Notes under the pieces: generated by a model
Told to the model about the DNA's origin: nothing
What the model saw: the letters and a program-made list of their open reading frames with translations, nothing else
The model's database searches: none
Source: Mytilus trossulus
Taxonomy: Eukaryota
DNA length: 64,000 bases
Direction: 5' to 3'
Assembly (NCBI RefSeq): GCF_036588685.1
Contig: NC_086378.1
Span: forward strand, 26,908,001-26,972,000
Program-made: the position numbers and the translations under genes
Part shown: piece after piece, positions 1-64,000 of the stretch
Layout of the letters: each line of letters opens with the position of its first letter
How positions within the stretch are numbered: the first letter of the stretch is position 1

Positions 1-362
1 GTCCCCTGAAAGTTTTTAAAATTTGTCATCCAAAAATTATTATTCCAGCTTAGTTGTTTCAACATTTATATTTCATGTGCTCTGTCAAAGGCTTTGATAC
101 TCTCACAAGAACAACATTTAATCTTTTCATACAATATCTGTACTTTTCTTTATTACTCGAATACCAGTCATTTAAATACGTCATAAAATCGATTCCTTCG
201 TTTGATGTTTTATATTGCTTTTTTTTTCTTATTTCAAAACATAGCTTCGAATATTTTCAAAGTGGAACAGACCAATCAACACTAAACACGCATCGTATAA
301 CGTCAGCACATAGTAACCATATACTATTTAAAGCACAAACTTTTGAAGACAATCATATTGGA

Positions 363-3300
363 ATGATTTGTGTACTGGCAAGAATGAATATATCTATCAT
401 ATTTCTATTTATGCACACGATGTTCATTGCTGTAAAAAGTGAATCAAGATTTAGATTGATCTCAGCACATCGTAAACCTGAATATGACAACAAATACGAA
501 GTAGAGAACGCCATCGGAGTCTACAATGTTAGATTTGTAGAATGTACTGTAAAATGTGTATCAAATACGCGTTGTTTATCATTCTTTTACAACAACCTGA
601 CAAGAGTGTGTATTTTACACTCAGATCCATTCACCTATACTGTGATGTCCTTCTCAGAGAAAGGGTGGAAATTTTACCTTTCACAAGAACGTAAGTCTAT
701 ATAAAATGATGAACTAATAACTCTGTATTTTGTCTGTAAACATTGTATTTACAACCACTGGATCCATGCCACGACCGTGGGTATACACAAAGTCACTGTT
801 GACAAAACATTATTTTTTTCAAAATATTAAGGATTTCCTACTCCATTGTTGGGCCCCGCTCTTCAAATTTGTACTTCATTTGACCTTCTTATGTGTCGAT
901 AGTCACGGGGATGGCAATTAAACCAGAATTTAACTAACTTTTGCATGGTGAGGATGATCTCAAATTGGAAAGTTATCCTGTTTCCGCTCCAACGGTAAAT
1001 GTAGTATCTTGCATTCAACCAGCAGTGATATTGGTAAATTAATAGTAAGACTTATTCCTCCCTCTATAAATACAGTTTATTTTCTGAATAAATTAACTTT
1101 TCAAAATTGAGAAGTCATCCCTTGCTACCAGTAAATACACATGTATTATAAAGATGTGGTGTCTGTAATTGCTGGTTTTTAATGATTTCTCAGTTTGGAA
1201 TATTCCGATATATTCGGTTTGGAGTACACATTTATGACATATATGTCGAAATGCTCAGATATAGACAAACATTGCAAATTTTGTAATGCTCCTACTTAGT
1301 TATTGATCAAGCTATCAGGCTGTTTTTAAATAGACAGTATTTTTATTGTTATGTTTTACTGGCTAAGGATTTCGTCTCAAACAACAATATAGCACCTTAA
1401 AATACATGATGTGCGCTTGTCATTATTTGATGTAAAAAAACTTTATTTGGTGACACATGACATTATATAAAGTGCAAATATCCTTATGTGATGTACAAAT
1501 ATTCTAATGTGATGTACAAATATATATAATATGTGCAAGTGTAACTATATTATGTGCAAGTATACTTATATGATGTGCAAATGAACGTATTTAATGTACA
1601 CATATACATATATGATGTGCAAATATAGTTATATGATATGAACATATACTTGTATGATGTGCAAGTATACCTATATGATGTGCACATACATGTATACTTA
1701 TATGATGTACAATTATCCTTATATGATGTGTAAATATACTTATATGATGTACAAATATGCTTATATGACGTGCAAGTATACTTATATGATATGAAAACAT
1801 CTTTATATGATGTGGTTATGTTATTATGGTACGTGAATATAACATAGTATGATGTGGTTCGGATTACTTCATTATACGATGTAAAAACGTTCTATATATA
1901 CTGTGCTTTCATCGGTGTTTGATGATCAATAAATATGATTACGATATGAGCGATTATTCTCTACTTCATAACTGATTACTATCTGATTCGATGGAATTAT
2001 TAAACCCGGCTAAAATCTTTAACTATCGTTTTGAAAATGGATGAGATTTTAAAACAGATAAACCTTGGCATGTTCCTACCGCATTTAAAGATGAAAATAT
2101 CACATCTGATATTGTTGGAAAAATTGTCACAATATGAATTATAAAGTTTAGGTTGAATCGATGGTTCTATCACAAGGAACTCACGGTTAAAGTCATCGAC
2201 TGTGTACTGAGAACGTGGAGTTAAAATAAATGATTTAAACAAGGATATTCTGGGGTTTTTGACTGCCAGCTTCCGAATGTACAATTTATAGAAAAAATAG
2301 GACAGTGTAATTTAACAACAATCAACGTTTCAAACATTTCGAACGAATATAAGATCCTTTCATACAGGAGCTAGTTGAATAATTTTCCTGCTTTGGCGAA
2401 AATATGAAAAAACAGTATTGCAAAAGACAGCTATAACGGTATAATTGTTTCCTCATTCTGAATTGCCGCTGTATCTTAATCCTTCCTATAATATTCAAAT
2501 CACAGTATTTTTTTCGTAAGAAAAGCTATAAAAGTTTCTACACGTGCATACCGGTATTGATGATTGATTGATTGATTGATTGATGTATTGATTGGTGTCT
2601 AATGTCAATTTCAGCACTATCGTGCTATTTTATGGTGGTCAGTTTTTAGTGATCGAGGAAGTCGGAGTGTACAGAGAGAACTTACAATTCTAATAAAATG
2701 ACAATTATAATACAGTTTAGATTAGAGTTTTGAGTACCCGCCACGTGCAGGAGTCGATTTCACAATTTAAGTGTTGACAGGTTAATGATACAGTTGTTCG
2801 ACTTAGACCAATCGGACACTGTGGCTCCTGCAATAGATACATGGATATATTAGATGAACTTTAACTCAGTGCATTTCATTTGCATGCATATTTTTTTTGC
2901 ATGTTTTTGTGCATTTATTTTACAGCTTAAATTAATAATTAGCCCGTTACATAAAATGATTCTTAGAAAGGCTCTCATATATACCCTTCTAGACGCAATG
3001 CATCGATCAGAAACAGGACTAAGGTAGCGACCATTCATCTTGTTTCACCTTTTTTTAGGAGGGGAAAGACATTATTGTTTCCAGATCTGTTCTTATTTGG
3101 AGACAGTTTCATCTTTAAGAAGTTGATACACAAATTAAAATTATGTTCATTCTTTTGTAAAATTTGCCTTATTTTTTCTCAAGATATCATTAGAGAAAGA
3201 CGCAAACATGAACATACATCTGACATTGGAAGTGTAATGACTGCTTTTAGGAACAGGTCAGTTGTAACCTGAAAAAAAGGGGGGATAAAAGAAAAAGGGG

Positions 3301-6300
3301 ATATCCAATTTTTGATACAAACGCAACCATGTTAGGCCTTTTAGGAATGGTATGGCGATTTCGTCGTCGTCGTCCAAAGACATTTGGTTTCCAGACAAGA
3401 ACTTGAGTATAATTGTATGGATCTCTATCAAATTGTTCCAAAAGGTTCCATATCACAAAAGAAATTTTGGGATTGATTTTGACTGTTATTGCCTTAAATT
3501 GCTTTGGAATTAGAGGCAAAAAACAATACTTTTCTAATACTTTGTAAACATTGCTTATTTTTTGACCTATTGCCATGGGTTTTGATTTACAGTGACCTTA
3601 ATTCTTATGAGTTTTATATGTGTGAAATCTCACTGTATATTTATATTTTAAATTTGGGTCCCGTTTTAAAAGTGGCCTACATTAAATCCCGACCGGTCCA
3701 CAATTAAATTTTGTTTGAATCCAACAAAAAAATAATTATTGGGGTTTCTTTGATATGCTGAATCTAACCGTGTATTTATATTTTTGATTTTGGGCTCGGC
3801 TTTCATGTTGGTCAATATTCAGGTCCAAAGGGTCCAAAGTTAAACTCAGTTTGATTTTTAAAACAAATCTAATTATTGGAGTTCTTTGATGTGCTTTGCA
3901 ACTTGTGCTGTGTACATTTTTATTGTGATACAAGTGGTGAACATTAGCTGCATACATTTTTACCGTGATATCGTGTTGATTCTTATTACCGCAATTGTGA
4001 TGTGTACATAATATTTTTAACTTATTATCGTCGTAATATTTTAAGACTTTTAAAATATTTCTTTTAGTCGTACATATTTTTAATGTAAATATAAAGATAT
4101 CCGCAATCTCGGTGTGTAAATTAAATTGCTCATCCGATAATAAGTGGAGTGCTCCGATTAAACGGAGGTGAATACCTGTACAGAACAGAACAGAACAGCT
4201 GAATCTCAACGTGTATTTAAATTTTTTTTAGCCCAGTGTTTAGTTGGTTCAAAATCAGGGTCTAAAATTAAATTTTGTTTGACAAAATGAAATATTTTGG
4301 GATCTTTGATATGCCGAATCCGACCGTGTATTGAGATTTTGAATCTTGGGTCCCGTTGTCAAATTAGTCCACATTGAGATCCAAAAGGTCTAAAATAAAA
4401 AAAAATGTTTGATTTCATAAAAACCAGAATGATTACCTTGGGTTCCTCGATATGCTGAATCTAACCATATATTCAGATTCTGAATATTGAACCTTTTTAC
4501 ATGTAATAGGTAAATTTTCAATTTTTTAAAAGATCTTAAACCACATTCATTCCGTGTCAGAAACCAATGCGGTGTCAAATATTTCATCACAATTCAAATT
4601 CAGAGCTGTGTCAAGCTTGAATGAAGTGTCCATACTTGCCCTTACTATTCAGGGTTCGACCTTTGCGGTCGTATCAAGCTGTACTCTGTAGAACAATTAA
4701 TTCATACTTCAAGTAGTGGGGGCATTAACATTTGTTTACAAAATTTAGGCAATTCTGTATTTCAGTCATGGCGTTGTCAGTTTATTTACGACTTTGAATG
4801 TTCCCTTAGTATATATCACCTCCCTTTTTCTTACATGCTTCATAGTAGTTTCTTCTAATAGATAATTTTATTATCTATATTTGGCTTGTATTACATACCC
4901 TCATTGGTTTAGATAGGATTGCTGCCTACAAGGGAGTTATCAAACCAATATATTCTGTTTGTTAAGTTGAAATCATACATTCGAAAATTTCTTGGACGCC
5001 ATCAAAGTAAGATGACCGTTATGGAAAATCTCTTTCACAGACGACGACGTGTATATTCCAGTTTTCGAAACTAAAACACTGTCCTCTTTTCCTCAAATGT
5101 GACCTACCGAATTAAGACTTTTCACCGGATTTTTACTCCCATGAGCAAGTTGATAGGAGCAAAAGTTGAGCAGGATATGCTCACCTTTCAAGGAATACCT
5201 GATACAACCCCCAGTTTTCGGGGGGGGGGGGGGGGGGGGGTGTTGCTCAGTGTTAAGTTTTCTATGTTGTGTTTTGTATATATTAGCCTTTTCTGTCATT
5301 TTTTCAGTTTTTGTTTTGCCACAGTTTGTCAGTTTGTTTTATCCCTTGGTATCTTTCACCTTTTTTTTTGTTGATGATATGAAATTTAGTTAACTTTTAT
5401 CATAATTCATCAAGGATTATAAAATCTACATATTCTCAGTTGGCGTTTCAGGAAAAAGAACTTCACGAACTTAAAATAATAGACAAGTACATTGAATGCA
5501 TAATTTGTGTTCTTCTGAAAGATGTACAGTACATGTCTTTAACCTTAGTTATATAAACAAATACGAAAAATCTTGTTACTAATTTATAAGGTTGAAATAT
5601 CCCAAATGAAAAGCAAATGGTGAAGTAGATTTATAAAACAATAGTTTTGATACCTTTATTCTGTTGTGTACTGTATAGCTTTGTCTCAGTTATTTCACTT
5701 GATAGATAGAAACAATGTTCTAATACCTTTTTCATGTTGTGTTATGTATAGCCCTGTCTCAATTATTTCACTTGATAGATAGTAACAATGTTCTTATACC
5801 TTTATCATGTTGTGTTATGTATAGCCCTGTCTCAGTTATTTCACTTGATAGATAGTAACAATGTTATGCAACTCATAACTATCTTCAAATTCGCATTGCA
5901 GCCACTGGACAGGAAAACAAAATTAACAGCTTTGCTAATTTATAAGGTTGAAATATCCCAAATGAAAAGCAAATGGTGAAGTAGATTAATAAAACAATAG
6001 TTTTGATACCTTTATTCTGTTGTGTACTGTATAGCTTTTTCTCAGTTATTTCACTTGATAGATAGAAACAATGTTCTAATACCTTTTTCATGTTGTGTTA
6101 TGTATAGCCCTGTCTCAATTATTTCACTTGATAGATAGTAACAATGTTCTAATACCTTTATCATGTTGTGTTATGTATAGCCCTGTCTCAGTTATTTCAC
6201 TTGATAGATAGTAACAATGTTATGCAACTCATAACTATCTTCAAATTCGCATTGCAGCCACTGGACAGGAAAACAAAATTAACAGCTTTGTTTGAAATTC

Positions 6301-8287
6301 TGAAATATTCAAGGAGTATGACATTTCACACAATTCTATGTCCAGGCAGAAATATAATTGTAACTCGGGTACCTCTGATTGTTGAGTGGTACACCATTTA
6401 ATCTATGCTCACGTTAACAGTCAGAACAATATTGTTTTTAACTTACTCTATAAGATAAAATTTATCTTGTTTTAAGATTGGAATAGTTATCAAAAGTACC
6501 AGGATTATAATTTTATACGCCAGACGCGCGTTTCGTCTACATAAGACTCATCAGTGACGCTCAGATCAAAATAGTTAAAAAAGCCAAATAAATACAAGGT
6601 TGAAGAACATTGAGGACCCAAAATTCAAAAAAGTTGTGCCAAAAACGGCTAAGGTAATCTACATATATCACGTTGGAACCTGTTTAAAACATTTATCATT
6701 TAAATATCCGTCAATAGTTTTTTTATCTTAAAATTGTTGTGACCTTATCAAATTTGCTCTTGTAAATAATCTTTCTACAAAACAATCTGTAGTTTTGTGG
6801 CTTTGTTGATGAACATCCCGCATATTCCTCTATTCTTGTTAATTTATTGAACATTTTTAACTACGGAACTATTTCAGCTCTAAGTATTTTGTTCCATGAT
6901 AAGATAACTACCGTTGATTAATATTTTGCCAGGTTATGGTCGCTGTTTGGTCGACTTCTTCTACTACAGAGAACTGGACTTGTGTTATAAATTAGAACCT
7001 ACTATTCAAATATCCGTTGTTCATGAAGATTTTGTGTGTCCAGGAAGTGAGCTCATGCGTATCGATTCCAATGAAAGACAAGATTATATCAAGCTTGTTA
7101 CAGGTAATCAAAGTAAATACAATTGAGAATGAAATAAAAAAAAATATGAAAACTACACGTTATATATTGTAATACGTCCAAAGCGCTATTCTAAATTTAC
7201 CTTCATCAGGAACGCTCACAGCCGAATATTTGAAAGCCAAGGGTTAACAATACCGAAAAGTAACGTAATATATGTAAGTACTAAATCATTATATTTTATT
7301 TTTACTTTGCTAATATGCAAAGTTATAGTTATGAAAAAAATGCAATAAGATTGCAGTTTCTTTTAATAGTGATGAAAATAGAAAGAAAAACATATTTCTT
7401 TATTCAAAAAAAGAATCATTAGATTTCCAAAATGATTCGGTTTCAATCATTTGCAATCAGACGCTTAAAACTAATTTTTGTTTTCATTACATTGAAAAAG
7501 ATAATATATCAGTAGTTCCTTTCCCATGATGTTTAAATCAGACATCTCAGATACTCCTCAGCCACATTTATCTTATATACATAATAATTAGTGCCTCATA
7601 CTCGAGTTTTCCTGGATGCTACTAAGTCTTTATGATTATCTTTTGAATCAATTGTCTTCGACTTTGGTACAATTCATTGTTTGGAAATCTATTTTGATTA
7701 TTTATACGTCGGAGAACAGGCTTCTTCCGGACGATATTAAATTAAGAATGTATAAATCACGATAGGGTAAGTGCTTTGGTTTAAGATACTTTTTTTGGCA
7801 GCTGTGTGAAAGTTCAAGTCCACGGCGGCAATTATTATACTGCAATTTTAACGAAAAACGGTTTCTTCTCCTTCAAATCAACAGAGACCGGAGCTCGGAC
7901 TATGTACCATGGTGCTTCTGCGGTTAGGAAAGTTTGGAACACTTATTTTTACATGCATCAACTAAGTTGAGTCCTTCATGGATTATACAATAATTCCTGG
8001 AGGATTTCTTTCCCTTATTTTATAATTATTACAGGCAAACATTTATTTCAGCTGACATCGGAAGAGTGTACAGTCATGGAATATGTATACAAGGTAAAAA
8101 GTCACAAGGAAAATGGACGTACAACGATGGATCTACAATGGAGTATTTCAGGTGGGACCAAAATCAACCAAGTGAATATTCTAACGTTATCGCCATGATT
8201 CGGAACCAGAACTACAAATGGAGGAATCCTACTCGTGTTAGCGACCCATGTACATATATGTGTGAATATCGATCACTGAATAATTGA
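363..8287 (+). CDS. Secreted PAN/Apple-domain + C-type lectin-domain protein, 3 coding exons (363-690, 6933-7103, 8052-8287), ~244 aa
   Basis: Exon 1 has a hydrophobic signal-like N-terminus and the PAN pattern ECTVKCVSNTRCLSFFYN...CILH. Exons 2-3 encode a CTLD (CYK...C...LMRIDS..Q; WTYNDG...FRWDQNQP...W...YMCE). Both introns are GT-AG and phase 1, and the exons total 735 nt in frame. An alternative start Met at 384 is possible. Confidence 0.85.
1455..1860. repeat. Degenerate ~21-bp minisatellite (atatacttatatgatgtgcaa-like)
   Basis: Recurring tatatgatgt(a/g)caa units are visible; they explain the His/Ile-rich ORF 1591-1800. Confidence 0.85.
2557..2830 (-). mobile_element. tRNA-derived SINE copy with (ttga)n tail
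   Basis: Similar to 30945-31118, with a degenerate tRNA-like head at the right end and a (ttga)n microsatellite at 2557-2595. Confidence 0.55.
3310..4700 (+). mobile_element. Helentron-type non-autonomous element (HINE-like) with internal core repeats and a ~300-bp nested insertion (~3897-4197)
   Basis: Subterminal IR gatacaaacgca / tgcggtcgtatc, (cgt)n microsatellite near the 5' end, and repeated gatatgctgaatctaacc cores at ~3752, ~4309 and ~4449. Confidence 0.6.
5578..6290. repeat. Direct tandem duplication of ~356 bp with ~59-bp internal subrepeats
   Basis: taatttataaggttgaaatatccc...aaattaacagctttg occurs twice; ORFs 5788 and 6168 share identical peptides. Confidence 0.9.
6517..6560 (-). 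ncRNA. Minimal type I hammerhead ribozyme with intact core, within a dispersed repeat copy (6480-6662)
   Basis: Reverse complement reads gcgtca-CTGATGA-gtc ttatgta gac-GAAA-cgcgcg-TC-tggcgt: stem I, core, stem II, palindromic stem III and a GUC cleavage triplet. Confidence 0.85.
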
Positions 8288-9236
8288 GTTGCTGACGCTA
8301 TTCAAGATAAAAAAAAACTACTTTTCTTTTTAATACTAACCAAAAAAAATGATTTAGAATATACTAATGTGTATAATTTGTCTATAAAATACTATTTATA
8401 TACTAAAACAATCAAGCTCGTATCGTTGGTATATCTTCTACTTGTACGAGCGCACACCACAAGATTACAGACGTTTATATCTGAATGCTACTGCTATTAA
8501 GTCATTCATGCAAGCCATAAGTTTGTTTGAGATTTTTACACTGGTGCAGGCCATTTTGTAGTTTACGCCCTAAAAGAACAAATTATATGTAAAACTAAAA
8601 AATTCAAATAAGTCTATGGTTTGCGTACATTATCTTTTAAATAATCTTCAGAAAATAATGTGTTAAGTTTTTATGATTTCTACAAACATTGCAATTTTTA
8701 ATTTACGATTTATTTTCTCTGGCTCCAATTTACTGTCTAATCAACAGTTGGCGTAACGTGACTCAAAAGTAAGCCACCATGCTTACTTGTTCATATCCAT
8801 CATTGTGCGAATATTGCAATAGAACAACAACAAGAAAGAAAAAAAACCACGTAGATCAAAACTTCATGTTTTGCAATGACGTTAATCCATATCCAACTAT
8901 GTTAGACATCACATGAGTTTGATAACGTAGTCCCCTGATATCTTTTAAATTAGAAAATTTGTCAAATAAAAATTGCATTGGTTCTTCAATAAACCCTTAT
9001 GCTTTGTTTGCTAGCATTTTCTGATATGTTCTTTTTGTTATTACATATATCTTTCTCAACATGTTGAACCTGATAGTTTTATTTCAGATGAAATAAAGTC
9101 CCTGATCAATTATAAATAATGCTGTCTTCTCCACTTCTGCCCATTGACTGTATTGTAAAAATAACAAGTGTTAGCCTTCTTATACATTAATTTAACAAAT
9201 TCATTAAAAAAGTATAAATTTGCTACTATATTGAAT

Positions 9237-9874
9237 TTGTTACATTGGAGACTAAAAGCCGGAATGCATAGTTGGGTAAGGACCTGTGTAATTACGAATG
9301 TAACAATAATTACTGAGGCTACGATTACATTACATTATTGTTACATGAAAAAACAGCAATGTACGATGGGACTAGTAATATGTACTAAATAATAAAAGTT
9401 GAAGACATTTATTTTATATTTACAATACATACATTATTACATACAATTTATTTACCTTAATTTTTTATTCACAATGAAAATTTTTACAAATCCAGTAAAT
9501 ATTTTTTAAAGTCCGACACATTTTTGATGAACGAAATTACGTCCTCCACGGATACAGAAGTTCTAAAGTATTTAAGTTACATTCAGCAAACTTTGCCATT
9601 AATACGTAAAACTATTCAAGTTGAACATTATTTGTTGAATAATAATATTTATAATTTATCAGTATTACAAGTATTGTTTAGTACATATGAAAGAATTAAG
9701 CAATACAACAATACAACTATAGAAGATATAAGTTTAATAAAATTAGCATACATTGTTGTTTTTCATGTAACAAGAACGTAATGTAACCGTAGCCTCAGTA
9801 TTTATTGTTACATTCGTAATTAATCGGTTCCTCGCCCAACTTTGCATTCCGGCAATTAGTCTCCAATGTAACAA
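9237..9874. mobile_element. MITE-like element with ~100-bp terminal inverted repeats
   Basis: 9237-9333 (ttgttacattggagact...tacattac) is an imperfect reverse complement of 9778-9874. Confidence 0.7.
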
Positions 9875-12800
9875 TAATATTTTTATTATTGTTACATTTC
9901 CATGTAACCGTAGCCAGTGCCAATATTAATACTAATAAGTACTAATAGTGATGTAAGAAAAACACCGCTATGATATTTTAAATGTATCGCATTGATATTA
10001 GAAATAATAGCATTTTTATATTTATGTATATAAGAAAAAACAGCAATTCAAATTTTACACGGACATAAACGTTTGCTTCTAACTAACTTCTGAATGTATA
10101 TTTAGACTCAATTGTTGTTTATATTTGAACAATAAGTTTTAAAGTTAGTATTTTCTTAATTTTTCTTTGCCGAAAACAACATTTCCCGCATGTAATGTCC
10201 GCATCTTTACTATTGATATTAATTTAGACAATATCGCTATGTGATATAAGACAAGTTGCTTTCTTTGAAGAAAAAAAGAAAAGCGATACATGAACCTTAG
10301 ACCGCTGACTGCCGGGTCACCAAATTTAAAGATGGTTGCTGAATTTGTGTTTGCTTTTAAATTCAAATAACTGATTGTGAATAGAAGAAGCCAATTGAAA
10401 GTATATATTTACAGCTTCTATTTGAATAATTATTTCAAAGCTCTACTAGTTTATTTATTACTTTGGAATGTACATATTTTTTCCGATTATAACCCTTTGG
10501 CAAATCATAATTTTTACTAACCGGATGACTAATGCACAAAACTATCGCAATATAAGTTTATGCGCTTAGTTTGCTTTATAATCTGGAATACTGGATGCAT
10601 TTATTTTATCTATCATATCTTTATATTTTGTTTCCTACATGAATGTCTTTATATTCTCAACTCGTATTTGAAGTTGTCTTTACTCATGGAAGATGGTGTA
10701 TGCCGTGGACCTGTGGCATGCAATGGATTGATTGGGACCTCATATGAAGAGACTCATTTTGGTCTCATAAAAGATCTCAAATTTTAATGATTTCCTGATT
10801 TTACTTAAATCAATTCAAACATTCTACAGGGAAACTCAGTTTTGCCGAAGAATTTCTTAATTCAGAAGTTTATGAATACCTGTGTATGCACACTTTCAAA
10901 ATAACCAATTGCTATATAAAAAAAAACGTATGCAAATTTAAAAAGATACCAGAATTAAAATGATGTACGCCAGACACGAGTCAAGTCTACAAAAAGCATC
11001 AGTGACGCTCGAATAAAAAAAGTTAAAAGGCTAAATATATTACAAAGTTAAGGAACCTATTCCTTGGGTAGACACTCCTTAGCTTTTCGAAAAGGTCAAA
11101 GTTTATAAATTTAATAGTATTGCATGCAAGTAGTATTTTAGCGCACACAATAGTACATAGAAAGCATCTCACTGATACTCATGAAAAAAATACGCATTTG
11201 CATCATCACATATCTCAATCTAATAGTTGAATTCGAATGTCAAACGGCCTATATTTAATGTTTTGACTCCGGATTGACATTTTATCCGGCATTTTTAGAA
11301 AGCAAACCTATAGTTTGCTTTTGAAATGTGATCTATAATGTGAATGAATCAAGAGGTGTAGGATAGCTGGTCAACACAATGAATACAATTTTCAAAATCG
11401 TACCATAGTACAAATATGACTACTAAATCAAAATTAAAAAATAAAAAAAAATATAGTAAACTAACGTTTTTGTTAGTGTTTTTTTTCAAATATAATATCA
11501 AAAACACGAACGTCAAGTATTAATTTAACGGATATACATTTTATTCATCGAATAAATCTATTTAAGTTCTTACATTCCATTAAGCGAATATACATTACTA
11601 TACAAAATATAAGCAAAGACTTCTAAATCCATACTAAAACAGTATAAAATAATTAACATTATGGCTGTAATTTAGTTTTGTTGTGATTGTCAATTATTTT
11701 TACGGTTGTTGTGAGCTGCAAGGATTTAAATTATGCTTTATGAATTCACGACCGTTTAAAATATAAATAATTAATAAATGTATCTTACTTTCCGTTTTAT
11801 GGATATATTACAATACACAAAAAAAAAAATTATTACTCACAAAACCTAAATACTACAATTGTATGAAATATTAACGTAGAAATATAATGATTATTGTTTA
11901 TAAACATTTTTTGTAGTATGCAATAATTTATTAAGATTTAATTTTTAATATGTTTCCTTTACAAATGAATATTTAAAAATACCAAAGCAGAATATCTTGT
12001 CATATAAAATACTTATTTCTTAATTGCAACTCTGAAAATATTCTGATTTCAATCATTGTTAGTTTCTTCAGAAACATAAATACAGTATATATATTTTGTA
12101 TATATTTCTTTGATTCCGATTGAATTAAATACTTTTGATAAGAGTATTATCTTTCTGTTTTCCGATCTTATATTAATATTTTAACCAGAATGTTCTCTCC
12201 CGTATTAAAGTCTATGATGAAATACACAGTATCCCATGGTTAAATCTTCAAACATAATTAGTTTACATGTTCTCGAGACAACAGACAATACTACGTTATA
12301 ATTGACCCAGATACACATAGTGTTCAGTGGTCGTTTTAAAACAAATATAATTGCGTCGACAAGGACCATCAAGGCACGACAAAGACTCTCATATGACATT
12401 GAAAACAAATGTTCAAAAATTAGTGTTTCTTTGGTGTTGGTGGGAAATGCAAAACAGCCAACAGCTGAGTTCAACATTTACATTAAATTGGATTGTTTGT
12501 TTTGTTAACGATTAGATGAAGTGAAATGAACTATAAACCAATCATACAGCAATATTTCTTTGAATGTAATCATATTTAAAAGTCCATTAATATAACTCTA
12601 AAAAAGAAGGTCCAATTATCGAATTCTCAAATTGACTTTCTCTTGTACAACTTCAGTGATTGAAACCTAATTTGCCGGATATATTTTTGATGAAGATCAT
12701 TTCAGAATTGTTGTTACTTTGACAATGTTTGGTGCGATCAAACATTTAAAATGACACCCATTCTATAGGATTAGCCCACAAGTCTCCTTGGAAAATAAAT

Positions 12801-12976
12801 ATAACAAGACAGGGTGGTTTTTCAGTTGACGCTAGTAATATTGAGGCAGTGGGTAGCTTGCAGTTTTGTATAACCCAAGGCTCCTTGTTGAAGGTCGTAC
12901 TACGACCTATAACTGTTAATGTTTCATACACTGTGAAATTGATTGAGAGCTGTCATATTGGCACTCATGATACGAC

Positions 12977-13134
12977 CAGTGGCGGATCTAGAAATTTCCA
13001 TAAGTGGGGACCCACTGACTGACATAAGAGGGGGCCCTCTGCAGTCACGCTTCAGTTATTCCCTATATAAGCAACCAAATTTTTCCCCAAAAAGGGGGGA
13101 CGGGCCCCCTGCCCCTCCCCTAAATCCGCCTCTG
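12977..13134. mobile_element. Short hAT-like MITE (CAGTGGCGGAT...ATCCGCCTCTG) with 5-bp TSD ACGAC
   Basis: TIRs are visible and ACGAC flanks both ends. Related termini occur at ~26175-26187 and 35080-35138. Confidence 0.75.
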
Positions 13135-13477
13135 ACGACATCTTTTTATTTATCATGGCTAATTAAGATAAAGTATCGACTATTTTCAGGCTAATTCTTG
13201 TTGTTTATTCGAATGAGCTTGATTAATAAAATTGTGTATGTACCTTATAAAATGTATAAATTGTTTCACCAATTCTTCCTAATTCAACCATGGCAATTAT
13301 ATGAAACTTCACAGAATGATTTGAACATATCTATATATGTAGACTGAGCATTGCTATAATGGAATTGATTTTCAGCGATTTTCCCCTATATTTTATAATG
13401 ACAATTCTAATATCAAATCAAGGCAACAATTTATGTGTTTTTGCTGTGTTGATATAAGAATGACGTCCAAAACTTAG

Positions 13478-16400
13478 TTACAAATAGAAACACATTTCTT
13501 TTGGAAAACAGTGTTCAAAGACAACTGGAACTTTTCTCTTTTCCATTCCTTTAGGATGCGTTGACTCGGAACTCTCGTCGACCTCAAAGTATTTTGAAAC
13601 ATAATAAGTCATATCATTTAAAACACGTAATATATCTATGCAGTTTATCTTGCTACTCTCTTGATCTATACGTTTTATTTGGGTCAATATTGCCTTGTGT
13701 AAAGAATATAACATCCATCCACCAACGCCTTCTCTTCCATAAGAATTTTTCTCTACAAAAAAAATTCATTAACTAGCTATAAGACACGTTCAATCCACCA
13801 TTCTCTACAAAAGAGACTGTCTGTACCAAGTTAGAAATATGACAGTTGTTATCCATTCGTCTGATGTGTAACCTGGCTTTCTTTTTTACTCAGTCGATAT
13901 ATGACTTTTGAACAGCGGTATACTACTGTTACCTTTATTTGAGCTTTTAATTTTGCCATTTGAGCAGGGACATTCATATTTTGAATTTTCCTCGGAGTTC
14001 AGTATTATTGTGATTTTACTTTTTGAAACACCTAGATATATATAAGATGAAATACATGCAACTGTTCCCCTCGATGTTTCTTAAAGTATTTATACCCTGT
14101 GTAAACATTTTGGTTGCATATTTGACGTTTGACGTTGAAGTTAGAGTTTTATCGTCTGCTTTGTCCAATCACAAACTGATATAAACCTAACAAAAGGCAA
14201 GGAGTGACTTGTTAAAAATATTACGATATACTTAAACACTATAATTATGACTTTCGAGTATTTTTTCTCTCTTGTGATATTTTGTGAACATTCGTGCTTA
14301 TTGAACAGCTTGAATAATTTGTGGTAGATTTAACACGTTTATCTTTAAGAAATATATTTACCAGTTCTATGATTGTAATACTCATTTGAGCACAAGAAAT
14401 GCATACAGTCTGATTACATAAATGTTGAGATTGGTCACAATAACTTAATAACAACATGTCTTATGTTGTATCAAACACATATTCCATATATATAATATAT
14501 CTTTTAGATGTCTTTTGGATGTTATGTTGGACAGATAGTGATTACGAAGGGTTAAAAGATCCACACTACCATTGCTTATCTCATGGTTTAAGGGATTCGC
14601 TACTCAATTTCAAAATAACAAGCTTTTCATAACACTAGTATATATTGATATGGGTTTAATACAGGAACAAAAATATGCAAAAAAAATATATAGGTCAATG
14701 TGCTTGTTTTCGATATATATTATATATATAAGCCATTGAAAGTTTGGCGGCAAAATGTTCTCTCTTGAGGTTTTAGAGCTTTATCAATGACAAGTTGAAG
14801 TTCTCAAATACTATTAAAAAAAGATTTTATAAGACTTTCACAGATGCTTTATAATAATGCATATAAAAAAATTATAAAATGAAAAATGGGGCATTGAGCA
14901 TTTTTTTTCAAATTGATAAAACCGAGTATTCCGAAAATCTGCCAACAATCCCTAACCATGCCAGCGAACATCCTTAATGGCTTTTATTTGAACTAAGTTG
15001 TCCTTAAATGAAATTTAATACCATGCATTCATCATGCTTTTCAATAACATATGATCAAATCGCTAAAAGGCCCCCTTCTAAATTATTGAAAACTATCGTT
15101 CTGCATTAATAATAATATCTTGGTGTAAATTAGATACACATATTCGGGCTAACGCATTCAACACACCAAAGCTTGCCCAATACTTATTAACATAAATGGC
15201 ACAATACTACCTGAAGCTGTTGAATAAACGACGAGACAGTCATCTGCACACGGTGGATCTACAACACGTATGATTTCTTTTGGCTTATTTATATTGTAAT
15301 CAAAGAACTTTTTCAGCGCTGCTTTGATACTGAACTCCGTTATGTCCTGGTCTTTAGACATGCTTCCAATCGGATCATTGTCGGTAGGTTTACTTGCACT
15401 TGGTGACACAGTATCTGACGATGTAGCTTCGTTTGTTTGATTTAAAGAATTTTTTACAATACTGCGAACTAAAACTTCATGCCCATGTTCATTGCAGAAC
15501 TCGTCCGGTTTCATCTTTGACCGACATGCCTACAAAGAAAAACTAGCTGTACACTCTTTTAAAGAAAATGTTTATTATCAGAATCATAAGCCAAATTATT
15601 ACAGAATCAATCATACTTCATGCTACTAGCATTGCACGGACTGAAATCAAACATATGTTAAACGATCCAGAACACATAAGCGAAACTGTGTATTTCTCTG
15701 TTCTGGGTGTTCTTACATTTATTTGTACTATATTCCTGTCATGTTATGTTGTCATTTTAGCAGTATATTTAACATTGGTATAAGGCGTGGGGTCGGTTAG
15801 TCACATAACCAGGTTCAACCCAGCATTTTTTCTTAAAACATGTTGTACCATGTCAGGAATGTCCAGTTGTTATCTACATGTTCTATGTATGTTATATTGT
15901 TGTTTGATTTTTGTTGCACTTTAGTGGGTTTTTTTTTCGTTAAACAACTTTGTTTTGTTGTTTGATATCCACTTAAAAAAAAAATAAGCATAGAAGACAA
16001 GACACAAATTAAGTTAGTAAATGGTACGAAGTATATAAACAGATATATGTGGTATGATTGTCAAAGGGAACTATATCCACCACAGTTCAACTGAAGTAAA
16101 TGTAAGCATTATAGCCAACCGTAAGACCTCACAATCAGACAAAGACATAACGTACTGCTATAAAAGGCCTGATATATAAAAAAAAAATGTGAAACAATTT
16201 AAACAAAAAGACGTTTTGGAATATCCGTTTCAAAGATGATAGCGGACATGTTTCTAATGTCGTAACTACAATCCCCTTTCCCGTATGCCATCTTCTGAAT
16301 AAGACTTGTTACTTGGTTAGAACTAACACGAAGGATGAAATAAGTGGAGAAAGATCTACCTTTCGTTCTGGAGCACATGTGATCATTCCAAGTTTTTGGT

Positions 16401-18904
16401 GGGGTTTGTGTTGCTGATTATTCAGTGTTCTATGTTGTGTTTTATGTACTATAGTTTGTCTGTTTTTTTTTTAGTTTTTTGAATTTTCCTTGCTTCGTTG
16501 TTTTCTTTTTAAAGTTTTAAATTGATATATGTATCCCTCGGCTTTAGTAAGAAAGTATAACCCGGATTTGTTTTCTTTCAATCGATTTATGTCTTTTGGA
16601 CACAAGGTATACTAATGTTGCCTTTATTTAGTGATGACGTTGTCAGTCAGTTTATTTTCAACTAATGATTATGAATGTCCACCTGGTATCTTTTGTCTCT
16701 CTATGAAACAATCTACGAAAAACACATTTTATGACTACCACTGAACTACAGAATCCTGACTTAAGACAGGCATATTCAGAACATTGCATGGTTAATCAAG
16801 GTTAGGAAAGTTAAACCCTAAACTTACATGAGACAGCGGTGTAACAGCAAAACATATGAACAAACTGTAAACATGTGTCTCATTCGTCTTAACTAAAACA
16901 ATCAGGGCAATGAAAACGTATATATGTATAGTAAAAATATTAAGGTAAATTCAAGGTGAATTATAAACAGGAGACATTTATAAAAAAAAAATGAAACGTA
17001 ATAAATGAATGGGAAAAGTGAATATATTCACATTGTTAAAGCGGCAGAGATGTTGATTCTAAAGGCAGACTTGTTTCTAACGTACCATATAATTCCCTCA
17101 ATTTCTAACCATTCAAAGATACGAACCTGAATAAAAAACATTTTAGGCTTATCTTGTAATCCCTTAACACCAGCGACTTTTTCAATTATACTTTTCGTTG
17201 TCACCGTATCATTATCAACTCCATAAATACAATGATCTCTGTAATATACTTCAGTAGGCAGGGAATCCACAGGTCTTGGTTTTTCGTTACCATGGCTTCC
17301 AATTATACACGCAAAACAATCTGAATTTTGATGGAATTGTGTCTGCTCGCAGGCTATGAAATGAGCATACATTTTGTTCCATTATTTTCTAGCAGGAATT
17401 TAGGGAATCATAGATTTAATTCAACGTCGTAGTACATAAAACAGTATTATTTTTTGCTGAGTTTTTAAACAAATAAAATATCTTAGAGCTTTGAACGGGT
17501 TATGATTTATCTTGGTTGTAACCGATGACCATTTGTATAAATTCTCTAGGTTTCTTTATATATTCCTCTAATGGTTGACCGATAGACTATAATTATTACG
17601 TCGTTTTGGTTTTGATTGAACATTAAATTGATACATTATTGACGTTCATCCTAGTTGTACCACCTTTTAGCCAGGAGTCATTCACTCACATATGATCTTT
17701 TTAAACTGGCTATCACTAATAAAAAGGCGTTCTAGGTTGCTATTGAAAACATATTTTCAATCTTCCACGTGGCATTTTTTAGACCTATTTCATTGCAATA
17801 CAGCAGTTTTTGAAACATTTTTCCTTTTGCATAATATATGCAGTATCTTTAGACGGTTTAATCGTATGCCTTTTTGTAGTTTCTCTGATATGTGATGTGG
17901 TTTGTTGAATTGAATCCATGTGATTATGGACTTTCCAAATTGATTTTCCTCTGAGTTCAGTATTTTTGTGATTTTACTTTGTACTTATACATTCCGCCAT
18001 TGTGTTATTGTGCTATGTTCAATTTTGGTATTATTGTCTTACACTTTTGCTAATGCGCTTTGTCTACACAGGTACTATTTCTGTATCAAAAATACTGGAA
18101 ATTTACTTTTAATAATCAGTACTATTTTGCTACTTTAAGATTATTGTAATATTTCGACCTGTATTTTACAGTACTTAATTTTAATACACCGTAATATTTT
18201 CAGCATTTTGAAGGTTTATCTATTTCAAATCTCTTACAATTATGATTGTCAATTGGTATTATTTCAGTACCAAAAATGTATAGTACAAATAAACAGCTGT
18301 AACAGACAGGCATCTTAATATTACAATATTTAAGGTACCCGGTAATAGTAATAAATATTATTTCCAGTACAACAGATTTTTAGTACATAAATCGTTCCTA
18401 TGCAGAAGTAGCAGTGTATATGCCTTTTTGTGCCTTTTGTGACCGTTGTTTTTAGTTTGTTTGATGTGTTTGAGCATTTGATTTTTGTCATTTGATTAGG
18501 GTCTTTTCATTTTGAATTTACCTCGGAGTTCAGTATTTTTATTCTACTTTTTTATCAGTACATGAACAATGTATTTTAATAAGTTAGTGATAAATGAGAT
18601 TTTTAATTTCTACCTTTTAGTTTCTGAATTTTCAATAATCAAAATCATCTTACCTATTTCTACAACCCAATTAATCTGTTGTGCAGTCAAATCCTTGAAG
18701 GTTACAACTGTAAAGTTAAGATGTTGTCCAAATGTTTCTTGCATATTTGTTAGTTCATCATCACAGTAATTCCGTTGTTTACAATTTTTGAAGTTTTCAT
18801 TGCTAATTATAATTGCTAAGCCTCTGTAAATGTTGTTACATTCATATTCGTTTTGGTTAGAAGATACACTACGTTTGGATTTCAAAGATCCTGATTTCAA
18901 AATG
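13478..18904 (-). CDS. Caspase paralog A (peptidase C14A, caspase-3/7-like), exons 18904-18654, 17353-17127, 15529-15211, 13752-13478; 5' exon(s) not identified
   Basis: Motifs RGLAIIISNENF, DCFACIIGSHG, KPKMFFIQ|ACRS, DCLVVYST, GGWML. GT-AG introns and phases (2,1,0,1) give an open reading frame. Confidence 0.88.
14588..14977. mobile_element. TTAA-flanked non-autonomous DNA element (Kolobok/piggyBac-like target)
   Basis: ttaagggattcgc ... gcgaacatccttaa are imperfect TIRs bounded by TTAA. Confidence 0.5.
18065..18402. mobile_element. Degenerate MITE in a caspase A intron
   Basis: tacacaggtactatttctgtatcaaaaat is an imperfect inverted match to atttttagtacataaatcgttcctatgca. Confidence 0.45.
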
Positions 18905-19504
18905 CTGAAACATATATACACACATTACATCAGACAGAGTTTGTAATTATACAAAACAAAGTATGCTACAAGTATGTTACATTGGCAACATTGTAAACTA
19001 CATTTGTTCGCAGTAACATAAATTAATAGTTGTTTCCCTCTAGTTGAGTATTTTTCAATTCACTTTGATTATTTTGCATGCTTCCTCTAATTTCTTAATT
19101 TCTGATATTAATCGTGGTTCTTCCAACATGTCCAAATTAATACATACTTTCACTGATTTATTTTACTGATCTTCTTCATAATTGTTCGAAAACTTGTTAC
19201 CATATTTGAAGTACGTATAATATCAAAATAGAAATAAACTATTCAGTAACAGTTACCTGTGATTTTATTGTATTTGGTACTTTATTGTTACTGAACATTT
19301 ACTGCAAAATTCCGATCGGTGGAAATCTTCGACAAGAATATCAGAAACAATTAGTGTAAAAATTTCTGGTATCTGAAAAACATGGTATAAATAACTTAAA
19401 ATACCTTTCAAAAATGTGTCTCATCTCTTCTTTGCTTTTAGTTCTTCCTTAAATGAAAAATATTTCTTTCTCAAAATTGCATAATTATCAAATTACTGAT
19501 CTGT

Positions 19505-19715
19505 ATAATGTTAATTCGGAAATTATTGCGAGGTTATTGTTATTGCGAATAATGCGACTGAGTTGTAAACGCAATAATTAAAACTCGCATTTTGTAATAT
19601 TTTAACTGAATTAAGCATGACTTTTCTCAAAATCGTAAAAATTAAAATCGCATTCAAGTGTAAAATGACAAAATCGCAATAATAAAATCTAGCAATAATT
19701 TCTGAATTTACAGTA
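19505..19715. mobile_element. ~210-bp MITE with TIRs
   Basis: aatgttaattcggaaattattgc ... gcaataatttctgaatttacagta form an inverted pair, with internal tcgca/tgcga motifs. Confidence 0.65.
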
Positions 19716-21129
19716 AAATAATTTAGACTTGATCCACAGAAGTGTAAAACTTATATCTAGTTTTGTTGATGTTGACGATTATATCTTCATTGACCTCCAG
19801 ATTTCATATTTTTCTTTTGTCGAATAGCTGTCTTATTGATATATACATGTATGTATTTATTCATATAATTAGGATTATAAACTTGTAAATCTTTTATATG
19901 TTGTTTTTTTTTTTTATTTATTAGGGTTTTCGGTGAATAATCTGTATTTTATATATTTTATCTAAGCTTCTCTCTTCCCACGTTTGATATTCAAGTATGA
20001 CACATTTTTTTTTTTACCAAAACTATTTTCGTTGCCAGAATTCGTTCTCTCTAATGATATTGTAAAACAGAAATTTATCTAGTGAATTTTATTACAAACA
20101 AGTGAATCTCCTTACACATAATCTCATCACATGCATTATCTCTACGTGTGTTTTATTTTTCTATCCTGGCGATTCATGAGATCCGAAAACATATTGTGTA
20201 TTATACCTTACAATAAAAAAGCAGCTATATAATTGTTTTGTTCATGCCTCATTAGTGCGAAACGTTATAGTTATTTTATTCCAAGTTCATCCTGATCCTT
20301 CATATGAGTATATCTGTCCAGTTATAGTCTTTGAAATTCACATTATCTTGAAGTATTTTGTAATATCCCTGTCTGTGTTTAACTAAAGATATACACATTT
20401 AGACAGACTGTTGTGGAATGATTTCTTAAACTAATCATCATAGTACAGGCCATAGACGACATATTCTATAATGAAACGGACATTCGGACTTTAACAGGAC
20501 AAATTCCAACTACTGGAATTTGTTAGTTCATTTTGGTGTTCTTTTACAAATGTTGGGGAATGATGAAACTATGTGAACGAGTGCTATTCTACGGAACCAA
20601 TAATTGATTCAGTTATTTCAACCAATATTAAGTGAATCCTCAGGTCATGCAGGTAAATATCTCGACTCGAAATTATGCTCATTGTTCCCGTACGACACTG
20701 TGATCCTTCTATACAAATGTGCGTAGTCTCAGGAATATAACACGAAGTTTTTTGTTGTTGTTCTTTTTTTTCTCTCTTTATAAATATATGTTCGCACAAT
20801 TCGCCATTTTAGATACAACCCTAATTCTCAACACCTTTTGTTTTAGCTGTTCATATGTGGGTAAAGTACATTTATTTGAAAGCTGTTTAACAGAATGAAC
20901 CCACCTCCTGTACTGCCTTCATCTCTAGGCGGGTTTTAGAAGGTTGTTCTCTGATAAATTTACTTTCACATCATTAATATGTAAAATTGCAATGCACATC
21001 AAAGTTCTTTATGTAATGTACAAATTCATTAAAAATTCAATTTAGTTCCTGACGATATAATACTTAGGGTTTGCCATACATTTATATGTCTTTTTTATAA
21101 ACGATTGTCATACAATGAAACTATCAGAC

Positions 21130-23733
21130 CTAGTGCGATTAGAGGTCGGTCATTTAAAGACGTATTAACCGTATCGTTTACGCAGATCTGCATCTGCCTG
21201 CAGATTTATCAAAAACAGTATGTGATCTCGAGCTTTTATTTTATGTACTTTCAATAATGCAAATGAGCAACTGATTAATTTCTAATGCAAAAAATTAACA
21301 AAACAATTAGGAAATATCAGGTTTTTATGGAACATGTAATCCCATTTTTAGCTCACCTGGCCCAAAGGGCCAAGTGAGCTTTTCTCGTCACTTTGCGTCC
21401 GGCGTCCGGCGTCCGGCGTCCGTCGTCCGTCGTCCGTCGTCCGGCGTTAGCTTTTACAAAAATCTTCTCCTCTGAAACTACTGGGCCAAATCAAACCAAA
21501 CTTGCCCACAATCATCAATGGGGTATCTAGTTTAAAAAATGTGTGGCGTGACCCGGTCAACCAACCAAGATGGCCGCCACGGCTAAAAACAGAACATAGG
21601 GGTAAAATGCAGTTTTTGGCTTATAACTCAAAAACCAAAGCATTTAGAGCAAATCTGACATGGGGTAAAAATGTTTTTCAGGTCAAGATCTATCTGCCCT
21701 GAAATTTTCAGATGAATCGGTCAATCGGTTGTTGGGTTGCTGCCCCTGAATTGGTAATTTTGAAGAAATTTTGCTGTTTTTGGTTTTTATCTTGAATATT
21801 ATTATAGATAGAGATAAACTGTAAACAGCAATAATGTTCAGCAAAGTAAGATCTACAAATAAGTCAGCATGACCAAAATGGTCAGTTGATCCGTTTAGGA
21901 GTTATTGCCCTTTATAGTCAATTTTTAACCATTTTTCGTAAATTAAAGTAATCTTTTACAAAAATCTTCTTCTCTGAAACTACTGGGCCAAATTAATCCA
22001 AACTTGGCCACAATCATCTTTGGGGTATCTAGTTTAAAAAATGTGTGGCGTGACCTGGTCAACCAACCAAGATGGCCGCCACCGCTAACAATAGAACATA
22101 GGGGTAAAATGCATTTTTTGGCTTATAACTCAAAAACCAAAGCATTTTGAGGAATCTGACATGGGATAAAAATGTTTATCAGGTCAAGATCTATCTGCCC
22201 TGAAATTTTCAGATGAATCGGTCAATTGGTTGTTGGGTTGCTGCCCCTGAATTGGTAATTTTGAGGAAATTTTGCTGTTTTTGGTTATTATCTTGAATAT
22301 TATTATAGATAGAGATAAATTGTAAACAGCAATAATGTTCAGCAAAGTAAGATCTACAAATAAGTCAAAATGACCAAAATGGTCAGTTGACCCCTTTAGG
22401 AGTTATTGCCCTTTATAGTCAATCTTTAACCATTTTTCATAAATCTAAGTAATCTTTTACAAAATCTCCACTGAAACTACTAGGCCACAATCATCTTTGG
22501 GGTATCTAGTTTGAAAAATGTGTCCGATGACCTGGCCATTCAACCAAGATGGCCGCCACGGCTAAAAATAGAACATAGGGGTAAAATGCAGTTTTTTGCT
22601 TATAACTATGAAACCAAAGCATCTAGAGCAAATCTGACAAGAAGTTAAATTGTTAATCAAGTCAATATCTATCTGCCCTGAATTTTTCAGATGAATTGGA
22701 CAACTGGTTGTTGGGTTGCTGCCCTCCAATTGGTAATTTTTTAAGAAATTTTGCCGTTTTTGGTTATCTTCAATACTATTATAGATAGCGATAAACTGTA
22801 AACAGCTATAATGTTCAGCAAAGTAAGATCTACAAATAAGGCAACATGACCTAAATGGTCAATTGACCCCTTAAGGAGTTATTGCCCTTTATAGTCAATT
22901 TTTAACAATTTTCATTAATTTGGTAAATTTATGTAAATTTTTACCAAATATAGTTCTCTGTTACTAATGGGCAAAGTTCATGATAGATATAATTGTAAGA
23001 AGCAAAATCGTTCAGTAAAGTAAGAACTTCAAACACATCACCATCACCAAAATACAATTTTGTCATGAATCCATTTGTGTCCTTTGTTTAATATGCACAT
23101 AGACCAAGGTGAGCGACACAGGCTCTTTAGAGCCTCTAGTTAAAGATATTCCGGATAGTTGGAACAGTTTACAGGCATGATTGGAGTGAATACGGTAAAA
23201 TCATTTATTTGTGTGCTTACTTGTGCTCACGTAGAACCAAATTGTTATTTGACTAAAAGAGTGATACTTGTTTAACTGTTTTATTAAATGTACATGTATT
23301 TATTATTTTATATGACATCTAAAGACAACTTGTGTTTCTATTACTTCTTATGATAACATCGCAAATGAACAATATTCAAAGTTCCTTACATGTATATAAG
23401 TAGTACATTTGATTTTTGTTTGTGTTTATTAATGTAAGATCTTGAAATATTTTTTAAGTAGATTATTACATGTATTTAGGGATTGTGTACGATATTCGCG
23501 TACATACCATACATTGGCTCCCTTTGAAGGCATGTAAAAGTAGTTGATAGACCCCCTTATTATTATTTTTACAAAACACCACCGATGCAAGGTGAATTTT
23601 AATTTTTTCGAACGTAAAGTGTTCTTAAGCTCGGGATCGCATACTTCTTTTTGATAAATCTGCAGATGTAGATACGTCAACGTATACGATACAGTTGATA
23701 CGTTTTTAAATGACCGACCTCTAATTAAACTAG
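21130..23733. mobile_element. Old DNA element with ~105-bp inverted repeats (21130-21233 / 23629-23733) hosting a nested HINE
   Basis: ctagtgcgattagaggtcggtcatttaaagacgtat...tctcgagc is an imperfect reverse complement of gctcgggatc...tgaccgacctctaattaaactag. Confidence 0.7.
21346..23141 (+). mobile_element. Helentron-associated non-autonomous element (HINE/pearl-like) with three ~500-bp core repeats
   Basis: T-run, then subTIR gctcacct, hairpin ggcccaaagggcc, (cgtc)n microsatellite, core units starting aaaatct..ctgaaactact at ~21459, ~21961 and ~22461, then 3' subTIR aggtgagc and hairpin ggctctttagagcc. Confidence 0.85.
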
Positions 23734-26479
23734 TTAACAACCATCACTCTCTGATTGAAACTGCACGTTCACAATCAGGAATTTCAATTTATTAGAAGGT
23801 TACTAGTATACTTAGTATTAAAAAGCTTTTTCAATTAGATGGGACCTTTAGAAGAAAACAAATTTTTATTTGTGATGTAATAATGGCCCTACCTTTAACC
23901 GTTCCTTCGTATGTGTTTGTCGCCATTACAAGGAAGAAATACTTGATATTATACTACTAATATACTCTTGTATACTTAATGGAAAATATCTAACGTAATT
24001 GTTTCCGTTCATAGATTATTTGTATTTATAGCTTAAAGACATTGTGATTTTTTTTCATTTATAAAACTTATAATCCTTCTACTTTTGATAACTTTTTTTT
24101 CATATATGAATAATCAGTCGAAAAAAAGAATGCATGATTGGCCCGTGCAAACGCAAATTTTAACATAAGGTGTATTGTTCCTTGTCATCGAACTATGAAT
24201 GCCCAGTAGACTTTCTAATATGTTTAAGTTTTAATTCTTTTTGCTGTATGAATATCTGAAGAGGAATAAGGGTAAACGCAAATGAGTAATTGGTACAACT
24301 ACCTTAAATGTAATTTGTATTAAAATTAAAAATCGAAAAAATGCATTTGTTTCTTTTATTGTCTGATATTGTCTCTTTTATTGTCTGAAATATTACTGAT
24401 TGGAAAAAATAAGCCGGTGACTCTATGATTATTTTACATCAGTATACAGACATTCGTGTACCAACAACATATAGTTTTTTAATTTGAGATTTTATAATAT
24501 GAAGACATATATATCTTTTATAAAAAAAGTCATATACGTTTTTCAATTACTTTATTTGCTTTCTTTACAAATATTCACCTATTTCAAAATAATTCAATAA
24601 TTTTTATTTTAAAGGTTCAAAAGATAAAAGCACTATTTTTTTCGATTTTAAGTTGAAGTTCAAAGAGTCAACGATGCATGTAAAATTCTACCAAAACCTG
24701 TAACATTAATTGTAACTTGGCCTTAACAGAGAAAAAATATACGAAATCGTTAGTCAAACCCCAGTAGTTGGTGAAAATATTTATATAAGGGAAACAATTA
24801 TACTCTAGAATTATACTTACTTGTCATGATACCATAGATTTCATGTCCGATGCTTCCTTGTTGATTCGAACTTATTTTAAGTCACTGTGCCTAAACCACA
24901 CCGGCAAAAATTGTTCGGACTCGATGGTGTCTAACATCCACCACAATGACGGAACATCAATAGACAGAAGAAAGATAGGTTTCTCCATATTTTTTTCATG
25001 CATATTTTGTAGTTGCTGTTAAGGTATAAGGTTTTGACATTTTCGATGCTATATTCTCCCTTTTAATTGTAATCATAAAATGATAGTATGGATCCAAAGC
25101 TATGTACTGATAATTTGGGATTTGTCAGTAAAAAATAGACATGGAAAGTTCTTGCCGGTTTGTTGTAAGTTAAGTTATTCTTACCTCACATTTTTTGTTG
25201 TAAACAAGATATAAGCCTGGCTATTCGATTGAATTAAAAATACGACCAATACGAGTAAAAAAAAAAAGCAAGCAATTTTTATCCAAATATTTGGTTGATA
25301 TGTATAAGGGGAAGTGAGGGGTTATGAATCAACAAGAGGCTAAGAATGAGTTTGAAATACCAACGATTTAATGAATGACGGTCAACAAATGGAGACATCA
25401 AGGCCACACCCAGCAGACAGGTTGCAGTCTGGTCTTGCATTTTTTTTTTACATATAATAGGTCGGTGAAACAGACGTTCTGGTTAGACTTAATAATTCTG
25501 TTGGAAATTTTCGTTTCCAATAGCAAAAAAGTGGACAAGATTTTTGTTTTCAATCCTGATACGAACAGAATTTGTGTTTAAGGCAAAAAATCAGAGTCTC
25601 TCAAATATCTAAGACTGTCTCCTCAAATCAGATGGTTCGTACTCACGACTTTACATATATCTAGAGCTTACACTGATTGGGGATCAATATTTAGCCATGT
25701 TATTTTAAAATAGGCTGGGGCGTTTGGGGTTTAACATGTTTTTGAAGTTAGATAATATTGATGTGGATCTTTTTTTCATGAGAGTGTAATAGTCTATAGA
25801 GTATTACTTTCTGTTTGATGGAATAGTGAACAAGAAGTCAATACGTTCTTGCTCAATCTTGTGTCGCTTTGAAGGTGTCGTGATTATCATCCTCAGCCTA
25901 TGCAATGTGTTACTGTAATTTGAATTTCAAAATGACTGAGCGACGCTTTTTTCGACGCGCTGGTGAACTCCAACCATAGCGTTCATATGACTTTGATAAT
26001 CAGTAAATTCCATCAAAATTTCTTTATAAGTAAAGAATTGTCACCTAAAAATTAAATACTAGAGTACACGGGAAACGGCAAAGTTCCGACTAAGTCTAGT
26101 CTGATCAATCATTTTACAACTAAAAATAAAAAAAAGTCCTAGCAAAGGGGGCGTACGCCCTCCGCGCCCCATCTGGATCCGCCACTGAACACGGAGATGG
26201 CAAAACTAGTCATTATGAGCATCGCAATACTTGTATTTCTGTGTATGGAACGAAAGAAATGGGTCATGTCAAATTAAAATAAACCAGTTTTGTCAATTTT
26301 GTTTACTACATAATCACCCGGTTTTGTCTATCACTGGTATTAAAGAGATAATCGTAACTGCAATTACGATTATCCCAATATGGCGACGGCATATATAGGT
26401 AAAATCTTTACAGTCAATTTACTTAAATGTAGCATGTTTTCGTCACTAGTTACTCAGCTGCAAGGTTTTTCTATACCAT

Positions 26480-26829
26480 TATAAGTTATATGGTTCGCTA
26501 CTGACCCCATATGGATCCAAAGAGGGTTAGTAAAATCCATAGGGGGTGAGGCCGGAGGCCGAGTCCCCTATGAATTTTATTCACCCTCTATGGATCCGTA
26601 GGGGGTCAGTAGTTAACCGTATAACGAATTTATCGGACGCTGGAGTTTTTTTGCGGCGTTCTGTTGAAAAATAAACAATGAAACACAACAACATTAATAG
26701 ATGACGTCGCCATTAACGCGTCATGAACCCCATATGAAACTTACTAACCCCATACGGTCTCATAGGGGGTCACCACGTGACGGCGTTTAACCAATCACAA
26801 CGTGCTTATTCATCTGTGGTCCGATAATA
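26480..26829. mobile_element. Non-autonomous element with a ~140-bp foldback hairpin plus IR ttatcggac/gtccgataa (possibly Crypton-like)
   Basis: 26485-26625 is an imperfect palindrome centred on gaggccggaggccgag; IR at 26630 and 26819. The family assignment is inference. Confidence 0.55.
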
Positions 26830-27299
26830 CATCATATTTGAATCGTAACAGTGCACTGGAATTGTCTAAGCGCTTTTAAAATTGGCGTTGAAAAATTCGG
26901 GATGATAATCGTAACTCTAAAGAATTTTTCTTGTTTGATAATCGTAATTCCTTTACCGGATAATAGTAACTGAAAAATTAAATGTGTCTTTCAGCATTTC
27001 AATGGTATTGTGTGTATTAAAATGCAAATGAACAGTTAATTGATGAAATTAACGGAAAATTAAAAAAAAATTAAGAAACTTACAGGTTAATATTTTAGAC
27101 AAATTTACTTATATGTCTCTCGATTTATTGGCGTTTTTTTTTTTACAAAACCGTGATTTCTTGTCCCGACCACTTTAAAAAAAATGTTTTTGATCTTTAC
27201 AAGTAATTTTTGTGCAGTCAGTACATTGAATTAGATTTAACATTTTTAAAGCAAAGAAACATAATATTTTGAGAGGGACTAATAAGCTATGGATTCCAG

Positions 27300-27987
27300 G
27301 GGTCTGTTGTACAACTTGTCGTTAGTGCTAACGAGTCGTTAAAATTTCTTAATCATTCGATTAAATTTAATCATAGGATTAGTGTGTTGTTCAACTTGCC
27401 GTTAATTTTAACGCGTCGTTAAAAATGCTTAAACTGTCGTCAAACTTAATCGACCTCTTTGAGGTGTATTAAATCTTAATCATATGATTAAGACATTAAA
27501 AATGGCTGCCATTGCTATGTTATATCTACCAGGAGTTAGAAGAGAAAATCATTATAGAGGTTTTAATCCATTGACTAAAGATTTTAGTGACGAGGAACTA
27601 CGACAAAGGTACAGGTTTGGAAGAGAAAGCATTGAATTTATAGCCAATGAGTTGAGAGCAGACTTGGAGAGAAATACGAGAAAAAGAACAGCCTTGTCAG
27701 TTGAAGAACAAGTCATGATTGCCCTTCGTTTTTATGGGAGTGGAAGCCAGCTGCAAGTGGTCGGAGATACTATGGGCTATGACAAGTCTACTGTGTCACG
27801 AGTAGTTAGAGATGTTACCGACGCCTTGGTAGATAGGAAAGACCAGTACATAAAATGGCCTACAGAAAGACAGAAAAATATAAACAAACGTGTTTTTTAT
27901 GAAAAAGCTGGGTTTCCTAATGTTATCGGATGTATAGATGGGACACACGTACATATACAAGCACCTACCGAAGATATACCTAGATAA
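27300..27987 (+). pseudogene. 3'-truncated PIF/Harbinger transposon: left end plus N-terminal half of a HARBI1-like DDE transposase (27484/27502-27987)
   Basis: [44 protein letters not shown]; the ORF stops just after the first catalytic Asp. Upstream are gggtctgttgtacaac (after CAG) and repeated subterminal motifs. Confidence 0.85.
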
Positions 27988-28110
27988 AAGCAACGTTAAC
28001 ACGGATCTGAACGTTGTCTTTCGAAAGAATTTAAATAAATGTTTATTGTAAAGTAAACTTGGCGTGTTTAAATTTATTTAAAACGAGCACTTTTGGACAT
28101 AAGTAATTAT

Positions 28111-29032
28111 TAGTATTGTCAAATCGTACACTATTGCCTGACCGGTTATTCGTATAATCGTTCGACCGATTAACCGGTTAACCGGTAATTTAAGTTGGTG
28201 TTTGAAAAGCTTTATATCTTTAGTACCCTACACATAGCTATAAGATGTGGTTTGGGTGTCAATGTGATAACCTTCCATCCAAGTCATAAATTTACGCTTG
28301 TTAAATTGATGTTTCTCCTTAAGCATTACAAAGCTTTTCTGTGCGGATTCATTGCGAAATTTGACTTTTAATATTCAGATACACCATATCACCTATGGCG
28401 TTTGTATCAATTTTAGATTGAAATATAAAAAAAACCTTCATGGTCCCGTAGAAAGGAATATGTCTGAAACCGATGATTTTTTCCGTTTCTCTTGTCTCCG
28501 AAATTAATGTGGAGTGTTTCAATTTGAAATGATTAAGCATGTTACTCGTACTATTTCGTATACATTTAGTACATTCATATTGGTTTGCATTTTACAATAT
28601 TTTATTTAACATTTTGATAAAAGTATATCAAAGCCTTAGACTACGGAGGTTGCAAATTTAGAATTAGGTCTACAGGCTATTAGATAAAAAAAAATAAGTA
28701 TATCGTAAAATTTAATCGTATAAACTGATTTAAAGTTACTGTTAAAATAACATGTACACTAATTATGTTTCATTAAGATCTTGTCCCAAGCTGAGCGACA
28801 AGTTCTAACTGATTGTTTGTTTTTCGGATTAACAATAGCAATGGATAGACTGGACAATTGATCTGTCAAATTAAATACCGCGACAACAATTTTTAAATAA
28901 TCATAACTATTTAATGATTTCGATACAAATTTATATCAAATCTATTTAAATTAGAAAAATATCCGGTTAACCGGTTAGCGTTTTTGGTATTCGGTATTCT
29001 GTCGTTCGACCGGTTAACCGTTGACAACACTA
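28111..29032. mobile_element. hAT-like MITE with subterminal ggttaacc motifs
   Basis: TIR tagtattgtcaa / ttgacaacacta, accggttaaccgg clusters at both ends, and near-identical flanks agtaattat / actaattat. Confidence 0.7.
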
Positions 29033-29189
29033 ACTAATTATGGTAGTACAGATTTTCCTAATGAAAGGCGTATTCCTTATTTCGCATAAATTCAAACTAA
29101 TTTTAAATGGAATATAAATTATCAAAAGCAAACACTGATATCTAATTATTTCATAACATTATTAGTTTTTTCTATATAGGTTTTGAGAT

Positions 29190-30043
29190 ACATCGCAATA
29201 TGTGACCCCCCTTTTTTTACCAAAACACTCAATAACACTTAACCAAAATTCAAAAACATCACCAAACAGAATACAGCTGTTAAGATTTATATAACTAAGA
29301 AGTGAGTAAAGTTTGATGCAATAATAATAAACCGTTTTTAAGAAATAGCGCGACATGTTACAAAAACACTCCTGTTTTACTCACAAATTCCTGTAACTCA
29401 AAAAGATTTAATTTGATTTTCACTAAAACGTTTACTGATCGTTTGATAATTTTGAGAAATAACTGTGTTTAGTTTCATGAAAATTAGATAATCTGTTCTC
29501 AAATTAAGGTGCGACATGTTTACGCTGAACAGACGGATAGACGGATAGATAGACAGACGGACGGACAAAATGACTGAAAAAAAGAGGAACGAACGGATGG
29601 AAGGACGGACGGATGGACAGATGGGCGGCCAGACGGATGTATACAATAATATGTTCTGTCAAAACTGTGACGGGCGTGTAAAAAACGTAAAGAAATGAAA
29701 AAAAAACCTCCTAATTAAAGGTCAAGTTTTATAAGGATATCGGTTAAGTCTACTTATATGTATATCTTGTATTCCTTATGATTTTTGCTATTTTATATAT
29801 TTGAAAATAATAGATAGCAATTGATAAAAAGAACTTGAAATTAGTTATGTAAGGGCAATGCAATAACTCCTTTTAGAAGTAATGTGAGAATTTTGTAGTA
29901 AATGGACAAATGGTAGAGCTCAATTGTAATTTTAGATTTCAAAATTTAAGTTAAACAATTATATTTAAAGAAAATGTACGACGGTCGACCGATGCCAAGT
30001 GATGAAAAAATGACTTTTCCTGTGGGGTCAGGTGAGCTAAAAA
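29190..30043 (-). mobile_element. Fragments of HINE-like elements with a (gacg)n-type microsatellite
   Basis: agacggacgg microsatellite at 29528-29640, and caggtgagctaaaaa (reverse complement of the HINE 5' end) at ~30029-30043. Confidence 0.55.
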
Positions 30044-30944
30044 CAACCAAGAATTCTTGACAAAATTGCACCGCACTAATCAAATGGCAGAGTCAAAGGA
30101 TAAAACACATCAAACGAATGGACAACAACTGTCATATTCCTGACTTGTAAATAGAACCTCCTATACATAGAAATTCAAATTAACAGTAAAGATACAACTG
30201 AAAGTAATAACAAATACAGCCTATAGGATGGAATGTCTGTATACCATCGTTTTGTTTAATGCATCAATGATTACCTAAACAATTATGTTTACAAAGAAAA
30301 TGAATCGACCCTGTAACCGTCAAAAGTCTTATACAAACATTTGTCTTTCCAATATTGTTTTATGGGTTTGAATTACTATTGCCTAATGGGGAAAATCTAG
30401 TATCAATTTTAAAGGACTATCAAACATATGCATAGCCAGTAAATGTAGCAGATCGAACAATGTATACAATCTTTGGCTTTCTGCCTTTAGAAGTGATCTA
30501 TCTGGGGGCATATCAATAGGTACTTGTATGCAGGATTGAAATACGTTATTACATGTGTCAATAGCGTTATGAAGTATGTACAACAATTATATGATGTAGA
30601 GGAACACAACCAACATTAAATCAAACATAATTGGTGATTATATGATTTCGTATAACATTTTGTTTGAACTGTGAAGTTTATGACTTTCGACCGATCTCAA
30701 CTCGTGCATCAACCACTATCTCATTAAAAAATCTTCTGGGTAGAAATATTTTTTCTCCTTGAAAATGTATCTTGTTTTTTTTTAATATACAATGTATATA
30801 TCCAGTTGGTATCGTTGTACATATTCTTAGACCTGTAGATTTTTTTCTTTTTGTGCAGCCTCACACTCTCTTCTATATTATCTTTTAGGGATCCTGCATT
30901 TTCTTTTAAGCACCGTTATTGGTCTTTTTCGTAATGGCTACATT

Positions 30945-31118
30945 TTATTGGTGAATGAAGCCAAAGTGCCCGGAGAAAACCATGGTCCTTCGAAAGTAAA
31001 ACTGACATTCATAGTCAATGAAGATTGAAGTCGAGTCCACCTGCACAGCGGGGGCTCGAACTCACAACCTAGTGATTACACTAGTAGTAACTACTTATAC
31101 CACTCGCCCGCCGAGGCA
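30945..31118 (-). mobile_element. tRNA-derived SINE
   Basis: Reverse complement gcctcggcgggcgagtggtataag...gagttcgagcccc has A-box-like and B-box (GTTCGA) motifs, followed by a body shared with 2600-2830. Confidence 0.6.
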
Positions 31119-31215
31119 CCATTGTCTTTAAATACCCTAAATGGAAACTTGACGCATGATACATCATTACATGGCGATACATGAATGCTATTGATTCTAA
31201 TAAATGTTTAAAAAA

Positions 31216-34200
31216 TCAATCTGTACTGTTATAAAGATATAGCTCTCTGTGTAAACAGTGTTCAAACACAATTGTAGCTTTACGTTTTGGGTTAACTGTT
31301 CCTTCAGGAAACCTTGTCTGAAAAGTCTCTGAATTTGAAACTTCTTTTGTCATAAAGGTTAAAACATCCATTACATCGATGCGATTTGTTTTCTTTTGAA
31401 TGCGAAGTTGTTCTTTCATCGCTTTATGTAGAGAAATGAGCATCCAACCACCTTTATCGTCTCTTCCGTACGATTGTTTTTCTGAAATAATTGAAGAGAA
31501 AATTAATGACCCATTAAAATACTAAAATAAGTATGTATCATTCAAAAGCAGAAGCATAATAATTGCTTTTTCCTGTTGTTCCTTTGTTTTCATCCGATAG
31601 TGATGTATTTCCTCGGTTTTAGTTTGTAACCCGCATTTGTTTTCTTTTAATCAATTTATGACTTTTGAACACGGTGTCGGACTACTGTTGTTTTAATTTT
31701 TCTGTTCAATAATAATGCTCAAGTTACAATACAGTGGAACACTATAATGCCATTTTACCCTATAAAGAGTACAAGGATTTACCTGCCCAAAGTTAGCAAC
31801 ATGGCTAACTTTTCTTAGTCAATCCATTAAACCGTCTTCTCAGGTTTTGTCAGTGACTATTGACTTCTAAATGTGTATTGTAAATCTTGTTAATTGCAAT
31901 TACATAACTTTAATTACCAATTTCGATCCTCTTTATTGAAGCAGAAAAGGCAAGATTTGGTATTTTAGTAACATGCATGTAATTGATAAATCATGTATAT
32001 ATTTTTTTTATTTGTTGAACTATTAATGACATTAATGTTACCTGAAGCTGATGAATACACCACTAACACATCATCACTACACGGTGGGTATATAACACGC
32101 ATCATATCCTTAGATTTATCTGTGCTCCAACCAATCATTTCACCCAGTTTATGGAGGATATTTGCTTCTACAATGTCCTCTTTTTGAGATAGGTTTCCAG
32201 GGGTAACACTGGCACAAGATTTGATTTTTGTTGGAAACAAAGAGTTTGAGAGTCTATTTACTTTGTCTGCATGATCTGAAATAATGCTTGGGTTATTTTC
32301 TTTTACAGCAATATTAACTGGTAAAACATGTCCTTTGTCTATACAAGATTCATTCGCGGTTTTATCCATCTTTGTCCGACACGCCTGCAAAATAACAACA
32401 TGTATTAACCTTTGACCATTCCTGATGCAGGTACATCAAGACGAACGCTTTGAACGCATGAAATTTATTTAACGTTTTTTAGTCAAGAACTGCGAATTCA
32501 ATTTTAAGACACTATTTAATATACACAATGGACTAGCCTATGAGATTAGGCTGATTATTAACGGAAGAGGTCTTTGTCTTTTTTGTTTATATTCAATGGG
32601 TTTTGTATCGAAGAAAACGATCAAAATACAAAATTTTCTTTTGATATTCAATTTGTTTTGTTGTCTACAATTGTTTCTAAATCTTTCTTGAAGTTAACCA
32701 TCATACTACAAACCTGGATGAAAAGCATCTTCGGTTTATCTTGCAAGGCTTCTGTTCCTGTGATTGTTTCTATAATACTTTTTGTTGTCACTGTATCTTC
32801 ATCCACTCCACATATACAATGATCTCTGTAATACAACCCAGGTGTCTTCATAGTTCTTGGTTTTTCGATACCATGGCTTGCAAGAACACACGCAAAGCAA
32901 TCTGATTGTTGATGAAATTCAGTTTGTTTGCAGGCTGATAACAATAAATAAAAAATGTGTTATCGAATGTCAAGATATTCAATTTTCCCTCTCTTTCTCG
33001 TACATAGTGCTAGTGGTTAGCTTGTAAGTTGTAGAAAGAACGAATTTAGGTAAGCTTTTATTTTGTCTATATTTTTACTATGACATCATTATATTTTTTT
33101 TCACTGCATTATTTATTAGTATATAAAGTTTTATATTCTTATTTCGCGATTGCCGCAAGTATGGATGTCTGGTCTGCAACAATCCATTTACCGAGATATT
33201 TTCTGAAATAAATTGTAACTACTGAGATTTTACTGGGAATAACTGGTTAATACCGCGACATAACCGAAAATGAGCGGTAATAATAAAACTTATTACTATC
33301 CTTATGTGAAGTGTTGTGAGTATAATTTGAAGATTCCTACTTAAATTATCAAATTTTGTACTTCATGGATTTTTAATATGAAGATGGAAACCCACCATAA
33401 AATAGTTAAAAAAACCAGAAACAAAACATCATTTATCGTCGAGTTATATCATTTTTATGAAAGTCTTAAAGTTGAATGATAATCAGATAGAGAATTTCAT
33501 TATGCCCTGCCTATCACTTCAAAGTTAAGATGTTCCAACTTACCTATTTCCATAACCAAATTTATTTGTTTTGCTGTCAAATCTTTGAAAGTTAAAACTG
33601 TGAACTTTAGATTCTTCCCAAATGTTTCTTGCATCAATCTTATTTCGTCATCACAGTATTTCCGACAGGTAAATGTTTTGAAATTTTCGTTGCTTATTAT
33701 TAAAGCTAGGCCCCTGAACCTTTTGCTACAATCATATTCGTTTTCATCAGATGGTATCGTAGGTTTTGATTTGGAAGATGCTGTTTTCAGGACACTAAAA
33801 TATAATTTTGTAAGTAAGATAAAGTTAGATAAGGTCATGTGACAATTCTTAATCCAAACGTTACATATTTCAAGATCAAATTTCATCAGGTGCGCCTGAT
33901 ACTAAAATTTGAAGTAGTAAAAATTTAAATCACAAAAATACTTAACTCCGAGGAAAGTTCAAAACGGGAAGTCCCTAATCAAATGGCAAAATCAAATGAT
34001 AAAACACATCAAACGAATAGACAGCAACTGCACATAACATTCTTTAAGCACACAAACCCGATGGCCTAAAAAAAAACCAGCTAAAATAACTTTTGCATAA
34101 CTCCATTAAAATTATTCGTGCACCGACATCTTACACTCAACGTAAACAAGAAACGATCACGTGACCATGAAGAATCTAGTAGGCTGACGTGCTTTCACAA

Positions 34201-35912
34201 TATATAAAAAAAAATATGTTTTACTGTAGAAGACGTTGAAAATAATGTAAAAAGCAGGATGATTATTTTCTTCCATGAAACCATTTTTATTTTTGCTCAA
34301 CATCTATAGACAAATTTAAAAAAATGGTCGTCAGATGTGAATTCTTTTTAATATCTTTAAAAAATGATTCACGTACTATTGTTGATTTTTTTTTTATACC
34401 ACCGCATGAACTGATTATACTATTTTATTGCATTTGTATGAATTTGGCTTAATATTGTAAATTATCGTATTAGCTTATAATCATATACATTGTATATACC
34501 TAGCAAAAATGTCTATCACATCTTGTTTACTTCCAACTGAAATATAAAAAAAAAATGTTAATTGTCATAATTATGAAAGTAAATATAATGTATCACCACT
34601 GACATTTGGAAGGGATTTCAACGTCATAAAAATCCGAAAATCTTGTTAATTTGAGTCGTTCGTGTCATGTATTTGAATCGAAATTTAAGTTTAACTTCTG
34701 TTATCACTAAATTAATAACTGCATATATGGGGTAAATATGAAAATAGAAGATGTGGTATGATTGTACAAGAGTCTGTTAGTCAGCATACGAAATGCAGTA
34801 AATAAAAACAAATGTCCACCAAGAGGTCATTATATGGTCTTTGTGGTATTGGCTTTAATTGCACAATCCGGTTTGCATTTGTCGGATATAAATAAAAAGG
34901 ATATACGTACATGTAACTTGTTTTCCTTAACTGCGAGTTGTTTCAAATTGGTAAAATTATTATTAATTTTTGTGTATGTTATCGTTAGTACCATTATCTT
35001 TTGAGTAATGTACTTTTTCAATACCGATTGTCACAGAATGTTCTTTGGTAATTCGAACGTTTCAAAGGTCCTATGAATTCAGAGGCGGATTTAGGGGGGG
35101 GGGGGGGTCAGTTATGAAAATATCTGGATCCGCCACTGATGATCGACCCAAAAAAAATAAAAAAAAAAATAAGGGGAGGGTTGAGATATAAAAATTATAG
35201 TATAGTAACTATAGTTGTGCCATTAAGTAGTTGTTGGATGTCATATCTATAAATACTAGTATTTTTTCTCTCAATTAGATTACTTCAAATTGATTACATA
35301 TCTAGCATTGTTTCTATTTGTTTTATTGACACTGAATTATTTAGAGCTTGACATTTGGTACAGTCACATAATTTTTGTTGAAGACTGTGTGTATTTTGTC
35401 ATGTGGTCGTCGTCACAATGACATTATCATATACACATTTCTTTTGTTTGGAAAATTTGTCAATATAGACGATTGATACAAGTTTATTATTTATTCATAA
35501 GTTGCCTTGGAAACCGGAAACGTGATTTCTATAAATACATACTGGTATAACTGTGTTGGTAAATAAAGCTATACATAAATTACATGAACACATACTAAAC
35601 AAGTACACATGTGTGAACAAAATACAATTTACTTATTCAGTTATCTTTTTTAAATCATTCTGTATAACATTAAGCTAGCTTTACATTTTAACCCTTGCAA
35701 GGTTATTGTAATGAAATGGAGCATTTTTTTTTATTTTCAGCCTAATGCAATTTAGCAGTACAATATTTTATTTTTAGATAGAACATCTGTTAACATTATC
35801 GATCGATATATATATATATATTCATCATCATTTATAATTGTATAAATTCAAGATACATATAGAATATTTTGTAATACATACCTTCCTTCCCTGTGTATAC
35901 GTTTAACGCCAT
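31216..35912 (-). CDS. Caspase paralog B (caspase-3/7-like, short prodomain), 6 exons: 35912-35882, 34536-34500, 33794-33544, 32934-32714, 32384-32042, 31481-31216; 382 aa
   Basis: The 1149-nt splice is fully in frame: MALNVYTGKEVGSKQDVIDIFASVLKT...RGLALIISNENF...DCFACVLASHG...KPKMLFIQACRT...GGWML. All introns are GT-AG. The two 5' micro-exons are less certain than the rest. Confidence 0.88.
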
Positions 35913-36459
35913 AACACAGAAAAACAATTATTAAGTTCACGGTATAATGGTTATGAATTTAATACACACCGGAAGATACTATAACTATGTGTATTGGATC
36001 GTTTATTCGTGTTATATAGTCAACTGCTGGCTAAAATAAGACCGTTGTCATTTTGAATTAAAAATTGATTATTGTAACTTTACATTTCTAATATTATAGA
36101 AAAAATATTTGACAAGTGCATTTGCGTAATTGCTTGTTATCAAATGTGCAATCAGTGCATATTTACAAAACAAATGACAAGCGTTTATCATGTTTATATT
36201 TAGGTTTCACACAAAGGTCCATGACATTTAAATAAAGCAAAAGGATTAAGTTACATATTTTATGAATAGACTACCGACATGTCTTATAATATTGTTTATA
36301 TTTATACTGTGAATGAAACGAAAAAATATTCTCATGTAAATAAGACTTTTTTTTTATATCAGTTGCTTCACTTGTTTCAATGTGTTGACGGAGTTGATAT
36401 TAAACTTTAAACATTTCAATACAAGACAAGCTAAGACAGAGAGAGTATGAAAAGAGGAC

Positions 36460-37800
36460 GAATCCTTTCCATTATTACCTGGCTGATAGTTATTATATCA
36501 ATTAAATACATTATATCAATCTCAATGGGACACACCGTACATTGTGTATAACATTGACCCAAAAAGTGAGAAAAACTGCAATGTGAGATTTATAAGAATG
36601 CCAATATTATATATGACCGACAGCATATGATGACCCCTCAAATAAGATCTACAAAAATGCCAATAAGATTGGACAGTCTATATGATAACCCCTCAAAATA
36701 AAATCTACAAAAATGCCAATAAGATCGACATCATAAATGATGACCCCTCAAAGAAGATCTACAAGAATACCAATAATAATGGAATCCTTTCCATGATTAC
36801 CTGACTGATAGTTGTTATATCAATTAAATACTTTATATTAATCTCAACGGGATACACCAAACGGTGTGTATAACATCGACCCAGAAAGCGAAAAAAAAAC
36901 AGTAATGTGAGATCATTATATTAATCTCAATGGGATACACCATACATTGTGTATAACATTGACCAAAAAAGTGAGAAAAACAGCAATGTGAGATCTATAA
37001 GAATGCCAATATTATATATGACCGACAGCATATGATGACTCCTCAAATAAGATCTACAAAAATGACAATAAGATTGGACAGTCTATATGATAACCCCTCA
37101 AAATAAGATCTACAAAAATGCCAATAAGATCGACATCATAAATGATGACCCCTCAAAGAAGATCTACAAGAATACCAATAATAATGGAATCCTTTCCATG
37201 ATTACCTGACTGATAGTTGTTATATCAATTAAATACTTTATATTATTCTCAACGGGATACACCAAACAGTGTGTATAACATCGACCCAGAAAGCGAAAAC
37301 AAAACAGTAATGTGAGATCTATAAGAATGCCAATATTATATATGACCGACAGCATATGATGACCCCTCAAATAAGATCTACAAAAATGTCAATAAGATTG
37401 GACAGTCTATATGATAACCCCTCAAAATAAGATCTACAAAAATGCCAATAAGATCGACAGTATATATGATGACCCCTCAAAGAAGATCTACAAAAATGCC
37501 TATAAGATGGACAGTATATATGATGACCCCTCAAAGAAGATCTACAAACATGCCAATAAGATCGACAGTATATATGATGACCCCTCAAAGAAGATCTACA
37601 AGAATGCCAATAAAATCGACAGTATATATGATGATCCCTCAAATAAGATCTACAAGATTGACAATAATAAGACCGACAGCATATGATGACCCCTCAAAGA
37701 AGATCTACAAGAAATACCGATAAGATCGACAGTATATTTGATGACCCCTCAAATAAGATATACAAGAATGGCAATAAGATCGACAGTATATATGATGACT
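36460..37800. repeat. Complex tandem array: 54-bp unit (aagatctacaaaaatgccaataagatcgacagtatatatgatgacccctcaaag) within higher-order ~320-400-bp blocks
   Basis: The unit gives an 18-aa periodicity in ORFs 37367-37723; the block marker aatcctttccat(g/t)attacctg occurs at ~36461, ~36783 and ~37188. Confidence 0.9.
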
Positions 37801-39068
37801 GCTTATAGAAGTAAATGCCATGAAACAATATTTTCTACTGACTTTTGTTGAGTTTTTGTCTATAAAACTATAATATAGGAAGTTAGAAACTGAAATTAGA
37901 TAAAACTTTCAGCAACCTACAGAAATGTTAATACGACGGAATGCATCGAGTATGAACATGTTTGGCATATTTTCGAGTTTTGACCCATCATTATTTTTTA
38001 CAAGAAAGAGTTTAAGGATCTTACAGGGTCTTCATAGTTTGTTGATCAGATATATTTTTTTCACTCAGATTTTAGGGATATAAATATGCTTGTTTCAGTT
38101 CTTAAAAATCACTGTGCGTATAAAGGTTATAATTTTAACTATGTTTATAATTACGAAATTAACTGAAAACAATTTTCATTAAGTTTGTTCAACTGTCAGT
38201 TTTTTTGTTTTTTTTATCAATTTTCAAAAGGTAGACGTCATATTTGTTTTTTGCTGTTCTTTTATTATTGCCTGTAAAACAAAGCAAGTATGGTAATTGT
38301 AATGTTATGGTTCTTGTCCTGTCTGGAATTAAATGTCTGTGACTTTATTATAGAATGAAGAGAATAACATCTCTCTGAACTTTTAATATTTTATTTCAAT
38401 GTACAAAAAAATGTTTTTTGGTTACAAATCATGATACATGTACTGTTTTATGTATGCATGTCATGCTGTCCATCAAAGACACTTAATTGGAAGAATAAAT
38501 TGATATTCTTATACTTATTCGTATTCTATACAATAATTACGATTATTATGTCACAATTACAGTTACAGTGTATAGTTTTTATTGTTAGATGTAAATATTT
38601 ATATTAGATGAACTGTAAAATTGTTATTGTTAGATGTAAATATTTAAACGGGTTATCAATAATATGTTAATGCATTTTATGCGATAGGATACATGTCTGT
38701 GATAAAAACATCTAAACATGTATATGATGCATTAATGATGAAATCATTCAAATAAGATTAGCTTAATATTTACTATCCAGTTGTTTATTTATCTTTTTCA
38801 TCTAAAAATCGTATATTTGTTTCTGAACAAACGAGTCCATTGTTGTTGGGTGCAAGTGCAAGTGCATGTACGTTAAATACAAACGTAACACTACGATAAC
38901 TGACAAATCAATAATAGAAATATATAGTGTGTGTGTGACATAGCTATGCATCGTTTAAAAAATCATAACATCAACTGTACTTCATCACACCAACACAAAT
39001 ACACAAGAAATCCTGAGGTCGATATTCGACCTTCAACCATGAACAGGTTTAACTTGTTTTGGATTTGA

Positions 39069-39112
39069 GCGTCACTGATGAGTCTTTTGTAGACGAAACG
39101 CGCGTCAGGCGT
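39069..39112 (+). ncRNA. Minimal type I hammerhead ribozyme, dispersed copy (one stem I mismatch)
   Basis: gcgtca-CTGATGA-gtc ttttgta gac-GAAA-cgcgcg-TC-aggcgt. Confidence 0.75.
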
Positions 39113-40419
39113 ATATACAAAATTCAGTCCTTGTATATATGATGAGTTTATTCAAATCGAACATAGTTAAGGATCACAGGGAACACATATTGAACAAAAC
39201 TATTAATGTACCAACAAATAATTCCTTAAAAAATTGATAAAAATGTTATTTCAATAAGAAGGAGTGATTGATGTTTGCATTACACTGCATTAGTTAAACA
39301 GGCAGTATCGCTGTGTGCCATAAGACAGTCAATAAGGAACGGAAAGGTCACAATAGGAGAAAAAACATTGTCCCGGTTATTAATGATATCGTTGTGAAGA
39401 TTATTGTTTAAACAACAGGATTTAGTTAAGTACGTCTGAGTCAGTGACAACCCTACAACAGATGTATCCATCGGATCGCCATCAATGATGGTGATACATG
39501 GCTGCGTACATGGAAGAACCAAAAATTTGCGAAAGCAAATTTACAGATCTAACATTGTTGGGTTGATGTTTAGACGAGTTGTATATATATATATATATTC
39601 ACTTTGCTAAATATAAAAAAGAAATGTGGTATGATTGCCAATGAGACAATGAAATTCAAAGATAATATTTAACCCTGAAATAAGAGGAACAAAATAAGTT
39701 CCACTTGATGGGATAATTAACTTAAAAATAAAATAAAATATTACTTTTAGTCCTGCGTATTCGTGGTTACACATTTTTTGTGGAATTTATGGGAAAAGGT
39801 GGACCAACACAATGCACTGTGCGCAAATAAATGTGTTGTTGCGTCTGAGGATACAATAAACGAACATGTTAGGTTTTATAAATATTTAATTCAAATTGTA
39901 TATCGTCATAATGTCACTGTAATGATTGAAGTTCACCACCCTTTTAAAGATTTCGTGTAATGGTTGATTTGTGTACAGCCCCAACATAAATTCATTACAA
40001 ATCTTTGAACCCTTTTAAATTAAAGTCCTCGCAGCTTTATCATGTTGCATCCTTTTGAACTCATGATATATTATAAAAGCAAAAAATAAACCACTGTACA
40101 TAGTATGGTAAGTAATTGAAATGATAATCACTGTTTCGTTATGTTTGCCGTATAAGATTAATAAAGATAATATTTCACTTATCATAAAATCAGGTGTAAA
40201 CAACATGTATACCTGACTTAATTTTCCTTCCGTAAAGGTAACATGGAAACTGTAACATTTACAGGCTCAGATGGTATGTGATTTGATTTTACTTCCTTTA
40301 CGGGCTTATGTTTAAGTTCGAAACGCGATGTTTTTGAAATATCCATTCAATTCAAGTCAAAGTCTTCTTTAAGCTATCCTTAAAACGATTCTTTTGTTCG
40401 AGATCCTTTACAATGCATA

Positions 40420-42870
40420 TGAATATGTATCGCTTTAAACCATCTCTAGTCTAAACGAGTGTCCAATCAATATGTCGCCCAATAAATAGTCCGGAGTCTA
40501 GACGAGTGTATATTAAATATGTCGCATTTTAAATCGTCACAAGTCAAGAAAAGTGTTGAATCAACATGTCGCGAAATCGTCCCGAGTCTGTACAAGCGTT
40601 ATATTGATAAGTCTCACTTTAAATCATCCCGAGCATAGAAAAGCGCCATATGAAGATGTCTTGCTTTAATTTGTACCGAATCTAGACAAGTGTGAAATCT
40701 AATTGAAAAAGTTTTGTTTAAATTGTTGCGATACTAGACTTGCTTCAAATCAATATGTCTCTCCTTAATCGCCCCAAGTCGATTTAAATGGAGAATCAGT
40801 ATATCTCGATTTGAATCGTTTCGATTCTTAACAAGCAACACATCAATATGTCTCGCTTTTTATCGTCCCGAGTCTAGACAAGCGCCAAACCAATATCTTG
40901 CGTTTTAATTGTCCCGATACTAGACACATGTCAGATCAATATGTTTTGTTTAATTTGTCCACATACTAGACACATGTCAGTTCAATATGTTCCGTTTAAT
41001 TGTCCCGATACTACACACATGTCAGATCAATATGTCTCGTTTGAATTGTCCCGATACTAGACACATGTCAGATCAATATGTTTCGTTTGAATTGTCCCGA
41101 TACTACACACATGTCAGATCAATATGTTTCGTTTGAATTGTCCCGATACTACACACATGCCAGTTCAATATGTTTCGTTTGAATTGTCCCGATACTACAC
41201 ACATGTCAGATCAATATGTTTCGTTTGAATTGTCCCGATACTACACACATGTCAGATCAATATGTTTCGTTTGAATTGTCCCGATACTACACACATGTCA
41301 GATCAATATGTTTCGTTTGAATTGTCCCGATACTACACACATGTCAGATCAATATGTCTCGTTTGAATTGTCCCGATACTACACACATGTCAGATCAATA
41401 TGTTTCGTTTGAATTGTCCCGATACTACACACATGTCAGATCAATATGTTTCGTTTGAATTGTCCCGATACTACACACATGCCAGATCAATATGTTTCGT
41501 TTGAATTGTCCCGATACTACACACATGTCAGATCAATATGTTTCGTTTGAATTGTCCCGATACTACACACATGTCAGATCAATATGTTTCGTTTGAATTG
41601 TCCCGATACTACACACATGTCAGATCAATATGTCTCGTTTGAATTGTCCCGATACTACACACATGTCAGATCAATATGTTTCGTTTGAATTGTCCCGATA
41701 CTACACACATGTCAGATCAATATGTTTCGTTTGAATTGTCCCGATACTACACACATGCCAGATCAATATGTTTCGTTTGAATTGTCCCGATACTACACAC
41801 ATGCCAGATCAATATGTTTCGTTTGAATTGTCCCGATACTACACACATGCCAGATCAATATGTTTTGTTGGAATTGTCCCGATACTAGACACATGTCAGA
41901 TCAATATATTTCGTTAGAATTGTCCCGATACTAGACACATGTCATATCAATATGTCTCGTTTGAATTGTCCCGATGCTAGACACGTGTCAGATCAATATG
42001 TCTTGTTTAAATTTTCCCGATACTAGACACCTGTCAGATCAATATGTTTCGTTAGAATTGTCCCTATACTAGTCACATATCAGATCAATATGTTTCGTTA
42101 GAATAGTCCCGATACTAGACGCGTGTCAGATCAATATGTTTCGTTAGAATTGTCCCTATACTAGTCACATATCAGATCAATATGTTTCGTTAGAATAGTC
42201 CCGATACTAGACGCGTGTCAGATCAACATGTTTCGTTAGAATTGTTCCTATACTAGACACATGTCAGATCAACATGTTTCGTTAGAATTGTTCCTATACT
42301 AGACACATGTCAGATCAAAATGTTTCGTTAGAATTGTCCCGATACTAGACACGTGTCAGATCAAAATGTTTCGTTAGAATTGTCCCGATACTAGACACGT
42401 GTCAGATCAAAATGTTTCGTTAGAATTGTCCCTATACTAGACACGTGTCAGATCAATATGTTTCGTTAGAATTGTCCCAAAACTAGACACATGTTAGATC
42501 AATATGTTCCGTTAAGTTGTTCTGATACTAGACACGTGTCAGATCAATATGTTTCGTTAGAATTGTCCCTATACTAGACACATGTCAGATCAATATGTAA
42601 ACTGTAAAATAGTAAATTGTAAAATAGTAAACTGTGTTATAAGTATGTCCCGTATCAAATCGTCTCGAGTGAAGACAAGGGTCAAAATAATATGTGTCAT
42701 TCGTAACATTCCAGCGTGTTTGAAAACAAGTGTGAAAAAAATTGTCTCGCGTAAACCGTTCAAGGTCTGGAAAAGTGCCAAAACAATATGTCTACCCTTT
42801 AATCGTCCCGAGTCTGGATAAGACTCAAAACAAACTGTCTTCCTTTAAATCTGACCGAGTCTAGACAACT
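40420..42870. repeat. 46-bp satellite (aattgtcccgatactacacacatgtcagatcaatatgtttcgtttg); homogeneous core ~40905-42597, degenerate flanks
   Basis: Head-to-tail 46-bp period (e.g. 41044 to 41090) with no unique spacers. Confidence 0.95.
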
Positions 42871-43859
42871 AGAAGAGAATAATTTTACACAGATACATGT
42901 TGTAACAAACAGGAAATGCAACAAATCATATCACATTTCCCGAATAAAATTTATCAAGAAACTTTATTCCACACGTGTCAGGATAACTATTTTACCTCTG
43001 AACACGTTCCTTTTTACAATATGATAATTTCAAACCGTTTGATTTCACGTGAAAAAATTGTTATATTTTGGGGGGTTGATAACAGAATGTAGGACTTGAT
43101 ACATACGCAAATTAGTTAAAGGTTTTGTTAATATCCAGTGGCAAATAGTTCATGTAAATTCGGGACGTCAGATACATTTATTACATTTAAAGTTCTAAAG
43201 ACATCTAGAGTTCAAGACACGGTCTTCGAGGCAGATATGAGTGTACTGACTGGCATATAACAGAGCCGTATCTTCATGTTCATGTTCGAGTGTTCCTATT
43301 CTAAAGCAGCTAAATTTACTGTTACAGATTAATCTTTTGCGTGGTTTATATTGTTTGTGCATTTGTGCTCTTTGGAACGTATCCTCCATAATTATATGTT
43401 GTCTATCGAGTTAATTATGTTTTAGTTTCCGCATTATTGAAAGAAGTTTAGCTGTCTAATTTAGAGTTTTAAATCAAAGAGTAAACATGGTGCATTTTTA
43501 TTCTTGAGATATACAAGCATCCGCACCTAGAATATTTTTGTTTGATTATTAAAACATTGAAGTTTTAAAAGTGACATTGGTAATTTTCTCTCATAAGCAT
43601 CACCATTAATTTCAGTTGAAACCAGAGAAGAATTACAGGCTGTTATAACAAGGTCAGATATATTACATGTATCTTATTAAATAAAGCACAAATTATCTGT
43701 AATTAATTTTATAATTGAACAGATCATTTATAAAAGAAACAGTCGTGAAATTTCTATCAATAAAAGAGATATTGAAAAAATCTGAGTGCTTTTATATATA
43801 CTAAATACAAATTACATTTTTATTTCAATGGACCATTACAAAATAATATACATTTAAGA

Positions 43860-44280
43860 AATAACATGTGGTATAACTGCCAATGAGACAACTCCACAAG
43901 AGCCCAAATGACAAAGAAATTAACAGCAATAGGTCACCGTACGGCCTTCTACAATGAGCAAAGCTGATATCGCAAAGTCAGCTATGAAAGGCCCCAAAAT
44001 GACAAATGTAAAAAATATTCAAACGTGAAAACTAACGGCCTTATTTATGTAAAAAAGCAACGAAAAACAAACATGTAACACATCAACAAACGACAACTAC
44101 TAAATTACAGGCTCCTGACTTGGGACAGGCACATACATAAAGAATGTGGCATGAGTGAAGCATGTTAGCAGGATCTCATATCTCCCCTAACATGTGACAG
44201 TGGTGTTACATTACAACATAAGCACGAACTATAAACATCAGTTGAAAAACTCATCAGATTGACACAAAAAAAAATACTAC
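43860..44280 (+). repeat. Abundant dispersed repeat (atgtggtatgattgccaatgagaca family)
   Basis: Fragments of the same motif recur at ~16047, ~39624, ~44349 and ~55998, and in reverse at ~12870-12970 and ~61240-61350. Confidence 0.7.
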
Positions 44281-44948
44281 ACCAGAGTGGACGTGGGTTG
44301 CAATCTTTTTTTAGTTTTGCTTCGACACATTTACTTAGATATAGGAAGATGTGGTGTGAGTGCCAATGAGACAATTGTTTGTTAATTCGTAATTTGCTCG
44401 GTGACATCGTTCGAGTATATAAAAAAAATATCAACAAAAAAAAGAAAATAATAATAATAATTATGCGTTAAAAGTAAAATCACAAAAATACTGAATTCCG
44501 AGGAAAATTCACAACGCAAAGTCCGTAATCAAATGATAAAACACATCTAACAAATGGACAACAGCTGTCAAAATGATGGATCGAACCTGGTTTTATGACG
44601 CTAAACCTCCCACTTGTACGAAAGTCTAAACAAATTCCGTTATATTTACAACGATGCGTAAACAAAACAGACATCATGTAGGTAAAATTGTCAAAATAGG
44701 GGCACAGCAGTCATCACCGTGTCACAATCTCAATTAGAACAGCACCAAAAAGCATCTATCAAATGTAACAACAACATTCATAGCTTATTTATATATGTAT
44801 TTTAAATCACCACATAAAGGATTAAAATATTTGAAGTCCTGTGATTGAATGGCAAGGTTCACTTCAACTCTAGTGTAACAAATTACCACAGTTAAATATT
44901 CAAGACTTCATTACAGCACTTGATAAACTAACCACTGTTGTTACAAAT

Positions 44949-46238
44949 TTGAAAGACAAAATGGACGAATTGGAAATATCTATACAAGCAAATAACTTGT
45001 CAAATGCGAGTAGCATTCAAATATTAAATGACCGCATGACAGCTTTGTCAAAGGTGCGCATGCAACATGACCAACAATCAATGGATAAGATGCAAGACAT
45101 TGAAGCAGAAATTCAGAATGTTAATAAAAATTTGGAAAAAAAAGTTAACATGTTACAAGGAAAAACACAAAGCATCAGTGATAAAATAAAACTTTATGAC
45201 CTGGAAACATCTAAATTACAAAAAAGCTTTATTGAGGAGGAAAATCTCTGTAACCAAATTACCCAAATGTTAGATGAAGATCAAACAATTCCAAAAACAA
45301 CATGTGAAACAATATTACAGGAACATACACATGAACTAGAACAGCCAATAAATGCTGATATAAATGAAGAACCTCAAAATCCTGAGTATGATACCCAACC
45401 AAACTTTCCATTATCGGGAAGTAGAGTTTTAATTGCAGGAAGTTCAGTCCTAAAAGGAATTGACCCATCTAAATTAAAAGATTATATAGATGTTCATGTT
45501 CATAGAGGTGCAAATGTACTAGATTTATACGAAGACATAAGAAGTATGGATATGAGTTCATACAATACAATGATAATCCATGTAGGTGGCAACGATGCAA
45601 GTAGCAAAATGAATGTACAACAGTTTGTGGACATTTTCCAAGAAATCATTAATCATGTAAGATGTCAAAACTGTCGACCAATTGTTTCTGGAATTTTGCC
45701 AAGGATACGATGTGATGTCACCGAATATGACACAATCCTAAAAGAAATGTGTCATTATAATGATGTCAAATTCATATCAAATTATGAATCTTTTGTATAC
45801 AAAGATAATCATATAGCTAAATCATTTTACACCACAGATGGCATTCATCTGAATAGATATGGAACCATAAAGTTGTTGGCAAATGTTAATAAAGTAATTA
45901 AAGTATTCAAAGGAAAACCAATACAGCATCATTTCAACCAACAAAACAGAAATAGATATCAAAGTTCCAGTCACCAATATTACACAAACAACTTCAAAAG
46001 GAGCCCTACAAAACCAAGATATCAATCTCGGAGTAACTTAAATACAACAGATAGAAGAAATTTCAACCATCCAGGAATCAACCCAAGAAACGTAAAGGAC
46101 AGTAATGATCTCTATATGAACTCTCGTGACTCGTGGGGAAACATTAATGAGCTAAATACACAAAATGTAGACAGAGCACCATTGTTTAACTATCATTCAC
46201 CAAACTCTGTACGTAAGTCAGATTATGTTCATAGGTAG
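44949..46238 (+). CDS. LINE ORF1: coiled coil + SGNH/GDSL esterase domain + low-complexity tail
   Basis: LIAGSS...HRGA...IHVGGND...DGIHLN correspond to SGNH blocks I, II, III and V; the N-terminus is heptad-rich. Confidence 0.85.
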   Translation: MKDKMDELEISIQANNLSNASSIQILNDRMTALSKVRMQHDQQSMDKMQDIEAEIQNVNKNLEKKVNMLQGKTQSISDKIKLYDLETSKLQKSFIEEENLCNQITQMLDEDQTIPKTTCETILQEHTHELEQPINADINEEPQNPEYDTQPNFPLSGSRVLIAGSSVLKGIDPSKLKDYIDVHVHRGANVLDLYEDIRSMDMSSYNTMIIHVGGNDASSKMNVQQFVDIFQEIINHVRCQNCRPIVSGILPRIRCDVTEYDTILKEMCHYNDVKFISNYESFVYKDNHIAKSFYTTDGIHLNRYGTIKLLANVNKVIKVFKGKPIQHHFNQQNRNRYQSSSHQYYTNNFKRSPTKPRYQSRSNLNTTDRRNFNHPGINPRNVKDSNDLYMNSRDSWGNINELNTQNVDRAPLFNYHSPNSVRKSDYVHR

Positions 46239-49200
46239 CATTTAGCTTGTTCTAGTTTTTCAAACAGATATAATATTTTAAATCTGTTATGTGATAAATG
46301 TAGTAGTATACAATGCTCATGTTGTATAAAAGACATTGATAATATAAATAACAGTAATAATAATAAATGGAGAAAATCCCAAAAGAGGCATACAAAGGGT
46401 AAAAATAAAACACCTAGTTCTGTAAATAAAAGTACAAATAATGAGGCAAGTTGGTTATTTAAAAAAGGGTTTAAACTAGGGTGTTTAAATATTCAACATT
46501 TACAACCAAAAATTGAAGAAATAAAATTTCTATTAAAATATGAACAATTATTTGATATATTTGGTATGGTAGAAACATTTTTAAATGATGAAATTGGTAC
46601 CGAAACATTACAAATTGAAGGTTACAAAATAGAACGAAAAGATAGAAACGCTATTAATTATGGCGGAGGTGTAATTGCGTACATACGAAATAGTGTATGT
46701 CATCAGAGAAGAGTCGATTTAGAAATAAGTAGTATTGAATCTTTATGGATTGAAATTAAATTTCCAAACACAAACTCTATTTAAATAGGCATTTTTTATC
46801 GTCCACCAAGCTCATTTCAATCTTGGATTGATTCAGCTGAAAAAGAAATAGATAAAGCTTCCGCAGAAAATAAAGAAATTATACTCTTAGGAGATTTTAA
46901 TATAAACTATTCACAAATAAATCATACAGTTGTCGGAAATCAAAAATGGAAGGACTGTATTAATTTGTATGGTTTACAACAAATTGTACATAAACCGACA
47001 AGAGTAACAAATAAATGTGAAACTACCATAGACCATATATATACAACCGATGTAGACCATATTATAGAAGTAAATGTGCCTAGTTATGCTGTCAGTGATC
47101 ATTATCCTGTTTGTGTAACAAGAAAACTTAACCCAAAAATATCAAAAATGGAGCACTTGTCCATAGAATATAGATCATTTAAACAATTTGATAAAAATAA
47201 ATTTATTGAAAATTTAACAAATACTCCTTTTCATCTCATTGAATCGATTGGAGATGTTGATGAAGCAGCTAATTATTGGTACAATCTATTTCTAAGCACT
47301 CTAGAGAAACATGCTCCTAAGAAAATTAAAAGGGTAAAAAATATCCAACAACCAGAGTGGTGGACTTCTGATATAAATAGCGCTAGACACAAAAGAGATC
47401 ATTTTCACAGAATTAATGATATATATAATTATAAGATTTGGCGTAATAAAGTTACATTTTTAGTAGAACAGGCAAAGAAAAAATATTTTCAAAATGCTAT
47501 TTCAAATTGTAAAGATAGTAAAACTATTTGGAAGTATGTCAAAAGTCTTAATCCTAAAAAAATACATAGACGTTACGCTAGATGTTGGTGTCACTTTTGG
47601 TAACGTCGTATGTTAACGTCAAAATCACATATATTGACGTTTTGTAATATCATGATATTGACGTCCAGAATATACGTTAAACACTTGGTTTTCTGTTAAT
47701 AAAAGGTGTATGCCAGGTGGCCTCTAGACAAATGGAAATATAAGGAATACCTATGGTGTTCTGTGAAAGGACAGAAATGTCGGATATACGCTACATTCAA
47801 GTCCACTCGTATGCATTCATGCACAATTTGTTTCAAAAATAATGTTTACCTGTTGAAAAAAAAAACAGATTTTTGTTTTTATGAAAATCGTACTGAAGAA
47901 GAAATACGCCTTACACTTTTTAGGTTTTTTTTAACACTTGTTCATTTTGTTTTTTTTTACCTTAAATATGGCTGTAGGGAGGACCGGTATAATTTTTTTT
48001 TTAGGTCAACCTTTAACAAATCAATTTTCAATAATTGTAAGATTTTAATGTCTGTCAAAATTGTATGATGACAATATATTTGATTGCAAAGTTTAATTTT
48101 TGGGGAAATGGGATGGTTGTAAAAGGCTCGCCTTCGGGTGCAGGAATTTCTCGCTGCATTGATGGACTTCGGCTGTTGTCTGCTCTTTGTCGAGTTGTTG
48201 TCTCTTTGACACATTACCTATTCTCATTCTCAATCTTATATTTTATGTTTAACTTTGTTCTGTATTTGTTTTGCTGTTATTTTTTTCTCTCAGTTACCTG
48301 TTTTTGTCGTTGATGGTATCTTATTTAAATTTTTTTGTTTGGCCAATCTTTATTTTCAACAAAATGATTTTCTGTTCCTTAGAATACAATTCTAGTGATA
48401 AGTAAAGATGTACTTAAGTGTCATGTGATTTTCTCCCGAGTAAAATTTCTTATTTCATGCACACAATATCACAATCAAAATACTCATTGTATAATGCAAG
48501 ATTTAACTAACGCGAGAAATAGATAAATTACGCTTCATACATTTCTAAATCACTTCTTTTAATATCAATTGGAGAAATAAAATAATAATAAAATATTCTT
48601 CAATGTAATAGATGTTGAATTAATATTGAGAAAGTTCTATGTAGTGCTCTCATCCTGTGCGTGACACATTATGAAGCGATGACACAATATAAATTACAAA
48701 TGATAATCAATGAATAAGTTCATATAAATTAACACATTCCAAAATATTATTGTTCTCTTCTTCGGTTAAAACGAGCGTATTTCTTGTCAAAATACTGTCT
48801 TGGCATACATACAACACCGAAGCGCTCGGGACAATTGAATTTTGATTTTTCAAAAAGACTATACTATAAAACGTGATTTTTTTTCTTCATGAAATAATGT
48901 CCATTAGTTACAGATGTTCTTTCAGGGAGAGTCAACCCCACTCATCAGTTTCTTCTGCTGTTAACAAATGACTCCTCGATGTTGCTTTAAGGAGGAAGAA
49001 ATGATTTCCTCATCACATAAAACTGCAAAACTTTACCGGTATTTATCATATCAGCTACTGTCTCATAATTGTCATCTTCTAATGTCTCGTCCTCTGAATT
49101 GAAATCCTCTGCTTCTATTTTGACTTCTAACGAAATACCAACTTGATCAGGAAACAAACAATGGTCACCCTCAAGGCACCCGTCGCAATAGCACGACACG

Positions 49201-52200
49201 GTTCGAAGTAGTACCGTTTATGATTTTTTTTTGTTTCTACTCGATGTATGGTCCGTATCCCTTTATTGGTTTAAACGATTTTCTATTTCTAGGAATTTCT
49301 TCTTTTTCGGATTTTTATGGTGACATTATATTGCATTTGTCTTCGTCATTGGAACTTTAAGTCTTACTAGTGGATAGATGTATCATTGTCAACCACACCA
49401 CATCTCCTTATTTATATATTTTGACACACTACATATTATTTCTAGTATAGTATTTTGCTCTATATGGCGTTAAAGAGCTTGCGTTGCGTTTTTTGTTGTT
49501 GTTTAGAAGTTAGTATAATTTTCTAACAAGTCAACTAAAATATCAGACATTTTAAGGTGAATATTTGACATGCCAACCTAAATATCCCGAACATGTAGAT
49601 TATAATGTCCAAAAGTTTCTTCGTCAATATCTATGTATTTAAAGGCAACATGAAGTATCGATGATTTTTATTTGATACATATGTACTTTTAAAATATTTA
49701 TCATAGAACGGGAAAAAATCAACCTATGGTTGGGAGTATTAATCATTATACTATTTACAAAATGTATTTGTAATTTAGTGTACCCAATTAGCTGCACGTA
49801 CAAAATATCTCCGTATTTGATTGTTTACATATCGATGTGTCCGTGTGTCCGTATTCGTACATGTATACACAACGTTCAACTTTCTTATTCAATACTTTAA
49901 TTGATACGAATATCCATTATGTATGAGGCTAGTTGTATTTCAGACGATAATAATATTCTCCACTGAAGATATTTATTTTATATATACATGTATACATTTT
50001 TTGGTTGTTGAGATTCTGTTTCATTAGCTTAACACAAAATGACATCAAAGAAAAAAGCATTTGATAGAAAAAGTATATATATATTCTGAATTTAAGTTTT
50101 AGATGTTTGTATAACAAAATAAAATCGTTTCAAAAACGCCATAACGTGAAAAAAAGGTTACATGAAATGTGAACGTCAATAACGTCAAATTAGCGATGCT
50201 GTGACATTTTGGTAGACCGCCATGTGACCGATTTATTTTGATAATTTGTACATTAATCTTTATCCTATTTATATTGAAATGTTCCATTGATTTCAGAATT
50301 TCCGATTATCGCTTAAATTTTCTAAACAATTATATAGTTTTCTCTTATTTCTAAAGATTTGTAACAATTTTTTTGAGTATTTTAGAGAAAAAACGAAGAT
50401 GCCCTTTTTGTGACATTTTGGTAGACACCCTTCCAACGCATAAGTAAACGATATAAATGGACAAAAATATAAACGAATGCAAACAACCGTTTCATTTTAA
50501 TTAGGAATTTATCATATTGGCTTCATTTCGCCGTTCTGAAATGTATAACCCTTTTTTTTTCATCGTTTTCTTTAAAAACCATCAAAATTACTAACGTTAA
50601 ACGTTAGTTAAAAGTTTTGTGACGGGAGCCATGTGGGGATTCATATACATGATATGGTTTTATGTAATGCTAAAAAAGAGACTGCTATATGAATAAATGC
50701 CGCTCAGATGTTCTAGATTACCGGACATGTAGTATTTTCTGACTAGATAACATGTTTTACATATTTTTACTCGGTATTGATAATTTCAAGTAGAGCATGT
50801 TTTTTTAAACGTTGTTGTGACAGTGTTTTTCGGGGCTTTGATTCTGATTATGATGTCGAAGTTCTCTTGGAATTCGTTCTTTTAAATTGGGAATCAATGT
50901 TTTTAAAGCATTTTCCAAGTTTGTTTTACATAATGATATTCGATAAAATGACTTCGATGACAAATTATATCACTGTCGATAGATTTTCACCTGTGATGCC
51001 GCAAAGGGCTTATATTTTTTCTTCAGTGTCTACAAGCTGAAATGGCTTCTTCCAAGGTCTACTCGATTCAAAAATGGCGTCGATTACGTCATACAAATAT
51101 GCCGTCACAAAGCCCTAACGTTCCTCTTCAAAATGGTATACAATTTTTATATTTTATCTATTTGTGGTTATCCGAAAGTAGGAGGAACCCTCAAAAACAA
51201 CATCAGTATGTTACCCGTCTACACGCAAAAACATGTGATTTTTCTCGTTTGTTTTTGGAAAACTGATTGACAAAAGTGAATAAAAAATAAAAAGCCACCT
51301 TAAAAATTTAAATTTAAGTGCTCCGAAGATTTTAACACAAAAAAACAGTTGATCTTTACGGTATTTTTCTTATTTGAAGCCAATTATTGGTCATAGGTGA
51401 ATGAAATCAGAAAACGTCACCAACATCGAGCGTAACGTCATAATAATATCACGCATTTAGAATATAAAAATAATGTAATTCAAAATGATGTTGATATAGC
51501 AAATACATTTAAGTTGCATTTCACAAATATTGCTGAAGGTTTAGTTGATAACAAATTATGTAATAGTGATGATGGTGCCAATTTTGATGAACTCAATAAA
51601 TTTGTAAAATCAAAGTTACAAAGGGGTAGTGAAAAATTCATTATACCAGAAATGAGTATTTTAGATGTAAATATGTATTTAAAAAAACTTGACAAGTCGA
51701 AAGCAACTGGTTTAGATGATGTCGGACCAAATATTTTGAGTATGTGCAGCGATGTCATAGCACCAGCTTTGACATATATATTTAATCTAAGTATCAAATG
51801 TGGTAAATTTCCAAGTATTTTTAAAACTGCAAGAGTATGTCCAATTTTTAAAAGTGGCGATGCCTGTAATCCTGATAATTATAGACCAATAGCAGTTTTG
51901 CCTTGTCTCTCTAAAATCATAGAACGACATATAGCTAATAGTTTGTATATATATTTTTAAATAGCAATGACCTTCTTAATACTACACAGTCAGGTTTCAG
52001 ACCTAAGCATTCGTGTACTACTGCACTTACTAAATTAGTAGATGAATGGTTAGCAAATATAGATAATGGAGAGATAAACGGAGTTATATTTTTAGATTTA
52101 AAGAAAGCTTTTGATCTGGTTAATCATATAATTTTATTGAAAACACTTGAATATTATAATGTTTCAAATAGTACACTAGACTGGTTCAAGTCATACTTGT

Positions 52201-53195
52201 TTGAACGAAGTCAACAAGTTAAGGTCAATAACGTCATGTCTAATACTAAATGCATAAAAACTGGTGTACCACAAGGTTCTATCCTGGGCCCTCTGTTATT
52301 TATTTTATATATCAATGATTTACCACTTAATATAGAACATTCATTAATAGATTTATATGCAGATGATTCTACATTACATTGTAGAGGTAATGATGTAATT
52401 CAGATAGCTTCTAACCTTCAAAATGATATTCATGTTATTGAAAACTGGTGTTTGCAAAATTGTATGAAATTAAATGCCAAAAAGTGTAAATCAATGATTA
52501 TTGGTTCAAAACAAAGGCTTTGTTTAACTGGAAACAGTTTAGATATAAATATTTCAAATGAACAAATAGAAAATGTAGATTGTGAAAAACTACTTGGTTT
52601 ATATATTGACAAAAACTTAAATTGGAATCAGCAAATAGATAAAATGTCAATTACTATATCAAATAGAATCAACTTATTACAAAAGATAAGAAAATATTTA
52701 CCTATGCATATACGTATTATCTATTTTAATGCTTATATTCTGCCATTATTTGATTATTGTTGCAATATATGGGGAAGTTGTTGTGAAAGTGGAATAAATA
52801 AACTTAATAAATTATTAAAGAAATCTGCTAGGGTTATAGTAGAAGCTGACATAATGACATCATCCAGTTTATTGTTTTAAAGTTTACACTGGTTAAATGT
52901 GGAAAAACGAATTCAATACCAAAAGGCAATACTTGTATTTAAATCAGTTAATGGCATGGTTCCTAACTATTTAGAAGAAAATTTTCATTTTACTAATAAT
53001 CAAAACTATAACTTACGTTCAGCTGATGAAAAACTATTAAATCTTCCAAAACCAAAAACAAATTTTTTAAAGAAAACATTTACATATTCAGGTTCTCAAA
53101 TATGGAACAGTTTACCAAATGAAATCAAAATGAGTGATACACTTGTATCTTTTAAAACAAAATGTTACAAATTTTTCATCAATTGTGCAAATTAA
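46239..53195 (+). pseudogene. LINE ORF2 (APE endonuclease + reverse transcriptase), disrupted
   Basis: GGGV, YRPP, LGDFN, TTIDHI, SDHYPV; NYRPIAVLP, DLKKAFD, GVPQGSILGP, YADD. Disrupted by stops at 46784 and 52880, a frameshift near 51955 and the insertion at 47569-51439. Confidence 0.9.
47569..51439 (-). mobile_element. 3.87-kb TIR DNA transposon with 3-bp TSD (ATA) and a decayed transposase C-terminus (~48760-49300)
   Basis: TIR gacgttacgctagatgttggtg / caccaacatcgagcgtaacgtc. Removing the element plus one ATA restores the LINE ORF2 frame (KKIHNNITHLEYK...). Remnant peptide FKPIKGIRTIHRV...SCYCDGC on the minus strand. Confidence 0.88.
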
Positions 53196-54014
53196 TATGC
53201 ATTTTCATTATTATTTCAATACAATTGTATATTGTGTATAATATAACTTTATTATACTGTTTGTACTTATAACTATGTTATTATTATTTTGAGGACTCTC
53301 AGGAAGATTAGTTTTAACTAATGGGATCATCCTCTTGAAATAAAGATTATTTATTTATTTATTTACAAGTTTGATCGTTTATATCAATATACAATGTTAT
53401 TTCCATTGTTTTATGCAATGAAGGTCTACATATAATAGTAATGCTGCAGCTGATTTAATAAGTTTATGTAAATAAATTGAAAAAAAAACTTCGGTTTCTT
53501 TATAGTACAATCTGAATAAAATTTGGATCTATTATAATTTTCATTCGTATAGTTCTGGACATAATATTCAATTTCATGATGCTTGATGTATAGGGAAAAC
53601 GGAAGTATTACATTTTCCCAGCATTAGGTTGGCCTTTTGTGTACCCAAGACAGGGCGAAGGAAGTCAACTTAAGAACGCTGTGATTGGATGTATTAAAGG
53701 GTACAAGTTATTTTTTTATTTATCTATTAATAACTGCAGTGTGTATATTTACAATATAAATTTTAGAATCTATTGAAATATTTTCTAGTGAATTATTCGA
53801 AAATGTTGCATAATTAGTAAAGATTGTTCTTAAATACTTGGATACATCGGGATTTTTCAATCTCTAAATTCTGAAAATCAAGTGAAGGCTGCTTGGAGTT
53901 TGCATGCAGCAAAAAAAGTGAAACCTTTGGGGGAACAACGTAAAAGTAGCATGTTCTGACAGAATATTAGACTTAAGTGAAATGTTTTTGACATCTCTTT
54001 TGAAAAAGGTCAAA

Positions 54015-57000
54015 ATGGCTGCCGTTGATATGGACACAGCAAAATTTGAAAAGTGAACCATTTACGGCCTTCAACAATGAGAAAATCAAATGCATTATAT
54101 TTAGTTAGAATTTGTTGAAAAAATATGAAAAGTGAAGCATTTACGGGCTTCAACAATGAGCGAAACCAAAAAAATGCATTATATTTAGAAGTTGCTTTAA
54201 AAAATATGTAAAATGAAGCATTTTCGACCTTCACCAATGAGCTAATAGCAGCTGTTGCCTAAAGAGTGTTTCAATGGAAGTCGCGAATTTCTGTATTCTT
54301 CCCATTATGATGTCATTGGTCTATATTCTTTATTTTTGTTTAATTATTTTGTTAAAATTTCTTTATACTTTACCACCCTATTAGCCTTTATTTTTTATAT
54401 TGGGCTATAAAAGCGTATAGTATGCAGTTACAGTTTAAGATGCCATAAATAAATTAATATAATTTCTGACACTATAAATTCTGTTAATAAGATATTTATT
54501 TAGGCGCTCCATATAAATAACATGATAAGAATCAATCAAGTTCATATGGACAGGTTACTCGGACATTTTTCTATAAATAGAGAATCAGGTGAAAGCTGCA
54601 TGGGTTCTTATTATAGGACATTAATCACGACCAGGTCAAAAATGTTGCATAATTAGTAAAGGTTGAATCAAGTGCATTTGGTTACTATGCAATTATTCTA
54701 TAAATAGTAAAATCACGTGAAGGCCGCGTGGAGTCTGCATGCACAAAGCGAGATAGATATTGTTCGGAACCAAATTGCGTTCTGAAATTCTCTTGACTTT
54801 TTATTACTTTAACATATTCCCAATCATTTATTTATTTAGTATATTGATATATAATTTATTTAGAGTCAGGTGTTTGACGTCAGAATGTAAACGTCACACA
54901 GGCATAAGAGATATAAAATAATTATGAAGTTCTAAGTTATTTCAAAATTATAATAGAACAACGTTGATCGATTTGTTTGCAGAGCCATAAAATCGGCATC
55001 TCCAAAAGGTAAATGCATGGACTCAGCAGGCGAAGGTGAATATACGTGTAACAACATATTCAGAGGTTTGGCTATTATAATCTGCAATGAAAATTTCAAA
55101 GAACCTAATAAACCCCGCCGCTGTTGTGATGATGATTTACAGCTAACGAAGGAGACATTTTCGAAATTACAATTTTTAGTGATGGCTTTCAAAGATTTGA
55201 CAGGAAGACAGATAGGCTTGGTTTTCGATATTGGTAAGACAAAAATGCTAATATACAGCTCCCTCTTTCTCTTTGTTTCTCTAAGACACATACATTTCTC
55301 TCTTAGACTAGCTCTTTCTTTCTGATACGTGCGCCTCTGTCTATTTCATAGAATCTTTATTCTTAGAATCAATTAAACTAATTTTCTGTCAGAGTTGAAA
55401 TGATCTCAACAGCCGTTCTCTCGCTTTTATAGTAAGTAACATCAACATGTAGCCTTCAGCACTACGTTTTCCCCCCTCTAATTTTAACGTTGATAAGAAT
55501 AAAATTTCAGCACCAATTACATGAAATTGAGAATAGAAACGGGGAATATACCAAAGAGATAACAACTAGACCAAAGTGCAAAAAAAATGTATTTCTGTCT
55601 GGTTTTGTTTACTTTTTCCTTATTAACAGAAAAAAATGTAAAATTGTTTCCTATAAAAAACAGCCTAGCCAGTCGACACTACATCTTTTATATAGCTTTG
55701 AATTTCAAATATTTTGGCCACGAGCATCACTGAAGAAACATATATTGTCGAAATGCGCATCTGGTGCAGCAAAACTGGTACCGTTAATGTTATTCGATAT
55801 TATGATAAAATTTTACATGCTTAAAAGTTAGTTAAAACAGCAAATATTGGCTGAATGCTATCCGTACAAATTGAAAACAAAATGTATCTGAAAATGTTTA
55901 AAATAATAAAAATTCCTACTTTCAACCTGTCCTTGTAAATAAGGTCTGTATAATACGGTAAAAAGATTGCATGATGACTTCCTAAAAGTAAAAAGATGAG
56001 GTATGATTGCCAATGAGACAACTCTCTACAAGTGACCAAATGGCACAACTATAGGTCACAGTACGGACTTCGATTATAAGCAAATCCCATACACTTTATT
56101 TATAACAGGAGAAACAATATAGATAGGTTTTACCAAGAATTACAGTACAACGCTTTTAGCGCAACTACATTATCAATTAATCATATTTGTGATGCATGAA
56201 ACAGTAATACTGACGTATTGTATAATATTAGCCGCAGGACAAGAGGAGTTCCATATGAAATCAGACTGCTTTGCCTGTGTTGTTGCAAGTCATGGAAACG
56301 AGCGATATAGACCTGTTGATGACAAAAAGCCACCTGGGTTGTATTTCAGAGACCACTGTGTCTATGGAATAGACAATGAACCAGTCGCAACAAAACAGAT
56401 TGTTAAAAAGTTCTCTGAAGTTACATCCCTTGAAAATAAACCTAAGCTTTTCTTTATACAGGTAAGTTTTCAAGAAGATTGTATTGATAAGTTAAAATAA
56501 GTATGGGAAAAATGTTTTTCTAATTGAAATTGTTTAATGTGCCAACTATTTTTGTAAAATTATGGTATTTTTTCATACTGTGTTTTTCTTTTGATTTTTT
56601 TTTTTATATATTCATAGAAAAGTCTTTAGAGTATTGATGGAGACTACCAAAGATCTTGCAACATCTATCGTTTAATATATAACATACAACATGTAATATG
56701 AAAAATAACAAAAAAGAAAAGGTTTCATTTCTTTGATCATGTAGCAGAATGGGACATCTAGTTGCAGGCATTCGATCTTTCCCTTTTAAATTGGTAGTTT
56801 AATTAACAAAAGGTAATATTATTTTTGATTTATTGAAATCGGTCCAGAAAAAGCAACAAACTCAATGATAGCGGTATCACACTTACACTACCCAGATGGT
56901 TTTTTTAAGAGTGTGGAATAGATCCTCCTTTTGATGTTATTTTGTTTATTTAATAATTTAGATATTTATTTCATTCAGGCTTGTCGTATTGTCCCGAACG

Positions 57001-58524
57001 GGATATGTTCTATAGACGAAGGACATACTGTAAGTGTAGACCCCTCAAATTTCCAAGACGAAGTGATATTAAAAAATGCAGATGATATTCCGGAACCAAG
57101 CTTTTTCGATAGATTATTAGGAAGAAAAACCAATACAATGGACACCCCAAAGATAATCCGTGTTCTTGATCCACCATGCGAAGATGATTGTCTCATTGTT
57201 TATTCATCTAACTCAGGTATTATGTTATAAATGTACAAAAACCATACACTTATGAATGTTAAGTGTACACATATTCGCAGACATGGAAAATGGCCTATGG
57301 AAACTCGTGGGTTGCTGCACGTAGAATCACGTGAACAGTTTATTAGGAAACTGTATCAAATAAAAGCAACAGTAGTATACCGATGTTCGAAATTCATAGA
57401 TCTATTGAGAAAAAAACAAATTCGGGTAAAAAACTAAAACTGAGGGTAAATTAACACATCAAATATAAGAGGAGAACTACGATTCAATTCTTAACAGAAA
57501 AACAACATTAAAATGTAACACACACAGTAACGAACTATAATATAACAATGGCCATTTTCCTGACTTGGTACAGGACATTTTTTTAGAAAAAAATTGGTGG
57601 GTTGAACCTGGTTTTGTGGCATGCCAAACCTCCCGCTTTTATGGCAATGTTGAATATAACATTAAAATAACAACATTACATGACAGGACTACAATCCACT
57701 TAATTGGAGAACATATAGGACAGAGAAACACACGAATAATAGCTAACAAAAGGTACCAGGCGCGTGTTTCGTCCACACAAGACCAACCAGTGACGCTCTG
57801 ATGAAAAAAGGTCGAAACACAGACAGACTTAAATGGTATTTGAATATAAGATATATACCTTAACTATCTAAAGGGCTAATCAATTGTTTAATCATCCCGC
57901 ACGATATTTATTTTTCTTTTTAAACGCGGTTATGCTGTGTGTGTATGCGAGTGCGGACGAACGATCAAGATACTGTGTATATACGTTGTCTTTAAGTGAA
58001 TTAAATCAATGTTAGATGTTGTACACATTATATGAAACACAAAGTACTAATTAAATAATTAACCAAATAATATTTGTTTAAGAACAACCGATATATAAAG
58101 GAAACTTAGTCCATTTGGTATGAAGAACAACCACAACACTGTCGTGTGTGTATTATATTGATTGTGAACTTCTATTAATTTCACATGTTTGTCGCATCAT
58201 GTAAATCCACCATCATGTCTGATGTTTAATTCTATGTACCCCCCTTTTTTTTTTTTTTTTACAGAAAAGGAGTCTTACGGGAGGCATGCTAGTTATATAA
58301 ATGGTGGTTGGATGTTAATATCTTTATATAATGCAGTGGACAAATATTTGCAGGCTCTACACATTAACATGATAAACCGTATCGATATAATAGATGTTTT
58401 ATATGAGATGACAAGTTACGTTGCCAAGAGAATGGAAGTATATTCAAAAGAAACTGCTTATCAAAAGCGTAAGGCAGCTATAGTTTTCGAACACTGTTTT
58501 CACAGAGAGTTATTTTTCAAATAG
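54015..58524 (+). CDS. Caspase paralog C (caspase-3/7-like), exons 54015-54052 (putative), 54983-55233, 56232-56461, 56979-57216, 58265-58524; ~338 aa
   Basis: RGLAIIICNENF, DCFACVVASHG, KPKLFFIQ|ACRI, DCLIVYSS, GGWML; same intron phases as A and B. The first exon MAAVDMDTAKFEK is phase-compatible but has a weak donor (gtgaac). Met 55017 is an alternative start. Confidence 0.87.
55724..55767 (+). ncRNA. Minimal type I hammerhead ribozyme of a second sequence family, in a caspase C intron
   Basis: gcatca-CTGAAGA-aaca tatat tgtc-GAAA-tgcgca-TC-tggtgc; the first stem II pair is an A-C mismatch. Confidence 0.7.
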
Positions 58525-59272
58525 TTGAATTTCAAAATCATGTTAATTACTATTAATTAGATTGCTTTATATTCATATATATGTTTATCACAATGGCTGA
58601 ATGCTTTATTATTCACACTAAGTATTGACGACACTTTGAAACATTCCCTTGAACACCTTCTTTTCATATGATATCCTTCGAATTTTAGTGGATTGGACTA
58701 AGATTTACTTAGTAAAAATGTTGATGTCCAGGCACAAACTGGGTAAATCCCTTTGTATTCATACATACTACTTAATAGCATGACAGGCCGGTGAATCTAA
58801 TGTTTTACTGGTCAGATGAAGCGTGTTTGAAGAGAAGAGTCAGTAATTCCTATACATGTATCATTGTCATTTTGTTTAGTTTCTTTTGTTATCATTTCTG
58901 ACATTGGACCCGAACTTCTTTCAAACTGAGTTTTACTGTGTGTAGTGTTGTGTGTTTGTTTTTCTACATTGGCTAGTGGTATAAGGGAGGTTTGAGATTT
59001 CAAAAACATGTTTAACACATTTTAACGCTTTTTTTGGCCTTTTTTAGTCTTGTATGCTTTAATTTTTTGTTTTTTTTATATATTTTGAGGTTTAGTAATA
59101 CGTCCATTATCACTTAACTAATACATATTTTTGTTTAGAGGTCAGCTGAAGCACGCCCTGTGAGTAGTATTTTCGTGCTGTATTGAAGACCCATTAGTGG
59201 TCTTGTCTGTTTTCTGCTCATTGGTCGGGTTGTTATCTCTTTGACACATTCCCCATTTCCATTCTCAATTTT

Positions 59273-61038
59273 ATGAGTCTTATGTAGACGAAACGCGCGT
59301 CATAATCCTGGTACTTTTGATAACTATTTACACCACTGGGTCGATGCCACTGCTGGTGGACGTTTCGTCCCCGAGGGTATCACCAGCCCAGTAGTCAGCA
59401 CTTCGGTGTTGACATGAATATCAATTATATGGTCATTTTTATAAATTTTCTGTTTACAAAACTTTGAATTATTAAAAAAACTAAGGATTTTCTTACCCCA
59501 GGAGTAGATTACCTTAGCCGTATTTGGCACAACTTTTTGGAATTTTGGGTCCTCAATGCTCTTCAACTTTGTATTTGTTTGGCTTTTCAACTATTTTGAT
59601 CTGAGCGTCACTGATGAGTCTTATGTAGACGAAACGCGCGTCATAATCCTGGTACTTTTGATAACTATTTACACCACTGGGTCGATGCCACTGCTGGTGG
59701 ACGTTTCGTCCCCGAGGGTATCACCAGCCCAGTAGTCAGCACTTCGGTGTTGACATGAATATCAATTATATGGTCATTTTTATAAATTTTCTGTTTACAA
59801 AACTTTGAATTATTAAAAAAACTAAGGATTTTCTTACCCCAGGAGTAGATTACCTTAGCCGTATTTGGCACAACTTTTTGGAATTTTGGGTCCTCAATGC
59901 TCTTCAACTTTGTATTTGTTTGGCTTTTCAACTATTTTGATCTGAGCGTCACTGATGAGTCTTATGTAGACGAAACGCGCGTCATAATCCTGGTACTTTT
60001 GATAACTATTTACACCACTGGGTCGATGCCACTGCTGGTGGACGTTTCGTCCCCGAGGGTATCACCAGCCCAGTAGTCAGCACTTCGGTGTTGACATGAA
60101 TATCAATTATATGGTCATTTTTATAAATTTTCTGTTTACAAAACTTTGAATTATTAAAAAAACTAAGGATTTTCTTACCCCAGGAGTAGATTACCTTAGC
60201 CGTATTTGGCACAACTTTTTGGAATTTTGGGTCCTCAATGCTCTTCAACTTTGTATTTGTTTGGCTTTTCAACTATTTTGATCTGAGCGTCACTGATGAG
60301 TCTTATGTAGACGAAACGCGCGTCATAATCCTGGTACTTTTGATAACTATTTACACCACTGGGTCGATGCCACTGCTGGTGGACGTTTCGTCCCCGAGGG
60401 TATCACCAGCCCAGTAGTCAGCACTTCGGTGTTGACATGAATATCAATTATATGGTCATTTTTATAAATTTTCTGTTTACAAAACTTTGAATTATTAAAA
60501 AAACTAAGGATTTTCTTACCCCAGGAGTAGATTACCTTAGCCGTATTTGGCACAACTTTTTGGAATTTTGGGTCCTCAATGCTCTTCAACTTTGTATTTG
60601 TTTGGCTTTTCAACTATTTTGATCTGAGCGTCACTGATGAGTCTTATGTAGACGAAACGCGCGTCATAATCCTGGTACTTTTGATAACTATTTACACCAC
60701 TGGGTCGATGCCACTGCTGGTGGACGTTTCGTCCCCGAGGGTATCACCAGCCCAGTAGTCAGCACTTCGGTGTTGACATGAATATCAATTATATGGTCAT
60801 TTTTATAAATTTTCTGTTTACAAAACTTTGAATTATTAAAAAAACTAAGGATTTTCTTACCCCAGGAGTAGATTACCTTAGCCGTATTTGGCACAACTTT
60901 TTGGAATTTTGGGTCCTCAATGCTCTTCAACTTTGTATTTGTTTGGCTTTTCAACTATTTTGATCTGAGCGTCACTGATGAGTCTTATGTAGACGAAACG
61001 CGCGTCATAATCCTGGTACTTTTGATAACTATTTACAC
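59273..61038 (+). repeat. 341-bp x ~5.2 tandem array of a hammerhead-containing unit (non-LTR retrozyme-like)
   Basis: Five identical 88-aa ORFs are spaced 341 bp apart. Each unit carries gcgtca-CTGATGA-gtcttatgtagac-GAAAC-gcgc-GTC and is homologous to the dispersed copy at 6480-6662. Confidence 0.92.
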
Positions 61039-62320
61039 TTGTGTTATACATGCTATCATCCCATACATTCCCTGTTATGTGGATATCAATCAACTAAGAG
61101 CTTGATAAATTCCTTCGCGAGAAACCAAAATGTGTTCCGCATCTTAAAGCAATTGGAAAGCTTTTCAGAATAACATCCTTGACAAAATTGCAAAATTTTG
61201 TAGCAAGTGGGGCAAACAAGAAAAAGTTGAACAAACCGATAATGTGGTATGGGCTTTGGTCATTGTTGAAGGCCGCATCGTGACCTATAGCTGTACATTT
61301 CTGTGTCATGTGGTCTCTTGTGAAGAGTTGTGTCATTGTTAATAATACCACATTTTTTTTTATATATATTATAGATAAATGAACATTGATAGCAGATGTC
61401 TCATAGAATAATGATTGATTGATTTTTAGTTGGTTCGTGTCCGATGGAAACATTTGTTTGCATGTTCAGGATTAGAACATATTTACCACTAAATACAATA
61501 GGTAGGACCTGTAATAGAGGCCGTTCGTAGTAAATGTTGTTGAACGTGAGACTGCATATCCGATGTATTTAGAATAAGATCTAAACTTCAATCATTACAC
61601 ATGCCTAATCACCAGCGGATGTGCAGTAAACAGTGGTGGCATTTCCGTTAAGAATTGAGATTTTTCAACTTTAAATTATTCAGTATTTTCCCCCATAGTG
61701 GTATCATAAATAAATTTAGTAAGCCAATTGAATGGACTTTTGTTAAAACATGATTCGCATTGTTTTGTTGTGATAATATCCGATCTCAATTAAGTCCTAA
61801 AAGATATATAACATGTTATTCCTTGACATATTTAAGGTTTTCTGGCTTAACAATTGTAAAAGTTGGTTATGGCAGGATATTTAATTATAAAATATAGTAA
61901 AAGGTATTAGATTATGGTTGTCAGACATAGAACACTTGTCATCATTTGATTTGCATTCGTCCCTCAAACTTATAGTTTACTTCACTAGTTTGTGAATATT
62001 TCAAATCATTCATTAGATGGTTGGTATTTATTATCTAAGCTGCACACATTACTTATGATGTAAGCAGTTGTTACCCTCAAAAGCCTTAAATCCTGGTAGA
62101 CAAAATGTAGCTGTAACAATTATAGTTTGTTTTCCGTTACACTTATATATTTTATATATGTATACAGGATTCATTGTGTTCTTTACAATGTAATATGTCT
62201 ACCTATCCCATTGATAAATGAATTGGAATAATACACATTATTCACCAAATAGCTATTTAACACGGATATCGATGTTATACTGGAAGAACACATTTGAACT
62301 TATTGCGCATCTTATGAAGT

Positions 62321-63421
62321 TCATGGGTTTTGTTCAACAGTTGATATTGCATCATCGTCATCGTCGTCAATATTCCATTCATGTACGAGAACATTCGGCG
62401 AGCCGTAGTCGTGACTAGTTATTAACGTGTCCAGTTTTTCAGGAACATATTTTACTTCAAATCTTTTGTCATGTGTGAGTGTTATGTTCAGAATTTCAGC
62501 TACTATTCCGAGGTAGACATCATCAATAAATATTTGTTTCACGTGAGGAAAAGTCTTTGATATTTCTTTTACCACGTCCATAGAGAGTAACATAGATCCG
62601 CCACTAATGTATGGAGGCCAATGTTTGTTAGGGTACTCGTCGGTAGATACGTACCATTTAGATTCTTTCTTTCTACGAACTACAGCATGTTCATACTTAA
62701 AACCAATGAACACATTCTCGTCTTCAAATTCAGTAATATTTTCTATAAGATCTAATAGTAGTGGTATGTTTACATAATAGTCATCGTCTACAAACAGAAC
62801 AAACTTAGCTTGACTGCAGTCAGACACAGCCCAGTTAAATCCCATTATAGTCTTTAGAGTATTGTTTTTATACTCGTCCATGAAGTCCTCTTGCACCATG
62901 TCTTCATACAAATCATATTCCATCTTAGTAAATGACGTTATTAGCGGTGAATCCCCTAATAAAAACGCTATTTGTATTGAATTGTTTGTAAAGTTTCCCC
63001 AAGTTGCTCGGATAGCCATGCGATGTCCAATTTGAAAGACATTAGATTTTACTAAAATTAATAATCTTGGGTCAACAGGATTACCGGTTGATTTACAAAC
63101 ACGGGATGGTATACGTTTATATCTATATGGATGTGGATTGATAATTTCGTCAAACAATACTCGAGGTTTGACAGTTGCATTACCTAATGTGGTAGTTTCG
63201 GTCGGAATGGTAGGAACGGTTGTGGCATATTTTGTTCTTGGGAAAGCTGTGATGATTAATGGCGGCAATTCTATTTCATCTGTTGGTATTGAGATTTCGT
63301 TTAATGTTGTGACTTCTATTTTCACGTGACGAGAAAGAACCATTAGCATAACACTTGATATACTGACCAGTAAGATAACTGCTGGTAATGTGCGCAGAAT
63401 TTTGATTATTTGTCTGTTCAT
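62321..63421 (-). CDS. GT31 beta-1,3-galactosyl/GlcNAc-transferase (Galactosyl_T; brainiac/B3GALT-like), type II membrane protein, 366 aa
   Basis: N-terminal TM, Thr/Pro stem, RMAIRATWG, DFMDEYKNNTLKT, FVDDDYYV, WPPYISGG, IDDVYLG. One coding exon, with an upstream acceptor at ~63476. Confidence 0.93.
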   Translation of the reverse strand: MNRQIIKILRTLPAVILLVSISSVMLMVLSRHVKIEVTTLNEISIPTDEIELPPLIITAFPRTKYATTVPTIPTETTTLGNATVKPRVLFDEIINPHPYRYKRIPSRVCKSTGNPVDPRLLILVKSNVFQIGHRMAIRATWGNFTNNSIQIAFLLGDSPLITSFTKMEYDLYEDMVQEDFMDEYKNNTLKTIMGFNWAVSDCSQAKFVLFVDDDYYVNIPLLLDLIENITEFEDENVFIGFKYEHAVVRRKKESKWYVSTDEYPNKHWPPYISGGSMLLSMDVVKEISKTFPHVKQIFIDDVYLGIVAEILNITLTHDKRFEVKYVPEKLDTLITSHDYGSPNVLVHEWNIDDDDDDAISTVEQNP

Positions 63422-63602
63422 ATTGTACTCTTCTGTTACATGAAAAAAGACTAGCTTCGTTTATATTCATCCAGTCTGAAACAAAGATATGGCTTATATT
63501 AAGATCATGAAAATAAAGTTAGACAAAAAGTAAATAAAAGTAAATATAAATATACACCAAATGGTTAGCAAGTCGATTACAAAAGTAACCAAAAAATGTA
63601 CA

Positions 63603-63910
63603 CGGAGGCGTCTATTAAAGTGTGTATGTGTTTGTAGATGGAGGCGTCTATCAAAGTGTATATGTGTTTGTAGATGGAGGCGTCTATTAAAGTGTATATG
63701 TGTTTGTAGATGGAGGCGTCTATTAAAGTGTATATGTGTTTGTAGATGGAGGCGTCTATTAAAGTGTATTTGTAGATGGAGGCGTCTATTAAAGTGTGTA
63801 TGTGTTTGTAAATGGAGGCGTCTATTATAGTGTATATGTGTTTATAGATCGAGGCGTCTATTAAAGTGTATATGTGTTTTTAGATGGAGGCGTCTATTAA
63901 AGTGTGTGTG
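63603..63910. repeat. 36-bp minisatellite (gatggaggcgtctattaaagtgtatatgtgtttgta)
   Basis: About 8 head-to-tail copies; they explain the CRWRRLLK ORF. Confidence 0.92.
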
Positions 63911-64000
63911 TGTTTGTGAGTGTGTGAGAAAGAGATACATTTTCTGGAATCTTCGTAAATAAGTTCTTTTAAAATTGATTTGTATTAGAAGCACATAGAA

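Follow-up and report, generated by a model that had tools for sequence, protein, structure and literature searches.

Three caspase genes of Mytilus trossulus without the QACxG glycine are placed by sequence in a bivalve caspase-3/7 clade

The textbook active-site pentapeptide of caspases is QACxG. A 64,000-nucleotide stretch of M. trossulus contig NC_086378.1 (the window) carries at 13478-58524 three caspase genes that lack it. Their spliced products read QACRS (A), QACRT (B) and QACRI (C), and SHG is present in all three. The locus raises the question of what kind of caspases these are, and whether the residue in place of Gly sets each of them apart. An earlier note, made from the sequence alone, had read them as a lineage-specific, diversifying subfamily of probably active proteases with altered specificity or regulation.

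Gene structure and splicing

Genes A and B lie in tandem on the minus strand, and gene C lies on the plus strand head-to-head with B, with 4.3 kb between the two start codons. Each gene has six exons, two small 5' coding exons having been added to the four core exons:

23893..23926, minus: A coding exon 1 with start codon, 34 nt; joined coding sequence translates to P0001
19405..19447, minus: A coding exon 2, 43 nt
18654..18904, minus: A exon 3, 251 nt; p20 N-half, Arg179 equivalent R70
17127..17353, minus: A exon 4; SHG (His130), clade-typical insert, ends in the Gln of Q/ACR
15211..15529, minus: A exon 5; ACRS (Cys187; Ser codon 15520-15518), long linker with D-I-T-E, p10 start
13478..13752, minus: A exon 6; p10, SYGR loop (Gly codon 13738-13736, Arg 13735-13733), stop
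35882..35912, minus: B coding exon 1 with start codon, 31 nt; joined coding sequence identical to P0203
34500..34536, minus: B coding exon 2, 37 nt
33544..33794, minus: B exon 3, 251 nt; p20 N-half, R67
32714..32934, minus: B exon 4; SHG (His127), ends in the Gln of Q/ACR
32042..32384, minus: B exon 5; ACRT (Cys182; Thr codon 32375-32373), long linker with D-I-V-E
31216..31481, minus: B exon 6; p10, SYGR loop (Gly codon 31467-31465), stop
40243..40273, plus: C coding exon 1 with start codon, 31 nt; predicted, not in the 314-aa RefSeq model
43616..43652, plus: C coding exon 2, 37 nt; predicted, not in the RefSeq model
54983..55233, plus: C exon 3, 251 nt; p20 N-half, R68
56232..56461, plus: C exon 4; SHG (His127), ends in the Gln of Q/ACR
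56979..57216, plus: C exon 5; ACRI (Cys185; Ile codon 56988-56990), shorter linker with D-I-P-E
58265..58524, plus: C exon 6; p10, SYGR loop (Gly codon 58279-58281) followed by a 3-residue insert, stop

Every intron has GT-AG ends, the intron phases (1,2,1,0,1) are common to the three genes, and the intron that splits the motif (Q/ACR) is in phase 0. Each frame is open to one terminal stop. A splice acceptor followed by Ala-Cys-Arg codons occurs three times in the window, always at one of these genes, and 200 mononucleotide shuffles gave a mean of 0.105 such patterns (maximum 2). The layout described in the earlier note, including the coordinates, the motifs with SHG and the catalytic Cys retained, the phase-0 intron, the shared phases and 251-nt exon, the open frames and the gene orientations, was confirmed in these splice models. 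Once spliced, A gives exactly P0001 (XP_063439728.1) and B exactly P0203 (XP_063439729.1). C agrees with P0204 (XP_063442976.1) in each of its last 314 residues, and the RefSeq model of C is 34 N-terminal residues short. Coding exon 1 of C was located using tblastn with the 348-aa orthologues P0208, P0212 and P0205, together with a GT donor and an open frame, and the RefSeq model is corrected by adding the two predicted 5' exons, which an 11-kb intron separates from exon 3.

By guess, 24 sequencing runs were taken as RNA, and contigs from 4 of them were compared over 13400-33399. In the contigs of 4/4 runs, from three studies, the three core introns of A are skipped at CT..AC ends, and the joint of A exons 3 and 4 is present in each run. 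Run X7 has a contig piece spanning 32713-32934 (B exon 4). The window and the contigs show at least six differences in the A exons, five of them amino-acid changing, with four of these five in the linker. The confirmation of splicing advised in the earlier note was thus obtained for A alone. A pseudogene or artefact is ruled out by the open frames, the shared phases and orthologues in four other Mytilus species. The genes are real and constrained, and spliced at least for A.

Fold, phylogeny and relatives

Pfam Peptidase_C14 is the sole family match of P0001, P0203 and P0204 (E 3e-33, 2e-35 and 5e-28; 115.8, 123.2 and 98.7 bits against a curated cut-off of 21.4). The prodomain is short, with about 45 residues ahead of the domain, and the lack of any other Pfam match indicates that there is no CARD or DED, as in canonical executioner caspases. 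An AlphaFold model of C, built on a 104-row alignment led by C, had pLDDT 88.6 and pTM 0.88 and matched caspase-7 (4jr2_B) with Z 30.4 and rmsd 1.4 A over 226 residues (Foldseek E 4.5e-20). An earlier model of A on nine close sequences, with pLDDT 40, was set aside. The dyad and oxyanion Gly are H130/G131/C187 in A, H127/G128/C182 in B and H127/G128/C185 in C, and Arg179, His237, Gly238, Gln283 and Cys285 are each found in 24/24 clade rows of alignment A3.

The first tree excluded 32 of 174 candidate rows, in which no p10 anchor could be recognised, and a careful tree was built from 63 hand-chosen rows of the remaining 142. This comparison with described molluscan caspases, which the earlier note had called for, places A, B and C together with the Cg3/7E-type oyster rows P0170a, P0165 and P0183a in a clade of 28 rows (support 100/99). 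The clade retains 98 SH-aLRT after removal of the motif and loop columns, and Mg3/7-3-like P0060 lies outside it. Together with a fourth paralogue, which is unlinked, the trio make up a group of 13 rows (96/97). Copy number beyond the window is based on database proteins. The grouping supports a mussel-lineage expansion, in agreement with the earlier note. The trio probably originated through tandem duplication plus a single inversion, all predating the split of the Mytilus species.

Judged by sequence, the trio belong to the bivalve caspase-3/7 (long-linker caspase-3/6/7) subfamily, in the clade of oyster Cg3/7E. They have H...QACRX, a short prodomain with p20 and p10, and the expected clustering, and the described group (Cg3/7, Cg3/7A-L, Ch3/7, Tg3/7 and Mg3/7-3) shares QACRX and the insert after SHG. 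With canonical caspase-3/-7 the trio share the fold (Z about 30, rmsd 1.3-1.4 A, from the model of C), the dyad, Arg179, Gln283, Ser339 and Trp348. They differ in that the QACxG pentapeptide (QACRG) is replaced, the S1 residue Arg341 is Gly, an insert of about 16 residues follows SHG and the linker is long. Identity in structural alignment is 29-31%, and the trio do not group with QACRG/SWRN-type rows, which fall on the outgroup side (100/99) in a tree without named vertebrate sequences.

Oyster Cg3/7E corresponds to CgCASP3, or 'CASP3/6/7 like6'. The two names agree at six anchors (S201, N202, K220, T260, F339 and M366) with a constant offset of 48, counted by hand in the supplement, and 5/7 CgCASP3 anchors fit P0170 at offset 0. 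In addition to clade membership, Cg3/7E shares with the trio a QACRS-type motif, a short prodomain, tandem copies, a His-ended insert after SHG, the YGR loop with Gly341-Arg342, GGW and a linker D-x-x-E. However, the best local alignment of B with the oyster protein has 28% identity, and the mussel genes duplicated independently of the oyster pair. The Cg3/7E linker is 165 aa long, whereas those of A, B and C are about 81, 89 and 54 aa, with boundaries close to those of Wang 2024. A and B reach the long-linker threshold of that study (at least 63 aa), and C is below it despite its clade membership. The oyster Thr260 AKT site has no counterpart in the trio, and a sequence scan for RxRxxS/T found none in A, B or C.

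The available part of PMC10967218 describes 47 caspases in M. coruscus, with two three-gene arrays of caspase-3/6/7, and holds no enzymology on them that we found. Orthologues from this species in databases are CAC5390960 (C-type) and CAC5390961 (a fused B and A model). A literature search for the six locus and protein ids of the trio found no mention.

Protease activity and the Gly341-Arg342 shift

CgCASP3 (QACRS, YGR loop) is reported to cleave Ac-DEVD-pNA, more so when its linker is deleted, and is described as a DEVD-ase that its long linker restrains (Wang 2024, PMC11543851). Reportedly it favours DEVD among seven substrates, all with Asp at P1, and its activity is blocked by Z-VAD-FMK and Ac-DEVD-CHO. 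The earlier note had said that a known DEVD-ase among the orthologues would lower the novelty, and this report on a same-clade member does so. An enzyme assay of any Mytilus clade member was not found in the literature, and with B so low in identity to the oyster protein, activity is assigned to the trio by homology. The His/Cys dyad of A, B and C is intact and the three are probably active proteases, as the earlier note had proposed, and by analogy with the oyster member we infer that they cleave after Asp.

A, B and C are intact Cg3/7E-clade paralogues, and we consider it likely that they encode short-prodomain, Asp-directed zymogens of the executioner type, in which the site after QACR is relaxed and Arg342 substitutes for Arg341. 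They would be homodimers restrained by the linker, would be activated through linker cleavage or displacement, and would cut after Asp with the His-Cys dyad. A point against this is that A and B lack an Asp where the maturation site of executioner caspases usually lies.

Arg341 is one of three Asp-pocket residues and a P3 tether (review, PMC12550167). In the S1 pocket of the trio Arg179 and Gln283 are kept, position 341 is Gly and position 342 is Arg. Gly341 and Arg342 are each found in 23/24 clade rows (one gap), whereas Arg341 is retained in 61/80 other rows. At this position, the other bivalve caspase-3/7 branches carry Arg (Mg3/7-3, Cg3/7F-J), Ser or Asn. The register of A and B against human caspase-3 is gap-free between the Y-S/A and G-G/S-W anchors. 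The shift is a better candidate for altered specificity than the residue after QACR, and the invariant Arg342 probably makes the charge contact with the substrate in place of Arg341. The earlier note had mentioned neither this shift in the small subunit nor the linker D-x-x-E element, and discussion of either was not found in the literature. The available parts of PMC8748541 (a deep mutational scan of caspase-3/7) contain nothing on Gly165 or Arg207, and those of PMC4357240 nothing on Arg341.

The fixed Gly341-Arg342 and the gap-free register might instead mark a bivalve-wide orthogroup of active enzymes with a rebuilt pocket, in which S1/S3 is reshaped and the substrates are not DxxD (for example P1 Glu). 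The linker D-x-x-E would then be a self-cleavage site or an autoinhibitory pseudo-substrate. D[ILV]xEx(1-2)[SN][IFV] occurs in 17 of 28 excisable linkers (34 tried; shuffled mean 0.2), a motif that was defined after viewing the sequences and on related rows. The oyster deletion that raises activity, K220-F339, ends directly after this element (PMC11543851). However, the preference for DEVD is reported for an oyster protein with the same loop, among Asp substrates, and self-cleavage persists once the linker is deleted, which means that maturation can do without the element. We regard this reading as unlikely.

Loss of Arg341 could also cripple substrate binding and leave weak or dead proteases that serve as regulators or scaffolds, such as cFLIP-like partners or decoys for IAPs or pathogen inhibitors. 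Asp-binding residues have been lost in many M. coruscus caspases (PMC10967218). The oyster assay used 50 uM PAC-1 and HEK293T cells, which have their own caspases, and a catalytic-mutant control was not seen in the available part of PMC11543851. On the other hand, His, Cys, the oxyanion Gly, Gln283 and Arg179 are invariant throughout the clade, in mussels, oysters and its other members, a conservation not usual for pseudo-enzymes, and the reported oyster activity is blocked by both caspase inhibitors. A role as weak or inactive regulators is improbable.

The residue after QACR and what the trio mean

Position 287 in the 24 clade rows of A3 is S (11), I (6), T (3), M (2) or K (2), and Gly is found in none. 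The bivalve caspase-3/7 group has been described as QACRX (Vogeler 2021, PMC7836458), and the alignment in that study contains all three variants, with S in Cg3/7, Cg3/7A, Cg3/7B, Cg3/7C and Cg3/7E, T in Mg3/7-3 and I in Cg3/7F-J. The canonical pentapeptide is likewise missing from 40/51 M. coruscus CASc domains (PMC10967218). The loss of Gly is therefore not novel and is ancestral to a described bivalve group; it would have occurred ahead of the mussel/oyster split.

The trio are under purifying selection. Among the paralogues dN/dS is 0.18-0.40 (0.11-0.24 within p20), although dS is near saturation in the pairs with C (1.3-2.7) and makes their dN/dS rough. Neither the neutral ratio that the earlier note had named as a possible refutation nor the diversification that it had proposed was seen. 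The site after QACR looks relaxed, because T, M and I vary among B orthologues and the paralogue dN/dS is low. Since S, T, I, M and K all occur there now, it is probably not what sets specificity. That S, T and I were selected in each paralogue for its own specificity or regulation is very improbable: S is kept in 4/4 A orthologues and I in 4/4 C orthologues compared, with Mytilus orthologues just 83-94% identical in p20, but among the five B orthologues in the comparison M occurs three times and T and I once each, the same residues recur on unrelated branches of the wider bivalve group, and gene-wide dN/dS is well under 1.

The loss of the QACxG glycine thus carries little weight, being known in bivalves and present in an oyster QACRS relative that is reported active. 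The three genes, whose RefSeq names say little ('cell death protein 3-like', 'uncharacterized' and 'caspase-3-like'), are now tied to the one assayed member of their clade. Should the rebuilt-pocket reading be true, the trio would be a natural series in which to test ways of re-engineering the Asp specificity of caspases. If enzymes without Arg341 truly cut DEVD, they would represent a natural work-around for a residue treated as universal; if they cut other substrates, DEVD-based assays of mussel caspases would miss part of the family.

Gene structure and transcripts

A six-frame scan of the window placed SHG at 17297(-), 32878(-) and 56288(+) and ACR at 15529(-), 32384(-) and 56979(+), in three neighbouring caspase genes, A, B and C. 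The acceptor-plus-ACR pattern occurred three times, compared with 0.105 in 200 shuffles. Exon joining gave open frames with QACRS (A), QACRT (B) and QACRI (C), which agrees with the earlier note that none of the three carries QACxG. The shared intron phases and 251-nt exon it described were also recovered: the GT-AG introns have phases 1,2,1,0,1 in every gene, and the 251-nt exon is the third of six coding exons. The RefSeq entries XP_063439728.1 and XP_063439729.1 of Mytilus trossulus have exactly the sequences of proteins A and B, respectively. C matches XP_063442976.1 (RefSeq) along all 314 residues, and reaches 348 aa with two extra exons starting at 40243 and 43616, located using 348-aa orthologues.

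Coding exons of gene C absent from the 314-aa RefSeq model and present in 348-aa orthologue models
40243-40273, plus strand, coding exon
43616-43652, plus strand, coding exon

Splicing was assessed on 13400-33399 with contigs from four sequencing runs of three studies (24 candidate runs, RNA status presumed). In all four runs the contigs lack stretches of 1458, 1597 and 1300 bases bounded by CT..AC. These coincide exactly with the three core introns of A, among them the one that splits Q|ACR, and here the proposed splices are supported. For B, contig pieces end at exon borders (32713-32934, 32078-32383 and 30690-31481). Very high-depth repeats were seen in all four runs at about 21400-23400 (A intron 1) and at 26070-27400 between A and B. 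A frame at 27463-27987 has a weak HTH_38 match.

Repeats and other genes in the window

Intron 1 of gene C contains a tandem array of a 46-bp unit (40842-42598, 38 copies, 92% matches). Intron 2 holds a LINE-like element (44874-53200, plus strand) with an SGNH-hydrolase-like ORF1 and endonuclease and reverse transcriptase pieces, interrupted by stops. A 3.87-kb insertion at 47569-51439 splits this element; it carries terminal inverted repeats of 29 nt (86%), is flanked by ATA on each side and is likely a non-autonomous DNA transposon. At 59273-61038 a 341-bp unit is repeated 5.2 times at 100% identity; the array is either of very recent origin or an artefact of assembly. An unbroken galactosyltransferase frame of 379 aa with an N-terminal hydrophobic segment lies at 62321-63460(-) (PF01762, E 5e-46). 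One or two secreted-protein genes are possibly represented by an exon with a PAN domain at 54-704(+) (E 3e-06) and, at about 7997-8284(+), by one with a weak match to C-type lectins (E 0.0097).

Relatives of the three caspases in bivalves

Orthologues of A, B and C occur in M. edulis, M. galloprovincialis, M. californianus and M. coruscus. Their accessions are consecutive on shared contigs, which suggests that the cluster is conserved across these species. XP_063411180.1 is a fourth paralogue and maps to another contig. A tree of 63 rows, the kind of analysis proposed in the earlier note, joins the mussel-type proteins in a clade of 14 rows (support 100/100), nested in a larger one of 28 (100/99) that also takes in oyster, pearl-oyster and other rows. 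Support for the larger clade was 98 after trait columns were removed, and a quick tree of 142 rows is concordant. Among the best 150 matches from 50%-cluster representatives, the residue after QxCx was Gly in 62 and another in 59, and 29 did not fit the pattern. Among the database proteins P0170, P0183, P0234 and P0013, tandem paralogues from C. gigas, C. angulata and M. coruscus are merged into two-domain records. Two domains are likewise present in the Pinctada 'caspase 3' (QPP12405.1), where the first lacks the catalytic Cys; this is a true fusion or a merged model.

The earlier note proposed a diversifying subfamily of altered specificity or regulation, a view that is supported in part. 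A, B and C add to a bivalve caspase subfamily that has been described before, and the motif change picked out in the note is already known. Vogeler 2021 gives the active site of the bivalve caspase-3/7 group as QACRX, and the alignment there includes QACRS, QACRT and QACRI and an insert behind SHG (PMC7836458). PMC9389742 lists QACRS for a squid caspase. According to a M. coruscus survey, 40 of 51 CASc domains lack the canonical pentapeptide, the Asp-binding Arg/Gln are altered in many caspases, and there are two arrays of three genes (PMC10967218). Wang et al. 2024 termed QACRS a mutated motif, and their purified oyster enzyme is reported to cut Ac-DEVD-pNA, to be inhibited by Z-VAD-FMK and Ac-DEVD-CHO, and to be more active once linker residues K220-F339 are removed (PMC11543851). 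Such a DEVD-cleaving relative lowers the novelty, as the earlier note had foreseen. In the accessible portion of that paper, no catalytic-mutant control was found. The text calls the enzyme like6, but in the supplementary table its lengths (464 aa; 53/148/165/44/54) stand in a row labelled like5. Six residue anchors (offset 48, counted by hand) place the enzyme on Vogeler's Cg3/7E. Five of seven anchors fit P0170, a model in which part of the linker is missing.

The p10 loop, the linker and the probable mode of action

The earlier note overlooked a feature of the small subunit (p10). At 339-342 human caspase-3 has S-W-R-N and Cg3/7E has A-Y-G-R in the Vogeler alignment; A, B and C have S-Y-G-R, A and B without gaps between anchors. 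Gly341 and Arg342 are present in 23 of 24 clade rows, the remaining model lacking that segment, and in three further clade rows outside that count. Of the 80 other rows, among which these three are counted, 61 retain Arg341. A review assigns R179, R341 and Q283 to the Asp pocket and R341 to the P3 tether (PMC12550167), and Romero et al. 2011 report Arg341 substituted in two other mussel caspases (PMC3037946). Wang 2024 never uses 'Arg' in its main text, and none of the papers inspected in a literature search on Arg341/Gly341 in molluscs discussed the clade's loop; supplements or figures may mark it. The loop shift might alter specificity, which we consider unlikely; the oyster enzyme with A-Y-G-R is the one reported to cleave DEVD. 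That the proteins are non-catalytic regulators is more doubtful still.

C is confidently predicted to adopt the caspase fold (pLDDT 88.6; Z 30.4 and rmsd 1.4 A against caspase-7), and the five catalytic and pocket residues of the large subunit (p20) are unchanged in all 24 clade rows. Neutral dN/dS had been named as evidence against the proposal; the paralogue values are 0.40 (A-B), 0.18 (A-C) and 0.30 (B-C), and 0.11-0.24 in p20 (NG86, dS near-saturated).

Position 287, after QACR, is S in 11 of the 24 rows, I in six, T in three, M in two and K in two, and never Gly. MALT1 and metacaspases likewise have a non-Gly residue two places past the catalytic Cys. T, M and I all occur even within the B orthologues, which is the pattern of a relaxed site. 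A role for this residue in setting specificity is very improbable.

The linker is otherwise divergent and contains D[ILV]xEx(1-2)[SN][IFV] in 17 of 28 linkers against a shuffled mean of 0.2, for a motif defined post hoc in related rows (28 linkers cut from 34 rows, six uncuttable). The oyster deletion ends just past this element.

We favour, as probable, the reading of A, B and C as executioner-type, Asp-cleaving caspases. As such they would sit as zymogen dimers, with the linker holding the zymogen in check. Once activated they would, by analogy, cut after Asp, and Arg342 may take the place of Arg341. Structure, conservation and clade are seen in the proteins themselves; their activity, the way it is switched on and the part played by Arg342 we infer from the oyster relative (28% identity). 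For this bivalve subfamily, the remaining interest would be carried by the Gly341-Arg342 loop.

Follow-up and report, generated by a model that had tools for sequence, protein, structure and literature searches.

The tandem array at positions 59273–61038 (plus strand) of the window, by which we mean the whole 64,000-nt stretch of DNA analysed, is built of mussel retrozyme units, and every one of its six unit junctions lacks the same 14 nt, starting exactly at the bond that a hammerhead ribozyme would cut. The element itself is of an already known kind; the array-wide deletion at the scissile bond is new. Judging from the sequence, we consider the chances evenly balanced that the array is a recent retrozyme insertion reverse-transcribed from one processed RNA monomer, circularised with the 14 nt missing. 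The core of this proposal comes from a first-pass annotation of the same DNA, according to which a monomer lost nucleotides from its 5′ end, was circularised and gave rise to multimeric copies; this would be the best single explanation of the junctions and is the one we favour, unproven as it is.

Structure, family and insertion of the array

The array runs from unit position 313 to unit position 32 and has a GC content of 0.39. Tandem Repeats Finder reported a period of 341, 5.2 copies and 100% matches, and a script found the 341-nt periodicity to be perfect across 1766 of 1766 bases (5.18 copies) with zero differences among the five full units, which confirms the tandem structure with identical units described at first pass. 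Direct reading of all six junctions (59287–59314, 59628–59655, 59969–59996, 60310–60337, 60651–60678 and 60992–61019, all on the plus strand) agreed with that annotation too: each reads ...GACGAAACGCGCGTC|ATAATCCTGGTAC, i.e. GTC|ATAATCC, with the join after 59301, 59642, 59983, 60324, 60665 and 61006, respectively. The 14 absent bases, TGGCGTAnnAAATT, lie directly after the cutting point in normal copies. As no base is common to both sides at either edge, the deletion breakpoints are unambiguous, and the earlier claim that the deletion starts at the GUC scissile bond holds with unique edges. The join is blunt and without microhomology, and its left edge coincides exactly with the scissile bond; an origin of the deletion by slippage between short repeats was considered and rejected, no base being shared at either edge. 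The first junction is preceded by only 29 nt of unit sequence, and the sixth is followed by the canonical 3′ tail of the family, 32 nt long. Because both of these terminal partial junctions are deleted, the original insertion had at least two deleted junctions, and its template thus re-used one deleted junction. Other tandem arrays in the window consist of 46 nt × 38 copies (40842–42598), nested 54/405-nt repeats (36509–37799), 356 nt × 2 copies (5579–6290) and 36 nt × 9 copies (63597–63917).

The hammerhead and several other blocks of the unit match the published circRNA consensus of M. galloprovincialis (PMC7229834 supplement), which ends ...GAGCGTCACTGATGAGTCTTTTGTAGACGAAACGCGCGTC (PMC7229834). 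What had been called retrozyme-like is therefore, by sequence homology, the published Mytilus non-LTR retrozyme family (Cervera and de la Pena 2020, PMC7229834). Metazoan non-LTR retrozymes are tandem repeats of 150–450 bp with low GC and no LTR, PBS or PPT, and those of M. galloprovincialis comprise ∼350–390 bp repeats with ∼5000 type I hammerheads in two families, expressed as linear and circular RNA with the circular forms dominating the RNA pool (PMC7229834). The array fits the short-repeat, low-GC description (341 bp, 5.18 copies, GC 0.39) and is flanked by unrelated DNA. It shares with the M. galloprovincialis elements a repeat of ∼350 bp, one type I hammerhead with a 2-bp helix III in each repeat, a low GC content and a copy number in the thousands, but differs in that its units are 341 bp long and the 3′ strand of helix I is gone at every junction.

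Normal relatives are abundant. The window holds a dispersed, 5′-truncated half-unit copy of the array's family on the minus strand (6480–6662, unit positions ∼205 to 27), whose junction is intact and reads ...GCGCGTC|TGGCGTATAAAATT|ATAATCC...; its 14 nt occupy 6509–6522, just as the first-pass annotation had it. In the assembly searched, which amounts to 1.3 Gb in 14 large contigs, a genome-wide pattern search for GACGAAACGCGCGTC-N{0,30}-ATAATCCTGGTAC matched 13,188 junctions, and the spacer was 14 nt in every junction among the 100 matches listed. Other arrays of this 355-nt family have a spacing of 355 nt. The array units are 98–99% identical to 355-nt units across the genome, the closest normal units being two substitutions apart with the 14 nt present. 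Searched as a 28-mer, the zero-spacer junction has six occurrences in the genome, each of them inside the array, and a genome search with a looser pattern that allowed any helix III loop returned no further GTC|ATAAT junctions, so that no source copy of the deleted junction was found in the 1.3-Gb assembly. A lone copy, old and diverged, at C5:67.54 Mb (L094/L098) has GTC|ATAAGCC.

Across 17 fetched loci (L006–L030), the 3′ ends of the family are fixed at unit position 25–32 (...GATAACTAT[TTACAC]; the family's 3′ end reads ...GATAACTATTTAC), and its 5′ ends are scattered over positions 313, 1, 167, 38, 57, 309, 273, 288, 205, 310, 12 and 264. A fixed 3′ end with variable 5′ ends is the signature of target-primed reverse transcription with 5′ truncation, and the array shares it: with a start at 313 and an end at 32, it is a family-typical insertion in all respects but its junctions. 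The young array L010, with four identical 355-nt units, is likewise homogeneous, so multi-unit insertions with uniform units are not unusual. Several upstream flanks in the family share their last few bases with the element's own 3′ end (CTAT, TTTACA), a hint of microhomology at integration.

The left flank of the array is itself a repeat. A 5′-truncated copy of a very abundant non-coding repeat (58856–59272, plus strand; more than 3400 candidate copies) abuts the array's first base with its canonical 3′ end, ...CATTCTCAATTTT. The ORFs beside other copies of this repeat contained no transposon domain, one of them being an unrelated C1q gene. We found no target-site duplication immediately flanking the array; an 8-bp TATACATG, at 58851–58858 and again at 61045–61052 (both plus strand), 6 nt beyond the array end, is a tentative candidate that brackets the array together with the abutting repeat. 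The chance expectation is ∼0.5 such 8-mer matches in the region searched, and it is notable that the left copy is placed at the truncation point of the repeat. The repeat and the array could thus be a composite, i.e. a single chimeric template-switch insertion.

Penelope-like elements, which insert as 5′-truncated partial tandems (PMC8557442), have been proposed as the mobilisers of animal retrozymes (PMC8557442; 10.64898/2026.07.22.740005). The array resembles them in its 5′ truncation, its tandem organisation and the short ‘tail’ at the insertion end, but its link to them comes from the literature and not from a reverse transcriptase sequence here. Since these elements form partial tandems in insertions that are typically 5′-truncated (PMC8557442), and since the abutting repeat at 58856–59272, which TATACATG encloses together with the array, could reflect a template switch in the same event, the array might have arisen with no circle at all, from a cleaved linear monomer that had lost 14 nt from its 5′ end and was copied repeatedly by a reverse transcriptase jumping from that 5′ end to the GUC 3′ end. 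We regard this as quite improbable, because it requires six successive jumps back to the same trimmed molecule with no base gained or lost, and because circular forms dominate the RNA pool of mussel retrozymes (PMC7229834).

The hammerhead remnant and its predicted activity

In each array unit a hammerhead remnant ends with GUC. The one at 59605–59642 (plus strand), which repeats every 341 nt, comprises the 5′ strand of stem I, GCGUCA (59605–59610), the CUGAUGA box (59611–59617), stem II and GAAA, with a stem III of 2 bp within the palindrome ACGCGCGU. In the dispersed copy, the Rfam model Hammerhead_1 matched positions 6517–6560 (minus strand) with 33.0 bits and paired GCGUCA/UGGCGU as helix I, so the 14 nt include the 3′ strand of that helix. 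On the array the same model scored 26.3 bits (E = 5e-4), and its sole helix I alignment ran via UGGUAC (59650–59655, plus strand), a pseudo 3′ strand located 7 nt from the cleavage site, with the seven bases AUAAUCC bulged out as a 7-nt insertion after C17. At the Rfam gathering threshold (34 bits) there was no hit in the whole window, the array scoring 26.3 and the dispersed copy 33.0; the hammerheads of the window are visible only in Rfam E-value mode. The first-pass annotation held that the 3′ strand of stem I had been removed, and its loss is confirmed, with the qualification that the weak look-alike UGGUAC is left 7 nt downstream. At 59333–59394, where it had placed a further hammerhead-like junction on the opposite strand, the minus strand has GACGAAACGTC but gave no Rfam hammerhead match at E ≤ 10.

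In the Rfam RF00163 alignment, the array keeps the conserved core CUGANGA...GAAA...GUH with helices II and III closed; what it fails to form, both in the alignment and in constrained folding, is a helix I with the bases that immediately follow the cleavage site. Unconstrained MFE folding around the junction returned the hammerhead fold for neither version, and constrained folding was used instead. With the core and helices II and III fixed, the intact copy closes the three-way junction at –4.4 kcal/mol, and the array version folds without stem I at –0.1 kcal/mol. A complete monomer-releasing type I hammerhead in each unit, present in normal members of the family and in the dispersed copy, is absent from the array. 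Given that the 3′ strand of helix I is missing at every junction, the array is predicted to be cleavage-dead and unable to release monomers.

The look-alike strand raises the alternative that a DNA deletion arose at one junction that still cleaved weakly at GUC, with UGGUAC as a substitute stem I, in which case the 341-nt monomer would have come from the normal cleave-and-ligate route. Rfam still aligns helix I with the 7-nt bulge (26.3 bits, E = 5e-4), and where the core is intact ∼40% of the deletions that start inside stem I start at position 0, the scissile bond. We nevertheless consider residual cleavage very improbable: constrained folding gave no stem I, and the assembly contains neither a source junction nor any other progeny of the variant. 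In addition, a stretch of seven unpaired bases immediately downstream of the scissile bond should disturb the hammerhead active site.

Breakpoints at the scissile bond and a second array

The significance of a deletion that starts at the scissile bond depends on where deletions in this family ordinarily start, and the first-pass annotation had proposed tabulating breakpoints relative to GUC. We carried out three gap-pattern searches, from GAAACGCGCGTC to CCTGGTA (103 hits, 100 listed), from TGTAGACGAAAC to CCTGGTA (135 hits, 100 listed) and from CACTGATGAGTC to TGGCGTA (162 hits, 100 listed), fetched 84 loci from them and placed the breakpoints by automatic comparison with natural reference spacers. 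The left breakpoints of the 58 distinct deletion alleles of at least 8 nt spread from –7 to +10. Position –7, which is the edge of the search and carries an AC microhomology, accounts for 11.6 alleles, position –1 for 5.75, position 0 (the scissile bond) for 6.75 and each of the other positions for 0.5–4. Starts at the scissile bond thus make up ∼10% of the alleles (6.75/58), a mild excess of ∼2.8-fold over the mean and near the value for position –1. The tabulation bears out some enrichment at the scissile bond, but the breakpoints are scattered and there is no unique hotspot. It follows that the position of the array's deletion is a coincidence worth ∼1 in 10, not 1 in 341.

Most ordinary deletion alleles sit on short repeats (GCG, AC, GCGT, GTC). 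Among blunt deletions, a T|A end is seen in 3 of the 5 with a start at the scissile bond, as against 2 of the 20 with a start elsewhere (Fisher one-sided p = 0.038 in a post hoc test).

The variant junctions around the cleavage site are diverse. A recurrent 22-nt deletion, CACTGATGAGTC|TGGCGTA, was seen at ∼22 loci (e.g. C1:96461571 and C2:42141725) and takes out most of the hammerhead between two GTC triplets; GAAACGCG|TACTAAATT and GAAAC|TAAATT are further recurrent microhomology deletions. A 16-nt deletion from GUC (GTC|AATCC) occurs as a single-junction copy four times in 170 kb (G000:C3:24921171, 24951490, 25045553 and 25089000), probably by segmental duplication. In both families the GTC triplet at the cleavage site can be doubled (GTCGTCTGGCG; L052, L074, L076, L083, L088 and L092), and GTC followed by CT is common among variant junctions, the fetched examples reading GTCCTGGCG. 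At several loci (L042, L053, L054, L055, L081, L093 and L095/L096) unrelated DNA follows directly after GUC; these may be insertions primed at the cleaved 3′ end of a linear RNA, or later rearrangements. The 2.2-unit array L101 (G000:C57:1241500-1244500) lacks only U1.1 at 3/3 junctions (GTC|GGCGTAT), and this loss of the first base after GUC was also seen at three other loci.

Among the hits listed (100 of 103, 100 of 135 and 100 of 162), two canonical arrays and no others share a hammerhead-disabling deletion at successive junctions, the array at 59273–61038 and a second one at C2:74.81 Mb (L097, G000:C2:74813000-74822999, minus strand). The latter belongs to the sister family and contains 4.9 units, and 5/5 of its junctions read GTC|AGTCCTGG with 19 nt (TGGCGTATATACAAAATTT) lost. 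Its deletion, like that of the first array, starts exactly at the scissile bond, and it ends at T|A (U|A). It is 5′-truncated and has the canonical 3′ tail, and it is old, with units 82–91% alike and a later 2.6-kb insertion splitting it; it is an independent replicate of the signature seen at 59273–61038. A tandem at C5:83.82 Mb with a shared hammerhead-internal deletion was set aside, as it is not a canonical array but a 190-nt chimeric repeat. This tandem (L200, G000:C5:83820500-83827500) has 2.4 copies, in which a retrozyme fragment with a truncated hammerhead is fused to other sequence, and the same 190-nt chimera occurs at two loci (L200/L201) that are 9 Mb apart.

The deleted junction is also present in public sequence data. 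Both of the sampled 31-mers that span it occur in 20 runs, which come from 10 studies and bear several organism labels; nine of those run rows, from four studies, carry no flag as a possible source of the assembly. Among these runs, no RNA data set was identified. The deleted junction is therefore real, neither an artefact of the assembly nor private to it. Logan contigs of four runs, aligned to 58950–61350, gave no piece bridging the junctions or the flanks, as they were swamped by the repeat family, and left the bins at 61056–61217 nearly without cover. No deleted junction was present in the metagenome contigs scanned, among which the normal one occurs in only six. A collapsed or mis-polished repeat could account for perfectly identical units in a repeat context, where copy number is hard to verify, and the Logan contigs supplied no bridging piece at the locus; with both junction 31-mers in 20 runs from 10 studies, including the nine unflagged rows from four studies, we consider such an artefact extremely improbable. 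The same spread bears on the earlier suggestion of one recent event. The identical units agree with it, but a distribution over 20 runs is difficult to square with an event of very recent date, unless the allele occurs widely or homogeneity of the array has been maintained.

Alternatively, an ordinary DNA deletion at one junction, starting at the scissile bond by chance, could have been spread by unequal crossing-over or gene conversion, either within the array at 59273–61038 or within a source array, from which an uncleavable block was transcribed and then copied into cDNA as a linear multimer. The surroundings of the site are rich in deletions, ∼10% of which start at position 0, and the junction words are widespread in public runs, which suggests that the allele is not brand new. 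In two other arrays (L015 and L028) units that are not adjacent match each other exactly, whereas those next to them differ, a pattern that is higher-order structure or block duplication and that indicates DNA-level exchange or heterogeneous templates. Moreover, the scenario put forward in a 2026 preprint is one of Penelope-like origin and subsequent local amplification via unequal crossover (10.64898/2026.07.22.740005). We still regard a spread DNA deletion as unlikely, though it deserves serious consideration. As in satellite DNA variants produced by unequal crossing-over, the variant is present in all repeats of the array; in satellite arrays, however, the edge repeats normally escape homogenisation, whereas here both terminal partial junctions carry the deletion despite homology of only 29 and 32 nt, and the units are without any other differences. 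Further points against it are that the assembly contains no source or mixed array, that no canonical array among the listed hits (∼400 matches) has a deletion shared by some but not all of its junctions, and that L097 would need the same 1-in-10 coincidence.

Joining of RNA ends as a proposed origin of the array

We favour RNA joining on the strength of four observations: all six junctions are deleted, the join is blunt, there is no source copy in the assembly and L097 replicates the array. The route that we envisage would begin with self-cleavage of a multimeric transcript at GUC, which leaves a 2′,3′-cyclic phosphate end and is established in the literature for the family. The first 14 nt of the monomer would then be lost by a cut after UU, at the U|A bond, leaving a 5′-OH. 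Non-enzymatic RNA cleavage, or endonucleolytic cleavage of the cyclising type, would be expected to cut after U, and such a cut provides the 5′-OH that an RtcB-type ligase requires. A sequence-independent RNA ligase of this type may have joined GUC>p to the new 5′-OH, the product being a circle of 341 nt that lacks the 3′ strand of stem I; in vitro, RtcB converts mussel retrozyme monomers into circles (PMC7229834). Being unable to re-open, such a circle would be a stable template. The mobilising reverse transcriptase of the family would start at its usual internal site, at unit position ∼32, and round the circle 5.2 times before the cDNA integrated. That circRNA serves as the template of reverse transcription and yields oligomeric tandem cDNA is the published working model for these elements, described by its authors as tentative (PMC7229834); the array would speak in favour of that model. 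An array that cannot be processed into monomers would leave no progeny, which fits its uniqueness in the genome.

Further considerations weigh against RNA joining. A fixed internal start site would be equally usable on an uncleaved linear multimer transcribed from a lost source array, and a DNA deletion could land at the scissile bond by chance, as 6.75 of the 58 alleles do. Taken across both arrays, the broader proposal is that array-wide deletions with a start at the scissile bond are genomic fossils left by ribozyme-processed RNAs whose ends were mis-joined, with GUC>p linked to a 5′-OH formed after U in an AU-rich stretch, and that the resulting non-cleavable circle, or a re-used monomer, served as a template for multi-round reverse transcription; in our estimation this falls slightly short of an even chance.

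A parallel outside the retrozymes is found in the circRNA-derived pseudogenes of mammals, where a junction that exists only in circRNA is kept in genomic DNA after retrotransposition, as proposed here for the array. Those pseudogenes preserve back-splice junctions and were copied by LINE-1; the array junction would instead join a ribozyme-made end to a trimmed 5′ end, and would do so in tandem.

The formation of animal retrozyme arrays is unsettled between rolling reverse transcription of circRNA (PMC7229834) and local amplification of DNA (10.64898/2026.07.22.740005). A junction that is possible only after ribozyme cleavage and re-joining, and that is found at every unit boundary, would be a natural marker separating the two models, and the question is thereby reduced to a simple census over mussel assemblies and circRNA data sets. 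RNA joining also predicts a class of mis-ligated circles that resist self-cleavage. If it is true, the arrays at 59273–61038 and at C2:74.81 Mb would provide direct evidence at the genome level, for the first time, that arrays of animal retrozymes originate from individual processed RNA monomers and not from satellite expansion at the DNA level.
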